Part shown: piece after piece, positions 1 to 64,000 of the stretch | How positions within the stretch are numbered: position 1 is the stretch's first letter | Layout: each line of letters begins with the position of its first letter | From: an uncultured Bifidobacterium sp. | Lineage (GTDB): Bacteria > Verrucomicrobiota > Verrucomicrobiia > Limisphaerales > JADLHS01 | Assembly (NCBI GenBank): GCA_964594985.1 | Contig: CAZQNQ010000006.1 | Location: forward strand, 1,997-65,996 | Reading direction: 5' to 3' | Length of the DNA: 64,000 nt | Made by a program: the position numbers and the translations under genes | The notes under the pieces: generated by a model | Told to the model about the DNA's origin: nothing | Database searches by the model: none | The model's input: only the letters and a program-made list of their open reading frames with translations

Positions 1-720
1 GTCCTGCAAAATCTCGCGCACGTAACCTTGACCTTCGCCCGGCCAGTTATAGACCTCGGTGTTTTTCGCTTTATCCCACGACGCGTCCTTCGCGTGGATG
101 TGGATGACGTGGTCGCGAACATGCGTCCAGAATTCCCACGCGTCCTGCCGGGGCCAGGGTTTGGGTTTGCTGCGGTCGGGGTTGAACACCGGATTGGCGG
201 TATCGAACACGAGCTTCAGGCCGGGGCATTTGTCGAGCAACTCAAGCGTGTGTTGCCAGCTCATGCCGCCGTAGTTCATGCAGTTCTCGTGCACCGGCTG
301 GAGGCCCGCGTCGAGAAACATATTCGTCACGTCTTTCACGCGGCGGAACACTTCGGCGGGCGTCTTGTATTCCTCATCGCCGGGCTTAAAGCTCATGATG
401 CGGACGAACTTCGTGCCGAGCCGGGTCATGCGGGGGATGCAGCGCTTCACTTCGCCAAGCGTGAGGTCAAACGGGTCTTCGATCTTCTTAGCCCAGTTCA
501 TCACCGCCGAGCCAAAACAATAGACCTGCACGCCGGATTGTTCGATGAGTTTTACCGCCGCGTCGAAGGCGGCGTCGGGGAGGTCGTGGAAGTTCGCCTT
601 GTTGTGCCCGGGCAATTCCGCCGCGCGCAGTTCGATGAACTTCCAGTCCAAGTCGCGCGTGGCGGCGAGCTGGGTTTCCAGACTTGCGCCGGCCTCATCG
701 CCGATGCCCATCAATTTCAT
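1..720 (-). CDS. Sugar phosphate isomerase/epimerase (xylose isomerase-like TIM barrel), C-terminally truncated by the window edge
   Basis: My own minus-strand translation from the ATG at 720: MKLMGIGDEAGASLETQLAATRDLDWKFIELR...HENCMNYGG...VFDTANP...HIHAKDAS...WPGEGQGYVREILQD. HEN, DTAN, HxHxKD and PGEG are typical of AP-endonuclease-2/XylA-like TIM barrels. The ORF is open to position 1 and is absent from the track because it runs off the window. Confidence 0.65.
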   Translation of the reverse strand, partial: MKLMGIGDEAGASLETQLAATRDLDWKFIELRAAELPGHNKANFHDLPDAAFDAAVKLIEQSGVQVYCFGSAVMNWAKKIEDPFDLTLGEVKRCIPRMTRLGTKFVRIMSFKPGDEEYKTPAEVFRRVKDVTNMFLDAGLQPVHENCMNYGGMSWQHTLELLDKCPGLKLVFDTANPVFNPDRSKPKPWPRQDAWEFWTHVRDHVIHIHAKDASWDKAKNTEVYNWPGEGQGYVREILQD

Positions 721-734
721 GATGCAAGAATTCT

Positions 735-883
735 AACCACAGATGAACACAGATGAACACGGATTAAAAGTTCGAGGCGCGTGTGTCGCCAGGTTCCGCG
801 AATAAAGTTCAAATTCGCGAGGGTCCGTGAAATTCGAGTAAAAGGTTTCCCTCATCCGTGTGAATCCGGGTCCATCCGTGGTT
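735..883. mobile_element. MITE-like element, family A (AACCACAGATG... inverted ends), copy 1
   Basis: Left end aaccacagatgaacacagatgaacacggat and right end atccgtgtgaatccgggtccatccgtggtt are imperfect inverted repeats. The centre contains aaattcgcgag. A second copy lies at 29420-29559. Confidence 0.55.
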
Positions 884-1496
884 AAGACTGCTTGCGGCAC
901 CGGTAAACGTACGCCGGCGGAATGTTGCGCCAGATGGTCGGCGTGGTCTCAAAGTGGGCGAATTGCCGCTGCATCAAACTCCGGAAGCGGACGGTGGTGG
1001 GATAGTAGCGCGCGTGACTGTAGGCGAAGCCGACGAATTCCCCGCCCGGGGCGAGCGAATTCACGATAGCGCTCATGATGCGGTCCTGGAGCGCGGGCAT
1101 CATGTTGCCCCACGCCAGCCCGCTGACGACGCATTGCGCAGTGCCGGCGGGGACGTATTTCGCGAGATGCTCGGCGGAGTCGAAATGGATTTCGCTCTGG
1201 GGAAAGCGTTGCTTCAGCACGGTGACGTTCGTGGCGCTCAATTCCAGCGCGACCAGCCGACCGTTGGGGTGCAGCCGTTTCAGCAGCAGGTCGGTAAAAT
1301 TGCCGGTGCCCGGGCCGAGTTCCACGACAGTGTCGGTGGGCGTAAACCCGCAGGCGTCCACGATGGCGCGTGAGAGGTCTTCCGAGCTGGGCCAGATGGC
1401 GCCGACTTTCAGCGGCTCCCGGATGAAGGCTTGCACAAACCGCCAGGCGCGGGCGCTGACATTGGTTTCGGGGGCCGTATCTTCAATTGGTTTCAT
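882..1496 (-). CDS. Class I SAM-dependent methyltransferase
   Basis: Subset of ORF 882..1868. The start is trimmed to MKPIEDTAP (ATG at 1496) because the upstream 124 codons run through REP-type repeats. Motif I VVELGPGTGNFT and an overall phospholipid/rRNA-adenine methyltransferase-like layout. Confidence 0.7.
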   Translation of the reverse strand: MKPIEDTAPETNVSARAWRFVQAFIREPLKVGAIWPSSEDLSRAIVDACGFTPTDTVVELGPGTGNFTDLLLKRLHPNGRLVALELSATNVTVLKQRFPQSEIHFDSAEHLAKYVPAGTAQCVVSGLAWGNMMPALQDRIMSAIVNSLAPGGEFVGFAYSHARYYPTTVRFRSLMQRQFAHFETTPTIWRNIPPAYVYRCRKQS

Positions 1497-1783
1497 GTTC
1501 GACGCCGCCCAGCATAACGACACGTCCCGGGTGAACAACATCAATTCTCGGGAACTATGCGGTGAGGGTGTTAAAACCGGGTAAGGCGGTCGGCGCGGAG
1601 CGCAAGCGGTCCTCGCCCGCAGCGCGAGGAGGGACGCAGGCGTGGGAAAAGCTTCCAAGCGTATTGCGGTGGTGGCGCGCTGCGGGCGGGGACCGCCCGC
1701 GCTCCGGGATAAATGGCTCCGGACCTTACCCGCTGTTAAACCCGAACTCCGAAGCTGAAGGGCACCGTAGCGCCGTTGCGCCC

Positions 1784-1893
1784 GTAGGGCAGGCTTTCCA
1801 GCCTGCCGGTGCATCGGACTTTCCAGTCCGGTGTTTCGCGGAACGGGCGACTGGAAAGTCGCCCGCACTGGCAGGTTGGAAAGCCTGCCTTAC
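1784..1893. repeat. Nested palindromic REP-like element
   Basis: gtagggcaggctttccagcctgcc ... ggcaggttggaaagcctgccttac (24-nt arms, 2 mismatches), with an inner pair ggactttccagtcc / cgactggaaagtcg. Confidence 0.7.
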
Positions 1894-2079
1894 GTTTATT
1901 GCCGCGCGCCAACTTTGGAGTTCGGGTTAATCACACCCGTGCGTTCCGGGGCTTCGGGGTTTGTCGCTGGCACAATTTTCAACCCGCCGGGCACAGCGTC
2001 GAGGTTTTCGCCGCTTGCCTCTTTCCCCGGGTTGGACAACTCTTGCCGGGAAATCCACCGAACGACATTGAGTATTGTC

Positions 2080-3564
2080 ATGAACCAAAACGCAACCTCT
2101 CCGGCGCGCGATTTTTCGCGGCGCGAATTCATTGCCACCACCACCGTTGCCGGCGCGGCCTTGCTCGCGACACCGACACTGCTGGCTCAATCCTCCGGCG
2201 CGCGGAAACGCTACGCCCTCGTCGGCACCGGCTCGCGGGCCCGCATGTATCAGGACGCGGTCCACAAGACCTACGCAGAGCATTGCGAGATGGTCGGTTA
2301 CTGCGATAACAACGCGGGCCGCTTGAAACTCGCGCAGGAGCGCGCCCGCGAACAGACCGGCAAGGATATCCCGCTCTACGACGCAAAGGATTTTGATCGC
2401 ATGGTCCGCGAGCAGAAACCCGACGTCGTCATCGTCACCACGAAGGATTCCACGCACGACCAATATATCATCCGGGCGATGGAGCTGGGTTGCGATGTGA
2501 TGACGGAAAAGCCGATGACCACGGATGAAAAGAAATGCAAGGCCATCCTCAAGGCGCAGCGGCGCACCGGTCGCAAGTGCATCGTCGCTTTCAATTACCG
2601 CTACTCGCCGCATCGCACGCAGGTGAAGGACCTGTTGATGAAGGGCACGATCGGCGAGGTGCTCTCGGTGGATTTCCATTGGCTGCTCGATACGGTTCAC
2701 GGCGCGGACTACTTCCGCCGCTGGCACGCGAACAAGGCCAACTCCGGCGGGTTGATGGTCCACAAGGCCACGCATCATTTCGATCTGGTGAACTGGTGGC
2801 TCTCGGCAAATCCGCTGTCAGTGCAGGCGAACGGCAAGCGGGATTTTTACACGCCGCACATGGCCAGACGCCTCGGTTTGCAGGGGCATCATGAGCGCTG
2901 TCACACCTGCCCGGAAAAGGACAAATGCACGTTCTTCCTCGATCTCGCCGGCAACGACAACTTCCGCCGCATGTATCTCGAACAGGAGAAATACGACGGC
3001 TATTTCCGCGATCGCTGCGTGTTTCGCCCGGACATTGACATCGAGGACACGATGAACGTGAACGTGAAGTACGATTGCGGCACGACGATGTGTTATTCGC
3101 TCAACGCGTTCAATGGTTGGGAGGGCTACCACATCGCCTTCAACGGCACGAAAGGCCGCTTGGAGCACGGCGTCCAGGAGAAGGTCACGGTGTTCGGCGA
3201 CGGCAGCACGCCCGGCGCGGTGAAGCCCGGCGGCACGTACATCCGCGTTTATCCATTGCGCGCCCCCGCGTACGAAGTCCCGCTCTGGCCGGAAGGTGAA
3301 GGCGGTCACGGGGGCGGTGACAAGGTCATGCTCGACGATCTGTTCCTGCCGCAAAAACCGGCGGACAAATATCTGCGTGCTGCCGATCAACGTGGTGGGG
3401 CATATTCCATCCTCACCGGTGTCGCGGCGAATCATGCCATTCGCACCGGTCAGATCATCCAAATCTCTGACCTCGTTCGCGACATCGGCTGGCCGGATTA
3501 TCCCGCCATGCCGGACCATGCCGAACCCGTGCCGATGCCACCCCGGCCGAACGCCAAAGCGTGA
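2080..3564 (+). CDS. Gfo/Idh/MocA-family oxidoreductase with twin-arginine (Tat) signal
   Basis: Subset of ORF 1831..3564, with the start at MNQNATSPARDFSRREFIATTTVAGAALLA (SRREFI Tat motif). Rossmann start YALVGTGSRARMY and a Gfo/Idh/MocA-like core (VVIVTTKDSTHDQYIIRAMELGCDVMTEKP). Confidence 0.8.
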   Translation: MNQNATSPARDFSRREFIATTTVAGAALLATPTLLAQSSGARKRYALVGTGSRARMYQDAVHKTYAEHCEMVGYCDNNAGRLKLAQERAREQTGKDIPLYDAKDFDRMVREQKPDVVIVTTKDSTHDQYIIRAMELGCDVMTEKPMTTDEKKCKAILKAQRRTGRKCIVAFNYRYSPHRTQVKDLLMKGTIGEVLSVDFHWLLDTVHGADYFRRWHANKANSGGLMVHKATHHFDLVNWWLSANPLSVQANGKRDFYTPHMARRLGLQGHHERCHTCPEKDKCTFFLDLAGNDNFRRMYLEQEKYDGYFRDRCVFRPDIDIEDTMNVNVKYDCGTTMCYSLNAFNGWEGYHIAFNGTKGRLEHGVQEKVTVFGDGSTPGAVKPGGTYIRVYPLRAPAYEVPLWPEGEGGHGGGDKVMLDDLFLPQKPADKYLRAADQRGGAYSILTGVAANHAIRTGQIIQISDLVRDIGWPDYPAMPDHAEPVPMPPRPNAKA

Positions 3565-3594
3565 AAGCAGACCGGCGCGGCTTGGTAAATCGCT

Positions 3595-3622
3595 GGAGCG
3601 CCGAGCCGGCGCTCGGCGCTCC
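3595..3622. repeat. Palindromic REP, GGAGCGCCGAGC family (intergenic copy)
   Basis: ggagcgccgagc cggc gctcggcgctcc, with perfect 12-nt arms. An outer pair cagaccg / cggtctg flanks it. Confidence 0.8.
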
Positions 3623-3667
3623 CCTGCGGTCTGAATCGCATCGCCTTCGGCGACGTCGGAGTCCACG

Positions 3668-5218
3668 ATGAGCGTTGTGATGAATCGAGATCGGGAAAGC
3701 GGGACCGTTGCCCGAAGCGGAAGCCGCGCGAAGTTTTTCGGCTTCGGGGTGCGGCTTTGGTCGCTGGCGTTGTTGCTCGGGCTGGGATTGTCCGGCAACG
3801 CCGCAGTCTATCACGTGGACAGCCAGAACGGCGATGACGCGCGCGACGGCACTTCCGCCGGACAAGCTTGGAAAACTCTGGAGCGCGTGAATGCCCGTGT
3901 CTTCCAGCCCGGCGACCAATTACTCTTCAAATCCGGATCGCGCTTCACCGGGCAACTCCGTCCACAAGGTTCGGGTAAACTGGATGGCGATAAACCCCTG
4001 CCCATCACCATCGGCAAATACGGCGACGGGCCGAAGCCGCGCATTGACGGCGAAGGAAAGTTTCTCGACACGTTGCTACTGCGGAATGTCGAGTTTTGGG
4101 AGGTCAGCGATCTGGAAATCACCAACCTCGGCACAAACCGCGTTCCCTGGCGCACCGGCGTACGCATCGTCTCTGACGGTTTCGGAAAAATGCGGCACAT
4201 CCATTTGCGCAATCTATTCGTGCATGACGTGAACGGCGACTTGCGCAAAGAGCAGGAGGGCTGCGGCATTTATTTCGAGAGTCGGGGCCGCAATCAATCG
4301 CACTTCGATGACCTGCGCATCGAGAACTGTCACGTCGTCCGCACCGACCGCAACGGCATCTGTCAGCGCGGCGGTCGCACCCGCAGTCTGCGGGTGGTGA
4401 TTCGCGGCAATCTCCTCGAAGACATCGGCGGCGACGGCATCAAAATCTGGGGCAGCAACGGCGCGCTTGTCGAACACAACGCGATTCGTGGCGGTCGGAC
4501 GCGCTGCAACGATTACGCCGCCGGCATCTGGCCGTTCGACAGCGATGACACGCTCATTCAGTTCAACGAAGTTTCCGGCATGAAAGGCACGAAGGACGGG
4601 CAGGGGTTTGATTCGGATTATCTCTGCCGCCGTTCCGTGTTCCAATACAACTACAGCCACGACAACGAAGGCGGCTTCATGCTCATCTGCGCGCCGGGCC
4701 ATTCCTACAACGAGGACACCGTCATCCGTTACAACATCAGCCAGAACGACGGCCTCAATTCCGCCCGCATTTTCCATATCAGCGGCGCGAAGAACACGAA
4801 GATTTACAACAACACGATCTACGTCGGTGCGAAGCAGGACTTGCCGCTGTTGCTCTGCAACGACTGGGACGGTGGCAGCGCGCGCGACACATTTTTCTAC
4901 AACAACATCTTTTATGTGGCCGGTCGCGTGACCTATGACTTCGGGAAAAGCCAGAACACCGTCTTCGAGGACAATGTTTTCTGGGGCAAACATCAGAACC
5001 CGCCGGCGGATGCGTCCGCCATCACCCACCAGCCCGCGCTCGCCAATCCCGGCAGCGGCGGGGCGGGTTTTGATTCGTTGTCCGGCTACCGGCTCCGTGA
5101 TGCCACCGCATGTCTGCCGGGGCGACTGGTCCCGGAAAACGGTGGTCGCGATTTCTTTGGTAATTCCGTTCCCGCCGATCAACCACCCTGCATCGGTGCG
5201 GCGCAGATTTACAAGTGA
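3668..5218 (+). CDS. Secreted right-handed parallel beta-helix repeat protein (pectate-lyase-fold)
   Basis: N-terminal hydrophobic signal (LWSLALLLGLGLSGNA), then YHVDSQNGDDARDGTSAGQAWKTLERVN and repeated N/G-rich beta-helix turns (IRGN, HNAIRGG, YNISQND, IYNNTIY, FYNNIFY). Confidence 0.6.
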   Translation: MSVVMNRDRESGTVARSGSRAKFFGFGVRLWSLALLLGLGLSGNAAVYHVDSQNGDDARDGTSAGQAWKTLERVNARVFQPGDQLLFKSGSRFTGQLRPQGSGKLDGDKPLPITIGKYGDGPKPRIDGEGKFLDTLLLRNVEFWEVSDLEITNLGTNRVPWRTGVRIVSDGFGKMRHIHLRNLFVHDVNGDLRKEQEGCGIYFESRGRNQSHFDDLRIENCHVVRTDRNGICQRGGRTRSLRVVIRGNLLEDIGGDGIKIWGSNGALVEHNAIRGGRTRCNDYAAGIWPFDSDDTLIQFNEVSGMKGTKDGQGFDSDYLCRRSVFQYNYSHDNEGGFMLICAPGHSYNEDTVIRYNISQNDGLNSARIFHISGAKNTKIYNNTIYVGAKQDLPLLLCNDWDGGSARDTFFYNNIFYVAGRVTYDFGKSQNTVFEDNVFWGKHQNPPADASAITHQPALANPGSGGAGFDSLSGYRLRDATACLPGRLVPENGGRDFFGNSVPADQPPCIGAAQIYK

Positions 5219-5252
5219 GGAGCGCGGCTGTGTCTGAAAGACCAGCCGCAGC
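5219..5252. repeat. REP hairpin, CAGCCGCGCTCC family
   Basis: ggagcgcggctgtgtctgaaagaccagccgcagc, immediately after the stop of the beta-helix gene. A possible terminator-like hairpin. Confidence 0.65.
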
Positions 5253-5293
5253 AAGCGGAGCAGGCGAAAGCTTCATAACCTTGCCGGACTCGT

Positions 5294-5329
5294 GTGCTGC
5301 GACTGGGGCTTTGCCCACAGTCGCGCTCC
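5294..5329. repeat. REP hairpin, CAGCCGCGCTCC family (opposite orientation)
   Basis: gtgctgcgactggggctttgcccacagtcgcgctcc. Related copies lie at 8521-8548 and 55744-55777. Confidence 0.65.
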
Positions 5330-5373
5330 GGCGACGGTTTGAACAACAACGATGCCAGCCGGTCAAATAAACC

Positions 5374-6111
5374 GTGAAAGCAACGTCAACCCAGTCTCCC
5401 GCTCCAATTCCCTTTCGCACCCGCGCCGGCCAGTATTGGCGCAAAGAAATCCGCCCGTTGCTCATTTTCGCGTTGATTCTCTTTTCCATCCGCTCCTCGC
5501 TCGCCGATTGGAACGATGTGCCGAGCGGCTCGATGCGCCCGACCATTCTCGAGGGCGACCGCATCTTCGTGAACAAACTCGCCTATGATCTCAAAGTGCC
5601 CTTCACCACCTGGCACATCGCCGAATGGGGCAATCCACAGCGTGGCGACATCGTGGTGTTCTTCTCGCCGCACGACGGCAAGCGCCTCGTCAAGCGCGTC
5701 ATCGGCCTGCCCGGCGACACCATCGAACTCCGCAACAATCAACTTGTCCTCAACGGCGCACCCGTCGAATACCAGCCCATCGCCGAGGAACTCCTGCGAT
5801 ACATTCTCGCCGCCGAACGCGAAGGCCGCGTCTTTGCCAGTGAAAAACTCCCCGGGCAGACACACGCGGTTGGTGGCTATCCCGCCGCGCCCGCGCCGCG
5901 GACCTTTGCTCCCATCGTTGTGCCGCAAGGCGAATACTTCATGATGGGCGACAACCGCGACGACAGCTTCGACTCCCGCTTCTGGGGCACGGTGAAACGC
6001 GAGAAGATCGTGGGTCGTGCCACCGCCGTGGTGCTCTCGTTCGACAAGAGTAATTACTGGCTGCCGCGGTGGGGAAGGTCGTTCACTTCATTGCGAAGTG
6101 ATGGGGATTAG
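5374..6111 (+). CDS. lepB: Signal peptidase I
   Basis: Catalytic Ser box SGSMRPTILEGD, Lys box KRVIGLPGD, and GDNRDDSFDSRFWG, all signature boxes of type I signal peptidases. GTG start per the ORF track. Confidence 0.85.
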   Translation: MKATSTQSPAPIPFRTRAGQYWRKEIRPLLIFALILFSIRSSLADWNDVPSGSMRPTILEGDRIFVNKLAYDLKVPFTTWHIAEWGNPQRGDIVVFFSPHDGKRLVKRVIGLPGDTIELRNNQLVLNGAPVEYQPIAEELLRYILAAEREGRVFASEKLPGQTHAVGGYPAAPAPRTFAPIVVPQGEYFMMGDNRDDSFDSRFWGTVKREKIVGRATAVVLSFDKSNYWLPRWGRSFTSLRSDGD

Positions 6112-6113
6112 CA

Positions 6114-6626
6114 TCATTTTGAGGGAGGGTTGTCTTCACCCAAGCCATCCTCAAAGTCTCGCTGCCCGTTTGGGTCGAAGAAGGCTCGATCAAATCCATC
6201 TTCAAGTTTGATCGGCTTGAACAGCACCTCTCCAGAATCTTTGAAGGCTTTGCAATACGCGAAGAATGTATCGTGGTTGTCAGTGATGACAAACTCAGCA
6301 TCAATCACCACAGCCCGAGCTATAATTTTGATGTCGTCTTTCAACGCATCGCGCTCCACACCTTTTGGACGCAGGCGTTTCCAATCAAGCTTTGCGGCCT
6401 TCTGAGCATCTTCCCAGTTGAATGGAAGCACAACACAACAGCGTAAAATATCCGCCGGGATTTCCTGCTTCACGCAGAATTCGGACGCGACAATCGTGGA
6501 AAGATAGATGGGAATCTGGCTCTCCAGAAAGTGTCTCCAGTAACGGCGCGCGGCTTCATTGTGCTTCCGATTGGAATCGGCGAGCGTGATGAAGAAGCTT
6601 GTGTCAATAAGAACTCCAGCAGCCAT
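6114..6626 (-). CDS. PIN-domain nuclease (VapC-like) with an acidic C-terminal extension
   Basis: Subset of ORF 6114..6674, starting at MAAGVLIDTSFF (ATG at 6626). Acidic residues sit at PIN-like spacing: LIDTS, ASEF, VITDNHD. The start lies 1 nt after the stop of the upstream gene (TAAAATG). Local GC is about 47-50%. Confidence 0.65.
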   Translation of the reverse strand: MAAGVLIDTSFFITLADSNRKHNEAARRYWRHFLESQIPIYLSTIVASEFCVKQEIPADILRCCVVLPFNWEDAQKAAKLDWKRLRPKGVERDALKDDIKIIARAVVIDAEFVITDNHDTFFAYCKAFKDSGEVLFKPIKLEDGFDRAFFDPNGQRDFEDGLGEDNPPSK

Positions 6627-6627
6627 T

Positions 6628-7404
6628 TTATCCTCCGCGCAAATCCCTAACCCATTTTGCTGCGTCAGGAACATCGGCCCACGCCTTGGTTCCCTTGGCT
6701 GCGAAGCGATCTAATGCGCCTTCGTCGTAGGTTGGTTGATAATCAACAAAGGTGATCAGTTGAATGCTTCGTAAATCGCCCGTGCGAAAATGTTGGTTTG
6801 CCCGCACGTGCAGGAGTGCTTTGTGGTAAAGCCGGTTCTCAATTTGTTCGCGCAGGTATCCTTGCGAAGCACCGATGATCAGTGTTTTGCCGGTGCGATC
6901 TAGTTTCAGGTGAATGTTTGCCTTATGGGTGCCCCCCATGTCCACGACTTGCCCGAACAGGTATTTTTCTACCGCGACCCACGGGACGATTTCACCAATC
7001 CGGTAGTCGGTTTTTTGACTGATCCGAAAGCCCGGCAGGTTTTCACACTTCGAGCGAACCTCATAGTCCAGTTCAGGATTGTCCTTTGTGCGTGACTGCC
7101 ATTTTTGAATGATTTCTGCGCGCTTGTAATCCAACTCGCCCAATACATCTTCTCGAGCCATCAGCTTCAGATCAGGTTCAAGGCTGGAAGCAACCACTAC
7201 CGGGAGCAGAACACGCAAGACATAGGAGCTTTTGGCAATTTCAACGTGCGCCTGGTCGAGCTTCAGTTTCTGGCTTCCGCTGATGAATGCCTCGACTTGC
7301 TGGTTGAACTCGTTGAACCGGGACAGGCCAATCGTCTTTGGAGTGATTTCTACTCCTTCCACTTTGCCGTGTAAGACAAACTCCATGGATGCCGCTTCGT
7401 TCAT
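6628..7404 (-). CDS. Hypothetical protein (258 aa), upstream partner of the PIN nuclease
   Basis: Long ORF with protein-like composition, tightly coupled to the PIN gene. I recognise no domain. It is far larger than classical VapB antitoxins. Confidence 0.5.
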   Translation of the reverse strand: MNEAASMEFVLHGKVEGVEITPKTIGLSRFNEFNQQVEAFISGSQKLKLDQAHVEIAKSSYVLRVLLPVVVASSLEPDLKLMAREDVLGELDYKRAEIIQKWQSRTKDNPELDYEVRSKCENLPGFRISQKTDYRIGEIVPWVAVEKYLFGQVVDMGGTHKANIHLKLDRTGKTLIIGASQGYLREQIENRLYHKALLHVRANQHFRTGDLRSIQLITFVDYQPTYDEGALDRFAAKGTKAWADVPDAAKWVRDLRGG

Positions 7405-7465
7405 TGCCTGCTCGCTGCCATACAGTAGCTCATTAACGGGAGTATTCGCAATAGCCGGCTACGAA

Positions 7466-7538
7466 CCAAACAAATCCATCTGCGGGGGCGGGGCGAGGTG
7501 CTTGAGTTTGTCGCGCTCCTGCTGGCGGCGCGGTTGGC
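7466..7538. repeat. Direct-repeat copy of the mutS 3-prime terminus (73 bp, 2 mismatches versus 8559-8631)
   Basis: ccaaacaaatccatctgcgggggcggggcgaggtgcttgagtttgtcgcgctcctgctggcggcgcggttggc compared with the true mutS end. On the minus strand it would encode QPRRQQERDKLKHLAPPPQMDLFGS. Confidence 0.85.
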
Positions 7539-7539
7539 C

Positions 7540-7794
7540 TTATCCGCCTGCCAATGTCTCCAACCGTTTCAGGGAAAAGACATCGCCACCCCGCAGGAAG
7601 AAGCGCGTGATTTGCTCGCGCAACTGGCGGTAGAGCGCGGGGTCGGTTTGCGCGAGTTGTACCGGCACGTCGCGCCGGGCGAAACGCACGAGCGCGGCGA
7701 GTTCGGCCCAGCGTTTTTGTTGGAAATAAACATCCACTTGGGCCGGGTCGGCCAGCAGGGCGCGGGCGGTCAATTCTTCTTCGCGGGCATTCAT
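7540..7794 (-). CDS. Hypothetical small protein (84 aa)
   Basis: ORF starting 3 nt after the stop of the NTase-fold gene. Its stop codon lies immediately before, and in frame with, a duplicated mutS tail. It contains no His residue, so it is not a HEPN RX4-6H protein. Confidence 0.4.
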   Translation of the reverse strand: MNAREEELTARALLADPAQVDVYFQQKRWAELAALVRFARRDVPVQLAQTDPALYRQLREQITRFFLRGGDVFSLKRLETLAGG

Positions 7795-7796
7795 GT

Positions 7797-8345
7797 TCAG
7801 ATTTCCAGCACGTCGAGATAGACGAGATTTTCGGTGGCGCGTTCGCGGGCTTGGGAATTGAATTCAACAATAATGCTCCGCACTCGTTGCAAGTCCGGGC
7901 GATGGCGGCTCAACAAAAAACGGATGTCGCTCAAGTCTTTTGGTTCCGCACGAATGAGCTTGGCGGCGATGAGATTTTCCACCGGCGGTCGAAAGAGATG
8001 CAATCGCCCCATGCGTTCTATCAACATGGGGTCAAAGTTTCCCAGTTGCGTCAATCCTGGCTCGATGAGTTGCAGATACGGGCGGTCGGGTTCGAGCGTC
8101 TGTTTGGGATCGAAGAGCAGGCCGATTTTTTCGGCTGCGGTCTTGAGTTCAAGCCGGTCGTAGTCACTCGCGGGTTTCCAGATGTCGAGGTCGGCGGAAG
8201 TGCGTCCATCCATGCCCCCAAACAAGCAAGCCGCCGAACCGATGAGACAGAGCCGGAGCGGAGAACCTTCTTTGCCGAGAGCTTGAGCGAGATCAGCCAA
8301 CACCGCCGACCACGCTTCGCCGTCGAGTTGTAGCTTCAAGGACAT
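7797..8345 (-). CDS. Nucleotidyltransferase-fold protein (minimal NTase / DUF6036-like)
   Basis: LIGSAACLFGGMDGRTSADLDIW matches the G-S...D-x-D signature of minimal nucleotidyltransferases. 182 aa. Confidence 0.55.
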   Translation of the reverse strand: MSLKLQLDGEAWSAVLADLAQALGKEGSPLRLCLIGSAACLFGGMDGRTSADLDIWKPASDYDRLELKTAAEKIGLLFDPKQTLEPDRPYLQLIEPGLTQLGNFDPMLIERMGRLHLFRPPVENLIAAKLIRAEPKDLSDIRFLLSRHRPDLQRVRSIIVEFNSQARERATENLVYLDVLEI

Positions 8346-8421
8346 TCAGTACGCGGTGGCATCATAACCAAAACTCGGTGGCGAATCAAACCAACAAAGA
8401 GGCCCGCACCTGTTGCTTGAT

Positions 8422-8441
8422 CCAAACAAATCCATCTGCGG
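8422..8441. repeat. Partial (20 bp) third copy of the mutS 3-prime terminus
   Basis: ccaaacaaatccatctgcgg is identical to the first 20 nt of the copies at 7466 and 8559. Confidence 0.6.
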
Positions 8442-8520
8442 CGCACGGACGGTCCCCGTCCGCAGCGGGTGAAGGGGGAAGTGGGTTTATGGATTATCCT
8501 ACATCTTTCTGTCTGGCGAC

Positions 8521-8548
8521 GCGCTGCGGCTGAGGACAGCCGCGCTCC
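8521..8548. repeat. REP hairpin, CAGCCGCGCTCC family
   Basis: gcgctgcggctgaggacagccgcgctcc, just downstream of the mutS stop. Confidence 0.6.
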
Positions 8549-8554
8549 AGCGAT

Positions 8555-11332
8555 TTACCCAAACAAATCCATCTGCGGGGGCGGGGCGAGTTGCTTGAGC
8601 TTGTCGCGCTCCTGCTGGCGGCGCGGTTGGCGGACGTTGCCTTCGGGAGTGAGTTCGGATTCTTCGAGGTTCACCAGGATTTGCTTCGCGCGTTCCAACA
8701 CTTCCTTCGGCACGCCGGCGAGACGCGCGACCTGGATGCCGTAGCTCTTGTCCGTGCCGCCTGCGACGATTTTGCGCAGGAAGACAATCGCGTCGTGCCA
8801 CTCGCGCACGGCGACATTGAAGTTCTTGATACGCGGCAGGCGTTGGGCGAGTTCGGTCAGTTCGTGATAGTGCGTGGCGAACAGGGTTTTCGCGCCAACG
8901 ATGTTGTGCAGGTATTCCACGATGCTCCACGCGAGGCTGAGGCCGTCGAACGTGCTGGTGCCGCGGCCGATTTCGTCCAAAATGATGAGGCTGCGCGGCG
9001 TGGCGTTGTTGAGGATGTTGGCCGTTTCGCTCATCTCGACCATGAAGGTGGATTGCCCGCGCGCCAGATCGTCGCTCGCGCCGATGCGGGTGAAGATGCG
9101 GTCCACGAGGTCAATGCGCGCTTCCTTCGCGGGAATGAAACTCCCGGTGTGCGCGAGCAATGTGAGTAGCGCCACCTGCCGGATATAGGTGGATTTACCC
9201 GCCATGTTCGGCCCGGTGATGAGGGCGATTTGCGGAGCGCCGAGCACTGCCTTGGCCTGTTTCGCGTCGCCTTCGGTTCGAGCCGAGGTGGTGCTCGGCG
9301 CTCCGCTGGAAAGCACCGCATCATTCGGCACGAAGCGTTCGTCCACCAAGCTTTGTTCCAACACCGGATGGCGGCCATCGGTGATTTGCAGCTCACCTTC
9401 GTCGCTGACTTGGGGGCGGCAATAGTCGTGCAATCGCGCGATCTCGGCGAAGGAGGCGAGCGCGTCGAGTTGGGCGAGGGCGGACGCGGTCTGCTGGATT
9501 TTGGCGAGTTGGCCGAGGACTTCTTCGCGGAGGCGTTGGAAGAGTTCGTATTCCAACTTCACGCTGCGTTCTTCCGCGCCGAGGATCTTGCCTTCCATGT
9601 CTTTCAATTCGGGCGTGATGAAGCGCTCGCCGTTGGCGACGGTCTGCTTGCGGATGTAATGCGGCGGGACTTTGTCGAGGTTCGACTTGGTGACTTCGAT
9701 GTAATAACCGAAGACGGAATTGAACCGCACTTTGAGCGAGCTGATGCCAGTGCGTTCGATTTCATCCTGCTGCAACTTGGCGAGCCAATCCTTGCCGCCG
9801 CGTTGGGCGTTGCGGAGTTCGTCGAGGTCGGGGCTGAAACCGTCGCGGATCATCCCGCCTTCCTTCACGGCGAGCGGCGGTTCGTCCACGATGGCGCGAC
9901 CGATCAGCTCGACGAGGTCGGGCGATTCGGAGAGTTGCGCGGTGAGGTTGGCGAGTAACGAGTTGCCCCTCACCCCGTCCCTCTCCCCATCCGATGGGGA
10001 GAGGGTGGCCGATAGGCCGGGTGAGGGGGTGTTCAAATTCTCGCCTGTAGCAGCCGACGTGAGGAGGCTCTGACTTCCTGCTTCCGAATTGAGCCTCCTT
10101 ACGGCGGCTGCTACGAAGGAGGAGAGGGTTTGCCGCAGGGCGGGAATCTGTTCCAGCGCCTGGCGCAGCACGACAAGGTCGCGCGCGTTGCCGCTGCCGG
10201 TGCTGAGGCGGCCCAGCGTGCGTTCAAGGTCTCGGACTTGCGTGAGTTGCGCGCGGAATGTGTCGAGGCTGGTGGAGTTTTCGATGAACGTCGCAACAGT
10301 TTCCTGACGTTGGCGAATGGGTTCAACGGCGGCGAGCGGTTGGGAAAGCCAGTTGCGCAGGAGCCGCGCGCCCATCGGCGTGGCGGTTTTGTTCAACGCG
10401 CCGTAAAGACAGGCGTTGCGCGGGGCGTCGCGGTGTTGTGGTTCGAGGATTTCGAGATGTCGTAGCGTGGTGTAGTCAAGCGCGAGGAAGTCCGTACGTT
10501 GATAGAATGACAGGCGCGTGAGGTGTTTCACGTCGCGCCGGAGATTTTGCGTGAGGTAATGCAGCGCGCCGCCCGCCGCGCCGATGGCGGCAGTGCGATC
10601 CTTCAACCCGAAGCCGTCGAGCGAGGCGACCTTGAAATGCTCGCGCACGGTGAATACGGCGGTCTGTGGGGCGAAGGTCCAGTCGTCGTAAGCGCTGACA
10701 GTCCAGCCCCGTCCTGTGGCTGCGCTCGTGAGAGCGCGGCTGACACTTTTTGGATCAGCCGTGTTCTCACGAACACAGCCACAGAGCAAGTCGCGGAGCG
10801 CAACGGCTTCCATCGGATGCACGATCTCGGCGGGGCGAAGGCGTTCGAGTTCGGTGAGGAGCGCGGCTTCGGCTTCGACTTCGGTGGTGAGGAAATCGCC
10901 AGTGGTCAAATCCACGAGCGCAAGGCCGAAGGTTTTCCCGGTGCTGACTACTGCGGCGAGGAAGTTGTTGCGCTCGGCGACAAGCATCCGTTCATCGAAG
11001 TGCGTGCCGGGGGAAAGGATTTGCGTGACCTCGCGATTGACGAGTTTGCCGGGCTTGGCTTCCTCGGTCTGCTCGCAGATGGCGACCTTGCGTCCGGCTT
11101 TGAGCAGGCGACTGATGTAATTGTTGGCCGCGTGATACGGCAGGCCGCACATCGGGATGCCGTTGCGGGCGGTGAGAGCGAGATTGATCAATTGAGAGGC
11201 GACCTGCGCGTCCTCAAAGAACATCTCGTAGAAATCGCCGAGGCGGAAGAGCAGGAGCGCGTCTTTGGGCAGTTCGCTTTTGATGCGGCGATACTGCGCC
11301 ATCATGGGAGTGAGTTGCGCTTCGGCAGACAT
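8555..11332 (-). CDS. mutS: DNA mismatch repair protein MutS
   Basis: N-terminal TPMMAQYRRIK...FYRLGDFYEMFFEDA-type mismatch-binding motif, Walker A GPNMAGKST, DEIGRGTSTFDG and FATHYHELT. It is 925 aa, longer than typical MutS, because of in-frame repeat insertions (see the repeat features). Confidence 0.95.
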   Translation of the reverse strand: MSAEAQLTPMMAQYRRIKSELPKDALLLFRLGDFYEMFFEDAQVASQLINLALTARNGIPMCGLPYHAANNYISRLLKAGRKVAICEQTEEAKPGKLVNREVTQILSPGTHFDERMLVAERNNFLAAVVSTGKTFGLALVDLTTGDFLTTEVEAEAALLTELERLRPAEIVHPMEAVALRDLLCGCVRENTADPKSVSRALTSAATGRGWTVSAYDDWTFAPQTAVFTVREHFKVASLDGFGLKDRTAAIGAAGGALHYLTQNLRRDVKHLTRLSFYQRTDFLALDYTTLRHLEILEPQHRDAPRNACLYGALNKTATPMGARLLRNWLSQPLAAVEPIRQRQETVATFIENSTSLDTFRAQLTQVRDLERTLGRLSTGSGNARDLVVLRQALEQIPALRQTLSSFVAAAVRRLNSEAGSQSLLTSAATGENLNTPSPGLSATLSPSDGERDGVRGNSLLANLTAQLSESPDLVELIGRAIVDEPPLAVKEGGMIRDGFSPDLDELRNAQRGGKDWLAKLQQDEIERTGISSLKVRFNSVFGYYIEVTKSNLDKVPPHYIRKQTVANGERFITPELKDMEGKILGAEERSVKLEYELFQRLREEVLGQLAKIQQTASALAQLDALASFAEIARLHDYCRPQVSDEGELQITDGRHPVLEQSLVDERFVPNDAVLSSGAPSTTSARTEGDAKQAKAVLGAPQIALITGPNMAGKSTYIRQVALLTLLAHTGSFIPAKEARIDLVDRIFTRIGASDDLARGQSTFMVEMSETANILNNATPRSLIILDEIGRGTSTFDGLSLAWSIVEYLHNIVGAKTLFATHYHELTELAQRLPRIKNFNVAVREWHDAIVFLRKIVAGGTDKSYGIQVARLAGVPKEVLERAKQILVNLEESELTPEGNVRQPRRQQERDKLKQLAPPPQMDLFG
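8559..8631. repeat. Functional mutS 3-prime terminus acting as the third direct repeat (att-like)
   Basis: Same 73-bp sequence as 7466-7538 (2 mismatches). Encodes the last about 24 codons of mutS. Confidence 0.85.
9234..9304. repeat. Palindromic element (GGAGCGCCGAGC family) inside the mutS ORF
   Basis: ggagcgccgagcac...gtgctcggcgctcc with perfect 14-nt arms. Translated within MutS as GAPSTTSARTEGDAKQAKAVLGAP. Confidence 0.8.
9966..10029. repeat. 63-64-bp palindromic element (CCCCTCACCCCG..CCCTCTCCCC family) inside the mutS ORF
   Basis: cccctcaccccgtccctctccccatccgatggggagagggtggccgataggccgggtgagggg. Near-identical copies at 21375, 37434 and 48700, plus arms of the 300-bp element. Confidence 0.85.
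10047..10114. repeat. Palindromic element (GTAGCAGCCG family) inside the mutS ORF
   Basis: gtagcagccgacgtgaggaggctc ... gagcctccttacggcggctgctac, with perfect outer 10-nt arms. Translated as ...AAAVRRLNSEAGSQSLLTSAATG. Confidence 0.75.
10714..10784. repeat. Palindromic element inside the mutS ORF
   Basis: ctgtggctg cgctcgtgaga gcgcggctga ... tcagccgtg ttctcacgaaca cagccacag, with nested perfect 9-nt and 7-nt arms. Confidence 0.7.
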
Positions 11333-11391
11333 GCGGCGGGGAAGTTAATGACCGGCGGCGCGAACGTCGAAGGGAAAGTTACAGCAAAAGA

Positions 11392-12828
11392 TTATGGCGT
11401 GCCAAAGTCGTCGGTCGTTGGCCTGAATATCGTTCTTAATTGTAATGAATTTGTCCGTGCGACTTCCAACAACCAGTCTTCTGCGCCTAAAGTTTTCGCT
11501 GTGCTTGGGTCAACGGCAGCCAGTGAATGCAGGGCTGTTGTGATTCGGTTATCGTTCATGTCGGTGCGGGCAAATCTGATGAGGGTTGGGACAGCAGCGT
11601 TGGCATCAGCGCCGAATTGCTGGAACGCGGTGAGAATGCTGTCACGTACGCTTTCATCCTGCTCTTTTTCCAAGGCGTCCGCCAAGGTTTGGATGTACGG
11701 CTTTGGATCGGTGGGAATGATTCGGAGGGCCATGATTGTTTGAATGCGAACATCCCGGTTGGGATCGCTAAAAAGCGGCAATAAGTCAGCGACGTAGTTT
11801 GTGGCGGCAGATCGGTGAATGCCAATAACCTGAACGGCGCGTTCCCGCACTTTGGCGGCGGGGTCTTTGAGCCGTGGAAGCAGCGAGGGGACGCAATTTG
11901 TTCCATAGCGGCGAAGTCCGCCCGCCAAACTGATCGCTTCAAGCCGGACTTTTTCGTCTGGATGTGACAACAATCCCAAGATTTCCGGTGCCGCGTTTGG
12001 ACTTATCTGGCGAAAGACGCGCGCCGCTTCCGGCACCAGAGCGGAGTCAGCCATCGCATTCGAGAGTGCCGGCGCCGCCCGGCAAGCCTCCGCGCCGAAG
12101 CCCAGCAAGGCGGTGCAGGCTGTTTGGCGGACGGATGAATTGGTGTCACTTAGCATGGTGGCAAGCAAGGGAACATTTGATTCGGGATCATTCTGAAAAT
12201 TTCCGATGGTTTCCGCCACGGCCTGGCGGACTTCTGGCTGAACATCTCGGGCGAGTGAATGCAAAGTCTGAGTGGCTTTTGGTTGATTGGTAAAGGGCGT
12301 CAGCGCGACCGCCGCCGCCCAGCGGAAATACCAGTTGGTTGAATCTGCCGTTGCCAGAATCACTGGCAGGGCTGGTTCCCCGATGGCCCCCAACGCATTG
12401 GCGGAATCTCCCGTCAATTCGGGATCGTTCAAGTTGGCAATCAGGTCGGGAATGAGCGGCGCTGCTTGACTGCCCAAGATTCCAATTGCCTGGGAAGCGC
12501 CACTGCGGTGGTAATCTGCGGAAGTGAGCTTGATGAGGTTGTGATCCCAGCGATTCTGGAAGCGCTCGTTCCAACTCATGATCTTCTGTTTGAAGTTGGA
12601 GTCCTTGCTTCTAAGTTCCTGGCTTAAGTATGGCAAGGCATTGGTGCCAAAGTGACGAAAAGCTGCTTCGGCCGCATCCCGATTCTCAACGAATTCGTAG
12701 CAGTTCAAGTCTATGACCCACGAACTCAGCTTTCGACCTTGATAGGTTGGTTCACGAGGCCAGAGCAATGCCGTCAATGCCGATAATGCTACCAGCAGGA
12801 GTAACAGCATTGGCCCGCGTCGTTTCAT
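11392..12828 (-). CDS. HEAT-repeat protein with N-terminal membrane anchor/signal
   Basis: Subset of ORF 11392..13107, starting at MKRRGPMLLLLLVALSAL. It has repeated about 30-aa units (DPxxxVRxxAxxALGxIG style) typical of PBS-lyase HEAT-like repeats. Confidence 0.7.
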   Translation of the reverse strand: MKRRGPMLLLLLVALSALTALLWPREPTYQGRKLSSWVIDLNCYEFVENRDAAEAAFRHFGTNALPYLSQELRSKDSNFKQKIMSWNERFQNRWDHNLIKLTSADYHRSGASQAIGILGSQAAPLIPDLIANLNDPELTGDSANALGAIGEPALPVILATADSTNWYFRWAAAVALTPFTNQPKATQTLHSLARDVQPEVRQAVAETIGNFQNDPESNVPLLATMLSDTNSSVRQTACTALLGFGAEACRAAPALSNAMADSALVPEAARVFRQISPNAAPEILGLLSHPDEKVRLEAISLAGGLRRYGTNCVPSLLPRLKDPAAKVRERAVQVIGIHRSAATNYVADLLPLFSDPNRDVRIQTIMALRIIPTDPKPYIQTLADALEKEQDESVRDSILTAFQQFGADANAAVPTLIRFARTDMNDNRITTALHSLAAVDPSTAKTLGAEDWLLEVARTNSLQLRTIFRPTTDDFGTP

Positions 12829-12909
12829 TGTGTTTCGCAGAATGACAGTTCGTTCTGCCTCTTGGCAAGATTCCGGGAGCATTCCGGGGTAACTCTCGTC
12901 CAACGGTGC

Positions 12910-13461
12910 ATGAAAATGGTGTTTAATGTGGACGAAATCCGGGTGGCTTCGCCTTGCCACGCGCGGTGGAACGACATGGATGGCGACGAACGGGCGCGGT
13001 TTTGTCGGCAATGCTCCAAGCATGTTTTCAATCTGTCGGCGATGACCCGGGGGCAGATCGAGACGCTCGTGCGCGAAAAGGAAGGGAAATTCTGCGGGCG
13101 ATTCCATCGGCGGGCGGATGGCACGATGTTGACGGCGGATTGTCCGTCGCAGTTGCGGCGGATGCGGGAGCGGGTGGCAAAGATTGGCGGGGCATTGTGC
13201 GCGTTGGCGCTTTCGTTGGTGGGGTGTTCACCGCGACAAACCAATCAAGCCAATGGCGGAAAAATGGGTCGAGTCGTCATGGGGGATGTCGCTGTGCCGC
13301 CGGTGGTTTGCACCACAAACTCTTCCCCGGCGATCATGGGGAAGATTGCCCTGCCAGCATCACCGTCGCAGGATACAAATGCGCCAATGCTGATGGGGGA
13401 GATCTCCATCGCTCCGAATTCCAATTCTGTGTCGCCGGTTTCAGGCACACCCGGGAAATAG
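12910..13461 (+). CDS. Hypothetical protein with N-terminal Cys-rich zinc-ribbon-like motif and a membrane segment
   Basis: Subset of ORF 12862..13461, starting at MKMVFNVDE to avoid overlap with the divergent HEAT gene. Motif SPCHARWNDMDGDERARFCRQCSKHVFNLSAMT (C..C-x2-C), then a hydrophobic segment ending in LVGC. Confidence 0.45.
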   Translation: MKMVFNVDEIRVASPCHARWNDMDGDERARFCRQCSKHVFNLSAMTRGQIETLVREKEGKFCGRFHRRADGTMLTADCPSQLRRMRERVAKIGGALCALALSLVGCSPRQTNQANGGKMGRVVMGDVAVPPVVCTTNSSPAIMGKIALPASPSQDTNAPMLMGEISIAPNSNSVSPVSGTPGK

Positions 13462-13523
13462 TGGGCTTTGGTGCCTGCCTAAACAGTTGCCCCGGCACGT
13501 TCCCTGCGGCACTCTGACTTCTC

Positions 13524-14468
13524 ATGGTGGTTGACCGTCCCGACAAAGCGACCTTGCGCATCGGCCGGCTGGAGTTCACGCGACTCGGCTGGGCGTTGGT
13601 GCTCTCGCTGGTCGCGCATCTGGTTTTTTGGGGCGGTTACGAGGTGACCAAGCACTTTGATCTGGCAGCCCGATTCCGATTGCCCCAGTGGGCCCAACGC
13701 CTTCTCGCCCCGCCGCCGGTCGAGGTCAAACCAAAGCCCGAGTCTGAGCCTTATATGTTCGTTGACGTGAGCGAGGCGCAATCGGTCGCCGAGCCGCCCA
13801 AGGATGCCCTCAATTACTCGGATCGGAACGCCGTCGCCGCCAATCCCGAACCGGCCAAAAATCTTAACGAGCCGAAGGTGGAAGGCGAGAAGAACGAGTT
13901 TGCGAAGCTTGAGGACGCCGGGCGGAAGAACAAGTTCGATCAACTCATGCCCGATCCGCCCAAGCCGGAGGCGGAGCCCAAACCGGAAGAGAAACAGGCC
14001 CCGGGCACGATGACGGTGGCCAAGGCGGATTTGCGGCCGCCGCAGGAACGGCAACGCCCGCGGACGATCGCCGAAGCGATGCGGCAGCGCAATCAGACGC
14101 CCGGGCCGCGTTCGCAGCAGGATGCCGGGGTTTCCCGGCGCGGGGAGCTTTCGCGTAATGTCAAAGTGACCGGGTTTGGCGCGTATGATCGGGCGTTCAT
14201 TGACGCGGTCTCCTCCCGCTGGTATGGCCTGCTGGATAACTTGAGTTACGACAATTGGCGGACCGGACGCGTGGTGATTCAATTCGACCTCAACTATAAG
14301 GGGGAGATTGCGGAACTGGTAGTTGTCGAAAACACCGTTTCGGACATGCTGGCGCTGATGTGTGAGAAGGCGATCCGCGATCCCGCCCCGTACGGGGAGT
14401 GGACCACGGAGATGCGCCAAAAGGCCGGGGATTCGCGCCGGATCACCTTCACATTTTTTTATCACTGA
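13524..14468 (+). CDS. TonB-like energy transducer (N-terminal anchor, Pro/Glu/Lys-rich linker, C-terminal domain)
   Basis: TM segment LGWALVLSLVAHLVFWG and linker PPVEVKPKPESEP / PKPEAEPKPEEKQAP. It lies immediately upstream of exbB-exbD. Confidence 0.55.
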   Translation: MVVDRPDKATLRIGRLEFTRLGWALVLSLVAHLVFWGGYEVTKHFDLAARFRLPQWAQRLLAPPPVEVKPKPESEPYMFVDVSEAQSVAEPPKDALNYSDRNAVAANPEPAKNLNEPKVEGEKNEFAKLEDAGRKNKFDQLMPDPPKPEAEPKPEEKQAPGTMTVAKADLRPPQERQRPRTIAEAMRQRNQTPGPRSQQDAGVSRRGELSRNVKVTGFGAYDRAFIDAVSSRWYGLLDNLSYDNWRTGRVVIQFDLNYKGEIAELVVVENTVSDMLALMCEKAIRDPAPYGEWTTEMRQKAGDSRRITFTFFYH

Positions 14469-14501
14469 CAAAAACCGTCCACTCTTAAAAGATTACTGCT
14501 C

Positions 14502-15095
14502 ATGGAACTCTTTGTTTACATTTTGTTGATTCTCACCTCCATCGTGGGACTGACCTTCATCGTCGAGCGGGGGCTGGCCTTGCGCTGGAAAAAAGTCGTG
14601 CCGCCGGAGATTGAAACCGCGGTGGACGCCTGCCAGAACCGGGAAGACTCCGAACGATTGAAGCGAGTCTGCGAAAAACATCCCTCGGCCCTGGGGCGGC
14701 TGCTGGTGCTGGCGGTGGAACGCCTGCACTGGTCCAAGGAGGAAAACGTGGACGCGCTGCAGACCCGCGCGCGGCATGAGATCGTGAAACTGGAGCGCGG
14801 CCTCGTGGTGCTGGAGATCATCGTCGGCATCGCGCCGCTGCTGGGGCTGGTGGGGACGATTCTCGGCATGATGACCACCTTTGAACACGTCGGCCAGATG
14901 GGATTGAACGATGCCTCCAAGCTGGCCAATGGCATCGCGCTGATTCTGAAGGCGACATTGATCGGCCTGCTCATCGCCATCCCGGCGCTGATCTCGTGGA
15001 GCTATTACACCAAGAAAGTCGAGATGCTCGCCGTGGAGATGGAGACGCTGTGTGATGAAGTCGTCCGGCGTTTGTATCGCGACGAAAAACCCTGA
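14502..15095 (+). CDS. exbB: MotA/TolQ/ExbB proton-channel protein
   Basis: Three TM segments and the conserved IAPLLGLVGTILGMM and ALIxTLIGLLIAIPAL motifs. Confidence 0.85.
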   Translation: MELFVYILLILTSIVGLTFIVERGLALRWKKVVPPEIETAVDACQNREDSERLKRVCEKHPSALGRLLVLAVERLHWSKEENVDALQTRARHEIVKLERGLVVLEIIVGIAPLLGLVGTILGMMTTFEHVGQMGLNDASKLANGIALILKATLIGLLIAIPALISWSYYTKKVEMLAVEMETLCDEVVRRLYRDEKP

Positions 15096-15101
15096 GCTGC
15101 C

Positions 15102-15530
15102 ATGCGCTTTTATTCCCACAAACGCCGCCAGCCACCTGCCATCATCATCGTGGCGCTGATTGACGTGTTGATCGTGCTGCTCATCTTCCTGATGACCACC
15201 ACCACGTTCAAGCAGCAGAGCGCGATGAAACTGGCGCTGCCGGAATCCAGCCAGGGCCAGAAGACCGGCGCGAGCGAGGATGTGCCGCTGGTGGTCAGCA
15301 TTGATCCGCAGGGGAATTTGCGGCTCGGCGGCGGCTCGGACGCGTTGCCCTTGACGGAAGAAAATTTGCGCAAGGAGCTGGTTTCACGCACGGCCAAAAA
15401 TCCCGAACTCAAGCTCGCCATCAATGCCGACAAGGCCGCCCCGTTTGGCAAGATCGTCAAGGTGATGGATGCGGCGAAAGAAGCGAAGGTCAAGTTCGTC
15501 AGCGCCTACACCAAAGAAGCGGCGAAGTGA
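15102..15530 (+). CDS. exbD: Biopolymer transport protein ExbD/TolR
   Basis: IIIVALIDVLIVLLIFLM TM segment followed by the ExbD periplasmic-domain pattern (LKLAINADKAAPFGKIVKVMDAAKEA). Confidence 0.85.
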   Translation: MRFYSHKRRQPPAIIIVALIDVLIVLLIFLMTTTTFKQQSAMKLALPESSQGQKTGASEDVPLVVSIDPQGNLRLGGGSDALPLTEENLRKELVSRTAKNPELKLAINADKAAPFGKIVKVMDAAKEAKVKFVSAYTKEAAK

Positions 15531-15554
15531 CCCGCGCGGTTCGGGGGCGAACCC

Positions 15555-15855
15555 TTAAGGCATGTTTTCAAAATGGATTTATTGGCTGAGTTCGAGGGGC
15601 GGCGAGTGGAATGGTTGGTGGCTCGCCCTCACCCCGGCCCTCTCCCCCGGGGAGAGGGGGACACGCTCGCTGCGGCGCGACGGATTGACAGTGGCGGATT
15701 TGACCACGTCCAACGACCGAGTACAAAAGGGCGGTGCGATGCTGCTCCCTCTCCCCGGGGGAGAGGGCCGGGGTGAGGGCGAGCGTGGCACTGATTTCAT
15801 GACGGGAGGCATTGCATCCCAGAGCCGTTGGAAAACATTTTGAAAACCACCCTGG
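15555..15855. mobile_element. About 300-bp MITE-like element, family B, copy 1
   Basis: Ends TTAAGGCATGTTTTCAAAATG ... CATTTTGAAAACCACCCTGG form terminal inverted repeats (core 12 nt perfect). The interior holds two inverted CTCACCCCGGCCCTCTCCCC arms. It is collinear with 31351-31651 with about 20 differences. Confidence 0.7.
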
Positions 15856-15867
15856 CCCCATGTTCCG

Positions 15868-17268
15868 ATGAATCTCTTCGAGTTGCTTGAACGCACGGCG
15901 GCCCGTCTGCCGGCGAAGCCGGCTTTGATCGAGGACGACCAAGTCGTGGCGTACGCCGAACTGCTGCGCCGCGCGGAAGAACTGGCGCTCGCGCTGAAAG
16001 CACAATCCATCGGAGCGAGGCAACGCGTCGGTCTGGCATTTCCCAACAGCATCGCGTATGTGGTGCTGACGTTTGCGCTGTGGCGCTTGGGCGTGGCCGT
16101 CGTGCCCGTGCCGACGGAATGTTCCGAGGATGAGGTGCAGGAGATTTGTGTCGCGATGCAACTGACCGGCCTGCTTACGCCGAAGCCGCGCGCGAGCAGT
16201 GCGGCCATCACGTCGGATTGTCACTTCACCAAACTTCAACCCGCATCGCCGCCGGACAATCACGGGTTGGACCTGGCGTTTATCCGCTTCACGTCCGGCA
16301 CGACCAGCACGCGCAAAGGCGTGGCGCTGTCGCATGAGACGATTCGTGATCGCGTCGCCTCCGCCAACAAAGCCTTCGGCATCACGGCGGACGACACGGT
16401 GATCTGGTGTCTGCCGATGGCGCATCACTTCCTCATCACCATCGTGCTCTACCTCGAAGCCGGCGCAACCGTGGTGCTCGCGCGGCATGTGACGGCGAAA
16501 CCCTTCCTTGATGCCGTGAATCGCTGGCAGGGCACGGTGCTGTATGCCGCGCCGTTCCATTACGCGATGCTGGCGCGCGATAATTCGGCGGTGCAGATTC
16601 CGTCCGTGCGCCTGGCGGTGTCCACGACGTGCGCGTTGCCGGAGAACGTCGCGCAGGATTTTTTCAAGCGCTTCAACCAGCCGCTCGTGCAAGGGCTTGG
16701 GGTGATCGAACTCGGCCTCGTGGCGCTCAACACCGCCGCGCCGCGCGAGAAGTGGAATTCCGTCGGTCGCGTCGCGGGCGATTTCGAGTGGCGCATCGTG
16801 AATCCCGACGCGGCGGGCGCGGGCGAACTGGCGGTGCGCGGTCCGGGCATCTGCGATGCCTACGTCGCGCCGTGGGTTTCGCGCGAACAGCTTTTGCGCG
16901 AGGGTTGGTTTTTCACCGGCGACATCGGACGCGGAGATGCGGAGGGGTTTCTATTTCTGCTCACGCGTAAGACCGCGGTCATCAATCTCGCGGGCCGCAA
17001 AGTTTTCCCGGAAGAGATCGAAGCCGTGCTCAATCGTCACCCCGAGGTGATCGAGTCGCGCGTTTGCGGCCGGCTGCACCCGCATCTCGGCGAGACGGTG
17101 GAGGCGGAACTGGTTTTGCGGCAGCCGGAAGCGAGCCTTGATCCCATCCGCGCTTATTGCCGGGAACATCTCGCCTCCTACAAGATTCCCACCCGTTTTA
17201 CCGTTGTCTCTGCCTTGCCCCGGACGCCCGTCACTGGCAAGCTTCGCCGCGCCGCTCCGGTGGCCTGA
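15868..17268 (+). CDS. AMP-dependent synthetase/ligase (acyl/aryl-ACP or -CoA ligase, ApeH-like position)
   Basis: AMP-binding core FTSGTTSTRKGV, FTGDIG, and a C-terminal KIP...TGKL motif. Its stop TGA directly abuts the ATG of the ACP gene. Confidence 0.85.
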   Translation: MNLFELLERTAARLPAKPALIEDDQVVAYAELLRRAEELALALKAQSIGARQRVGLAFPNSIAYVVLTFALWRLGVAVVPVPTECSEDEVQEICVAMQLTGLLTPKPRASSAAITSDCHFTKLQPASPPDNHGLDLAFIRFTSGTTSTRKGVALSHETIRDRVASANKAFGITADDTVIWCLPMAHHFLITIVLYLEAGATVVLARHVTAKPFLDAVNRWQGTVLYAAPFHYAMLARDNSAVQIPSVRLAVSTTCALPENVAQDFFKRFNQPLVQGLGVIELGLVALNTAAPREKWNSVGRVAGDFEWRIVNPDAAGAGELAVRGPGICDAYVAPWVSREQLLREGWFFTGDIGRGDAEGFLFLLTRKTAVINLAGRKVFPEEIEAVLNRHPEVIESRVCGRLHPHLGETVEAELVLRQPEASLDPIRAYCREHLASYKIPTRFTVVSALPRTPVTGKLRRAAPVA

Positions 17269-17523
17269 ATGATTGAAGCGTCAGAAATTGAAACCAAACT
17301 CCTCGACTTCCTGAAACGCGAAGTGTTCGCGCCCGAGGTTGTCGTCACAACTGAAACCGATCTGCTCGCGTCGGGTTTTGATTCCATGTCGCTCGTGCGC
17401 GTGTTGCTCTTCATCGAGCAGAGCTACGGCTTCTGGCTGCCCGAAGGCGAAATCACCGGCGACGCGTTGCAGAATGTCCGCTCCCTGGCCACCACCGCCG
17501 CCCGTTTGCTCAATGCCCGGTAA
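17269..17523 (+). CDS. Acyl carrier protein
   Basis: 84 aa with the phosphopantetheine-site motif GFDSMSLVRVL. Confidence 0.8.
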   Translation: MIEASEIETKLLDFLKREVFAPEVVVTTETDLLASGFDSMSLVRVLLFIEQSYGFWLPEGEITGDALQNVRSLATTAARLLNAR

Positions 17524-18781
17524 GCTCCCACTCAACGGTTGCGATTACCTCATGCTCGGGTTCGACCATGAGTTGCGGCGTCATGGTTTTGCAGGGAATT
17601 CCTGCCAGATCGAATTGGAACTGGACGCCGCCATCTCGCCTGATGTTCTGCGCCAACGCATCGCCGCGCTGGTGGAGCGCTATCCCATCCTGCGCGCGCG
17701 CCCGTGTGGCTGGTGGATGCCGAAATGGAAACTGCCCTCGGCCCGCGCGCCGCAGCCGCAGGTCCGGGTTCACCAAGCTGCTCCCGGACTGCGCGAAAAA
17801 CTTTGCGACGAGCCGCTCGATCTGAAGCGCGGCAAACTTTTCCGTCTCGATCTCATCGAACACGACGGCGGCATGACCGTCATCTTCACTTGGTCGCACG
17901 CGCTCATGGACGCGAACAGCGCGGAACATTTCGTGGCGTTGCTCGGTCGCGAAGACATTCCGCTGCCCGCCCTTGCGCCCCAGATCACCTCGCGTCTGCC
18001 GCCGACGTTTCGCGAGCGGTTCAAGCTTGCGCACCAGGGCATCCTGCAATTCGACGAGTTCATCAAAAACCAGCCGCGCACCGTCGGGGTGCGGTTTCCC
18101 CGGGCGCCCCGGGTGCAGCGTTTCCGGGTCGAACATTTTTCTGCCGCGGAAACCGCCCAGGTCCGCGCCAATGCCACGAAGCTGTGCGGCGTGCTCGGGG
18201 GCGCGCAATTCCACGCCGCCTGCACGGTGATCGAGCTGCATCAACTGCATCAGCGCGCCGGCAAGCCAAGTGTGAGCTATGTCCTGCCCATGCCCGTCAG
18301 CCTGCGCGGCAAAGGCAGCGTCGAACCGCTGTTCTGCAATCAGGTCGCGATGATGATGATGCAGTTGTTCCCCGCGCAATTGGACACGACCGTGAACGCC
18401 GTGGCCGCGCTCAAGCCGCAGATCGCCCAGGGGATGCGCAACGGCCGGATCGAAACGGGCGTGGCCATCGCGGAAGTTTTCCGTTTTCTGCCGCTCACGC
18501 CGTACATGTTCATGCTCAAGTACGGCCTGCGCGGAGAAATCTGTTCCTTCTTTTACGGCGACGTCGCCGCCGTCACGCCGCTGCTCACAACTTTTTGCGG
18601 CGCAACCATCCGCCAGTTCACGCACATCGGGGCCACCACGCCGTCGCCGGGCATCGGCGCGGTGTTCTATTCGTTTCGCGGCGAATTGCGCGTCACGATC
18701 TTTCACCTGGAAACCCATTTCACCGCTGCGGAAGCCGAATTGTTTGCGAGGGGGCTGCGCGCACGGCTGCTCAACCCGTGA
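17513..18781 (+). CDS. Condensation/acyltransferase-like protein (HxxxD motif)
   Basis: Subset of ORF 17339..18781, starting at MPGKLPLNGCDYLMLGF and overlapping the ACP stop by 11 nt. FTWSHALMDANSAEHF resembles the HHxxxDG catalytic motif of condensation/WS-DGAT-type acyltransferases. The family assignment is tentative. Confidence 0.45.
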   Translation: MPGKLPLNGCDYLMLGFDHELRRHGFAGNSCQIELELDAAISPDVLRQRIAALVERYPILRARPCGWWMPKWKLPSARAPQPQVRVHQAAPGLREKLCDEPLDLKRGKLFRLDLIEHDGGMTVIFTWSHALMDANSAEHFVALLGREDIPLPALAPQITSRLPPTFRERFKLAHQGILQFDEFIKNQPRTVGVRFPRAPRVQRFRVEHFSAAETAQVRANATKLCGVLGGAQFHAACTVIELHQLHQRAGKPSVSYVLPMPVSLRGKGSVEPLFCNQVAMMMMQLFPAQLDTTVNAVAALKPQIAQGMRNGRIETGVAIAEVFRFLPLTPYMFMLKYGLRGEICSFFYGDVAAVTPLLTTFCGATIRQFTHIGATTPSPGIGAVFYSFRGELRVTIFHLETHFTAAEAELFARGLRARLLNP

Positions 18782-19923
18782 ACCCGCGCGCGGACATCGC
18801 AGTCGTCGGTGCCGGTGCGGCGGGAATCGCCGCCGCTGTTTGCGCGGCGCGGGCCGGGGCGAACACGATGCTGTTCGACGCGCGTTCCGCGCCCGGCGGC
18901 ACCGGTGGGTTCAGCGGATTGACCACGCTTTGCGGCCTCTACGATGGCGCGGGGATTTTTCTCAATGACGGTTTTGTGCGCGAGTTTGCCGAAGCCGTGA
19001 TGGAGCGCCGAGCACCGGCTCGGCCAGTTGTTGAAGATTTGAATCGAGCCGAGGCGGCGCTCGGCGCTCCGCTTCGCATGGGGCGTGTTTGGGTGCTGCC
19101 GTATCGCCCGGAGAAGTTTCGCGAAGTGGCGGCGGAGTTTGTTTCCCCCATGCTTAACTTGCGGGTGCAGTGGAACACGCCGCTGGCTGGGGTGGTTTTT
19201 GAATCAGCTCGCATCACGCACCTCAACGGTTTTGAAGTCGGTGCCGTGATTGATTGTACTGGCATGGCGGAAGTGGCGCAGGCGGTCGGCGTGGAAACCC
19301 TGGCCACGGACGAAACCACGCAAGCTCCCGCGGTCATCTTTCCCCTGCGAAACGTAGCGCGCTCATTGGAGACCGCAGCGGACATGACGCAAGTGCTGTT
19401 GCCGCTGGCTCGTGCGGGTTTTCCGCCACTGAATCTACAGGCAAGCCTGACGCCGGGGGAGTACACGGCAAAGTTCGCTGGAACGCCGGAGCAGGTGCCG
19501 CAACTCATCGCTTTCCTGCGGGCCAGCGTTCGTGGCTTCGAGCAATGTGAAACGTCACAGCAAGAATTTCCTGTGGCCCGTCGCGCCGGGCGGATGATTG
19601 TCGGCCAGTATGTCCTGACCGGCGCGGATGTGTTGGCGGGAAGAAAATTTTCAGATGCCGTCGCGCGTGGCGGGTGGCCCATCGAACAGTGGGATGCCAA
19701 AGGCGCGGTGCGATTCAAATACCTTCCGGCGGGAGCAAGCTATGACATTCCGGCGCGGGCGCTGCGGGCGGCGCGGGTGGATAATCTGTTCATGGCCGGC
19801 AAAAGCATCAGCGCGGATGTGGACGCCATCGCCAGCGCGCGGGTGATGGGCTGCTGCCTGGCTACCGGTGCGGCGGCTGGAGTTCTGGCGGCGAACTTTG
19901 TAGCCTCGACGAAAATCAGGTGA
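18778..19923 (+). CDS. FAD-dependent oxidoreductase
   Basis: Subset of ORF 17704..19923. GTG start overlapping the upstream stop (GTGA). Dinucleotide fold IAVVGAGAAGIAAAVCAARAG and C-terminal MAGKSISAD...ASARVMGCCLATGAAAG. Carries a 69-bp palindromic element in frame (19002-19070). Confidence 0.7.
   Translation: MNPRADIAVVGAGAAGIAAAVCAARAGANTMLFDARSAPGGTGGFSGLTTLCGLYDGAGIFLNDGFVREFAEAVMERRAPARPVVEDLNRAEAALGAPLRMGRVWVLPYRPEKFREVAAEFVSPMLNLRVQWNTPLAGVVFESARITHLNGFEVGAVIDCTGMAEVAQAVGVETLATDETTQAPAVIFPLRNVARSLETAADMTQVLLPLARAGFPPLNLQASLTPGEYTAKFAGTPEQVPQLIAFLRASVRGFEQCETSQQEFPVARRAGRMIVGQYVLTGADVLAGRKFSDAVARGGWPIEQWDAKGAVRFKYLPAGASYDIPARALRAARVDNLFMAGKSISADVDAIASARVMGCCLATGAAAGVLAANFVASTKIR
19002..19070. 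repeat. Palindromic element (GGAGCGCCGAGC family) inside the FAD-oxidoreductase ORF
   Basis: ggagcgccgagc...gctcggcgctcc, 69 bp = 23 codons. Translated as ERRAPARPVVEDLNRAEAALGAP. Confidence 0.8.
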
Positions 19924-21164
19924 CCAAAACCTTCGACCAACTCTGGGCTGGGACGTTTCGCCACGCGGCGGAACATTCGCCGTATTACCGGGAACTGTTT
20001 CGCGGTCGGGCGGAAGTGCCGGCGCTGGAAGCTGTGCCGCTGCTCGCCAAGCAGACGTTGTCCGAGCGGAATCTGGATTTTCTCTGCGTGCCGCGCGAGC
20101 GCGTGGTCGAGATTGTCACCACCAGCGGCACAACGGGGCATCCGCTGCTCTGGATGTTGACCGAGGCCGATGTGAAACGGCTTGCGGTGAACGAGCAACT
20201 CTCCTTCGGCTGCGCCGGACTGACGGCGCGAGACACGGTGCTCGTCGCGGTGGCGATGGACCGGTGCTTCATGGCGGGGCAGGCCTATTGGTTGGGGCTG
20301 CGCGAAATCGGCTGCGGCATTGTGCGCACGGGTGCTGCGTCCCCGTTGTTGGTGCTGGAGATGATTCAGCGCGTGCAGCCGACGGCGATTGTCGGCGTGC
20401 CGTCGTTCTTGCGTCTTGTGGCGGACAAGGCGCGGGAGGTTGGCGTTGATCTCAAGCAATCCGCAATCAAGAAGCTTATCTGCATCGGCGAGCCGATTCG
20501 CGACGCAACGTTTCAATTGAATCACTCCGGCGCGGCGCTCGAAGCAATGTGGGGCGCGAAGGTTTATTCCACCTACGGCGTGACGGAACTCGCCAATTCA
20601 CTCTGCGAATGCGAAGCCGGGCAGGGCGGGCATTTGCACGAGAATCAACTACACATCGAAATCCTCGACGATGCGGGTCAGCCCGTAGCGGACGGTGAAG
20701 TCGGCGAAGTGGTCGCGACAACATTCGGTGTCGAGGCGATGCCGGTGATCCGCTATCGCACGGGCGATTGTGCGGCATTGTTTCGTGGAAAATGTGCGTG
20801 TGGCCGGACGTCGCCTCGGCTTGGGCCGATCATCGGGCGCAAGAATCAGAAGCTGAAATTCAAGGGCACATCGCTTTATCCGGCGACGCTGGCGGCGGTG
20901 TTGGAACAGAGCTCGGGCGTGGAATCATTTGTCATCATCGCGCGGAAGGAAAGTGAGCTGTCGGACGCGGTCGAGGTGCTCGTGCATGGTTCGGCGCTGG
21001 TGGCAGAATTGCGCGAAGTGTTTCAAGCGCGGGCCAGGATCACGCCGCAGATCCGGCATGCGACGCGCGAGGAGATCGAATCGTTGCAGTCGCCGCCGCA
21101 GGCGCGGAAGCGCCGGACGTTTGTGGATTTGCGAAACGAAAGTTTGCGTGGAGGTGCAGCGTGA
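19920..21164 (+). CDS. Phenylacetate-CoA ligase-like (PaaK/F390 synthetase family) adenylating enzyme
   Basis: VTTSGTTGHPL P-loop, YGVTE, and RYRTGD motifs arranged as in PaaK-family ligases. GTG start overlapping the upstream stop by 4 nt. Confidence 0.7.
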   Translation: MTKTFDQLWAGTFRHAAEHSPYYRELFRGRAEVPALEAVPLLAKQTLSERNLDFLCVPRERVVEIVTTSGTTGHPLLWMLTEADVKRLAVNEQLSFGCAGLTARDTVLVAVAMDRCFMAGQAYWLGLREIGCGIVRTGAASPLLVLEMIQRVQPTAIVGVPSFLRLVADKAREVGVDLKQSAIKKLICIGEPIRDATFQLNHSGAALEAMWGAKVYSTYGVTELANSLCECEAGQGGHLHENQLHIEILDDAGQPVADGEVGEVVATTFGVEAMPVIRYRTGDCAALFRGKCACGRTSPRLGPIIGRKNQKLKFKGTSLYPATLAAVLEQSSGVESFVIIARKESELSDAVEVLVHGSALVAELREVFQARARITPQIRHATREEIESLQSPPQARKRRTFVDLRNESLRGGAA

Positions 21165-21219
21165 TGGGAAATCCGGATTACGATTCGATAACGGTTGCCA
21201 GAAACCATCTCCGGGAGAA

Positions 21220-21303
21220 CCCACCCCCAGCCCCTCCCGGGAGGGGAACTCTTTTACGAGCGCTTTCTCAAATGCTCACCTCCCGGGAGGGGCTGGGGGT
21301 GGG
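21220..21303. repeat. 84-bp perfect-armed palindrome (CCCACCCCCAGCCCCTCCCGGGAGG)
   Basis: 25-nt arms are perfectly complementary. Lies in the intergenic region between the PaaK-like and GT2 genes. Confidence 0.85.
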
Positions 21304-21374
21304 TGTGTCGCAGATGTCGGAAATTTATTCTGGCAAACGCCCTAGACTGGTTCTCTTAGATCGTTTCCGGACGG

Positions 21375-21436
21375 CCCCTCACCCCGGCCCTCTCCCCATC
21401 CGATGGGGAGAGGGTGGCCGAAGGCCGGGAGAGGGG
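21375..21436. repeat. 63-bp palindromic element (CCCCTCACCCC family), intergenic copy
   Basis: cccctcaccccggccctctccccatccgatggggagagggtggccgaaggccgggagagggg. Confidence 0.85.
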
Positions 21437-21531
21437 TTCGCGGTTTTTCATCCGGAAATCATTTTTGAGAATCACTCTGGCGCTCCGGGCTTTTTCATAA
21501 ACTCGCCGGCAGGATGCCGGCGCTCCCAGGC

Positions 21532-22659
21532 ATGAAACCCTGCGTCCTCATCCCGTGTTACAACCACTCCGCCACCGTGGGCGCAGTGGCGCAGGCGGCA
21601 TTGACGCACGCGCCGGTCATCGTGGTGGACGATGGTTCGACGGAGCCTCTGCCGGAGTTGCCGGGATGTGAAATTGTTCGGTTGAAACAGAACGGCGGCA
21701 AGGCGACGGCATTGCGGGCGGGGTTTCAACGCGCGGTGGAACTTGGTTTCACCCACGCCATCACGATGGATGCGGATGGTCAGCATTTTACCGAGGATCT
21801 CCCGAAGTTTCTCACGGAAGCCCAGCAGAAGCCGGAAGCGTATCTCGTCGGAGTGCGGAATTTCCGGGAAGCCGGCTGTCCGACGCACCGGCGGCGTTCC
21901 AATGCCATCTCAACATTCTGGTATCGCGTCGAGACGGGCGTGCGACTGCGCGACACGCAATGCGGTTTTCGCTGCTATCCGCTCGCATTGGTGCAGCAGT
22001 TGCAGATCCGGTCGGATCGCTACGCGTACGAGTTGGAGTTCATGGTGCGCGCGGCGTGGGTGGGCACGGCCATCGTGGCGATCCCGGTGAAATGCACTTA
22101 CGAACCGGGCAAGACCGGCACGTCGCACTTCCGCACGGTGCGCGACTTCGTGCATATCACGAACCGCAACATCATCCTCGTGTTGCAAACGTGGCTCGTG
22201 CCGTTGTCGCTGCGGGTGGATTGGTCCCGGGGGCGAAAGAACAAGTTCGGGCGCGTTCTCCATGAGTTTTTTACGGAGCACGCCCACGAACCGGGGCGGC
22301 TGGCGGTGGCGGTGGGGCTGGGACTGTTCTTCGGCATTCTGCCCATCTATGGATTCCAGATGGTGGTCGCGGCGGCCGTGGCCCATAAGCTGCGCGTGAA
22401 CAAGGCGATCACCTTGCTCGCGAGCAATATTTCCATTCCCCCCGTTGCCCCATTTATTTTTTGTGCGGCGCTGGTGCTGGGGCACTGGTTGCTGACGGGC
22501 GAGGTTTTGAAACTGTCACCGCAGTTGATCACCCGGGAAACATTGTGGGAATACCTGGGCGATTGGCTGTTTGGGAGCCTGGCCCTGGCCATCGGGGTTT
22601 CCGTCATTGGGATGATAGTGACCTACGGCATCGCGCGCTTGGTGCGGAGGAAGGGCTGA
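21532..22659 (+). CDS. Family 2 glycosyltransferase fused to a C-terminal multi-TM (DUF2062-like) domain
   Basis: CVLIPCYNHSATV, VVDDGSTE and AITMDADGQH (DxD) are GT2 signatures. The C-terminal third is hydrophobic. The start is set at MKPCV because the upstream ATG at 21514 lies inside a small hairpin repeat. Confidence 0.75.
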   Translation: MKPCVLIPCYNHSATVGAVAQAALTHAPVIVVDDGSTEPLPELPGCEIVRLKQNGGKATALRAGFQRAVELGFTHAITMDADGQHFTEDLPKFLTEAQQKPEAYLVGVRNFREAGCPTHRRRSNAISTFWYRVETGVRLRDTQCGFRCYPLALVQQLQIRSDRYAYELEFMVRAAWVGTAIVAIPVKCTYEPGKTGTSHFRTVRDFVHITNRNIILVLQTWLVPLSLRVDWSRGRKNKFGRVLHEFFTEHAHEPGRLAVAVGLGLFFGILPIYGFQMVVAAAVAHKLRVNKAITLLASNISIPPVAPFIFCAALVLGHWLLTGEVLKLSPQLITRETLWEYLGDWLFGSLALAIGVSVIGMIVTYGIARLVRRKG

Positions 22660-22698
22660 CCACAAATGGACGCAAACAAACACGACTTGGTTGGCTGA

Positions 22699-25600
22699 AT
22701 GAAATTGGATCTCTACACCCGGCTTTATTTGTGGCTCGTGGCGCGGCGGCGCAGCGTGCTCGCCGTCACGTTGCTCGTGATGGTGGCGGCGGGCTGGTTC
22801 TCGTCGCGGATTGATCTGCAGGAGGACATCCTCGACATGCTGCCGCGCAATGACCGGCAGATTGATGATTACCGTTACGCGCTCGGCAAGTTCCGGCAGA
22901 TTGACCGCGTCTATCTCGACATCGGCAGCAACACCGACGATCCCGAAACGCTGGGGCGCGCGGCGGATGAGGTGTATTCCCGTTTTGCCACGAATCAAAA
23001 TTTCGGTCGGATCACCTATCACGTCGAGATGGGCGGGCAGGGAAAGGTGATCGAGTTTCTCACCGGCGCATTGCCGAATCTGTTCACCGCCGAGGATGCC
23101 AGGGCGTTGGAAACCAAACTCGCTCCGGACGAAGTGCGGCAATACCTGACCACGATGCGCCGCAAGCTGGCCGGGCCGGAGGGCATGGTGCTCAAGGACG
23201 TGGTCGCCGCCGATCCCGTCGGCCTGAGCGCGCTGGTGGTGGCGAAGGTGTTGCCGTTGCAGACCGGTTTTGGTGACGCGCAAATTGTGGACGGTCGCAT
23301 CACCAGCGGCGACGGGCGGCACGTGCTGATGCTGGCCGAGCCGAAGTTTGCGTCGGCGGACTCGAAGGCGAGCCTGGCGTTGGTGCGGGAGATGGAGCGC
23401 GTGGTCGCCGCCGTGGAACAGGAATTTCCCGGCGTGCATGTGGCGATTACCGGCGGCCATCGCATGGCGGTGGACAATGCCAGCATCATCCGCGGCGACG
23501 CGACGCGGTGCATCGCCATCGGTTCGGCGGGGATGATCGTGCTGTGCTTCGTGGCGTATCGCCGCCGCTGGCTCGCGCTGGTTTCCTTTTTGCCGTCGCT
23601 GTTCGGGACGCTGATGGCCGGCGTGGTGTTGATGCTGTGGCAAAAACAGCTTTCGGCCATCGCCACCGGGTTCGCGTCCATCGCGGTCGGCATCACGGTG
23701 GATTACGCCATCCACATCATCTATCACCTCGATGGCAACGGCAGCACGGATCGCCGGGCCATCGGCAAGCATCTCAGCCGGCTGGTGTTTCCCATCAGCA
23801 TCGGCGTCATCACAACCATCGCGGCGTTTCTCGTGATGATGACCTCGCCGATGCACGGCTATCAACAGCTCGGGTTATTAGGAGCGATCGGCGTGATCTT
23901 TTCGTCGGGGTTTGCCCTGGTGATTTTGCCGCTGCTCATTCCGGTGGCGAAGCAACCCGGCCAGCCGCCGCTGTGGCTGACGGTCGTCTGGGAAAAATAT
24001 TTCCGCTGGGAACTCCGCTGGCGCGGCTGGCTGGTTTTGCTGGTGGTCGCGTTGTCGGTGGTCACGTTCTTCGGATTGAAACGATTGCGGTTTGAGGGCG
24101 ACATCTCGCGCTTGAACGGGATCACCGCCGCGACGCGAGCGGATGATGCGTTGATTCAAAGCACGTGGGGCAACGCGCTCGGCATGACGATGGTGGTGGC
24201 GCGCGGGGAAACCATCGAGGCGGCCCTCGCGCAGAACGACCGCGTGTTTGCGGCGTTAGAGCGCGATCCGAATGTGGCGGGAGCGTTTTCACTGGCAGCG
24301 GTGTGCCCCGCGCCGGAAATGCAGCGGGCCAATCTGAAGCGGTGGCGCGAGTTTTGGACGGCGGAGCGGCAGGCCGGTTTGCGCACGACGCTCGATCAGG
24401 TTGGCGGCGAGCTGGGGTTTCGCGCGGAAGCGTTCGACAAGTTCTGGCAGAGCGTGGTGGGGGAACGACCGTTGCTTACGCTCGATCTGTTCCGCGGCAC
24501 GCCGTTGGAGAATGCGTTGAACGAACGCGTGGCGCTCGGCACAAACGACAACGCCATCAGCACGCTCGTGAAACTCAAGAATCGCGATGAAGCCGCGAAG
24601 CTGCGCGAGACGTTGCCGGAGGCGATCGTGCTCGACAGCAAAGGGCTGGCGGATCACATCGCGGGTCTGGCGCGGGTGGGCTTGACGCGGTTTGCGTTGT
24701 GGACGGGCGTGTTCGTGGCGGTGCTGTTGTTTCTGACGCTGGCGTCGGTCGAACTGGTGGTGCTGACGTTGCTGCCGCTGGCGTTTGGCTTGATGTGGAC
24801 CTTCGGGTTGATGGGCTGGCTCGGGCTGCCGATTGACCTGATGAACAGCATTTTTGTCATCTTCGTCATCGGCGTGGGGGAGGACTACTCGGTGTTTTTG
24901 GTGACCAGCAAGCTGGAGGAATGGCGCGGGCGGCCCGGTTCGACCGCCGTCAACAGCGCGTCGGTGCTGGTCTCCGCGTTGACAACGATCTTCGGTTTCG
25001 GCGTGATGGTGCTGGCGGATCATCCGGTGTTGTTCTCGATGGGCGTGACGGTTTTGATCGGGATGGGGTTTGCGTTTCTGGCGACGCTGATTGTCGTGCC
25101 GATCGGGATGGACCTGCTGCTGTTCAAGCCGCAACCGCGGGGCGCGCCGCGGTGGTGGCATGTGCTGGGAACGGTCTGGATCGCGCTGCATCTGGCCGGC
25201 AGTCAGGTGTTCCTTTATTACATTCTCCGGCCGTTGCTGAAAGTGATTTCGCCCCGGACGGCGGATGACCGGCTGCGGCGCGCGGCGCACTGGCTGGCGC
25301 GCGCGATCGTGCGGAGCATGCCATTTGGAAAGATCGAGTATCAGAATATCAGCGCGGCCACCTTCGCCAAGCCCAGCATCGTCATCAGCAATCACCAGTC
25401 GGCGGTGGACGTGCTGCTCATGGTCACCCTCCCGGGCGACGTGCGGCAGACGGCGAAGAAACGCGTGTTTGATGAAGTGCTGCTCGGCGTCAGTTGCAAG
25501 GTTCTCGGCCACGTGATGGTCGAGCCGAATGATCCGGAGACAACCTTGCAACGCTGTCGCGAAACGCTGGCGCGCGGGGCGTCGGTGCATTTCTATCCCG

Positions 25601-26529
25601 AGGGCACACGGTCGGTGGACGGCTGCCTGCAACGGTTTCATCGCGGGGCGTTCCAACTGGCGGTGGAACTGCAGCAGGACATCCTGCCGGTGGTGCTGTG
25701 CGATACGAACGTGGCGATGCCGCGGGACGCGTACTGGTTCGAGCCGTATCACATCACCATGCGGGCGCTGCCCCGCATCACGCCTGAGAATTTTGATTAC
25801 AACCAGGGCGTGGTGCCGCTGATGAAACATTGCGAAGCCATTGTCGCCGCGGCGGCGCAGGAACAGCTCGATGCCGTCAACACGCCGCGGGTGGTGCGAC
25901 GCAAGGTCGAACGGCTCTATCGCTATCAAGGCATCTACGTCGAGCAATTCGTGAAGTGGAAGATGAAGCTTGATCCGTTCTTCCTGAAACTGGATGCCGT
26001 CGTGCCACGGCAGGGGTTGGTGCTGGATCTCGGCTGCGGTTATGGCCTGGCGACGCATTGGCTGGCGGCGTTCACCGGCGCGCGGACGTTCTGGGGCGTG
26101 GATTATGACGAGGAGAAAATCCGCGTCGCCCAGCGCACCGCCGCGGAGCATACCCGCATCAAATTTACGCAGGGCGACCTGTTGGAATGTGAACTGCCCG
26201 CCGGCGACGCCGTGTTGTTGCTCGATGTGCTGCACTATTGGACGGCGGACAAGCAGCAACTCATTCTGAACAAAGTCCGGCAGGCGTTGCGGCCCGGCGG
26301 ACGATTGATTATACGCGACGGTTCCCGCGCGGAGACCGAGGCCCACCGCAAGGTGCATCGCTGGGAGGAATTCGCCACCCGCATGGGCATGAACCGCACG
26401 AAGGAGGGGCTGCATTTCCAGACGTTGGCCGAGATGGAAGCGATGCTGAAGCGCGCGGGTTTTGCGCGGTGGGAACTTCAGCCCGGGGCAGGCAACGATT
26501 CTAACGTGATGCTGGTGGCGTTTGTTTAG
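22699..26529 (+). CDS. Triple fusion: MMPL/RND-like lipid exporter + PlsC-type acyltransferase + class I SAM methyltransferase
   Basis: 1276 aa. The N-terminal about 800 aa has two blocks of TM helices with large loops (MMPL-like). Then NHQSAVDVLL (HX4D) and FYPEGTRS (PlsC motifs). Then VLDLGCGYGLATHWL (methyltransferase motif I) and LRPGGRLIIRD. Confidence 0.8.
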   Translation: MKLDLYTRLYLWLVARRRSVLAVTLLVMVAAGWFSSRIDLQEDILDMLPRNDRQIDDYRYALGKFRQIDRVYLDIGSNTDDPETLGRAADEVYSRFATNQNFGRITYHVEMGGQGKVIEFLTGALPNLFTAEDARALETKLAPDEVRQYLTTMRRKLAGPEGMVLKDVVAADPVGLSALVVAKVLPLQTGFGDAQIVDGRITSGDGRHVLMLAEPKFASADSKASLALVREMERVVAAVEQEFPGVHVAITGGHRMAVDNASIIRGDATRCIAIGSAGMIVLCFVAYRRRWLALVSFLPSLFGTLMAGVVLMLWQKQLSAIATGFASIAVGITVDYAIHIIYHLDGNGSTDRRAIGKHLSRLVFPISIGVITTIAAFLVMMTSPMHGYQQLGLLGAIGVIFSSGFALVILPLLIPVAKQPGQPPLWLTVVWEKYFRWELRWRGWLVLLVVALSVVTFFGLKRLRFEGDISRLNGITAATRADDALIQSTWGNALGMTMVVARGETIEAALAQNDRVFAALERDPNVAGAFSLAAVCPAPEMQRANLKRWREFWTAERQAGLRTTLDQVGGELGFRAEAFDKFWQSVVGERPLLTLDLFRGTPLENALNERVALGTNDNAISTLVKLKNRDEAAKLRETLPEAIVLDSKGLADHIAGLARVGLTRFALWTGVFVAVLLFLTLASVELVVLTLLPLAFGLMWTFGLMGWLGLPIDLMNSIFVIFVIGVGEDYSVFLVTSKLEEWRGRPGSTAVNSASVLVSALTTIFGFGVMVLADHPVLFSMGVTVLIGMGFAFLATLIVVPIGMDLLLFKPQPRGAPRWWHVLGTVWIALHLAGSQVFLYYILRPLLKVISPRTADDRLRRAAHWLARAIVRSMPFGKIEYQNISAATFAKPSIVISNHQSAVDVLLMVTLPGDVRQTAKKRVFDEVLLGVSCKVLGHVMVEPNDPETTLQRCRETLARGASVHFYPEGTRSVDGCLQRFHRGAFQLAVELQQDILPVVLCDTNVAMPRDAYWFEPYHITMRALPRITPENFDYNQGVVPLMKHCEAIVAAAAQEQLDAVNTPRVVRRKVERLYRYQGIYVEQFVKWKMKLDPFFLKLDAVVPRQGLVLDLGCGYGLATHWLAAFTGARTFWGVDYDEEKIRVAQRTAAEHTRIKFTQGDLLECELPAGDAVLLLDVLHYWTADKQQLILNKVRQALRPGGRLIIRDGSRAETEAHRKVHRWEEFATRMGMNRTKEGLHFQTLAEMEAMLKRAGFARWELQPGAGNDSNVMLVAFV

Positions 26530-26540
26530 CCGCCACAAGC

Positions 26541-26996
26541 TTGGTAATGCATATGAGTGTGACGATATTCGTTAGTGATAAGAATTCAGATGTCCGCGTC
26601 TTGCAGTGGTTTCATGCAATGGGATCTACTGCTGGAGAATCCCCCTGCGGCCCTCTTTTATCCTTTCGCGCTGATGTGTTTCGTCGGATTGGATGGGATG
26701 TTGTTAATCATCATTTTGCTGAGCATCGCACGAAACGATTAACGCATGAGAAGGTGCCTGAAGTTTTCTCCTCACGCGCTGAAAAACGGACGTTGGCGAA
26801 GCAGCGCGCAGTCGAAGTTGTAGAAGAAATTGACGGGAGAATACGTTTCATGCCTATTGAAATTGAAAAGCTGAGTTTAATGGGTCTTAAACGCCTGCCG
26901 GAGCACTTGGACCAGATCGTTCCAGCTGGAGCGTCTGAAGGTGATTTTTGGGCTGCCTTTGAAAAGGCTTTGGCAAAGTCGATTTCACTAAAGTGA
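26541..26996 (+). CDS. Hypothetical protein (151 aa) in a lower-GC spacer
   Basis: ORF with protein-like composition in an about 47% GC segment, located between the two convergent arms of the lipid cluster. No domain recognised. Confidence 0.35.
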   Translation: MVMHMSVTIFVSDKNSDVRVLQWFHAMGSTAGESPCGPLLSFRADVFRRIGWDVVNHHFAEHRTKRLTHEKVPEVFSSRAEKRTLAKQRAVEVVEEIDGRIRFMPIEIEKLSLMGLKRLPEHLDQIVPAGASEGDFWAAFEKALAKSISLK

Positions 26997-27039
26997 ACTA
27001 GCTGAACTCGACGAGCCAAGCATAGCAATGCGGCTGTGA

Positions 27040-27744
27040 TCATTTTAAGTCTGTCCAGCCCTGTTTAGTTCTCGCTGCCGCAATCTTGGTCTGCACAAAT
27101 TCCAAAAATTCCTCCCGCGGCATATCGAGATACTTTTCCGGCGCGATCGCTTCGCCAAAATGGACTTCCACCTTGCGCCAGCCCTGGATGGGATGAAACC
27201 GGCCGGTCTTGGTGGAGACCAGTTGCATGTTCTCGATGAACACCGGCACGATGGGCAGGCGGGCGGCCTGGGCGATGTGATAGATCCCCGGCTGGCAGGC
27301 GGCCACGTTCACGCCGTCCCCGCGCGTGCCTTCGGGAAACACGATGAGTTGGAATTCCCGGCCCGCGCGGCCGAACTCCTCCAGTTCGCCGATGCGATTG
27401 GGATTGAGTTTGCCGCGGTCCAGCAGGAAGGCGGTGTGATTGCTCAGAAACTTCCTGATCCACGAGGCGTGCCAGACTTTTTTGTCGCCGAGTACCAGGA
27501 TCGGATAACACCGCGAGCGCCAGCACAGCGTCGCGAGCACTAGCGTATCGAGCAGGCTGATGTGGTTGACGACGAAGAGATGTTTTTGCTCACGCCGCAA
27601 CCGTTCCAGCCCGTGCGTCCGGCGGAGAAAGGGCAGGCCGAGAAAAAGATGCACCCCCAAGCCGAGCAGAAATTGGATGAACACCATGCTGCGCGTGGCG
27701 TGACGCGACACGGGTGCGCTGTTGTCTTCTGACCCGGGGTTCAT
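27040..27744 (-). CDS. Lysophospholipid (1-acyl-sn-glycerol-3-phosphate-type) acyltransferase
   Basis: Subset of ORF 27040..27858, starting at MNPGSEDNS, 5 nt after the upstream stop. HX4D motif VVNHISLLDTLV and FPEGTRG. Confidence 0.8.
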   Translation of the reverse strand: MNPGSEDNSAPVSRHATRSMVFIQFLLGLGVHLFLGLPFLRRTHGLERLRREQKHLFVVNHISLLDTLVLATLCWRSRCYPILVLGDKKVWHASWIRKFLSNHTAFLLDRGKLNPNRIGELEEFGRAGREFQLIVFPEGTRGDGVNVAACQPGIYHIAQAARLPIVPVFIENMQLVSTKTGRFHPIQGWRKVEVHFGEAIAPEKYLDMPREEFLEFVQTKIAAARTKQGWTDLK

Positions 27745-27748
27745 TCGC

Positions 27749-29404
27749 TTACTTCGTTCCTTGAGCCTGCTGCAACAGGCTCTCGATGTCCGCTTTCTCG
27801 CTCTGAAAGGCGGGTTGCGCGGCCAGCGCCGCCTGGAGGGCCTGAATCCCCTCGACATTGCGGTTCAACAACAGCAAGGCCCGCCCCTTCAAATCGGCAT
27901 TCTGATAAAACCCGGGATTGTTTGTCTCGGCTTTTTTCGCTGCGGCCAGCGCGGCGTTAGCGTCGCGGTTCTTCAAGGCGCGCCGGCCCTCGACCAAAGC
28001 CTGGTGCGCGGTCTTGGCCTTCTCGAATTCTCCGGACGCGAGCATGGGGTCGGCTGGCACTGTGAGTGCGGGTAGTTCGCGGTCAAAGTCGTTCACGTCG
28101 AACGCGACGAATTTGCCGAGTTGGTTCGGCGGTGAGGCGGCCCAGAAGATTCCCTCGCTCAGATCCATCACGGTGGCGTGCGTGGCGATGAGCGCATTGA
28201 GCGTGGCGCGATGGCCATTGCCCGCAAAGGTTCCGCCGGGCAACAACCGGTCACGGAGCATCTCGGCGGCGCGGACGGTGTTGATGGCCCCGCGATTCGT
28301 CTGGACCAATTCACTCATCCGGGCGTAACGCGGCGTGGACGTGGCTTCCTCGATGTAACGCAGGTTGCGTTTGTCGTCCTTGAGCTTCCCGGTCTGGAAA
28401 TGATTGGCCGATACGATGGAATCGCCTTCGGCCTCGCGGACGTTTGTGGCTTCCGGAGTTTTCTCCACCACCACGAATTTGCCGTCCGCCTTGCTGCCGA
28501 TGAGCCAGAGCGTCGAGACGAAGACCCGCGTGTTGCGGATGATATCGAGCGCGTTGGTGAGGTTGTGGGCTTTCTGCAACACCTCGCGCGCCACCATTGC
28601 CACGGGCGTGGCGGTCTCGCCCGGCAGGCTGGAGGGGGCGCCGTTGATCGTGATGGAAACCCCCGCGCGGTTCATGCCGGAGACGACGCCCGCCATGCTG
28701 GCCCACGCCACGGAGATGAACGGGATGCCGCCGTCGGGTTCGCACATGATGACGACGCGGTCGCGGCTGAAAACCTCCGCCGCCTCCCAATCGAAGTTGC
28801 GTCCGGTGATGAGATGGCCGTTCTCCGTCGCGCTGCCCCACGCGCCGAACGCGGTGCAGCCCGCTTTCGAGACCAGCGGGTTATCAATCATCATGTAGGA
28901 GACGTCGTGCGCGGCGTGGTAGTTGAGCATGCGGTCGTAAAAATCACCCAGCTCGGGATGGATATCTTTGCAGCCAAGTACGACGCCCAGAATCTGCTGC
29001 CGATCTTCCAGGGACACGTAGTTGCTGAGTTTGCGATTCCGATACATGATGTAGCCCCGGAGAATTTTGATCTTCCACGCCTGCGGTACGTAACCATGGA
29101 TCATGTCGAGAAACTCGTTTTCCAAGGTGTGCATCTCCTTTTCAAACAGCTTGCCCGAGGCGTAACCCATCTCGAATGGCGCGCCTTTGAGCCGGATGAC
29201 CGGCAGACCGTCGCGTTTGGAAACCCACGATTTTCCGAGCCAGGTCTTGCCCTCGCGCGTCTCCGGCTGGGCCTGCATGATCGAAACATCCGCCGGCAGC
29301 GGGGGCGGCTTGGCGATCCACAGGCGCGTCAGCAATTTGCCCGTGAGCCAGCCGCCCCCGAGGAGGATGGCCAGGACGATCAGGATTTTTTTGAGCCGCT
29401 TCAT
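27749..29404 (-). CDS. C45-family Ntn acyltransferase/hydrolase (acyl-CoA:6-APA acyltransferase-like) with C-terminal TPR region
   Basis: Signal/anchor MKRLKKILIVLAILLGGGW. Candidate nucleophile context SKAGCTAFGAWGSATENGHLITGRNFDWE, typical of the C45 family. The C-terminus has TPR-like Ala-rich repeats. Confidence 0.65.
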   Translation of the reverse strand: MKRLKKILIVLAILLGGGWLTGKLLTRLWIAKPPPLPADVSIMQAQPETREGKTWLGKSWVSKRDGLPVIRLKGAPFEMGYASGKLFEKEMHTLENEFLDMIHGYVPQAWKIKILRGYIMYRNRKLSNYVSLEDRQQILGVVLGCKDIHPELGDFYDRMLNYHAAHDVSYMMIDNPLVSKAGCTAFGAWGSATENGHLITGRNFDWEAAEVFSRDRVVIMCEPDGGIPFISVAWASMAGVVSGMNRAGVSITINGAPSSLPGETATPVAMVAREVLQKAHNLTNALDIIRNTRVFVSTLWLIGSKADGKFVVVEKTPEATNVREAEGDSIVSANHFQTGKLKDDKRNLRYIEEATSTPRYARMSELVQTNRGAINTVRAAEMLRDRLLPGGTFAGNGHRATLNALIATHATVMDLSEGIFWAASPPNQLGKFVAFDVNDFDRELPALTVPADPMLASGEFEKAKTAHQALVEGRRALKNRDANAALAAAKKAETNNPGFYQNADLKGRALLLLNRNVEGIQALQAALAAQPAFQSEKADIESLLQQAQGTK

Positions 29405-29419
29405 GTCGGGAAACTAGTT

Positions 29420-29559
29420 AACCACAGATGGACACTGATGAACCCGGATTCCAAACCGGAAAACCATGACCCGAATGCCGCGGGTTTTCGCCAATTGAAT
29501 TCGCGCCAATTCGCGCCAAGCCGTTTCCCCATCCGTGTTCATCCGTGTTCATCCGTGGT
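29420..29559. mobile_element. MITE-like element, family A, copy 2
   Basis: aaccacagatggacactgatgaacccggatt ... atccgtgttcatccgtgttcatccgtggt, with centre gaattcgcgccaattcgcgcc. Lies between the dehydratase and C45 genes. Confidence 0.55.
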
Positions 29560-29576
29560 AAAAATTCGGGTTCAGA

Positions 29577-29945
29577 TTATTTTGCCAGCAACAAAATGGT
29601 TTCGCCCGCGGCTTGTCCCGTGACGGAGAAGCTGGCGCGGACCTGAAGCATGTCGGCTTTCTCCACCAATTTCAATTCCACGCGCACGGTTTCATCGGGG
29701 ATGATGGGACGCAGAAATTTTGCCTTCGGGATTTCGCGCACGTGGAGCGGTTCGTTCCGCGTCAGTTCGGCGGCGAACCGCGCGATCTCCAGTTGAAACA
29801 TGCCGGGCAGCAGCGGGCGCGTCGGGAAATGGCCGGCGAACGTCGGATCGGTCGTGGGAAAGCGGAACTCGAACAGAGTCGCGCCGTCGGATTGAGGCAG
29901 CGGTCCGCTGAGGCGGGCGGCCGCAATCGAGTCGCGCAGGTTCAT
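29577..29945 (-). CDS. Hotdog-fold 3-hydroxyacyl-ACP dehydratase (FabZ/ApeI-like)
   Basis: FAGHFPTRPLLPGMFQLE matches the FabA/FabZ HFP..P..PG active-site region. 122 aa. Confidence 0.7.
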   Translation of the reverse strand: MNLRDSIAAARLSGPLPQSDGATLFEFRFPTTDPTFAGHFPTRPLLPGMFQLEIARFAAELTRNEPLHVREIPKAKFLRPIIPDETVRVELKLVEKADMLQVRASFSVTGQAAGETILLLAK

Positions 29946-30445
29946 GGCTTTTCCGCCTGGGTGGCGTCGAACAGGGTCGCGGGCTGGCTTCCGGGTTGGA
30001 TGTTCACGATTTGCACGTCGAGCTTATACCAACGCCGCTGGATGAGGAAATGATTTGGTCCCAGCGTCTCGCCGGGACAATTGTTCGTAATTGCGCTTCC
30101 AAATAGACAACTCACATCCGCCGCCACATAACGCTCGATCCATTTCGGCTTGAAGGCGCGACTAGATTTCATCACGTGCGCCTTTCCGTCCGGCGTCACC
30201 AGCACATCGGCCAACACTCCGCCGAAGTTTTCCGTGAGAACAAGGCGTTGTCCGTTCGTGGCGCTGGTGGCAAGGTAGCCGTTGAGAGTGAATTGTTTTC
30301 CGCCGAACACGGTCAAGAGGCCGCGCTGTGTGATGAGGGCGTCAGCGGGAAAAGTCTGGGCCGGGCGCTGAATCTGCGTGCGCGGCGCGGTGGCGCACCC
30401 CGAGAGAAAAACAACCACCGCCAGCGATAGGAATGCGATGAACAC
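29942..30445 (-). CDS. Lipoprotein (position equivalent to DUF3261/ApeN of aryl-polyene clusters)
   Basis: Subset of ORF 29942..30610. A GTG start at 30445 gives VFIAFLSLAVVVFLSGC (lipobox LSGC). The longer ORF extension runs through a REP region. The family call rests on context only. Confidence 0.45.
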   Translation of the reverse strand: MFIAFLSLAVVVFLSGCATAPRTQIQRPAQTFPADALITQRGLLTVFGGKQFTLNGYLATSATNGQRLVLTENFGGVLADVLVTPDGKAHVMKSSRAFKPKWIERYVAADVSCLFGSAITNNCPGETLGPNHFLIQRRWYKLDVQIVNIQPGSQPATLFDATQAEKP

Positions 30446-30598
30446 TCCAGCGTCTTGGAGTGCGGCGGGAAGCGAAGCGCCACGCCGCTTTCGTACGTCC
30501 AAGGAGTGTCTTTTACTTCGGGGCTGTTCGCCCGCCCGAAAGCGGTGTCGCCGCTGCGCTATGCCACCGCAGTCCAAAATCTTGCGGAACCTCGAACG
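30446..30598. repeat. Composite REP region between the LolA-like and lipoprotein genes
   Basis: Hairpins: cactccagcgtcttggagtg (a palindrome whose first 3 nt, 30443-30445, are the proposed GTG start codon of the lipoprotein gene), gcgccacgccgctttcg / cgaaagcggtgtcgccgc, and others. It gives rise to the spurious N-terminal extension of ORF 29942..30610. Confidence 0.55.
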
Positions 30599-30599
30599 G

Positions 30600-31292
30600 C
30601 TACTTTGCATCGTTCACCAGAGCTTTGATCGCCGTCAACTCCGCCGGCTTGGTTTGATCGAACGTCTTTTCGGGAAAGATCACGCCGCGCTTCTCGCGCT
30701 TGAAGATGATGCGGGTCAGATCGCCGCCGGGTTCGCGCATCACCACTTCCTTCGTCGCGGACAGGTCGGAATGCAGATGGATTTCCAGCGCGGCCAGCAT
30801 GGCGCGGACGTTCTCATCCTTCGGGATCATCGTCACCACGGTAACAGCGCCGGTGGCCACCGAGATCGTGAAATCGCTCGTGAGCGCGTCGAGCTTGCCC
30901 TGGTGCATGAGCGTCATCTGATCCATCACGCGCTTGAGCATCTGCGGGAAACCGAGTTTGAGCTTCTTCCACTGGCCGTCGGCAAACTCGAATTGCGCCA
31001 CGGACTTCTGATTGCCGAGCAGGATGGATTGATAGGGCGACGTGGTCTCCCAGCGGATCTGGCCGGGCCGATCAATCAGCATCACGCCCTCGCTCTTGAG
31101 CGGTTCGGCGAACAGTTTCAACTGCCGCTCCTGCGTGAACTCCAGATAGACCGACGTCAACGACGACATCTTCTGCTGCAGATCGGCGAGAATCGGCTTG
31201 GGGTCGGCCACGGGTGTGAGTTTTTGGGCGTCTTCGGCAATGCCGGCAGAAACGCTCAAGCTGAAGAGCAAAAATGCCAGCAAAGACGCCAT
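30600..31292 (-). CDS. LolA-like outer-membrane lipoprotein carrier protein
   Basis: Subset of ORF 30600..31874, starting at MASLLAFLLFSLSVSAG (signal peptide). EFTQERQLKLFAEPLKSEGVMLIDRPGQIRWE resembles the LolA-family core. The upstream ORF extension is made entirely of repeats. Confidence 0.6.
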   Translation of the reverse strand: MASLLAFLLFSLSVSAGIAEDAQKLTPVADPKPILADLQQKMSSLTSVYLEFTQERQLKLFAEPLKSEGVMLIDRPGQIRWETTSPYQSILLGNQKSVAQFEFADGQWKKLKLGFPQMLKRVMDQMTLMHQGKLDALTSDFTISVATGAVTVVTMIPKDENVRAMLAALEIHLHSDLSATKEVVMREPGGDLTRIIFKREKRGVIFPEKTFDQTKPAELTAIKALVNDAK

Positions 31293-31350
31293 GAAGCCGG
31301 GGCTCTTAATCTTCTCAGACCGCAGATTAAGCAAAAGATTAAGATTATGA

Positions 31351-31651
31351 TTAAGGCGTGTTTTCAAAATGGATTTATTGGCTGAGTTTGAGGGCAGCGA
31401 GTGGAATGGTTGGTGGCTCGCCCTCACCCCAGCCCTCTCCCCCAGGGAGAGGGGGATACACTCGCTGCGGCTCGACGGATTGACAGTGGCGGGTTTTACC
31501 ACGTCCAACGGCCGAGTCCAAAAGGGCGGTGCGATGCTGCTCCCTCTCCCCGGGGGAGAGGGCCGGGGTGAGGGCGGGCGTGGCACTGATTTCATGGCGG
31601 GATGCCTTGCACCCCAGCGCCGCTGGAAAACATTTTGAAAACACACCCTAA
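31351..31651. mobile_element. About 300-bp MITE-like element, family B, copy 2
   Basis: Same ends (TTAAGGCGTGTTTTCAAAATG ... CATTTTGAAAACACACCCTAA) and the same orientation as copy 1. Sits inside the minus-strand lipid operon, between the NodB and LolA-like genes. Confidence 0.7.
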
Positions 31652-31710
31652 GAGTCTGCACTACTCCACAATGGCTTTGGTCGGGTTCCTCGACCAGCGT
31701 TGGTTTTAGA

Positions 31711-31859
31711 GCCGGTTTGAAAACTCCTCGCTGGAAACCCGGAGCAAGGATGCTCCGGGCATCCGCGGGCAGGAGGCCCGCGCTACGCCGTAACGCAGGC
31801 ATCCCTGCCTGCGGGTTCGGGCGGCATCCCTGCCGCCCGTTCCGGGTTTTCAAACCGGC
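31711..31859. repeat. 149-bp element with perfect 14-nt inverted ends (GCCGGTTTGAAAAC)
   Basis: gccggtttgaaaac ... gttttcaaaccggc. The interior has gcaggcatccctgcctgc and gcggcatccctgccgc hairpins. Confidence 0.7.
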
Positions 31860-31870
31860 TCTTATGGTTT

Positions 31871-32638
31871 TCATCCTAACATTCGGTCCAGCCGCACGAC
31901 TTCGTAGCCGTGTTCGCGCAGCTTGGCGAGCAGCAATTTCACCGTCAGCACCAGTCGCTCGGCGGGAATGTTGCCATCGTGCAGCAGAATGATCGCGCCG
32001 GGTTTCAAGCCGCGTTCGATGCGTCGCACGATCTGTTCGGGATCGGTGCTGCGTCGGTCGAGGCTGCGGATGTTCCAGCCGATGACTTTCAATCGCAGCG
32101 CCGTAGCGGCGTGAAACGTGTTGGGATTCGACAAACCGACGGGCGGGCGAAAAAAGCGTGGCGTCGTACCGGTGTGCTTTTGAATCGTCTGCTGGGCGCG
32201 CGTCAACTCGGTGGTGAGCTTGCGGGTGGAATAAAAATTCGTCGCGTTGCTGTGCTCGTAGGTGTGGTTTTCCAGCAGATGACCACCACGGAGGATCTGA
32301 TTCGCCAACTCGGGGGTCGCATCCACTTTCTTGCCGATGACGAAGAACGCGGCTTCGACGTCATGTTCGCGCAACAGTTCCAGCAGGGCGGGCGTGGCGC
32401 GCGGGTCCGGGCCGTCATCGAAGGTGATTGCGACCTGGCGTTTGTCTGACTTGCCGTGACAGATAAAATCACCGAAGAAACTGAGTTGCGGAATCGCCAC
32501 GCCCAAGCCGATGGCGAGAAACAGAGTGAGAATGGAAGCATTGACCAGCACCCACTGGCCGCAAGCCAAAGCCACGGCGGCGGTCGAGGTTGCCAACAAG
32601 GCGATGAGATGAAAACGCGTCACGGCTCGACGCAGCAT
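31871..32638 (-). CDS. Polysaccharide deacetylase (NodB homology domain), membrane-anchored
   Basis: Subset of ORF 31871..32830, starting at MLRRAVTRF. Two N-terminal TM segments, then VAITFDDGPDP, HTYEH and ILLHDG (NodB motifs). Confidence 0.8.
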   Translation of the reverse strand: MLRRAVTRFHLIALLATSTAAVALACGQWVLVNASILTLFLAIGLGVAIPQLSFFGDFICHGKSDKRQVAITFDDGPDPRATPALLELLREHDVEAAFFVIGKKVDATPELANQILRGGHLLENHTYEHSNATNFYSTRKLTTELTRAQQTIQKHTGTTPRFFRPPVGLSNPNTFHAATALRLKVIGWNIRSLDRRSTDPEQIVRRIERGLKPGAIILLHDGNIPAERLVLTVKLLLAKLREHGYEVVRLDRMLG

Positions 32639-34818
32639 AGCGCCTTGCCGCCGCGCAAGGAAAGCGTGTAGAGCAACACACCGCACTGTTGTTCGCGCGC
32701 CAGTTCGACGGCTTTCGCGAAGCCCACGGCGGAGGCTGAGTAAAATTCCCCGCAATGCTGTTTGTAGGTCTGTTGCTCGATGGTGCGGCCAACGCGTTGG
32801 GACAACGCCGCGATGACCGCGTCGTAACAAGCGTCCAACTGCGGCCAGCCTTTCGCGCCGGTCACGACTGTTTTGATCCGGGTCAGGTCAACGGCCTGCG
32901 CGATCCACTCAGCCTCAAGCGCGGCGGCAAACGGGCGTTCGTAGCGGCCCAGGCGGACAGCGGTCACGCGGGCGAGCGGAGTTTTGTTCGTCGCCGGGCT
33001 GGCGAGATTCGCGATCACGGCGGCTTCGCCGGGAATCGTCTGTTCGTTCCAAAGCCCCCAGCGTTTGCCGATGGAGAGCGGATACTTGCTCAGTTCATCC
33101 ACCGCGCCGGCCAGGGCTTCATCGGCCTCGCCGTTGTTGATTTGATTCAACGCCTGCCAGAGCGCGCTTTCGAATGAAAGTTCACCCATCGTCGGCGCGG
33201 AATTCAAACCGGTTGCCCCCAGATCAATCGCAACCTGGCCGGCGGGCGCGTTGTGAACCGAGCCGGGGAAACGGGTCGGCATCGGTTCGGCTTCGTCCTT
33301 GATGAAAAGATTTTCGATGAACACCGCGCCTTCTTCCAGACAACCGAAGCCCGTGCCGATGGCAATGGCGAGTCGCTTCGTCGGATCAGCAGGATGGCTG
33401 CGGCGCGCGGCGAGGATGGCCATCTGGATGATGCGGCTGAGGCGGCGGCGTTGCGTCGGATTGAGCGTGGCCGCGTCGGCCAACGGGCCACAGGCGCGAA
33501 CGCGCACCGAGTCAGGCGGCAGCGGCGGTTGAATGGCTCGCTCCGTGATGGAATTTATTTCCGGGGCGATGACGCCCAAGCCGGTGATGAGGACGGGTGC
33601 GATGAGCGTGCCGCGGGTTTGCGGCGTCGTCTCGGGCGTGGAAAAGATCAACACGGCATTGTTGCCGCCGAAGCCGAACGAGTTGCTCATCACGTGGGTC
33701 AACTTCGCGGCGCGCAGTTCGGTGACAGGCGTGAGGCCGATGGCGGGGTCAAGTTGCGTGAAACCCGGATTCGCCGGGAGTTGCTGGCGTCGCAGCGCTT
33801 CGATGCAGACCACGGCTTCAATCGCCCCGCTCGCGGCGAGGGAGTGGCCGAAAAACCGTTTCGTGCTGGAGAACGGCGGGATGTTTTCGCCGAATAGCGA
33901 TTTAAGCGCCCGGCCTTCGGCGACGTCATTGTCGCGCGTGCCGGTGCCGTGGGCGTTCACGTAGCCGATGTCCGCCGGAGTCAGCCCGGAGCGCCGGAGT
34001 GCCGATTGCATCGCCGCGAGCGCGCCCGCGCCGTCGGGATGCGGTGCCGTGACATGATGCGCGTCGCAACTTGCACCCCAACCGCTGAGGCGGGCGAGGA
34101 TTTTTGCGCCACGTTTCCGGGCGTGTTCTTCGGCTTCGATGATCAGCACGGCCGCACCTTCGCCAAAACTCATCCCACCACGTGTGGCGTCGAAGGGACG
34201 ACAACCTTGCGAATCCACCAGCAGCAGCGAGTGAAATCCCGCCCAGGTCGTGTGTGAGAGCGAATCCGTGCCGCCGGCCAGCATCACGTCGGCCTGGCCG
34301 GATTGGATCAACTCCGCTGCGGTGGCGATGGCCAGTGCGCCGGACGAGCAGGCGGTGGCGATTGCGAAGCTCGGTCCGAGCAGACCAAACGCATCCGCCA
34401 CCAGGTCCACCGGCGAGAAGCATTCGTGAAAGCGCGTCGGACGGGCGCGCATCTTTTTCTCTTTGATGAGCGCGGTGAGAAAGCGTTCCGTGTCGTAGGT
34501 GCCGCCGACGGAACTGCCGAGCAAGACCCCGGTGCGGTCGGCGACTGATCTTGGATCGAGGTTGGCCGAGTGGAGTGCGTCACGCGCGGCGAGCCAGGCC
34601 AGTTTATCGCTGCGCGAGCCTCGCAATGGAGCGCCGAGCGCGGTGAGGTCGCGGGTGATTTCGCCGACGGGAATCTGTCCGTAGCGCGGCGAAGGAAAGA
34701 GGGTGAGGGGTTTGAGGCCGTCTTGACCGGCGGCGATGGCGGCCCAGATTTCGTCCGCGCCACTGCCGGGGGCGGCGATGACGCCCAGGCCGGTGATGAC
34801 TGGGAAGCGGTCGGCCAC
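32620..34818 (-). CDS. Fused beta-ketoacyl synthase + KS-like (chain-length-factor-like) domain
   Basis: The N-terminal half has the active-site Cys context ATACSSGALAI, plus HVTAPHPDG, NAHGTGT and GHSLAASG. The C-terminal half is KS-like but lacks the Cys context (APTMGELSFESAL). Confidence 0.85.
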   Translation of the reverse strand: MADRFPVITGLGVIAAPGSGADEIWAAIAAGQDGLKPLTLFPSPRYGQIPVGEITRDLTALGAPLRGSRSDKLAWLAARDALHSANLDPRSVADRTGVLLGSSVGGTYDTERFLTALIKEKKMRARPTRFHECFSPVDLVADAFGLLGPSFAIATACSSGALAIATAAELIQSGQADVMLAGGTDSLSHTTWAGFHSLLLVDSQGCRPFDATRGGMSFGEGAAVLIIEAEEHARKRGAKILARLSGWGASCDAHHVTAPHPDGAGALAAMQSALRRSGLTPADIGYVNAHGTGTRDNDVAEGRALKSLFGENIPPFSSTKRFFGHSLAASGAIEAVVCIEALRRQQLPANPGFTQLDPAIGLTPVTELRAAKLTHVMSNSFGFGGNNAVLIFSTPETTPQTRGTLIAPVLITGLGVIAPEINSITERAIQPPLPPDSVRVRACGPLADAATLNPTQRRRLSRIIQMAILAARRSHPADPTKRLAIAIGTGFGCLEEGAVFIENLFIKDEAEPMPTRFPGSVHNAPAGQVAIDLGATGLNSAPTMGELSFESALWQALNQINNGEADEALAGAVDELSKYPLSIGKRWGLWNEQTIPGEAAVIANLASPATNKTPLARVTAVRLGRYERPFAAALEAEWIAQAVDLTRIKTVVTGAKGWPQLDACYDAVIAALSQRVGRTIEQQTYKQHCGEFYSASAVGFAKAVELAREQQCGVLLYTLSLRGGKALCCVEP

Positions 34819-34937
34819 TTAGAAGGAGCGGGAAGCGAACGGAGCGCGGGCTTTAGCCCGCTGCAACGCCGCGGTTTGGGAGATTTGTGGAGCCAGTGAC
34901 ATGGCGAAAGTTGAAGCGGCGTAAACGCCGCGCTTCG

Positions 34938-35195
34938 TCAGGTGCCGCGCCGGGCTTCGATGAAGTCCGCCAGCGTGCGGACGGAGCGGAAGGCGGGCCG
35001 GCCCTCCTCGATGTCCTTGATGACGATGCCGTAATTTTTTTCGAGCATCACCACAAGTTCCAGCGCATCAATGGAGTCCAGCCCCAGACCCGCGCCAAAC
35101 AGCGGCGCTTCATCTTCGATCTGGTCCGGGCTGATGTCCTGCAGGTTGAGCGATTCGATGATTCGCGCCTTTAATTCCGTCGTTGGGATGGCCAT
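34938..35195 (-). CDS. Acyl carrier protein
   Basis: 85 aa with LGLDSIDALELVVMLE (DSxD phosphopantetheine site). Confidence 0.85.
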   Translation of the reverse strand: MAIPTTELKARIIESLNLQDISPDQIEDEAPLFGAGLGLDSIDALELVVMLEKNYGIVIKDIEEGRPAFRSVRTLADFIEARRGT

Positions 35196-35198
35196 GGC

Positions 35199-35786
35199 TT
35201 ACTTCGTCAGATTTTGCGGGCGCAGGGTAGCACAGAGCGCTTCCATGTCACGGCGATTTTCCCCCAGTTCGGTCCCGCCCGGCCCGGTTCGGCTCAACAG
35301 CACCGCAACGGCCCGCGCAACTTCAGGTGCAGGAATCATCTTTGTTAGCGCGGGTGAAACAATGTGCGTAAAAACGGCGACGCAGGCATCGGCCTCGCCG
35401 GTGCGCAATAACTCCGCCGCTTCCGGCAAAACATCCTGGCTGCCACCGACGAAGCAGAGATTCGGGCCGGTGAGGCGATGGCGGATGGCGATCTCGCCGA
35501 TGGCGGCACTGGGCAGCGTGTAGGTGAACAGCGTCGGGCTGAGGCCGCCGGGTTCATTGCGGGCATTCCAGAAGGCGACATCCGTGGGCAACGACCCGGT
35601 CTGCGCCGCGAGCACGATGGCGATGCGATCGCGGGCGAATGTTTCGAAGTGCGGCGCGAACGGTTCGACCACGAGCAAGCTGAGTTGGCTCGCCAGATCC
35701 ATGCGCCCGAACCGCGTGCCTAGCCGGGCATTGGCAACATCGGCGCTCGTGACAGAACTGGTGGCGAGGATGAAGGCGTTACTCAT
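35199..35786 (-). CDS. KS N-terminal-like small protein (possible chain-length factor/partner subunit)
   Basis: 195 aa. It overlaps the upstream KS gene by 8 nt. It shows weak KS-N-terminal-like features (LSPTLFTYTLPSAAIGEIAIRHRLTGPN). The call rests mostly on context. Confidence 0.45.
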   Translation of the reverse strand: MSNAFILATSSVTSADVANARLGTRFGRMDLASQLSLLVVEPFAPHFETFARDRIAIVLAAQTGSLPTDVAFWNARNEPGGLSPTLFTYTLPSAAIGEIAIRHRLTGPNLCFVGGSQDVLPEAAELLRTGEADACVAVFTHIVSPALTKMIPAPEVARAVAVLLSRTGPGGTELGENRRDMEALCATLRPQNLTK

Positions 35787-36999
35787 GGCTCAGGATCAAG
35801 GCGCCGTTCACTCCGCCGAAACCGGTGTTGAGTTTCAAAACATGTTTCAGCGCGACACCGGGCCGCGGAGTTTTCACCAGACTGGCGGGAAGTCCTTCGG
35901 CAATCGTGTCCAAGCGGGGCGTTCCCGGCAGAAAGTTTTCCTGCATCGCCAGCACACATGCGATGGTTTCAACGACGCCGGCTGCGCCCAGCGTGTGGCC
36001 CAACATGCCCTTGATGCCGCTGAGGGGCGGGATGGCGTCGCCGAAGACCGTGCGCAACGCGGCGGATTCCATGGCGTCGTTGTACGGCGTGCCCGTGCCG
36101 TGGACGTTGACGTAATCAATCTGCCCGGGCTGCAACTTCGCAGTGTGAAGCGCGGCGCGGATGGCTTGGGCGAGACCCGCGCCGTCGCGCGACGGGCCGG
36201 TCATGTGGTTGGCGTCATTGCTCGAACCCCAGCCGCGAATGGTGATGGAAGATTTTGGTGCGAGGTCGCTGCGCACGAGCATAATTGCCGCACCTGCTTC
36301 TCCAGGGCTGAGGCCGCGGCGGTTTTGGTCGAATGGGCGGCAACCTTCCGGATCAATCGCCTTGAGGGTGGTGAAACCGCCGACGACAAAGGCGGACAGA
36401 TGATCCACGCCAACAACGAGCACGGCGTCGGCCGCGCCGCGTTGGATGAGTTTCGCGCCCTGCATCAATGCCACAAGGCCGGAGACGCAGGCGTTGGAGA
36501 TGTTTTGCACCGGGCCACGCGCGCCAAATTCAGCGGCGAGGTCGGCGGTGAGGAGATCGGCTTGCAGATGACGACGCGCGGCGGCAGAGCAGGGGCGGCC
36601 ATCAGAGAGGCGTTCGAGCGCTTCGATGTTGGCCTTGGTGGTGGAGAGCACCAAGCCGAGGCGATCGGGGGAAATGTCCACGGTAGGGCGCGTCACTCCG
36701 TGCGCGCCGTCGTTGCCAGGAAGAAGCCCGGCGCGCACGGAGTGACGCGTCCTACCATCGCAGGTCGCAGAAATTGCTTCGCGAATCGCGATGGTCGCGA
36801 GTTGATGCGCGGGGTTGTCGGTGGCAGGGTCAATCGGCGCAGTGCCGACGATGTTGGATTGGAAGCGCAGGGCGTTGAAACGTTCGTTCGGGCGAAGGTG
36901 GCTGGTGTTGGTGCGCAGAGCTTCGAGCAAGGCGGAAGTGCCGTTGCCCGCCGCGCTGATGACGCCGCAGCCCGCGATGGCAACTTGCGGCTCACGCAT
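35779..36999 (-). CDS. Beta-ketoacyl-ACP synthase (FabF/FabB-like)
   Basis: ISNACVSGLVALMQGA (active Cys), HMTGPSRDG, NVHGTGT and GHTLGAAG. Carries a 75-bp palindromic insertion in frame (36682-36756). Confidence 0.9.
   Translation of the reverse strand: MREPQVAIAGCGVISAAGNGTSALLEALRTNTSHLRPNERFNALRFQSNIVGTAPIDPATDNPAHQLATIAIREAISATCDGRTRHSVRAGLLPGNDGAHGVTRPTVDISPDRLGLVLSTTKANIEALERLSDGRPCSAAARRHLQADLLTADLAAEFGARGPVQNISNACVSGLVALMQGAKLIQRGAADAVLVVGVDHLSAFVVGGFTTLKAIDPEGCRPFDQNRRGLSPGEAGAAIMLVRSDLAPKSSITIRGWGSSNDANHMTGPSRDGAGLAQAIRAALHTAKLQPGQIDYVNVHGTGTPYNDAMESAALRTVFGDAIPPLSGIKGMLGHTLGAAGVVETIACVLAMQENFLPGTPRLDTIAEGLPASLVKTPRPGVALKHVLKLNTGFGGVNGALILSHE
36682..36756. repeat. 75-bp palindromic element inside the ketosynthase ORF
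   Basis: ggtagggcgcgtcactccgtgcgcgcc ... ggcgcgcacggagtgacgcgtcctacc (27-nt arms, 1 mismatch). 25 codons, translated as CDGRTRHSVRAGLLPGNDGAHGVTRPT. Confidence 0.85.
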
Positions 37000-37402
37000 A
37001 CAACGACAAATCTCCGGTCGCGATGAGTTCCGCGTCGCAGGAAATCTTTCCTGTGATCATCAGCATCGGACCGAGGCGTTTCACTTCGCGGACTTCGATG
37101 GTCAAAGTCTGATCGAGCGGCGGGCGGGAGTGAATCTTGAAGTTTGAGACGGCGGCGAGCATGCCGTTGTTGGCTGTGCCGGATTTGCCGCCGGCCTGCA
37201 TCCGCTGACCGAGCGCGGCGGCGACGGTCTGGGCCATGCATTCAACCAGTGCGGTTTCAATCACCATTCCATTCACGACCGCAAAATGTTCGGCCGGGAA
37301 ACGTGTCGTGGCCGTCGCGGTGGTTTCCGTGCAATCAAGCAATTCTTCCACCCAGCGCATCGGAGCGCGGTGGGGAATGAGTTGTTCGATGGCGGCGGAC
37401 AT
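36992..37402 (-). CDS. Hotdog-fold dehydratase/thioesterase-like protein (ApeP-like position)
   Basis: 136 aa. LIPHRAPMRWVEEL resembles the LPHR.P...VD N-terminal motif of FabZ-like proteins. Overlaps the downstream KS by 8 nt. Confidence 0.6.
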   Translation of the reverse strand: MSAAIEQLIPHRAPMRWVEELLDCTETTATATTRFPAEHFAVVNGMVIETALVECMAQTVAAALGQRMQAGGKSGTANNGMLAAVSNFKIHSRPPLDQTLTIEVREVKRLGPMLMITGKISCDAELIATGDLSLYA

Positions 37403-37405
37403 TTG

Positions 37406-38446
37406 TTAGTGTGCGCTGGGGTTGGGCGATGCCCCCCTCACCCCGTCCCTCTCCCCATCGGATGGGGCGAGGGGGGCCGTCAGGGTGGGTGAGGGGTTGG
37501 CGTGCGGATTGGATTGTTCGTTGCCGTTCGGGGTGGGTTTGGCCGCTTCCCAGAACGGGAAAAAATTATACCACTGGAACGGGTCGCGCTTGACGATGGT
37601 TTCAAGGCGCGCGGCGAATTGCGTGGCACAGGCGCGGAGATGGGCGTCGCGTTGGTGATGGGGCGGATGATGCGGCGGCACGGGCGGAAAGCCGAAGAAG
37701 TGATAATGCCCGCCCGGTTCGCGCAAACTGAACACCGTGACGATCGGAGCGCCCGCAATCGCCGCCATGACGTAGCCGCCGATGGGGAAGTGCGCTTGCC
37801 CACCGAGGAATGAAATGGTCTGTGCCGGGCTGCCGTAGGTGCGGTCACCCATCATGCAGACGAGTTCACCGCGCCGCATCGCCGCGACAAGCTGGATGGC
37901 GTCGGTGGGCGAGCCGGTGAGCGGGATGAGTTTGAAATGTTGCTTTGCGGAGCGGTCCAGGGTCGCGCGGATGGCGGGCGCTTCCTTGTCAAAGCCGGTG
38001 ACGTTGATGGGGCATTTGACGCGTGAAAGGAGCTGGCCGGCGGCTTCCCAATTGCCGACGTGCGCGGTGAGGAGCAACACGCCTTTGCCGGCGGCGACGG
38101 CGTCGTGGATGTTCTGTTCGCCATCGAACGTGAAGGAAAATTTATTCGCGCCGCCGGCAAGGATGGCGGAGCGATCAATGATGGCGCGGCCGAACGAGTG
38201 GAAATGTTTGAACACATACCAGCGGCGTTTCCACCACGGGATTTTACCGAAGACGCGGCGGTGGAAATCCATTGTGGCCGGCACGTCGGGCGAGGCGAAG
38301 CTGAAATACAGCGCGGGCGGGATCGCGAAGAGATACGCGACGCGCGGGCCGAACCAGCGGATGAGCGCGAGGAAGAACGCGATGCCGCGTTTGCCGCCGC
38401 GCAACTGGCCGGTGCCGGACCAGTGTTTGGTTTCAGGCGCAGCCAT
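37406..38446 (-). CDS. LpxL/HtrB-family (lipid A lauroyl-type) acyltransferase
   Basis: LLTAHVGNWEAAGQ (the H-x4-E/D box of the LpxL/HtrB family) and an N-terminal membrane segment. The last about 30 codons are encoded by a 63-bp palindromic repeat (37434-37496). Confidence 0.7.
   Translation of the reverse strand: MAAPETKHWSGTGQLRGGKRGIAFFLALIRWFGPRVAYLFAIPPALYFSFASPDVPATMDFHRRVFGKIPWWKRRWYVFKHFHSFGRAIIDRSAILAGGANKFSFTFDGEQNIHDAVAAGKGVLLLTAHVGNWEAAGQLLSRVKCPINVTGFDKEAPAIRATLDRSAKQHFKLIPLTGSPTDAIQLVAAMRRGELVCMMGDRTYGSPAQTISFLGGQAHFPIGGYVMAAIAGAPIVTVFSLREPGGHYHFFGFPPVPPHHPPHHQRDAHLRACATQFAARLETIVKRDPFQWYNFFPFWEAAKPTPNGNEQSNPHANPSPTLTAPLAPSDGERDGVRGASPNPSAH
37434..37496. repeat. 63-bp palindromic element (CCCCTCACCCC family) forming the C-terminal tail of the LpxL-like ORF
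   Basis: cccctcaccccgtccctctccccatcggatggggcgaggggggccgtcagggtgggtgagggg. Translated as ...PTLTAPLAPSDGERDGVRG. Confidence 0.85.
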
Positions 38447-38545
38447 GCGGACTAAGCGCCTCCTTTCCGGTTCTGCGCCAGGCCGGGGACCAAGGTGGTT
38501 GGCTTGTCCATTTCCGTGAACTTCTCAAGAGTGGGTCGAGCCGAT

Positions 38546-38908
38546 TCAATTCGTCGGATTCCAGATGAAACGTCCGGTGTCGTCAATGGAACCGACTTTG
38601 CGGGAGATCTTCACCCGGGCCAGGCCGTCGGTGAACGGTGTCGCTTCATCGAACTGCGGGTTGATGACATATTTGCCATCCCGGCTGATGTAACCCCAGC
38701 GACCGGCGATTTTCACCCGGGCGAGGTCGGACGCGAACGCATCCGCAGCGTCGAACTGCGGATTGACGACCAGCCTGCCGTTCTTGTCCACAAAGCCCGA
38801 CTCGCCGCCCACGATCACGGGGTAAAGCGTGCCAGCGCCGGCGGGGAGAGAAGCGGTCAAGCCCAACGCCGCGAGCGTCAGCCCGAGCCAGACGGAGGTT
38901 CTTTTCAT
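38546..38908 (-). CDS. Secreted WG-repeat (KWG-type) protein
   Basis: Subset of ORF 38546..38932, starting at MKRTSVWLGLTLAALGL. Three repeats of the form G(F/Y)(V/I)D/SxxGxxVI/VNPQFDxAxxF. Confidence 0.6.
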   Translation of the reverse strand: MKRTSVWLGLTLAALGLTASLPAGAGTLYPVIVGGESGFVDKNGRLVVNPQFDAADAFASDLARVKIAGRWGYISRDGKYVINPQFDEATPFTDGLARVKISRKVGSIDDTGRFIWNPTN

Positions 38909-39023
38909 AAAACGGTTTGGTTGCAGAATCATGATTTCAACTGAACGGACCTCGGGAAACAGTTCCGGTCAGGATGACGATTCTATTTTGGGCCGGGGGT
39001 CAGTCAAGAAACCAATCGGGAGA

Positions 39024-39131
39024 CCTCACGCCAAGGGCGCGGCGGACGCAAAGGCGGGAAAGGCTTTGCCTGCATCGCATACCGAGCATCGGCTGAATTG
39101 TCGTTGCGTCCGTGGCGGTCTTGGCGTGAGG
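39024..39131. repeat. 108-bp palindromic REP-like element
   Basis: cctcacgccaagggcgcggcggacgcaa ... ttgcgtccgtggcggtcttggcgtgagg, in the intergenic region between the WG-repeat and GH51 genes. Confidence 0.65.
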
Positions 39132-39175
39132 CGGATTGGCTTGAAACGCGCCGGTTCAAGAGACCGGCGGCCCGT

Positions 39176-41143
39176 TCATTTCACGCGCAGGACGGTCAGG
39201 GAGTTGGCAGGAGACTTGTAGGTGTGGCCCTTGGCCTTGAGTTTTAAGATGCTTTCCGCTGGAGCGATCTTCCTCGGCTCGGCAAAGGAGTTTTCATCCG
39301 TGGTCTTGGTGCTGGTCAACACATACGCTTGCGCGGTGAGGGCGGATTTTGCCGTGCCGCTCAGGGTCAATTTCACATCGGCGGGGGCATTGTCGCCGTT
39401 CACGATCTTGATGATGACTTCGCCGGTGGCGTTGTCGCGGGTGGCGGAGGCGTAGAGTTTCTTCTTGTCCACGCCCTCAAGTTTGACGGGCAGGATGACG
39501 TCGCCACGATGGTTGGCGAAGAGTTTCTGCACGTAGTAGTTCGGTGTGCCGTAGATGTTCAGGTTGTCCACCCAGATGAGATTGGGCGTCCATTGCCAGC
39601 CATCAATGTGCGCGAAGAGCGGCGCGTAGCTCGCCATGGTGACGACTTCGGCGTTGCGTTCGAGGCCGGTCATGAACGCGGCTTCCGAGATGGCGGTTTC
39701 GAGGTTGTTGCGATTGAGAACGCTGACGATCTTGTCGCTCTGGGCCGCGTATTCACCGAAGAAGACCTTCGGGCCTTTGCGGTCGTATTTATCGTAGCGA
39801 TGGGTGTTGTTGAAAAACCAATCGGGCTTGGCGTAGCAGTGTTCGTCCACGATGTCGGCTTTGAGTTCGCGGAGTTTTGGCCATGCATAGTTGAAATGAT
39901 TGCCGTCCGGACCCGGGCCGGCGCTGGAGACGAGTTGAATCTCCGGATGCTTCTCCTTCAGCACGGCGTGGAACTTCGCGTAGCGTTCGAGGTAGGGTTG
40001 CTGCCAGTTTTCGTTGCCGATGCCGAGCATCGTCAGGTGGAACGGCGCGGGATGACCCATCGCGGCGCGTTTCGCGCCCCAGGTGGAATTGGTCGGACCG
40101 TTGGCGAATTCGATCAGGTCAATCGCGTCCTGAATGTAGGAGTCGAGATCATCGAGCGGGCAGGCTTCGCCGGAATTGAACTGGCACGCGAGACCGCAGC
40201 TTAGGATCGGCATCGGTGCCGCACCCATGTCTTCGCAGAGCTGGAAGAACTCAAAGAAACCGAGGCCGAACGATTGGTAGTAATCCGGGGTGGGGCGATG
40301 GAGGAATTCCACGTTCCAGCGATTGAGCATGGTTTCACGTTCCTCGACCGGGCCGAGGGTTTTCTTCCATTGATAACGATTCGTCAGGTAGATGCCTTCG
40401 ACGATGCAGCCGCCGGGGAAGCGCATGAAACCAGGCTTGAGGTCGGCGAGCTTTTGCGCCATGTCGGCGCGCAGACCGCCGGGGCGGTTCTTCCAGGTGT
40501 TTTCGGGAAAGAGCGAGATCATGTCGAGGTCCACCGTGCCCGCGCCGTCCACGAGCACGTAGAGTTTGGCCCTGGCGTCGGTCTGGTTCGGTTTTAACAC
40601 GGCGGAATGCTTCGCCCACTCGCCGGAGAATTTTTCGAGACGCGCAGAATGGAGCAACGCGCCGCCGGAGCTGTAGAGTTCGATCCGCAGTTTCGGCGTG
40701 CCGGACCCGACCCGGATCTGGGCGGAGAAATTGTAAGCCTCGCCCTGCCTCACGCCGATGCCGCGGAAGCCCTCGTTCGCGATGCCGAACAAATCCTTCC
40801 CCTGCGATTCGATACGGAGGTAGTGCGGGTTCTTGGCGTTGAAGGGATTCTCCTCGCGGATGGCGAGCGTCCCGACGGATTTGCTCGGGCTAAGGGCGTG
40901 CCAGCCCATCAGCGGCTCGGGAAACTCGAACGCGCGGTTCTTGATGAGTTCAGCGTAGAGGCCGCCGTCGGCGCCGAGGTTGATGTCCTCGAAGAAAATC
41001 CCCCACATGGCGGGATTGATCTTTGCGCCGGGTTGATCGGCCTGGATGGTGAGCGTGGGGTTGGCCCGCGCGGCGTGAGTCAGGGCGAGCGCGGTCGTTG
41101 CAGTCAGGAGCAGGGCTTGCAGTTTCATTGGTTGAGGTGACAA
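39176..41143 (-). CDS. GH51 alpha-L-arabinofuranosidase
   Basis: Signal peptide. MRFPGGCIVEG, LGIGNENW (acid/base Glu context), FFGEYAA and the C-terminal beta-sandwich are typical of GH51 AbfA-type enzymes. Confidence 0.85.
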   Translation of the reverse strand: MSPQPMKLQALLLTATTALALTHAARANPTLTIQADQPGAKINPAMWGIFFEDINLGADGGLYAELIKNRAFEFPEPLMGWHALSPSKSVGTLAIREENPFNAKNPHYLRIESQGKDLFGIANEGFRGIGVRQGEAYNFSAQIRVGSGTPKLRIELYSSGGALLHSARLEKFSGEWAKHSAVLKPNQTDARAKLYVLVDGAGTVDLDMISLFPENTWKNRPGGLRADMAQKLADLKPGFMRFPGGCIVEGIYLTNRYQWKKTLGPVEERETMLNRWNVEFLHRPTPDYYQSFGLGFFEFFQLCEDMGAAPMPILSCGLACQFNSGEACPLDDLDSYIQDAIDLIEFANGPTNSTWGAKRAAMGHPAPFHLTMLGIGNENWQQPYLERYAKFHAVLKEKHPEIQLVSSAGPGPDGNHFNYAWPKLRELKADIVDEHCYAKPDWFFNNTHRYDKYDRKGPKVFFGEYAAQSDKIVSVLNRNNLETAISEAAFMTGLERNAEVVTMASYAPLFAHIDGWQWTPNLIWVDNLNIYGTPNYYVQKLFANHRGDVILPVKLEGVDKKKLYASATRDNATGEVIIKIVNGDNAPADVKLTLSGTAKSALTAQAYVLTSTKTTDENSFAEPRKIAPAESILKLKAKGHTYKSPANSLTVLRVK

Positions 41144-41181
41144 CTCAGTTGGTGTGATTCAGAGGATGGCGGGTTGATCGG

Positions 41182-44100
41182 TCAAGGTTCAAGAATGCGG
41201 ACGCGGAAGAAGCGGTTGGTTTCGCCGGTGAGCGGCCCGGCGATGGTATCCACAAAGTTCGCCGCGCTGAACCAGAGTGTGTTTTCCGGCACATCCCAGA
41301 GATTCCAGTTGGCAAAATCGCTGCTGGATTCGACGAGGAAGCCGAGATTGGCGACGCGCGTGAAACTGACGCCGACCGTCCCGGCGGATTCATCAATGGC
41401 AATCGTCCACGGTGCGGGCACGGCGTTTGTCGGCGAGGTCTGTGTCAGGTATTCGTAATAGTTGTTCGCACCGTCGCCATCAGGATCGGCGGTGGCGAGC
41501 GCGTTGGCGGCATTGGTCGAGCCGAAGATGGCCAACTGCCATTGCGCGAAGCTCTGACGGTTCGTCAACTCGGTGGAGATCCACGTGTGCAATAGATTCG
41601 TGGCGGATTCGTCAATGACCGCCGTGGCGAGCGGCGGCATGCGGCTGAAACCGTTCGCGCGGATGCGTTGCAGGATGACGGAGTGGACGGTGTCGCCGGG
41701 GATGATGAGCTGGTTGGCGGGATTGCCGCCGTTGTTGTAAGGCGTGCCGTTGATGAGTTTGGTGGCGTCCAGCGAGAGCCAGGCGCGCGCGTCCCAAGTG
41801 GACGGACCTGAGCCCGCCGGCTGATGGCATTGGACGCAATTCACGGACAGGTAAGAGCGCACGCGATGTTCCAAACTGACCGAGGCATCGTTGGCGCGGG
41901 AGAACGCGGGCAACGTCTGCGGCGCGCTGACGGGATTGGCGAAATAACCGGCGGCACTGAGCAAGGCGAGCTGGTTGTCGGTGTGCCCGTTCATCGTGGC
42001 GGGCTGATTCAACTGCCGCGTGTTGAAGCTCAAGGCCAGCCCGCCGACTTCCGTGTGACACGCGAGACATTCGCTGCGCGACGGAATGCTCCATTGCTGG
42101 ATCAAGGTGGAGAGGCCGTTGGTGATGGTGAGACTGAAATTGGTGCCGCCATCGGGAACGAGGAACGCCTCCGTACCCGCCGCGTTCCACGCGTAGCTGA
42201 CGCCGTAAATACTGTTCGTGGTCTTCACGACGAACCGGGTTTCGAGGCGCTTTTTGGTGGCGGGATTGCCGCGTTCCAGTTCCATGTCGAAATGTTTCAC
42301 CCAGACCATGCCGGTGGGCAGTGTCCAGTTGCCGTCGGCGACGTGTGTGACGGTGTCGGTCAGATTCGGAATGCCGAACCAACGGCTCTTGATCGCGTGA
42401 TCGGACCAGAACGGCACGATGGGATCGTAGTTCACGACGCCGGGACTGGGCGCGAGATCGGTGAGATCGGCAAACGCGCCGGTGTCGCTGAGTTTTTGCG
42501 GAAAGTCGTTGTCTTCGCCGGGCACAGCGATGAGACGCTCGATGCGGTTCATCACGTAATTGGCGATCAACACGTCGCCGTTGCCGGGATCGAGTCCGAA
42601 GCCGGCGGGCGCAATCACGCCCGCGAGCCGCTGCACGGCGGCGACGGAATTGTTCGTGCGCCAGAGCGCCCAGATGTGGGTGGATTCAAAATCGCCGAAG
42701 ATGTAAGCGCCCGTGAGTTCGGGGATCTTGGTGCCGCGATAGACGACGCCGCCGGTGACGGAGTTGCCTTTGAATTGTGGCTCACTGCCCGCGCGGGCCG
42801 TGTGCAGATACGAGTAGAATGGCGGCGCGTGGACAAAGCCGGGAGGCGGATTGGAGAGCAGCGTGGGTTGGGTCGGATAAAGCGTGACGGCGTTGGACCA
42901 ACCTTCGTGATACGCCCAGCCGTAATTGCCGCCGTTGGTGACGATGTTGATCTCCTCGATCCAATCCTGGCCCACGTCGCCGACCCAGATGTCGCCGGTC
43001 GGCGCGTCAATCGAGAAGCGCCAGATGTGGCGGAAGCCAAGCGCGAAGATTTCGGCGCGCAGCGTGTTGGTGTTGATGGCCGCGCCGAGGAAGCTCGTGG
43101 CGTTGACGAATGGATTGCCGGCCGGAATGGAGTAATACGCCAGACCGGAGGCATTCGTGTAGATGGTCGTGGTGTTGGCGGAGGGTTTGGGTTCGGGATT
43201 GCCCGGCTTCTTGTCCACGTCAATGCGCAGCAGCGCGGAGTACAGATCCTTGTCAATGCGCTGGGCATTCTGGCGGATGTTGTATTGCTGCCCCTCATCA
43301 CCCGTGCCGATGTAGAGGTAACCGTCGTTGCCGAAATGCAGGTCGCCGCCGTTGTGGTTGAAATCCTGATCCACAACATCGAAGAGGCGGAGCTGCGTGT
43401 TGGTGTTCACGGTCAGCGTGTTCGGGTCCGCGGTGAAGCGCGCGAGCCGGTCAATGTACGGCGAGCCGGGCGCAGTGTAGAACACGAAGAAATAACCGTT
43501 GGTCGCGAAGCCGGGATGAAACGCCATGCCCATCAGGCCGCGTTCGCCCTCGGCTGTGTCGTCGAAGGACATCTGGTTCACGAGGTCGAGGAAGACGAGG
43601 CGTTGCGGGGTGACGGCGTTGATGTCGGGCACGTAGGAAATGCGGCCGCGGCGCTCCACGACGAAGATCTGGTTCGTGCGTCCCGGTGGCGTGGTGATGG
43701 CCAGCGCGTCCTCGAAGACGAGTCCGGGAAAGGCATCTTCAAACGCAAAGCCGACCGGCGGCTTGGTGGGCGGCAGGGCAAGCGAGGGGGCGGCGAGACG
43801 GAGCGCGTTGGTGATCGTGAGTGAAACTGCGGCCGGGGCGGAATTGCTGCCGACAAAGTTTTGCACGCGATAGGTGAAGGAGTCGAAAGCCGTCACGCTG
43901 TTGTTGTGGGTGTAGAGGATTTTCCCATCGGACTTCACCACGGCGGTGCCGCTGCCGGGCGGAGTGACGATCTGCACCGTGCTGGACGAAATCGAACCCT
44001 GATCGTTCGCGAGGACGTCGAGCAGGACCTTGGCACCCGGATTCAGGGTGGCGGAGTCGGCGGTCGTCGTGGGCGGTGCGACCTCGAGGGCATCCGGCCC

Positions 44101-46113
44101 GTTCTGAAAATTGGTCAGGACCAGGCTGGCGGGAAGCGCGACATCATAGATGCGGAATTCATCCATCACGCCGTTGAAGTAGGGATCGGGCCAGACTGAT
44201 TTGCCCAGCCAGTTGTTCACGGTCGGCCCCATGTCGGCGGGCGTGAGCGTCATGTTCGCGTTCATGCTCACCTGCCCCCCGTTCACATACAACCGCGCGA
44301 TGTTGCTGGCGGCGTCCAACGTCCAGACGATGTGCGATTTTTGGCCCACCGCCGGCCGGTTGCCCGCCCACTCCAGCAGTTGCTCGCCGCCATTGCCATT
44401 CAAGGTGATGGCGCCGCGCAGATTTCCGGGACCACCGGGCAGGGCGAGAAACAGATACTGGGTGCCGGTGCCTTGCAAATCCTCCCCGGCGTTGTTGTTG
44501 CCGAAATCAAAGATGCGACCCCAATTACCGCTGCCGTTGTCCGTCACCCAGGTTTCCAAGGTGATCGAAGTGTAGCCCGTGACCAGATTGTTCGGCAGAT
44601 TCACGTAAGCGGACGTGCCGTTGAAGATGACGTTGTTGGTGGCGATGATGGCGCCGCCCTGCAACGTGCCGTGGGCCGTTCCAGCCAGGTCGCTGGCATC
44701 AATGGCGAAGTTGTAGCGGTGCCGTAAATTATTGGTGAGCGGATTGACCACGGTCACCGAGTTGCTGCTGACCTTGCCTTGAAAGCCGGCGATGATCCAC
44801 GCCGAGCCGTAGGTCAATCCCTGCAAGGTGCCGTTGGTGGAAACCGTGATCACGCCGGGCGCGCTGGAAGAATAGGTGGCGAGCGCCGTGACATCGGCCA
44901 CGCTGCCGACCGTGTAGGTGGCCAGCACCGTTGCTTGCGCCGTGCCCCCCAGCGCAATCGGGCTGCCGACCTGCAATGAAATGGATTGAACCACTCCCGG
45001 CGCGATCTGATTTGCAGTGGGGGCATCGGCCAGATTGTAAACAGTCGCTGCGCCGCTGCCCGTGTAGGAATAAACCGTCGCGTAATAGCGGACTCCAGGC
45101 GTCAGGTTGGTGACGGTGACACTGTTGCCCGCGCCGGCGAAGACGACGTAGTTGCTCTCGCCGAGATTTGAGCCGTTGCCGAAGCTGGCATTACCGGTGT
45201 AGGTGTTGCCGTAATTCGGCTGCATGGAAGTCGGTTGACCCGCGCGCATCACCACCACACTGCCCGCGCTGCCGGGGCCAGGCGTCCAGCTCAATGCGAG
45301 GACGTTCGGGTTGGTGTTGATGATCAGGCTGGAGGCGGCATTGGGCGGAGGGACAAACGTATCCGGACCGTTTGACCGGCTGAAGTTGACCTCGTTGGAA
45401 CTCATCGCATGGCTGTAGATGCGGAACTCGTTGTAATCCGCGCTCGCACTGTTGTCCGCCGTGAATTGGGAGCGTCCGAGCCACAGGACGGTGTCGTTCA
45501 CATCGGAGACCGTTGCGGCCCCCGTATCAATCGAACCGTGCAAGACTCCATTACGGTACCAGCGCGCCAACCCGCCCCCGCTGGGGCCGCCGCTGGCGCT
45601 CCAGGTCACCGCATAATGGTATTGATTGCTGACGGTCGTGGTCACCGCCGTGTCCACCCGCCAGATCGGAGCGGAATCATGTTCCATCCGCTGTTGATTC
45701 AGTGAGGTGCTGCCGCGGCAGAAGGAAAGATAAAAATCATTGCCCCCGGTGCCGGTGCCGGCGCCGAAATCAAAAATCCGCGACCATGTCTGGCCGGCGC
45801 GCGGCGTGGCCCAGACTTCGATCGTCACATTGGTCAGGCTGCTGACCAGCCCGCCGGGAAATTGCACATAATCCACTTGGGCCCGGGCGCCGCCGGACAT
45901 GCTGAGGAATCCTGCGCCGCGGGTGTAATCGGTACCGGTGCCGATCACCATCACCGCACCATGAGCAGTCCCGACCGAATCAAAGACATTTGTGCCCGAG
46001 GCTTCGCTGAAACTCCAGCGATGCGTCAATGCGGCAGATGCATTGAGTAACAGGAACGGCCCGGCCAATAGGGCGAGCAACAAATGACCCGGACGGGCCG
46101 CGCGGTATTTCAT
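41182..46113 (-). CDS. Giant secreted multidomain protein: 2 LamG + Ig-like (Big_2/cadherin-like) + PQQ-dependent sugar dehydrogenase-like beta-propeller + two CXXCH haem-binding motifs + C-terminal module
   Basis: Subset of ORF 41182..46236, starting at MKYRAARPGHLLLALLAG. LamG signatures WSRIFDFG/NEFRIY and WGRIFDFG/DEFRIY. SGDH-like MGMAFHPGF...DFNHNGGDLHFGNDGYLYIGTGDEG. Haem motifs CLACH and CVQCH. Confidence 0.8.
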   Translation of the reverse strand: MKYRAARPGHLLLALLAGPFLLLNASAALTHRWSFSEASGTNVFDSVGTAHGAVMVIGTGTDYTRGAGFLSMSGGARAQVDYVQFPGGLVSSLTNVTIEVWATPRAGQTWSRIFDFGAGTGTGGNDFYLSFCRGSTSLNQQRMEHDSAPIWRVDTAVTTTVSNQYHYAVTWSASGGPSGGGLARWYRNGVLHGSIDTGAATVSDVNDTVLWLGRSQFTADNSASADYNEFRIYSHAMSSNEVNFSRSNGPDTFVPPPNAASSLIINTNPNVLALSWTPGPGSAGSVVVMRAGQPTSMQPNYGNTYTGNASFGNGSNLGESNYVVFAGAGNSVTVTNLTPGVRYYATVYSYTGSGAATVYNLADAPTANQIAPGVVQSISLQVGSPIALGGTAQATVLATYTVGSVADVTALATYSSSAPGVITVSTNGTLQGLTYGSAWIIAGFQGKVSSNSVTVVNPLTNNLRHRYNFAIDASDLAGTAHGTLQGGAIIATNNVIFNGTSAYVNLPNNLVTGYTSITLETWVTDNGSGNWGRIFDFGNNNAGEDLQGTGTQYLFLALPGGPGNLRGAITLNGNGGEQLLEWAGNRPAVGQKSHIVWTLDAASNIARLYVNGGQVSMNANMTLTPADMGPTVNNWLGKSVWPDPYFNGVMDEFRIYDVALPASLVLTNFQNGPDALEVAPPTTTADSATLNPGAKVLLDVLANDQGSISSSTVQIVTPPGSGTAVVKSDGKILYTHNNSVTAFDSFTYRVQNFVGSNSAPAAVSLTITNALRLAAPSLALPPTKPPVGFAFEDAFPGLVFEDALAITTPPGRTNQIFVVERRGRISYVPDINAVTPQRLVFLDLVNQMSFDDTAEGERGLMGMAFHPGFATNGYFFVFYTAPGSPYIDRLARFTADPNTLTVNTNTQLRLFDVVDQDFNHNGGDLHFGNDGYLYIGTGDEGQQYNIRQNAQRIDKDLYSALLRIDVDKKPGNPEPKPSANTTTIYTNASGLAYYSIPAGNPFVNATSFLGAAINTNTLRAEIFALGFRHIWRFSIDAPTGDIWVGDVGQDWIEEINIVTNGGNYGWAYHEGWSNAVTLYPTQPTLLSNPPPGFVHAPPFYSYLHTARAGSEPQFKGNSVTGGVVYRGTKIPELTGAYIFGDFESTHIWALWRTNNSVAAVQRLAGVIAPAGFGLDPGNGDVLIANYVMNRIERLIAVPGEDNDFPQKLSDTGAFADLTDLAPSPGVVNYDPIVPFWSDHAIKSRWFGIPNLTDTVTHVADGNWTLPTGMVWVKHFDMELERGNPATKKRLETRFVVKTTNSIYGVSYAWNAAGTEAFLVPDGGTNFSLTITNGLSTLIQQWSIPSRSECLACHTEVGGLALSFNTRQLNQPATMNGHTDNQLALLSAAGYFANPVSAPQTLPAFSRANDASVSLEHRVRSYLSVNCVQCHQPAGSGPSTWDARAWLSLDATKLINGTPYNNGGNPANQLIIPGDTVHSVILQRIRANGFSRMPPLATAVIDESATNLLHTWISTELTNRQSFAQWQLAIFGSTNAANALATADPDGDGANNYYEYLTQTSPTNAVPAPWTIAIDESAGTVGVSFTRVANLGFLVESSSDFANWNLWDVPENTLWFSAANFVDTIAGPLTGETNRFFRVRILEP

Positions 46114-46204
46114 GCGCTGAATCTTAACATGGTGCGCGCTTTTCGATAGACCCCTCAAACGGGGGACACGCTCCCGGGCCTCACCTTGCCGCCGTTCCGG
46201 TGAC

Positions 46205-48643
46205 TCAGCGTTTGAGTCGTAACATTTGGGTGACATTTGTTTTGAGCAACGAAACGCTCCAGCGATCCGCCGTCAGGCTGGGCGGGGCAATCACCGGCGA
46301 CCACGAAACCAGGTCGGAGGAGGCCTCCGCATTGAACCCGACGGCCCACGAGGGCCAGGAGAGCGTGAGCGTGGTTGGGGAGTTGGATTGGGTCAACGTC
46401 ACTGGCAGCGCGAGGGCGTCCGGGCCGAACTGGTAGTTCGCGGCGATCTCTTCCGGCGTGAGGCGGCCGTTGTAGATGCGAAATTCGTCAATCGTCGCGT
46501 TGAGCCAGGCGTCCGCGGTGAAGAGGGAGCGACCGATGAATGACCACGCCGAACTGACGGAGGTAAACGCCGGCCACGTCGCGATCAGGGTGGATTCCAA
46601 AACGCCGTTGGTGTAGATCGCGCTGAAATTGGAAGCCGGGTCCACCACGCAGACGACGTGGAGCGTGCGATTGTCATACGTGCCGGCAACATCAAAAGTG
46701 CGAAGCGTTCCGGTGGACGTTTCAAGGCGATGCCCGCCGAGCCCGTTGTGCGGACTGAAGAAGAAATAATTCTGCCCGTTCCCGCCGGAGATGTTGCCGA
46801 AGTCGAAGACGCGCGCCCAATTTCCATTCACACCGAAGCTCGCCCAGAATTCGATCGAGACAGCGGACGAACCCGAGACCAGGCCGCCGGGCAAATCCAC
46901 GTAGCCGCCGCTTGCGCCGGTGAGTTTCAGCGCATTGTTGGTGACGACGGCGTTGCCTTTGAGCGTGCCGTGCGCCATGCCGACGGAGTCCCACGCATTG
47001 CCGGTGAAGCTGTAACGATGCGCCAGCGCCGGATGCGCCCACGCGAGGTTTTTGATTTCCGCGGCGGAAAGTGCGCGCCCAAAGATGCGGAACGAATCAA
47101 CCCGGCCATTGAACAGCGGGTCGGTGGCGAACTGGCTTTCGCCGATGTAATTGCTGCGCGTGAGCAATTGCCACGGGCGGATGGTCATCAAGCCGTTGGT
47201 CGCGACGGGCAGGCCGTTCTGGTAAAGCACGCCGCGCTGGCCATCGAGCGTGACGGCGACGTGAACCCATGAGTTTGTCGGCAGGGCGGCGGGCGCGTTG
47301 AGCAATTGTTCCCCGCCACCGTTCCTGATGGCAAAGCGCATCACGCCTGTGTTCGCGCGGGGCGTGAGGAATAGATATTTCGTCGTGTTGCTGCCGAAGT
47401 CGAAGATCCGTTGCCAATCACTTCCGCCGTTCCATTTCACCCATGCGGCAAAGGTGCTGGCGTTGGCGACGGCGTTCGGGAGTGAAACATAGTTTGTCGT
47501 GCCGTCGAGCTGGAGCATTTTGCCGCGGCCGGTTTCATTCGTGATGCTCGCGCCGTTTCGCAATGTGCCGTTGTAGAGCGCGCGATGCTCGCGGGCGTCG
47601 GTGTCGAAGGTGAAGAGCGCGCTCCAGTCGTTGGTCAGCGTGGGCCAGCCGTCAGCCAGCCAGGATAGTTGGTTGAGGCCGATGGTCGGCGCGCCGTTGT
47701 TGTTGGCGTCGTAGTAATGGTAGGTGAACCAGTTCGTGCCGTTCTCGCCGAGGATGCCGGGGTGGCCCGGACCGATGAAACGTCCGGTGCTTTCAAGCAA
47801 CACCGTGCCGCCGGTATTCAGCATGTTGTTGCCGTTGTGATCGAGATAGGGGCCGGTGACACTGGTGCTGCGCCCGACGCGGATGTTGTAGGTGCTGTTC
47901 ACGCCCGCGCAGCAACCGCCGTAGTTCAGAAAGAGATAATAGTAACCGCCGCGCTGATGGATGTGCGCGCCTTCAGTCGTGTTGCTGAAGAAGGACGTGC
48001 TGCTGCTGGCGATCTTCGTGCCGATGGACGCGGGGTTCAAGCGCTTGCCGGTGCTGGGATCAATCTGGGTGACGAGGATGCCATCCGAATACGAACCATA
48101 GACCATCCAGATCGTGCCGTTGGTGTCTTGCAGGATGCTCGGGTCAATGCAGTTGAAGGACGTGGTATCCGTCTCGGGCCCGGCTTCCCAAGTCGCATCG
48201 GATTGCACGAACTTGCCCTGATCCGTCCACACGGGCGAAATGAGCGACGGTGAGGTAACGAGGCCGATGGCGGAATCAATCGTGCCCCAACTCGAAATGG
48301 AATAATAGACGTGATACTTGCCGTTGAAATAAGCGACGTCCGGGGCCCAGAAGAATCCGGTGAAGTCGGGCACGGCGTTGGTGGTCCAGGCGGGCGGGCT
48401 GCCCGGGAAGATGCGCTGGCTGTTGCCGCTGTAAGTCCAGGTGCGCAGATCGGTCGAGTATTTACTTTCCAATCCCTGGCTGGTGTAAAAGAGGTAATAG
48501 CGGTTGCCGTCCTTGATCAACGTGGAAGGATCGTGCGCCCCGTTGTTGCCCAGGACCGGAAGCTGGGCGTGGGCCGGTACGGCAAGGAATGTCATTCCCA
48601 GCGACAGGGCCAAGATTTTTGGTGCGGAGGCGATACCACTCAT
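46205..48643 (-). CDS. GH43 (arabinanase-like) catalytic domain fused to two LamG domains and a C-terminal module
   Basis: Signal peptide. GAHDPSTLIKDGNRYYLFYT, FWAPDVAYFNGKYHVYYS and TEGAHIHQRGGYYYLFLNYGGCC (five-bladed propeller GH43 motifs). LamG signatures WQRIFDFG/DSFRIF and WARVFDFG/DEFRIY. Confidence 0.85.
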   Translation of the reverse strand: MSGIASAPKILALSLGMTFLAVPAHAQLPVLGNNGAHDPSTLIKDGNRYYLFYTSQGLESKYSTDLRTWTYSGNSQRIFPGSPPAWTTNAVPDFTGFFWAPDVAYFNGKYHVYYSISSWGTIDSAIGLVTSPSLISPVWTDQGKFVQSDATWEAGPETDTTSFNCIDPSILQDTNGTIWMVYGSYSDGILVTQIDPSTGKRLNPASIGTKIASSSTSFFSNTTEGAHIHQRGGYYYLFLNYGGCCAGVNSTYNIRVGRSTSVTGPYLDHNGNNMLNTGGTVLLESTGRFIGPGHPGILGENGTNWFTYHYYDANNNGAPTIGLNQLSWLADGWPTLTNDWSALFTFDTDAREHRALYNGTLRNGASITNETGRGKMLQLDGTTNYVSLPNAVANASTFAAWVKWNGGSDWQRIFDFGSNTTKYLFLTPRANTGVMRFAIRNGGGEQLLNAPAALPTNSWVHVAVTLDGQRGVLYQNGLPVATNGLMTIRPWQLLTRSNYIGESQFATDPLFNGRVDSFRIFGRALSAAEIKNLAWAHPALAHRYSFTGNAWDSVGMAHGTLKGNAVVTNNALKLTGASGGYVDLPGGLVSGSSAVSIEFWASFGVNGNWARVFDFGNISGGNGQNYFFFSPHNGLGGHRLETSTGTLRTFDVAGTYDNRTLHVVCVVDPASNFSAIYTNGVLESTLIATWPAFTSVSSAWSFIGRSLFTADAWLNATIDEFRIYNGRLTPEEIAANYQFGPDALALPVTLTQSNSPTTLTLSWPSWAVGFNAEASSDLVSWSPVIAPPSLTADRWSVSLLKTNVTQMLRLKR

Positions 48644-48699
48644 TTCCAGTTTAGAGCGTACTGCAAAAAGAATGGCGAAAACTCTGGTCGGACGGGCGG

Positions 48700-48761
48700 C
48701 CCCTCACCCCGGCCCTCTCCCCATCGGATGGGGAGAGGGTGGCCGCAGGCCGGGTGAGGGG
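48700..48761. repeat. 63-bp palindromic element (CCCCTCACCCC family), intergenic copy
   Basis: cccctcaccccggccctctccccatcggatggggagagggtggccgcaggccgggtgagggg, upstream of the GH43-LamG gene. Confidence 0.85.
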
Positions 48762-48937
48762 ATTTTGTTGCCGACATTCTTTTTGAGAACTGTTCTAACA
48801 TCTCTAACGATCTCTAACGGTGCGCCCGTTTGCCTTGGGTCGCGGGTTGTTTCATCGCGACTGGTTCCAAAGAAACGAGGCAGCCTTGCAAGCCTGCCTC
48901 GTTTTGAAAGACACGCCAATTCCCCAAACGGGGGGTG

Positions 48938-49726
48938 TCAGTGCCGGCGCCGCGTGCGCCAGCCGACCCATGCCGCTGCCATGCCCGCCAGCGCGAGGCT
49001 GGTCGGCTCAGGCACAGCGGTGATGATCGTGCCGCCGGGGAGCGTGGTGGTGTCCACGTTGATGGTACCGCTGCCGCCGTAAGCGGTCAGTTGGCCGTTC
49101 GCGATCCACGTCGCGACATTGGCGCTGATGTCTCCACCGCGCACAATCCACGTGCCGGCGCCGATGTCCACGAGGGCGTTGTTCTGGCCGCTGGCGTTCA
49201 GGTTGACGTTGCCGCCGATGTCGAGCGTGCCGCTGGCGAGGTTGATCTTGCCGCCAATCCACGTCCAACCGCGGGCCTTCACGGTGCTGTTGTCGGTGAT
49301 GTTCAGGTTGACGCCGGGGGCGGTGTTGAACCACCAGTTGTCGCCCACCAGGAGTTCGCCGACTTCCAGGTAACCACCGCTGCTCACGTTGATGATCGAG
49401 GGACTGGCGACGGCACCGATGGGAGCGAACACGAAACCGAGACTGGTGAAGCTGCCGCCGGCGATGTTCAGGCTCATGCCCCATTCCGGACCGAAGACGT
49501 CCCCATCGAACGAGGCGACCGAGTTCAGCGTGATGCTGGTGCCGAAGGATTGATTGTTGAGGAACATGTTGCCCTGGCCCGGCGCGGGCAGGATGCCTAG
49601 GCTCCAGTTGCCGGGCGTGGTCCAGAGGCCGTCGCCGGTGGCTCCGGTCCAGTTGTTGTCGGCCTGAGCCGGGGTGGCCAGGCTGACGGCGATCGCCAGC
49701 ATGGCTGTTTGTATTGTTGTTTTCAT
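48938..49726 (-). CDS. PEP-CTERM sorting-domain protein
   Basis: Subset of ORF 48938..49816, starting at MKTTIQTAMLAIAVSLA. The C-terminus is VPEPTSLALAGMAAAWVGWRTRRRH (PEP motif, TM helix, Arg-rich tail). Confidence 0.75.
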   Translation of the reverse strand: MKTTIQTAMLAIAVSLATPAQADNNWTGATGDGLWTTPGNWSLGILPAPGQGNMFLNNQSFGTSITLNSVASFDGDVFGPEWGMSLNIAGGSFTSLGFVFAPIGAVASPSIINVSSGGYLEVGELLVGDNWWFNTAPGVNLNITDNSTVKARGWTWIGGKINLASGTLDIGGNVNLNASGQNNALVDIGAGTWIVRGGDISANVATWIANGQLTAYGGSGTINVDTTTLPGGTIITAVPEPTSLALAGMAAAWVGWRTRRRH

Positions 49727-49764
49727 GGTTGTGGTTTGGTTCTGAGGTTTCTGACTGAGTCGCC

Positions 49765-51744
49765 TTAGTTTTTCAGGCGGAAGTATTGCGCCGCGCCCGA
49801 TTGCGGTACGGTCCACTTGTAGTTGCTGCCATCAATCACCAGCGTGCCGGTGCTGACTTCGGTCCAGTTGGCGGCCGTGCCCAGCGTCGGACTGGCCAAC
49901 AAGGTGACGAGTGCGGAACTCGCCGGCCAAGTCAGGACGATGTTATTTCCGGACACGATGGCGGTGAGCGAGACGCTGGTGTTCGCGCCGACGAGTTGAT
50001 TCGGGCCAAGCAGGGCGTTGGCTTTGATCTGGCCCGGGCTGAGCGGGCCGTTGTAGATGCGGAATTCATCCATCAACATCGCCAGGGGCGGATCGTTGAG
50101 CCATTGGGAGCGCCCGAGATAGTTGAACGGACTGCCGGTGGCGAAGGCGTCGGTCAACGTGACAGTGATGTTCGGGTTGATCGCCGCCTGCACGCCGTTG
50201 GTATAAACGGACAGGTAACCGGCTTCCGGGTGAAAGACGCAGACCAGATGCAGGTTGGTGTAGTTGTCCAACACCGGAGTGAAAGACGGGTTCTGTTCGG
50301 TGCTGCCATCGCGGATGCCCGCTTGCGTCGTCGCCGGGGTGAAGCCGGTGTGCGGCTGGAAGCTGATGTAGTGGTGGCCGTTGGCGCCGTCGTTGTCGCC
50401 GAAGGTGAACAGTACCGCCCAATTGCCGATGGTGCCGAGCGTGACCCAGGTCTCGATGGTCACGGCGTTGAGATTCGTGAGCAGGCCGGCGGGGAATGAA
50501 GCGTAACCATCCACCCCGTTCAATTCCAACTGACCCGCGTTGAAGAGGGCGCTGTTATAAATAGTGACATCGCCGCTCGCGCCGCCGACCGAATCCGCCG
50601 CAGTAGTGCCGCTGGTTTCCGAGAAGCTATACCGATGCGCCATGCTGGTGGGGTTGGTCCAGGCGCTGACGGTGATCGAAACCGAGTTGCTCAAGCTGCC
50701 GATGATGGCCGTGACCGTGGCGGTGCCGGCCCCGGTGGCGCGGATCTGGCCATTGGCGGCGACTGTGACGACGTTGGTGGCGCTGGATTGATAGGTAAGG
50801 TTGGTCGCGGTGCTGGTCACGTTGATATTGGTGGCGACACCGTAGTCCGCAAAGACCAGGGCTTGCTGCAAGCCGCCCACGACCACGTTGGTGCGGGGGA
50901 TTTGAATGCGGACGGCGGTCATGACGCTCGGACCGGTGGCCGTGGTGGTCACGACCGTGCGTTCGGGCCAGTTCACGTCGGCTTCATCAATGACGATCTG
51001 CGACGCGCCAGCCGGCGAGCCGTACACCCACAGAATGCCGCGTGCGATCCAGTCGTTCACTGTCACCGTATAAGTCGCGGGTAACACGAGCTTCGCGCCG
51101 AATTGCAGATTGATGGAACGAGTGGTGTCGTTGTCGAAGCCCCCAGCGAAAACTGGGGTGGCGGCGGCGGGGCCGGCGTTCAAGGCGTTGGTGACGCTTA
51201 CCGTGCCGCCGGGATAGATGTTCAAGCGCGCCCCATGTTGAAACCAGTTCACGCCGACGAAGGCGTTGCTGTAAACGTTCATGACGACGTTTGGCCCGCC
51301 GCCGAACCACCATGCCGTCCCAAGCGCCAACGTGTCGCGCAACGACCAGTAACCGTTGGTCTGGACGTTGACCGTGGTCACGACGGTGTTCAGATCGCCC
51401 CAGACGAACTGGCCAAAGCCGCAGGTTACCGAACCGTAGATGTTGAGCGTCTGGCCCCATAACGGGCCGAAGATGGCGTCGCCGATGTTGACCACGTCGG
51501 ACGCGGCGATGTTGATCGGGACGACCGAGCCGCCGGCATTGACAAAGGTGTCAATGGCGAAGGTGGTGCCGTCCGCTAGCGGCACGACGCCTTGGGTCCA
51601 GTTGGCGGCCTGACTCCACGTGGCTTGGTCGCCTCCGGCGGACCATTGATAATTGGTCGTCTGGCCTTGAGCGACGGTGGCGGTAATTACGCCGGCGGCG
51701 ACGGCGATGCCAGCCAGCAGTCTAAAGAGGTGGGTTGGTTTCAT
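49765..51744 (-). CDS. Secreted protein with N-terminal beta-rich region, Big_2-like Ig domain, LamG domain and C-terminal module
   Basis: Signal peptide MKPTHLFRLLAGIAVAAGV. Big_2-like YQSSATNVVTVAANGQIRATGAGTATVTA. LamG signature WAVLFTFGDN/DEFRIYNGPL. The N-terminal W-x-G...NW motif is shared with the neighbouring PEP-CTERM protein. Confidence 0.65.
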   Translation of the reverse strand: MKPTHLFRLLAGIAVAAGVITATVAQGQTTNYQWSAGGDQATWSQAANWTQGVVPLADGTTFAIDTFVNAGGSVVPINIAASDVVNIGDAIFGPLWGQTLNIYGSVTCGFGQFVWGDLNTVVTTVNVQTNGYWSLRDTLALGTAWWFGGGPNVVMNVYSNAFVGVNWFQHGARLNIYPGGTVSVTNALNAGPAAATPVFAGGFDNDTTRSINLQFGAKLVLPATYTVTVNDWIARGILWVYGSPAGASQIVIDEADVNWPERTVVTTTATGPSVMTAVRIQIPRTNVVVGGLQQALVFADYGVATNINVTSTATNLTYQSSATNVVTVAANGQIRATGAGTATVTAIIGSLSNSVSITVSAWTNPTSMAHRYSFSETSGTTAADSVGGASGDVTIYNSALFNAGQLELNGVDGYASFPAGLLTNLNAVTIETWVTLGTIGNWAVLFTFGDNDGANGHHYISFQPHTGFTPATTQAGIRDGSTEQNPSFTPVLDNYTNLHLVCVFHPEAGYLSVYTNGVQAAINPNITVTLTDAFATGSPFNYLGRSQWLNDPPLAMLMDEFRIYNGPLSPGQIKANALLGPNQLVGANTSVSLTAIVSGNNIVLTWPASSALVTLLASPTLGTAANWTEVSTGTLVIDGSNYKWTVPQSGAAQYFRLKN

Positions 51745-51804
51745 GATATTACAGATGGATTTCGGTTGTTGGGTTGGTTGGTTTGAAAATGAAATAGTTT
51801 CTGG

Positions 51805-52617
51805 TCACCACCAGAAACCGGGACTTGTGCCGCTGGCGCGTTGAGCCATCTCCCGGAATCTTCGCCACTGCACGTGACCGTCCTTAAAGGCGATGTGTCC
51901 ACCGTCGGGTAAACTGCCTTTCAAGTGCGGACTCAGGTGACGCACGGAAAATCCTCCGGTAGTGATGTCGTTAAAGCTGCCGGCCAGCGTCGGATCGGCG
52001 GCGGTCCCGCCCCGATTCTGGCTGATGGTGGCGTCGGCGATCAGCGGACGATCGCTGATCGGCGGGGCCGGATAAACCGTGAAGGCATCCACGCGAGCGG
52101 GTTCGGATTGCAACGTGGTGTTCTGGTTGGAGCGCATCAAGGAAAACTGGGTAACGTTGGTGGCGGGGCCGGTAAATGCCATGACGTAACCGATCACATG
52201 GCTGGAAGCGCTGTTATCGTCGTTGCTCCAGAAATGCCACAGGCTGTTGGGCATGGGGTTGTTGAAGTTCAAGTCATCGTTGAAGCGCGGTGAAGTGCCG
52301 GGACAATAAAAGGTCTTTTTCTTCATGCCGCTCTCAATCATCAGGTTGGCAGTGTTGTTGGGGATGTCCCAAGCCCAAGCGCCGATGATCTCGGGCAGCT
52401 TATCCCGGTTATCCCCGGCATACATCGTCGTCGCGATTGCGAATTGGCGCAGATTGTTGAGGCAGGTGATGCGCTTGGCCTTCTCCTTGGCCTTCGCCAG
52501 CGCCGGCAACAACATCGCCGCCAGAATCGCGATGATCGCAATCACCACCAGTAATTCGATGAGCGTGAAGGCAGAAAGATAACGGGAAAGGCGGTTGACT
52601 GGCTTGAGACTTTGCAT
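51805..52617 (-). CDS. Prepilin-type N-terminal cleavage/methylation domain protein (DUF1559-like)
   Basis: Subset of ORF 51805..52680, starting at [32 protein letters not shown] is the class III signal. The C-terminus [11 protein letters not shown] resembles the H-X9-DG end of the DUF1559 family. Confidence 0.85.
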
Positions 52618-52740
52618 GGCGGTTGTTTCGTGCCGACACCATGCCCGCACCGAGGGATTCGCCCGGGGCGATACAAACAATGTCTGGCTTCAACGGGTAA
52701 TGCGCCGTCCTTGGAGAAAACCCGACAGGAAATCTTGCGA

Positions 52741-54936
52741 TTATTTTTGCGCCAGCAGCCCGGTCGCTTCCCGCAGCAGAATGCGGGCGAACACCCAGTC
52801 GAACCAGAAGCCTTGCGTGCCCGTGCCGCGTTCCAGCCCGGCTTTGAACTTCGTCTCCACCGCCTCGCGACCAGGGGCCAGGGCCGGGTCCGCCAGATCG
52901 CTGCGGCGCAGTTGGTGATAGCTCATGGCCAGGATGATCTGCGCCGTCGCATGGCGCGGGGCGTTGAACTCGTCGTAACCCAAACAGCGCTCACACCACT
53001 CCACGGCCCGGGCGTAATTGCCCCGCCGATATTCGTATAACGCCAGCGACATCGAACGCCACGCCGCTTGAAACATTTCTTCCCGGGCGGTGTCGTTCCT
53101 CTGGGCGAAATAATTTTCCGCCGCCTCCACCTGCGGCTTGAGTTGCGCCAACAGGCGTTCGTCCGCCGGGGCCAGCAGGCAGATCTTGATGATGCGATCG
53201 CTGAAGAGGTAGGGCGCGGCGGAGAAATGTTCCACCGCCGCCTGGCGGAATCGCTCGTAACCGGCCGTGTCATTGATTTCCAGCAGGGCGGGGCCGAATT
53301 CCAGATGATCGAGCGTGGCGGTGTCCTGTCCGTCCAGTTGATTGATCTGCAACAATCGGCGGAAACATTCCACCGCCTCCTGCCAACGACCGTTGAGCGC
53401 GTGCCAGTCGCCCACCGAGCGCAACACCGCCGCGAGTTCGATCGAGGGTTTGCCGACGGGAATCCCCTTCAACAGCGCATTCGCTTCCGGGTAATTGTCC
53501 TGACTGACCAGCAACGCGGCCTGCGTGATCTTTTCACGCCATTCCGCCTGTTGCCGCAAGCCCGCCTCCTGTTGCTCGGCATCCACGGCGCGTTTGCGGG
53601 CCTCGCGTTCGCGGAAAAACAACCAGGTGGACGTCGTCAGCCCAACGATGAGCACCAGCGTGATGGCAAAGCCCGAGGCGAACACGGCTTTGTTGCGACG
53701 CACCAGTTTTTGCAGCCGGTACGTCCGGCTGGGCGGACGCGCGAACACAGGTTCATTGTTCAGATAGCGCTGGATGTCCATCGCCAGCGCGTTGGCCGTC
53801 TCGTAGCGTCGCTTGCGGTCCTTTTCCAATGCCTTCATCACGATCCAATCGGGATCGCCCCGCAGTTGCGAGATCAATTTGGGCGGTTCGACGTGGCGCT
53901 GTTGCGCGGTCGCGGTCAGTTCCTCGTTCTGCAACGTGGTGAGAATCGTGGACGGACGTTGCGGTTCGCGTTCGCGCAAGGTGCGCCGCATTTCGTCGAA
54001 GCCGGATTGCAGCAGTTGCTTGGGGTCAAACGGCGTCCGCCCGGTGAGCAGTTCGTAAAGCAACACCCCAAGACTGTAGATGTCGGCGCGGGTATCAATG
54101 TCCAGCCCGCTCATCTCCGCCTGCTCGGGACTCATGTAGGCAGGTGTGCCGATGATCTGCGCGTAGGCGGTGAATAGCGTTTTCTCGGTAAGCTGCGCTT
54201 CGGTGGCTTTGGCGATGCCGAAATCAATCACCTTCGGCACCGGCACCCCATCGTGCAGCGTGACAAGAATGTTCGACGGCTTGATGTCGCGATGGATGAT
54301 GCCCTTTTGATGTGCGTGCTGGATCGCCTGACAGATCAGGATGAACAGATGCAGACGCTGGGTCGTGTCGAGATGGTTGGCGTCACAATACTCCGTGACC
54401 TTGAAGCCGCGCACCAGTTCCATGACGAAGAACGGGCGGCCGGTCTCGGTCGCGCCAGCATCAAGCACGCGGGCGATGTTCGGATGATCCATCATCGCCA
54501 GCGCCTGGCGCTCGGCTTCGAAGCGGGCGATGACGGACTTGGTGTCCATGCCCAGCTTGATGATCTTGAGCGCGACGCGGCGGCGCACGGGTTTTTCCTG
54601 CTCGGCCATATAGACCGCGCCGCAACCGCCCTCGCCGATGCGTTCCAGCAATTTGTAATTCCCGATGCGCTTGCCGACCTGTTCGTCGTCCGCGGCGCGG
54701 GTGGGTTCGGAGTGGGCCAGGGCCTGTAGTTCACCGCCCAACGAATGCACGGCTGAACCGCCCGCGGCAAAAAAATCCTCCGCCGGTTCGAGTGCGACCA
54801 AGAGTTCCTCCACGCGCTGGCGCAATCCGGCGTCACCGCCACACGCGCGCGTGAGATATGAACGCCGCGCCCCGGCATCGGTGATGAGCCGGGCCGCGTC
54901 GAAAATATCCTCTTCCTCTTTGAGCGTGGGATTCAT
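52741..54936 (-). CDS. Ser/Thr protein kinase with TM segment and C-terminal TPR-like sensor region
   Basis: GEGGCGAVY...VALK, HRDIKPSNIL, DFGIAK and GTPAYMSPE kinase subdomains. TM segment FASGFAITLVLIVGLTTSTWLFF. Confidence 0.9.
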   Translation of the reverse strand: MNPTLKEEEDIFDAARLITDAGARRSYLTRACGGDAGLRQRVEELLVALEPAEDFFAAGGSAVHSLGGELQALAHSEPTRAADDEQVGKRIGNYKLLERIGEGGCGAVYMAEQEKPVRRRVALKIIKLGMDTKSVIARFEAERQALAMMDHPNIARVLDAGATETGRPFFVMELVRGFKVTEYCDANHLDTTQRLHLFILICQAIQHAHQKGIIHRDIKPSNILVTLHDGVPVPKVIDFGIAKATEAQLTEKTLFTAYAQIIGTPAYMSPEQAEMSGLDIDTRADIYSLGVLLYELLTGRTPFDPKQLLQSGFDEMRRTLREREPQRPSTILTTLQNEELTATAQQRHVEPPKLISQLRGDPDWIVMKALEKDRKRRYETANALAMDIQRYLNNEPVFARPPSRTYRLQKLVRRNKAVFASGFAITLVLIVGLTTSTWLFFREREARKRAVDAEQQEAGLRQQAEWREKITQAALLVSQDNYPEANALLKGIPVGKPSIELAAVLRSVGDWHALNGRWQEAVECFRRLLQINQLDGQDTATLDHLEFGPALLEINDTAGYERFRQAAVEHFSAAPYLFSDRIIKICLLAPADERLLAQLKPQVEAAENYFAQRNDTAREEMFQAAWRSMSLALYEYRRGNYARAVEWCERCLGYDEFNAPRHATAQIILAMSYHQLRRSDLADPALAPGREAVETKFKAGLERGTGTQGFWFDWVFARILLREATGLLAQK

Positions 54937-54991
54937 CGCCGGGTCTTACTCTCTCATGCGCTATGCGGCAGCCGAAACCGACAGTTTCATT

Positions 54992-55549
54992 TCATAATTC
55001 CGTCTGGATGCAGCGGAACATCCAGGCTTTGGCGAACGCCCACTGGCGTTCCACCGTGCGTTCGGTGACCCCGAGGCTCTGCGCGACTTCCTGATTTGTC
55101 AGGCCGCCGAAGAATTTCAACACAACGATCTTTGCTTTTTCCGGGTCCTCTTGCTTCAACTGCTCCAAGGCTTCGTCAATCAGCAGAATCTTGTCATCGG
55201 GCGTGGTGTCGGCCAGGTCCAGTTCCTCCAGCTCGACACGCACCTGGTCGCCGCCGCGTTTGAGCCGGGATTTGCGGCGGGCGTTTTCGATAAGGATGCG
55301 GCGCATCGCCTCCGCCGCCGCACCGAAGAAGTGCGCCCGGTTCTCCCAGTTGCGATTGCCTTCACCGACGAGCCGCAGCCACGCCTCATGCACGAGGGCG
55401 GTGGGTTGCAGAGTCTGGCCGGCGGCTTCGCGCGCCATGCGGGCGGCGGCGAGATGGCGCAATTCTTCATAAACGAGCGGCAACAAATCCGACGAAGCCT
55501 GTCGCTCGCCGCGCGCCACTGCTTGCAGCATCAATGTGATGTCGCTCAT
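54992..55549 (-). CDS. ECF-type sigma-70 family factor (STK-associated type)
   Basis: Subset of ORF 54992..55708, starting at MSDITLMLQAV. LVHEAWLRL (region 2) and LTNQEVAQSLGVTERTVERQW (region 4 HTH). Encoded directly upstream of the kinase, and no anti-sigma gene is visible. Confidence 0.85.
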   Translation of the reverse strand: MSDITLMLQAVARGERQASSDLLPLVYEELRHLAAARMAREAAGQTLQPTALVHEAWLRLVGEGNRNWENRAHFFGAAAEAMRRILIENARRKSRLKRGGDQVRVELEELDLADTTPDDKILLIDEALEQLKQEDPEKAKIVVLKFFGGLTNQEVAQSLGVTERTVERQWAFAKAWMFRCIQTEL

Positions 55550-55743
55550 GAGTAAGTGCGGAGAGTATGCCCGCACCGGCAAGTTTTGCGAGCCAACTTC
55601 TCCGCGCTCAGGCGGTGATAATGCCCGGGTGACGCCTTGCTCTCGGAGCCGGTCTGAAAATCCCGGAGCGCGGCTGTGTCGTCCTCGACCAGCCGCAGCA
55701 GGGCGCATTTTTTATGGCGTCAGGGAGCTTGTGATGTGCTGCG

Positions 55744-55777
55744 GCTGGTCTGCGACACAGCCGCGCTCCTTTTTCAG
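55744..55777. repeat. REP hairpin, CAGCCGCGCTCC family
   Basis: gtgctgcggctggtctgcgacacagccgcgctcc, between the tandem-GH43 gene stop and the ECF sigma start. Confidence 0.65.
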
Positions 55778-55804
55778 TCAGGCTCTCAGGCAGAACTACC
55801 GTGG

Positions 55805-57751
55805 TTACTTCGACTTTGCCGGGTTGACGCCCTCAGTGGTTTGTACCACGCGCTGCAACGAGCCGTCGGAGTTGTAATAGAGGTAGTCAATGCACACCGA
55901 ACGACGAAAGCTGCCACCTGTCGTTTGTACACCGCCGTTGTGATAGATGAAATACCAGCGCCCCAGGAATTCGATGATGGACTGGTGGATCGTGTTGCTG
56001 TTGCCCGCGATCTCGGTCAACAAACCGCGATGCGTCCACGGCCCGGTGAGTTTTTTGCTGGTCGAATAAGCCACCTTTTCCGGGAAACCGGTCGCGTAGC
56101 TGAGATAGAAAGTGTCGCCGCGCTTGTGAATCCACGGTGCTTCGGTGAAGCCTTTTACTTCCGCATCCGGGATGACGTGAATCTCGCCGTCGAGTTCGGT
56201 CATGTTCGCCTTGAGTTTGGCCCAGTAACATTTCTGGTTGCCCCAGAACAGATACGCCTGACCGTCGTCATCAATCCACGCCGTCGGATCAATGTCGTCC
56301 CAACTGATGCGCGTGGCCTTGGTCATGTCGTTGACCACCAGCGCCGAACCGCGCGCGTCCTGGAACGGACCGGTCGGACTGGTGGCGACGGCGACCCCGA
56401 TGGCCTTGCCGCCGATGGTGGCGTGTGTGCACGAGACATACCAATAGAACTTTCCGTCGCGTTCAATCACCTGGCTGGCCCACGCGTCGCCGCGTGCCCA
56501 CGCGAAATCCTTGGCGGCGAGTGGTGAACCGTGTTCCTCCCAATCCACCATGTTCGTTGAGGAGAAAAGCAACCAGTCATTCATCCGATAGTTGGAGTTG
56601 TTGTCCGGCGCGATGTCGTGGCCGGTGTAGAGATAGACGCGGCCTTGATGCACCAGCGCGGCGGGATCGGCGGTGAAGACCTTCGTGATGATCGGGTTGC
56701 CGCCGGTATGATGCACGGGGCGACGGTCGTCAGCCACGGGCGTTCCAAAGTTCGGCGTGCCGTCGGCGTTCCAGGTCAACACCTGCGCGCGGGTGGCGCG
56801 GTCGGGATTGCCCAGCGGATCGCCGGCAATGTGTTCGTAGTTGCGCGCGTGATAAACCATGATATCCGTCTTGCCGTCGGGCGTGGTGGTGAAGCAGTTG
56901 TGGCCCGGACCATACTGGCTGGTGGCGGGGTGGCTTTTGAAAACGGGCGTCGGCGATTTGCTCCAGGACTTCGGATCAAGCAGATCGGCGTTTTCATCCG
57001 CAGTAAGCAGGCCGAGGCAATAGTTCGCATCCGTGGCGCTGGCGGAATAGGTCAGGAACAACCGGCCATTGCGATGAATGACGGCGGGCGCTTCGTTGAC
57101 GTTGTGGCCGATGCGTTCCCACGGCAGTTCGGGTTTGGAAATGCAAACTTGAGTGCCGGTGATGGACCACGGCGTGTCCATCTTGGCGAGGAACAGACTC
57201 GTGCCGCGCACGTCGGGGATGCTCTGCGCCCAGGCAAGGTAACGGGTGCCGCGATGCTCAAACGTGGTGGCGTCGAGCGTGAACGATCCCCAGTTCATCT
57301 TGATTTCGCCCTTCTCAGTCCAGTTGCCTTCGAGTGGATTGGCGGAATCGTTTTCGAGCACGTATTGCCGGATGTCCCAGACGGCCTCGGCGCGACCGGC
57401 GGCGAAATAGATGTACCACTTGCCGCTGATGAAATGGATTTCCGGCGCCCAGATGTGATGACTCATCGGCCCGTTCGCATGTTTGCGCCAGATGACTTTT
57501 GCGGCGGCGCTGACCAGTCCGCCCACGGTGCGGGCGCGACGGAGTTCGATGCGATCATACTCCGGCACAGTGGCGGTGAAGTAATACCAGCCATCCGAAT
57601 GTAACGCGACGTGTGGGTCCGCGCGTTGCGGCAGGATGGGGTTGGACCACTTGAGCGGGTCATCGGCGGCGTGAACGGACAGGGTCAATCCCAGAAGAAT
57701 CAGCAGGGAGCAGATGTGGGTGTGCATGTTTTGTTTCGGAATGAGTTTCAA
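55805..57751 (-). CDS. Secreted protein with two tandem GH43 catalytic domains
   Basis: Signal peptide. First module: RADPHVALHSDGWYYFTAT, IWAPEIHFISGKWYIYFAA. Second module: FTADPAALVHQGRVYLYTGHD, AWASQVIERDGKFYWYVS, TEAPWIHKRGDTFYLSY. Confidence 0.85.
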   Translation of the reverse strand: MKLIPKQNMHTHICSLLILLGLTLSVHAADDPLKWSNPILPQRADPHVALHSDGWYYFTATVPEYDRIELRRARTVGGLVSAAAKVIWRKHANGPMSHHIWAPEIHFISGKWYIYFAAGRAEAVWDIRQYVLENDSANPLEGNWTEKGEIKMNWGSFTLDATTFEHRGTRYLAWAQSIPDVRGTSLFLAKMDTPWSITGTQVCISKPELPWERIGHNVNEAPAVIHRNGRLFLTYSASATDANYCLGLLTADENADLLDPKSWSKSPTPVFKSHPATSQYGPGHNCFTTTPDGKTDIMVYHARNYEHIAGDPLGNPDRATRAQVLTWNADGTPNFGTPVADDRRPVHHTGGNPIITKVFTADPAALVHQGRVYLYTGHDIAPDNNSNYRMNDWLLFSSTNMVDWEEHGSPLAAKDFAWARGDAWASQVIERDGKFYWYVSCTHATIGGKAIGVAVATSPTGPFQDARGSALVVNDMTKATRISWDDIDPTAWIDDDGQAYLFWGNQKCYWAKLKANMTELDGEIHVIPDAEVKGFTEAPWIHKRGDTFYLSYATGFPEKVAYSTSKKLTGPWTHRGLLTEIAGNSNTIHQSIIEFLGRWYFIYHNGGVQTTGGSFRRSVCIDYLYYNSDGSLQRVVQTTEGVNPAKSK

Positions 57752-57785
57752 AAAGTGAGAGTGCTGTCGTCGCGGCGTTCGCAGT

Positions 57786-60700
57786 TCAGGGATAAATCAG
57801 GCGATAGAACACACTGCCCTGGTTCGCATCCACCGGCAGGCTTACGCTGTTCGTCGTGGCTGAACCCGGCACATCAAACCAATTGGTGCTAAGGCCCGCT
57901 GCCAAATCATTGGTCTGGACCTGCAAACGCCAGCCGAGGTGATCCGCCGGCCAGGACAGGGTGAGTACGCCATTTGAAACAGACATCGAAACGTCCACCG
58001 GCACGGTCGAACTGGGGATGGCGCTGACTTGAGTCGAGTTCAACCCTTCGCCGCTGATGTTGGCGGCGGAGACGACATAGTAATACGTCGTGCCGTTGAC
58101 CAAGCCCGGGTCGGAGCAGGTGGTCGTACTGACATTCGTAATCGTGGTGTACGATCCGCCGCTCGTCGTGGCGCGTTTCACTTTGTAACTGGTCGCGCTC
58201 GCGGATGCGCTCCAACTCAACCCGACCTGACCGTTGCCGGGAGTTGCGGTCAGACTCGTCGGCGCCGCCGGCACGCCGCCGTTGGAAGTGAACAGCGTGG
58301 AAACTTCGGCGGAACTCAACGCGCGGCGGTAAATGCGGAAATCATCCACGCGGCCGTTGAGGTAGGGATCGGAGTACTGTGATCGGCCAATGTAGTTCAA
58401 GCCGGTGTTGCCCAGATTCGACGGCTTGAGCGTCATGCTGGCGTTGGTGCCGACGGCGACGCCGTCCACGTAGAGGACGCCCGTCGTTCCCGACAAGGTC
58501 ACGGCCACGTGCCGCCAACCGCCGATGGCGAGGGCGGCGGTGCCGTTGATGCGTTGCTCGGTGCTGCCGCCGCTGGTGGTAATGGCGTAACGAATCGCGC
58601 CGCCGCCACCGACCGGAGCGAGAAACATATAATTGCCGGTGCCAGTACCGAAATCGAAGAGCCGCGCCCAAGTGCTGTTGGCATTCAAATAAACCCAGGT
58701 GCTGATGCTGAAATCATTCAACGTGCTGACTACGCCCGTGGGCAAATTGACATAGCCGCTGCTCCCATTGAGTGAAACAGCGTTGTTGATCTTGCCCGCC
58801 GCCGAGAAACTTGCGCCTGTTGCCAACGTGCCGTTCTTGCCGTTGCCGCTCGAATCGGCGGCGCTCGTGCCGCTGGCTTCGTTGAATTTCAGATAGGCCA
58901 AAAGCTCGGTGGGCGTTGCCGTTACTTGCGGAGAGTTGCCGCTTTCGCCCGCGCCGTTCGCGGCGGCCACCACATAGTAATAGGTGATGCCGTTCAGCGC
59001 GGTCGGGTCGGTGTAATTCGCGGACGTGGCCGTGACGATGGTCGTGTAAGGTCCGCCGCTCGTCGTCGCGCGTTTCACTTTGTAAGTGGGCACGCTGGCC
59101 ACGGCGGTCCAGGTCAAGGCGACCAGATTGTTGCCCAACGTCGCGGCGAGGCTGCTCGGTGCGGCGGGCAAACCTTCGGAGTTGGCCAAAGCCACAATCT
59201 GCGCGCCGCTCAACGCCTGATTGTAGATGCGGAAATCATCCACGCGCCCGTTCAGGTAGGGATCGCTGAACTGCGATCTGCCGATGTAATTTAGCGTCGT
59301 GTTGCCCAGATTTGACGGCTTGAGGGTCATGCTGGTGTTCGTGCCGACGGCCACGCCATCCACGTAGAGTGTTCCGGTCGTGCCGGACAACGTCACCGCG
59401 ACGTGATGCCACGCGCCCGCCGCGAGGGCCGGGCCGTTGATTTGCTGCTCGCCGCTGCCGGTGTTGATGGCGTAACGAACACTGTTTCCGCCGCTGACCG
59501 GAGCGAGGAACATATAAGCCGTCGTGCCCGTGCCGAAATCAAAGAGTCGCGCCCACGTGCCGTTGGCGTTGACATAAACCCACGCGGCGATGCTGAAGTT
59601 GCCCGAGAGCGAGCTCACCACGCCAGCGGGCAGAGTCGCGTAGTTGCCCGCGCCGTTTAGCCCGACCGCGTTGTCGAACTTGCCCGTCGTCCAACCCGCG
59701 CCCGCCACCAAAGTGCCGTGCCGCGTTCCGACGGAATCAAATGCAATCGTGCCGCTGGTTTCATTGAATTTCCAATGCGCGAACAGGGCAGTGGGCGATG
59801 CGGTCACTTGCATTGAGTTCGCGCTCTCGCCGACTGAGTTGGTGGCTGACACCACATAGTAATACGTTGCGCCGTTGATAGCGGTTGCATCCGTGTAAGT
59901 CGTCTCAGTCGGAGTGCCGATCGTGGTGTAAGGGCCGCCATTGACCGTGGCGCGTTTCACGTTGTAACTGGTGGCATCGGTGGATGCGGCCCAGTTCAAC
60001 AGGACTTGATTGTGACCCGGCATCGCGGCCAGACCCGCCGGCACGAGCGGTAATGTTGGGGTCGTTGTGGTTGCGTTGACTTCGGTGCTGTCGCCGCTTT
60101 CGCCGGAGTCGTTCGTTGCGGAGACAACGTAGTAATAAGTCGTAGCACCCGTCAGCCCCGCATCGGAGTAACTTAGTCCCTTAACATCGGCGGCAATCGT
60201 GGTGTAAGGTCCGCCGCTGGTCGTTGCTCGTTTGACGTTGAAACCGTCGGCACCTGCCTGATCGGCCCAAGTCAGATTGATTTGCTGACTGCTGGCGGGA
60301 GTGACTACCAAGCCCGTCGGCGCGGCGGAAATTTGCGGCGTGCCGAAAATCTGGCATTCGTAAAAGGAAGCCCAGCCACCGCCCGGAACGATGCCGGTCG
60401 CCGTGATGCGCACGTAACGCGCTGTCGTCGAGAAGGTATTAGTCGTAGTTCCGACGACAGCGTTGGCCGTCGCGTCCAAGGCCACGGTGTAGTTCACGTC
60501 ATTGGTGCTGACTTCAATCCGGTATTGGAACGAGTAACCCGGATACCAGTGGGTGACGATGCTGGTGATGTCGTGCACCGCGCCCAAATCCACACGCCAC
60601 CATTGCGGATACGCGCCGCCGTTCGCCGTCCAGCGAAGCGTGGGGATGTTTCCGTCGTTGCCATTGACTGGCTGATGTCCGCCCAGCGAACTGCTCGCGG

Positions 60701-61697
60701 TCGCGGGCCGGAATTGCGAAACCAATCCGGCGGAAATTCCCGGAAGCGCGGTGTTGATGAATTTCCACTGTTGATTCCAACTCGCGTTGTTGCCCCACTG
60801 CTGCATCCCGGCGCCTTCCACGGTCTGGCCGCCCGTGTCGAGGCACTTGCCGCTGGCCACATTGATGAGCTTGTAAAAGCCGCCATCGGTTCGGATCACC
60901 TGCCATTGCTGGCTGGCGCTGAAATTTTCCGCCACTTGACCCACCGGCGAACCGTCAACATTGCTGCCGAATGAATCCAGAAATTTACCGGTGGCGACCG
61001 AACGCAGCGTGAAATAGGTCGTGCCCGGAATCAGGCGCAACACCCATTGCTGATTGGGACTGCCGGAACCGCCCCATTGCCTGACCTGCGCGCCGTCCGC
61101 GATGGAGCCGAAATTGTCAAGCAGCCGGGTGTTGTTCCGATTCCGCAGGCAGTAGGTGCCGGGCGCGAACCCGATGGTCTTGTCGGTTTCCGTTCCCATG
61201 TCCTGGAGAAAACCACCGACGAAGCCCACGAGCCGCTCGGGATTAACCGCCTCGTTATCGTAGTTCCAACCATACGGCCAGAAATGCGCGGCGTCGCAGC
61301 CGACTGCGGCCCCGGGGCCGTCGTACGCTTGCGCGGCATTGTTGCAATACGTGCCGATCCATCCGCCCTGGCGCAAATCGTTCCACGTCCCGTAAGTTCC
61401 CGTGCCCAGCCAGTGACACATTTCGTGCATCGCCGTCCGGTAGTTCCGCGACCCGCCGAACCGGATCTGACCGTGATAACCGGCATCGGCCGTCGGCGTG
61501 CCGGGCGAGTGGATGACGCCGATGTCGTAGGTATAGTCCGAATAGGTGTTGAACATCGCCACGGCCTGGCTCATCGCCGAGTGGATGTCATTCGATGCAT
61601 TCACATCGGTGGGCAAAGCATTCCAATGCCAGCTCAACGCGGCAGGGCAGGTCAACGCGCTGAAGGCCAGGGCGAGCGCTCCGAGTAAATGTTTCAT
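57786..61697 (-). CDS. Secreted multidomain protein: HExxH metallopeptidase-like N-domain + ricin-B lectin + F5/8-type-C-like + 4 FN3-like + 2 LamG + C-terminal module
   Basis: Subset of ORF 57786..61793, starting at MKHLLGALALAFSAL. AMHEMCHWLG (HExxH). Three QxW repeats (QQWVLR, QQWQVI, QQWKFI). Four YxVKRATTSGGPYTTI...TYYYVVSA units. Two LamG with WARLFDFGTG/DDFRIY. Confidence 0.75.
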   Translation of the reverse strand: MKHLLGALALAFSALTCPAALSWHWNALPTDVNASNDIHSAMSQAVAMFNTYSDYTYDIGVIHSPGTPTADAGYHGQIRFGGSRNYRTAMHEMCHWLGTGTYGTWNDLRQGGWIGTYCNNAAQAYDGPGAAVGCDAAHFWPYGWNYDNEAVNPERLVGFVGGFLQDMGTETDKTIGFAPGTYCLRNRNNTRLLDNFGSIADGAQVRQWGGSGSPNQQWVLRLIPGTTYFTLRSVATGKFLDSFGSNVDGSPVGQVAENFSASQQWQVIRTDGGFYKLINVASGKCLDTGGQTVEGAGMQQWGNNASWNQQWKFINTALPGISAGLVSQFRPATASSSLGGHQPVNGNDGNIPTLRWTANGGAYPQWWRVDLGAVHDITSIVTHWYPGYSFQYRIEVSTNDVNYTVALDATANAVVGTTTNTFSTTARYVRITATGIVPGGGWASFYECQIFGTPQISAAPTGLVVTPASSQQINLTWADQAGADGFNVKRATTSGGPYTTIAADVKGLSYSDAGLTGATTYYYVVSATNDSGESGDSTEVNATTTTPTLPLVPAGLAAMPGHNQVLLNWAASTDATSYNVKRATVNGGPYTTIGTPTETTYTDATAINGATYYYVVSATNSVGESANSMQVTASPTALFAHWKFNETSGTIAFDSVGTRHGTLVAGAGWTTGKFDNAVGLNGAGNYATLPAGVVSSLSGNFSIAAWVYVNANGTWARLFDFGTGTTAYMFLAPVSGGNSVRYAINTGSGEQQINGPALAAGAWHHVAVTLSGTTGTLYVDGVAVGTNTSMTLKPSNLGNTTLNYIGRSQFSDPYLNGRVDDFRIYNQALSGAQIVALANSEGLPAAPSSLAATLGNNLVALTWTAVASVPTYKVKRATTSGGPYTTIVTATSANYTDPTALNGITYYYVVAAANGAGESGNSPQVTATPTELLAYLKFNEASGTSAADSSGNGKNGTLATGASFSAAGKINNAVSLNGSSGYVNLPTGVVSTLNDFSISTWVYLNANSTWARLFDFGTGTGNYMFLAPVGGGGAIRYAITTSGGSTEQRINGTAALAIGGWRHVAVTLSGTTGVLYVDGVAVGTNASMTLKPSNLGNTGLNYIGRSQYSDPYLNGRVDDFRIYRRALSSAEVSTLFTSNGGVPAAPTSLTATPGNGQVGLSWSASASATSYKVKRATTSGGSYTTITNVSTTTCSDPGLVNGTTYYYVVSAANISGEGLNSTQVSAIPSSTVPVDVSMSVSNGVLTLSWPADHLGWRLQVQTNDLAAGLSTNWFDVPGSATTNSVSLPVDANQGSVFYRLIYP

Positions 61698-61878
61698 TCG
61701 GTTGGGTTTCCTGATTGGCATTTGGTGGCAACGCAACACACCCGGGCTTGCTGGGATTTGTGCTTTTGCGGCGTGTATCCGGCTAAATTTCACCTAATCA
61801 TAACTCACCCGGCCAACGCTTGAAGCCCCCCAAATGAGTGGCGTGAAGGCGGCCAGCAGCAGGAGTTTGACGGCTATG

Positions 61879-64000
61879 TCAGGGTGCGGAAACCGAGGTG
61901 CGATAGAACGCTCCAGCTCCGGGAGGGGTGGGGTCTGCCAGTAGTACCGGCCCGTCGTCGGCGACCGGCCCGTTGGTAAGAATCGTGGCCCACAAACCAT
62001 CCAGTGACAAACTGCGCCAGAGAATGTAGGTCCGACCGGCAACCCCATTCACCGAGACTGTCAGCGGCGCGCCCGCTGCCACGGTTTGCGCGAAGTAGTC
62101 GGCGGCGTTGTTTGGCTGGGTGCCAGCGGCATGTTCCTCGCGATTGGATTGGCCGTCGCCATCCGTGTCGGCGTCGGCGTCGGCAGCGTTCAGCGGATTC
62201 AAGCCATAGGTCACTTCCCAACCGTCCGGCAGGGAATCGTTGTCGCTGTCCGGGTCACGAATGTTGCGGATGCCATCGCCATCCGTGTCGGCAAAGGATT
62301 CGGCGCTGTCGGGCAACCCGTCATTGTCGCTGTCGCTGTCCAGATAATCCGGCGTGCCGTCGCCATCCGTGTCCACAGAGGTTTCCGCGCTGTCAGAGAA
62401 GCCGTCGGCATCGCTGTCAATCGCCGGGTTGGCGAGATTGGCGACCTCGAAATCCGACAGGGCGCGATTGTAAATCTGGAAATCATCCAACTGCCCGCTG
62501 AAGAGCGGGTCGGGCCACTGGCTCTTGCCGAGGTAATTGATGGCCGGATTGAACGAGGACGGGTTGAGCGTAACCGTGTTGGACGCGACGAGCGCACCGT
62601 TGACGTACAACTTTCCGCCGTCGCCCGCGAGCACCACCGTCACGTGCGCCCATTCGCCCGTGGCCACCATGGACGTATCCAGCCGTTGTTCGTTGCCGTT
62701 GCCGCTGCTGGTGATGGCGAATCGCAATGTGTCGCTGGCCGAACGCGGCGTCAGGAACAGGTACTGCGTGGTGTTGTTCCCGAAATCAAAGATGCGCTGG
62801 TAAACCGCGCCGCCATTCCATTTGAAGCGCGTGCAGATGGTGATGTCGTTCACGTTCAAAATGTTTGCCGGCAGCGTGACATAATCGTCCCCGGCATCGA
62901 ACCTGAGAGCCTGACCGTTTGGTCCCGCGACATACGCCGGCGAACCGAAGGCCGTTCCGTGATTAAATCCGCGCGAGTTTGTCACGCTGTTCTCAAAACC
63001 GTAAATCCCGATCACGTCCGGGCCAGGCGCGATGTGGATGTTCAGGGTGGCGTCATCGCTGAGTTGCGCTCCGTCGGTGGCGCGGACCAGAAATGCGTTC
63101 GGACCGACATTTGCCGCCCCGGGGGTGCCGCTGAACGTGCCGTCGCCGGCGACCTGCAACCACGCCGGCCCGCTGACTTTGCGATAGGTGATTGCGCCGC
63201 CTTCCGGATCAGTCGCTGTTCCAGCAAGCGTGCCGTCATATGGCCCGCTGGGAACGGCGTTCGAGCGCGACATCGGGTCAGAAGCAAACGCGGGCGCTTG
63301 GTTGGTGTACAGAGACGCGACCTGCGCTGGAGACAACGCGTAGTTGAAAACATAAAACCCGTCCACGCGACCGTTGAACAGCGGATCGCTCGCGAACTGG
63401 CTGTCGCCGATGTAGTTCACCGTCGGATTGAAGTCCGAAGGGTTGATTGTCATCGTCCCGGAGACTGCGGCCTGCGCGCCATTCACGTAAAGGCGTCCAA
63501 CATTGCCAGCCAACGTAACGACCACCTGCCGCCACTGGCCGACGGGCAACGCGGCGGTTTCCATGATCTGCTCGGCCCCCCCGTTCTTGATCGCAAAGCG
63601 CAACGTGCCGTTGCCGGAACTCGGGGTGAGAAACAGATATTGACCCGTGCCCGTGCCGAAGTCGTAAATGCGCTGCCAGTTCGCGCCGCCGTCCCAGTTG
63701 ACCCAGGTCGCAATCGTGATGTCTTCGGAATTGGCCACCCCGGCGGGTAACGTCACCAGATCGTCCACGCCATCGAGATCAACGGCCTGGCCGAGATGCC
63801 CCGCGATATAAGCCGGTGAACCGGTTGTCGTGCCGTGCAACGTGCCGACGCTCGACAACGCATTCCCATCGAACTCATACCGCGCAACCATGTTGGCCTG
63901 ACCGCTGACGGAGATCGTCAGTTGCGCGAAGGCGCTCGCGCCGGCAGCGTCGCTGACGCGTATGATAAAAGTGTTCGTCCCGCCGTCCCCGTCCCCGGGC
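61879..64000 (-). CDS. Secreted LamG / Ig-like / thrombospondin-type-3 calcium-binding repeat protein, N-terminus outside the window
   Basis: ORF 61879..63891 remains open in the same frame up to position 64000 (my own translation: ...TFIIRVSDAAGASAFAQLTISVSGQANMVARYEF). LamG signatures WQRIYDFG and YQRIFDFG/DDFQIY. D-rich repeats DSDADGFSD, DTDGDGTPD, DSDSDNDGLPD and DTDGDGIRN. Confidence 0.75.
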   Translation of the reverse strand, partial: PGDGDGGTNTFIIRVSDAAGASAFAQLTISVSGQANMVARYEFDGNALSSVGTLHGTTTGSPAYIAGHLGQAVDLDGVDDLVTLPAGVANSEDITIATWVNWDGGANWQRIYDFGTGTGQYLFLTPSSGNGTLRFAIKNGGAEQIMETAALPVGQWRQVVVTLAGNVGRLYVNGAQAAVSGTMTINPSDFNPTVNYIGDSQFASDPLFNGRVDGFYVFNYALSPAQVASLYTNQAPAFASDPMSRSNAVPSGPYDGTLAGTATDPEGGAITYRKVSGPAWLQVAGDGTFSGTPGAANVGPNAFLVRATDGAQLSDDATLNIHIAPGPDVIGIYGFENSVTNSRGFNHGTAFGSPAYVAGPNGQALRFDAGDDYVTLPANILNVNDITICTRFKWNGGAVYQRIFDFGNNTTQYLFLTPRSASDTLRFAITSSGNGNEQRLDTSMVATGEWAHVTVVLAGDGGKLYVNGALVASNTVTLNPSSFNPAINYLGKSQWPDPLFSGQLDDFQIYNRALSDFEVANLANPAIDSDADGFSDSAETSVDTDGDGTPDYLDSDSDNDGLPDSAESFADTDGDGIRNIRDPDSDNDSLPDGWEVTYGLNPLNAADADADTDGDGQSNREEHAAGTQPNNAADYFAQTVAAGAPLTVSVNGVAGRTYILWRSLSLDGLWATILTNGPVADDGPVLLADPTPPGAGAFYRTSVSAP

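Follow-up and report, generated by a model that had tools for sequence, protein, structure and literature searches.

The 19-gene region described here, which lies in a 64-kb window (the whole stretch of DNA that was analyzed), is, with a probability that we put at about 0.72, an aryl-polyene (APE) family lipid cluster of the flexirubin type, carried by a Verrucomicrobiota genome and divided between two operons that converge. The genes that had seemed odd are for the most part usual in this family. Two features set the region apart: an additional module of four genes, which is conserved, and the lack, at this locus, of two starter/reduction genes retained by relatives. The first-pass annotation had also recognized an aryl-polyene-family type II PKS/lipid cluster, and this was borne out by Flx/Ape matches across the genes and by ketosynthases (KS) set apart from housekeeping fatty-acid synthesis. 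Its description of the gene content as atypical proved to be mostly wrong.

Organization and conservation of the cluster

The plus arm comprises A1–A7 (15868–26529) and the minus arm B1–B12 (38446–27040). Independent gene calling on an identical contig agreed with the gene locations and junctions claimed before: A1 and A2 abut as TGA-ATG (17268/17269), A2 and A3 overlap by 11 nt (17513/17523), and GTGA overlaps join A3 to A4 (18778/18781) and A4 to A5 (19920/19923). The gene-family calls were upheld by Pfam, NCBIfam and BLAST, with one exception: the TPR tail attributed to B11, the C45 protein, gave no Pfam match at E ≤ 0.01. The neighborhood was also found to be conserved. Several Verrucomicrobiota loci preserve the complete minus arm in synteny, at 45–88% identity; other loci are short contigs on which it is visible in part. 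The arms converge likewise in L011 and in L019/L090. A point against the flexirubin-type reading is that some relatives showed a single arm (plus arm in L003 and L005, minus arm in L006). In the Bacteroidales loci L065/L078, the gene order is that of the window and of the flx cluster.

The minus arm is colinear with flexirubin genes

37406–38446, minus: B1, LpxL-like acyltransferase (FlxE/ApeJ C-terminal half; Lip_A_acyltrans, 77 bits)
36992–37402, minus: B2, hotdog protein, ApeP/FlxF-like dehydratase partner (weak FabZ match, 29 bits)
35779–36999, minus: B3, ketosynthase, ApeO/FlxI-like (Pfam KS N+C)
35199–35786, minus: B4, small KS-like protein, FlxL-like CLF-type partner (Ketoacyl-synt_2, 21.6 bits, under the cut-off)
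34938–35195, minus: B5, ACP, ApeE/FlxM-type (NF006617, 79.5 bits, over the cut-off of 70)
32620–34818, minus: B6, fused KS and chain-length factor, FlxN+FlxO (Pfam KS N+C; Ketoacyl-synt_2 at residues 448–570)
31871–32830 (longest ORF), minus: B7, NodB-type deacetylase, FlxP (Polysacc_deac_1, 118.4 bits)
30600–31292, minus: B8, LolA-like carrier, FlxQ/ApeL (LolA2_flexi, 87.4 bits; cut-off 125)
29942–30445, minus: B9, lipoprotein at the FlxR position (LSGC lipobox, conserved orthologues)
29577–29945, minus: B10, ApeI/FlxS-like dehydratase (PF22818 ApeI-like, 29.5 bits, over the cut-off)
27749–29404, minus: B11, C45 Ntn acyltransferase/hydrolase, FlxW (AAT, 70.3 bits; NF040521, 183 bits)
27040–27858, minus: B12, PlsC-type acyltransferase, ApeD-like, last gene of the arm (Acyltransferase, 65.9 bits)

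The genes flxE-F-I-L-M-N/O-P-Q-R-S of Chitinophaga pinensis are colinear with this arm (PMC3992019, supplementary table), and the C45 protein, the PaaK-like ligase, the GT2 and the MMPL-PlsC-methyltransferase fusion correspond to its FlxW, FlxY, FlxT and FlxU. Flexirubin clusters from both C. pinensis and F. johnsoniae include, in nearly the same gene order, the FlxY-type ligase, NodB deacetylase, C45 acyltransferase and LpxL-like acyltransferase, which had been regarded as extra enzymes, and the exporter-acyltransferase-methyltransferase fusion (PMC3992019). One-to-one BLAST matches were obtained to the E. coli CFT073 ape cluster, namely to ApeJ (both halves), ApeE (57%), ApeI, ApeP, ApeO, ApeC, ApeM, ApeD and ApeL; the two halves of ApeJ are separate genes here, A6 being the N-terminal GT2 and B1 the C-terminal acyltransferase.

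B1 aligned with residues 247–550 of ApeJ (28% identity, E = 1e-24) and has an HX4E motif, and B2 matched ApeP with E = 7e-5. The Cys-His-His-Lys residues of B3 are intact, and ApeO is its top E. coli match. B4 (195 aa) is without an active site and is kept at the same position in Verrucomicrobiota and Bacteroidales loci. In B6 (orthologue in L090: 717 aa), the N-terminal half retains Cys-His-His, and the C-terminal half lacks the Cys, as in ApeC. The ACP B5 carries a DSI motif and is 57% identical to ApeE (E = 1e-25) vs. 33% to AcpP.

B7 possesses the metal/catalytic motifs TFDD and HTYEH; its true start probably lies near 32640, downstream of the longest-ORF start (L090 orthologue: 255 aa). 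B8 matched ApeL (E = 4e-9); LolA2_flexi is its top NCBIfam match (85–87 bits), with a score under the equivalog cut-off. When B9 was compared with ApeN/DUF3261 by hhalign, the signal region alone aligned. B10 is 38% identical to ApeI and has 6qsr as its top PDB match. B11 shares its annotation with FlxW and Fjoh_1076, and a homologue is found in the Bacteroidales locus L055 (36% identity). B12, which probably also starts downstream of its longest-ORF start, has an HX4D motif and matched ApeD (E = 6e-5).

The plus arm carries a conserved four-gene module

15868–17268, plus: A1, FadD/MenE-like acyl-AMP ligase, first gene of the arm (AMP-binding, 191.7 bits, and AMP-binding_C)
17269–17523, plus: A2, acyl carrier protein paired with A1 (PP-binding, 23.5 bits)
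17513–18781, plus: A3, stand-alone condensation-fold (PapA/WS-DGAT/AzeD-like) protein (HxxxD motif, fold)
18778–19923, plus: A4, FAD-dependent oxidoreductase (FAD_oxidored PF12831, 212.8 bits)
19920–21164, plus: A5, FlxY-type (PaaK/F390-synthetase-like) aryl-CoA ligase (NCBIfam FlxY_rubin)
21514–22659, plus: A6, GT2 + DUF2062 glycosyltransferase, FlxT/ApeJ N-terminal half (Pfam)
22699–26529, plus: A7, MMPL exporter + PlsC acyltransferase + SAM methyltransferase fusion, FlxU-type (Pfam)

FlxY_rubin is the top NCBIfam match of A5 (426 bits, E = 1e-127) but scores under the equivalog cut-off of 520, and A5 probably activates the starter; FlxY of C. pinensis is a 4-coumarate-CoA ligase by enzyme assay (PMC3992019). 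A6 aligned with residues 4–224 of ApeJ (39% identity, E = 3e-45). A7 is a single ORF of 1276 aa matching ApeM (E = 9e-11) and ApeD (E = 2e-12), with orthologues of 1274–1275 aa in L003/L005, and FlxU has been described as an exporter with acyl- and methyltransferase parts (PMC3992019).

The A1–A4 module (acyl-AMP ligase, ACP, condensation-fold protein and FAD oxidoreductase) is the part of the cluster without a described counterpart. It was not found in the reference flx and ape clusters, and it is conserved across Verrucomicrobiota and occurs in two Desulfobacteraceae loci. The best NCBIfam matches of A1 are fatty-acid/o-succinylbenzoate CoA ligases, every one under its cut-off; BLAST against ApeH gave no match, and orthologues were 63–84% identical in L003–L005 and 43–44% in the Desulfobacteraceae loci L036/L056. 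A2, with a DSM serine motif at residue 38, invariably lies between A1 and A3 in relatives, and A4, for which a sequence search found no informative PDB relative, invariably follows A3. The Pfam Condensation match of A3 is weak (18 bits, under the Pfam cut-off). However, the motif W127-x-H129-x-L-M-D133-A is invariant among homologues, and the AF2 model (pLDDT 66.5, pTM 0.74) gave AzeD (8s6l; E = 1e-15, TM 0.64) as top Foldseek match, with NRPS C/Cy domains, TRI3 and WS/DGAT next in rank; the motif and the condensation-domain fold of the model lend support to the weak Pfam match. Homologues of A3 form >120 protein clusters at 60–81% identity, the few with a source name being from Verrucomicrobiota MAGs.

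Genes absent from the window and present in relatives

The first-pass annotation had noted that a ketoreductase (KR), a thioesterase (TE) and an ammonia-lyase were missing, and this held for the 64-kb window, in which no halogenase was present either: tblastn with FabG, ApeQ and ApeK gave a best E of 0.1, the MIO motif was not found, and the flanking ORFs had no SDR or lyase Pfam match. Nor were these four functions found in L006, the closest relative, whose locus covers 22 kb; the polyene could therefore not be made from the locus alone. No DarA/DarB-type genes were seen, and hence a true flexirubin ester is excluded as the product.

Related Verrucomicrobiota clusters carry, adjoining the LpxL-like gene, an SDR that scores best with FlxB_rubin_SDR (307 bits), an aromatic ammonia-lyase (Lyase_aromatic, 523–529 bits), a Trp_halogenase-like gene and an FlxV-like Amino_oxidase, from which we conclude that the absence of KR and lyase is local to the lineage of the window. 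In part this tells against the earlier reading: the cluster does fall inside a characterized APE subfamily, and orthologous clusters of relatives have an FlxB-like KR and an aromatic ammonia-lyase, though neither had been overlooked in the window. The position of the fabG-like flxB in relatives is occupied here by another gene:

38546–38932, minus: WG-repeat lipoprotein-like gene upstream of the minus arm (WG_beta_rep, 86.7 bits)

Homologues of this gene lie upstream in L006 and L011, and in L011 an FlxB-like SDR is located between the WG-repeat and LpxL-like genes.

Proposed pathway and alternative explanations

The following steps, which form the likeliest mechanism, are based on homology, apart from the source of the KR and the editing of the head group, which we infer. 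A hydroxycinnamate-type aryl acid would be activated by A5 and extended with malonyl units on B5 by two KS/CLF pairs (B3+B4 and the fused B6). Beta-keto reduction would require the KR not encoded at the locus, presumably supplied from elsewhere in the genome or by FabG, and B10/B2 would dehydrate the chain to the polyene. The aryl head would be methylated, probably by the methyltransferase domain of A7. A glycerol-phosphate-hexosamine anchor may be built by the two PlsC-type acyltransferases (A7 domain and B12) and A6, with B1 moving the polyene from the ACP to the sugar. B7 might then unmask the sugar amine, which B11 and/or the A1-A2-A3 module could re-acylate; in the latter case the ligase would load the ACP, the condensation-fold transferase would deliver the acyl group, and A4 could modify it. 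Export to the outer membrane would involve the MMPL domain of A7, B8 and B9.

An alternative along the lines of the first-pass annotation, which had suggested an acylated aminosugar glycolipid, leaves the aryl polyene out of the product altogether: A1/A2 would supply a fatty or other acid as primer for the synthases, and the missing KR and lyase would reflect truly different chemistry. We consider this unlikely. The lack of KR, TAL and TE in both the window and L006, the extra module, and NodB and C45 proteins that look active by motif and family match speak for it; however, the FlxY-type aryl ligase is kept, and the intact ApeI/ApeP-type dehydratase pair and CLF-type partners are sensible only with a reduction step. 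Since the L019/L090 genome combines A1–A4 with ammonia-lyase, halogenase-like and FlxV-like genes, the module appears to supplement the aryl-polyene route, not to replace it, and the Desulfobacteraceae loci with A1–A4 have an ApeQ-like KR. Moreover, a polyene-glycolipid and a canonical aryl polyene are not true opposites: canonical ape clusters already yield a lipid, APE-GalNAc-phosphate-diacylglycerol, that ApeD/ApeJ build and ApeM/L/N export (bioRxiv 10.1101/2020.12.19.423268), so that such aminosugar glycolipids are the norm.

Less probable again is a decaying remnant, inactivated by loss of lyase, halogenase and KR and otherwise still uneroded. Genes of relatives are indeed missing at the expected place, and repeat elements have inserted in the operons. 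Yet none of the 19 genes is truncated, and their catalytic motifs and residues are conserved. L006 (88% identity) has a minus arm that likewise carries neither KR nor lyase, a sign of long-term retention, and L019 too lacks a nearby KR though its lyase is kept. That the KS, ACP and dehydratase genes are housekeeping ones lying by chance beside envelope-lipid genes is already contradicted and highly improbable, even though pairwise scores place the KS half of B6 a little nearer to FabF than to ApeO or ApeR. The FabF equivalog scores of B6 and B3 (361 and 214 bits) are under the cut-off of 494, and a neighbor-joining tree of cluster-embedded KS from five phyla with E. coli FabF/FabB and ApeO placed B6 in a cluster-embedded FlxN-like clade and B3 with cluster-embedded KS and ApeO, both apart from FabF/FabB. 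B6 is fused to a Cys-less CLF, B5 is far closer to ApeE than to AcpP, and the locus is without fabD, fabH, fabG and fabI.

Repeat elements

15555–15847, no strand: repeat element of 293 bp directly before A1, with another copy at 31351–31642 inside the minus arm

The two copies are 93% identical over 293 bp, and the element has 38-nt perfect inverted arms; its core occurs eight times in the window vs. zero expected. Within the operons, insertions lie in the NodB–LolA and FlxY–GT2 intervals as well as in the 3′ tail of B1. The first 195 residues of the 424-aa LolA ORF are a shadow of such an insertion, the signal peptide beginning at M195 and B8 itself being ~230 aa; the ORFs at 15562–15843 and 21161–21535 are likewise repeat shadows.

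Gene content of the two arms and their surroundings

An ORF map of the window reproduced the coordinates and the tight gene junctions that the first-pass annotation had reported for a cluster at 15868–38446, and gene calls made independently on an identical short contig were the same as this map.

Genes of the plus arm (A1–A7), the minus arm (B1–B12) and the upstream neighbor of the minus arm
15868–17268, +, A1, AMP-binding (acyl-AMP) ligase
17269–17523, +, A2, ACP
17513–18781, +, A3, condensation-fold protein, 422 aa; sole domain match a sub-threshold Condensation hit
18778–19923, +, A4, PF12831 flavoprotein (FAD oxidoreductase)
19920–21164, +, A5, PaaK-like ligase
21514–22659, +, A6, GT2-DUF2062 protein
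22699–26529, +, A7, MMPL-PlsC-methyltransferase fusion, a single protein of 1276 aa
Minus arm, 5' to 3', first half, −, B1 LpxL-like acyltransferase, B2 hotdog protein, B3 KS, B4 195-aa KS-like protein, B5 ACP, B6 fusion of KS and Ketoacyl-synt_2 (CLF-type)
Minus arm, 5' to 3', second half, −, B7 NodB deacetylase, B8 LolA-like protein, B9 lipobox protein, B10 ApeI-like dehydratase, B11 C45 enzyme, B12 PlsC
38546–38932, −, WG_beta_rep protein, 128 aa, small and secreted or lipoprotein-like, directly upstream of the minus arm

The "LolA" ORF of 424 aa was corrected to approximately 230 aa, its N-terminal 195 aa being the shadow of a repeat element. ORFs 15562–15843 and 21161–21535 were rejected as genes on the same ground, and "orf149" (38495–38944, +) was rejected as an antisense shadow of the minus-strand WG_beta_rep gene. 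For the protein that had been described as a C45-TPR enzyme, the C45 part was confirmed and the TPR tail found no support in Pfam. The WG-repeat genes at the same position in two relatives, L006 and L011, are longer (about 320 aa), and the window copy may therefore be truncated.

The cluster is flanked by ExbB/ExbD on the left and by an arabinofuranosidase on the right, and the remaining window content is of the PVC type (DUF1559, planctomycete-type ECF sigma factor, PEP-CTERM and Laminin_G_3/GH43 proteins). Downstream of the cluster, positions 39176–63891 hold a run of plant-polysaccharide genes made up of the arabinofuranosidase, three GH43 proteins and several Laminin_G_3 giants, one of the latter being 1684 aa in length and possessing a GSDH domain. 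Within the same stretch, a Ser/Thr kinase-TPR gene adjoins an ECF sigma factor gene, and an ORF of 1335 aa occupies 57786–61793.

A flexirubin-type aryl-polyene cluster

Comparison with characterized aryl-polyene (APE) clusters identified the locus as an aryl-polyene lipid cluster of the flexirubin type, whose genes in this Verrucomicrobiota genome have been rearranged into two convergent operons. The top NCBIfam model for A5 was NF053551 FlxY_rubin (426 bits, E = 1e-127, a family-level match and not a strict equivalog, given the equivalog cut-off of 520), and the best model for the LolA-like B8 was LolA2_flexi (85–87 bits); both models are flexirubin-specific. FlxY of Chitinophaga pinensis has been assayed and is a 4-coumarate-CoA ligase (PMC3992019). 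The gene table of this organism lists flxE (LpxL-like), flxF (dehydratase-like), flxI (KS), flxL (small condensing-enzyme-like), flxM (ACP), flxN (KS), flxO (CLF-like), flxP (polysaccharide deacetylase), flxQ (LolA), flxR (hypothetical) and flxS (dehydratase-like) (PMC3992019 supplement). The minus arm is colinear with flxE to flxS when its order is set against this table, against that of Flavobacterium johnsoniae, in which Fjoh_1075–1110 has the same parts (PMC3992019), and against the Bacteroidales loci L065 and L078, which share the core order of the minus arm. Counterparts of FlxY, FlxT and FlxU sit on the plus arm, and the C45 gene of the minus arm is the FlxW counterpart, so that the FlxT-type GT2, the FlxU-type exporter-acyltransferase-methyltransferase fusion and the FlxW-type C45 acyltransferase are all present; their homologs in L055, L065 and L078 showed 26–38% identity.

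Although the gene families are shared with the flx clusters of C. pinensis and F. johnsoniae in nearly the same order, the window differs from them in the fusion of KS and CLF, in having two convergent operons in place of one cluster, and in carrying the A1–A4 module and one PlsC gene as extras. The window is without the FlxA lyase, FlxB SDR, FlxC/D, FlxH thioesterase, FlxK halogenase, FlxV and FlxX, several of which are found in its relatives, and it is also without the dialkylresorcinol genes DarA/DarB. DarA/DarB (KAS III-type cyclase) supply the ester partner found in true flexirubin, and the C. pinensis dar genes lie at a locus separate from flx. A tblastn search of the window with FabH matched only the two KS genes (E of at least 2e-4), and Pfam scans of the window revealed no dialkylresorcinol families. 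Since no dialkylresorcinol genes were seen, a true flexirubin ester would be an unlikely product of this cluster.

The proteins of the E. coli CFT073 ape cluster were also fetched and compared with the window proteins by BLAST.

Matches between window proteins and Ape proteins of E. coli CFT073
A6 (GT2): ApeJ residues 4–224, 39% identity
A7: ApeM, E = 9e-11; also matches ApeD
B1 (LpxL-like): ApeJ residues 247–550, E = 1e-24
B2: ApeP, E = 7e-5
B3: ApeO (best match), E = 6e-45
B5 (ACP): ApeE, 57% identity
B6: ApeR, E = 7e-54
B6, C-terminal half: ApeC (weak), E = 2e-4
B8: ApeL, matched
B10: ApeI, E = 3e-11

A6 and B1 each match one half of ApeJ, which shows that ApeJ joins in one chain what the window encodes as two proteins. 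The core set described for ape-type clusters comprises KS, ACP, CLF, DH, KR and a transporter (bioRxiv 10.1101/2020.12.19.423268); present in the window are KS (ApeO/R), CLF (ApeC), ACP (ApeE/F), the DH pair (ApeI/P) and an RND/MMPL transporter (ApeM). A type II PKS with an ApeE-like ACP and an ApeI/ApeP dehydratase pair is thus common to the window and the ape clusters of E. coli CFT073 and Xenorhabdus doucetiae, as are the GT2 and LpxL-like proteins (fused as ApeJ in E. coli), an ApeD-like PlsC, the MMPL exporter and the LolA-like carrier. In contrast, ApeQ, ApeK, ApeG, ApeA and ApeH have no counterparts in the window, where the starter ligase is of the FlxY type rather than the ApeH type, and NodB, C45 and A1–A4 have none in ape. 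The lipoprotein B9 gave no Pfam or NCBIfam match, and its hhalign comparison with ApeN/DUF3261 (LolB-like) reached a probability of 26%, the aligned part being the lipobox region only. Taken together, the flx and ape matches place most of the enzymes that had been regarded as extra or atypical within the usual repertoire of at least one of the two characterized APE subfamilies.

The KS genes and housekeeping fatty acid synthesis

The first-pass annotation had raised the possibility that the KS genes might group with housekeeping FabF/FabB. The Cys-His-His-Lys residues are kept in the KS domains of both B3 and B6, with the C-terminal half of B6 lacking the Cys as in ApeC, and pairwise PDB scores failed to separate the window KS from FabF. 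The FabF equivalog model TIGR03150 gave 361 and 214 bits for the two KS against a cut-off of 494. In a neighbor-joining tree built without bootstrap, B3 and its Verrucomicrobiota orthologs stood beside the Bacteroidales FlxI-like KS and ApeO, the KS domain of B6 grouped with cluster-embedded KS of several phyla, including Verrucomicrobiota, Desulfobacterota, Spirochaetota and Bacteroidota, and E. coli FabF/FabB were located elsewhere. On the equivalog scores and on the placement with cluster-embedded orthologs, a housekeeping identity was rejected; judged from these sequence comparisons, the KS genes are not those of housekeeping type II FAS.

Missing lyase, ketoreductase and thioesterase genes

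No SDR, aromatic ammonia-lyase or thioesterase was found anywhere in the 64-kb window. With E. coli FabG and ApeQ as queries for a ketoreductase (KR), and likewise with ApeK, tblastn returned nothing below E = 0.1 in the window, and neither an MIO motif nor a lyase match was present. Together with the Pfam scans, these searches bore out, over the 64-kb window, the earlier observation that genes of all three kinds are missing. The interval separating the WG-repeat gene from the LpxL-like gene was also examined for a decayed fabG, and no trace of one was found.

A scan of a genome collection with the KS-CLF fusion (B6) as query yielded Verrucomicrobiota loci at 45–88% identity and loci of other phyla at about 35–42%, the closest named relatives being MAGs labelled Verrucomicrobiota or Pedos-510. 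In a tblastn matrix, the entire minus arm was syntenic in several Verrucomicrobiota loci (e.g., L006, L011 and L019), and other loci are short contigs on which the minus arm is visible only in part. Convergent arms like those of the window also occur in L011 and L019, while the plus arm stands alone in L003 and L005 and the minus arm alone in L006, the closest relative.

In L011 and L012, an SDR that is 50–51% identical to E. coli FabG lies immediately upstream of the LpxL-like gene; that of L011 scored 194 bits with adh_short_C2 and had FlxB_rubin_SDR as its best NCBIfam model (307 bits). An aromatic ammonia-lyase is present in L012, L014, L015, L018 and L019 (Lyase_aromatic, 523–529 bits in the three scored, L012, L014 and L019), and in L012 and L019 it is accompanied by one gene for a halogenase-like protein and one for a FlxV-like protein of the amine-oxidase family. 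The gene order in L011 is WG-repeat gene, SDR, LpxL-like gene, whereas in the window and L006 no gene separates the WG-repeat gene from the LpxL-like gene. Since relatives carry the genes that are absent from the window, the lack of KR and lyase is real but lineage-specific, and does not characterize the cluster family as such. Recent decay of the cluster could produce such gaps; however, the retained window genes are all intact and L006 has the same reduced layout, which argues against it.

L019 and L090 are one and the same contig (contig_8281) from an uncultured Verrucomicrobiae, in which the FAD oxidoreductase, FlxY, GT2, MMPL fusion and C45 genes are split into many short calls. The splitting stems either from frameshifts introduced in sequencing or assembly or from genuine pseudogenization, and it limits what this locus says on function.

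The A1–A4 module

No equivalent of A1–A4 occurs in the flx, F. johnsoniae or ape gene lists. The four genes are found together in L003, L005 and L090 and, at 32–44% identity, in the Desulfobacteraceae loci L036 and L056, where they adjoin KS-CLF, NodB, LolA, ApeQ-like KR and DH genes. At about 16600–19600, the APE-like loci L036 and L056 have a richer KS/ACP complement than the window, with two tandem FabF-like KS genes, a downstream ApeK-like thioesterase and as many as three consecutive ACP genes.

A3 contains an invariant W-x-H-x-L-M-D-A motif. The moderate-confidence AlphaFold prediction for A3 (pLDDT 66.5, pTM 0.74) had as best structural match 8s6l, a stand-alone P. aeruginosa protein (E = 1e-15, TM 0.64), followed by NRPS C/Cy domains, TRI3 and WS/DGAT; the A3 sequence profile matched 8s6l weakly (E = 0.008). 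The depositors named the chain "phthiocerol/phthiodiolone dimycocerosyl transferase," and the protein is described as the AzeD dehydratase (8s6l). Homologs of A3 fell into more than 120 clusters at 60–81% identity, the few with a source name all being Verrucomicrobiota MAGs, and a profile search for distant relatives gave the same high-identity set, with named sources solely from Verrucomicrobiota. Sequence searches of the PDB with A4 and the C45 protein turned up nothing beyond Rossmann-motif matches and a weak match to NAAA.

When A1–A4 and the lyase were first compared across 85 loci, the two never appeared in the same locus, as would be seen if the module substituted for the lyase starter route; this reading was rejected, since the one contig that makes up L019 and L090 has a lyase and A1–A4. 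Most likely, the module would activate a separate acid, load it on its own ACP (A2) and transfer it to an acceptor, and the A4 flavoprotein would modify the acyl group. Because AzeD, the best structural match of A3, is annotated as a dehydratase, we infer the transfer chemistry rather than assign it.

There is also a resemblance to the FadD-PapA-MmpL logic of mycobacterial acyl-sugar lipids (PDIM, sulfolipid-1 and polyacyltrehalose). In both systems an acyl-AMP ligase lies beside a carrier protein, and a stand-alone condensation-fold HxxxD acyltransferase and an MMPL exporter are part of a lipid cluster. The sequence identity is only about 15%; type I PKS genes are absent, A1 has a short chain of 466 aa, and the protein that A3 matches best in structure is described as a dehydratase and not as a transferase.

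Predicted product and head group

In the canonical ape product, an aryl polyene is bound as an ester to GalNAc, which is phosphate-linked to diacylglycerol; ApeD and ApeJ assemble the lipid, and ApeM/L/N export it (bioRxiv 10.1101/2020.12.19.423268). As this product is itself a glycolipid, a polyene-glycolipid is the expected outcome and no departure, and the contrast drawn in the first-pass annotation, of a hybrid polyene-glycolipid rather than a canonical aryl polyene, fails: an outer-membrane polyene-glycolipid is the expected class of the family. By analogy, the product expected here would be a polyene on a hexosamine-phosphate-glycerolipid. B7 possesses the TFDD and HTYEH motifs of NodB, and the combination of this active-looking deacetylase with the C45 enzyme and A1–A3 makes a de-N-acetylated and re-acylated hexosamine plausible. 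To our knowledge, the full structure of an aryl-polyene lipid is known from one Xenorhabdus cluster only, and no experiment is known on what the NodB, C45 and FlxV-type genes do in the flexirubin branch.

A more far-reaching proposal, which we consider rather unlikely as a whole, is that A1–A4 and NodB mark an undescribed APE-lipid subclass of Verrucomicrobiota and some Desulfobacteraceae, in which a de-N-acetylated hexosamine gains an extra, specially activated acyl chain, and that the window lineage dropped its own lyase and KR and may scavenge plant hydroxycinnamates as starter units. Arabinofuranosidase and GH43 genes flank the cluster.

Aryl-polyene lipids are described as one of the most widely distributed families of bacterial natural products (bioRxiv 10.1101/2020.12.19.423268), and "arylpolyene" clusters have already been reported by antiSMASH in Verrucomicrobiota isolates (PMC9865893). 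Nothing known is overturned by the locus; it indicates that the flexirubin-type architecture reaches into Verrucomicrobiota, that the cluster can do without lyase and KR genes in cis, and that at least two phyla have gained a four-gene acyl-activation/transfer module, providing a concrete target for how the sugar head group of these outer-membrane pigments gets decorated.

Repeat elements and a low-GC patch

A direct repeat of 293 bp with 93% identity is present at 15555–15847, just upstream of A1, and at 31351–31642, between NodB and LolA in the minus arm; L006 has no spacer between these two genes. The repeat contains perfectly complementary inverted arms of 38 nt that are 88 nt apart and looks like a REP- or MITE-like element. 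Both copies lie within 14000–40000, a range in which an Rfam scan matched no family. A 22-nt core, GCCCTCACCCCGGCCCTCTCCC, occurs eight times in the window against zero expected (positions 9966, 15625, 15759, 21375, 31420, 31554, 37434 and 48700). The copy at 9965–10028 is in frame within the mutS ORF and encodes "...LSPSDGERDGVRG...", and through the copy at 37434–37479 the LpxL-like B1 has the same LSPSDGERDGVRG peptide in its C-terminal tail; the element is apparently tolerated inside coding sequence.

Adjoining mutS, positions 6001–8400 form a patch of low GC content (0.53 versus approximately 0.61).

Genes of the low-GC patch
6114–6674, PIN-domain protein
7797–8345, DUF6036 nucleotidyltransferase-like protein
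Within 6001–8400, unannotated ORF of 258 aa

The patch could represent a mobile islet, of the toxin-antitoxin or another kind.
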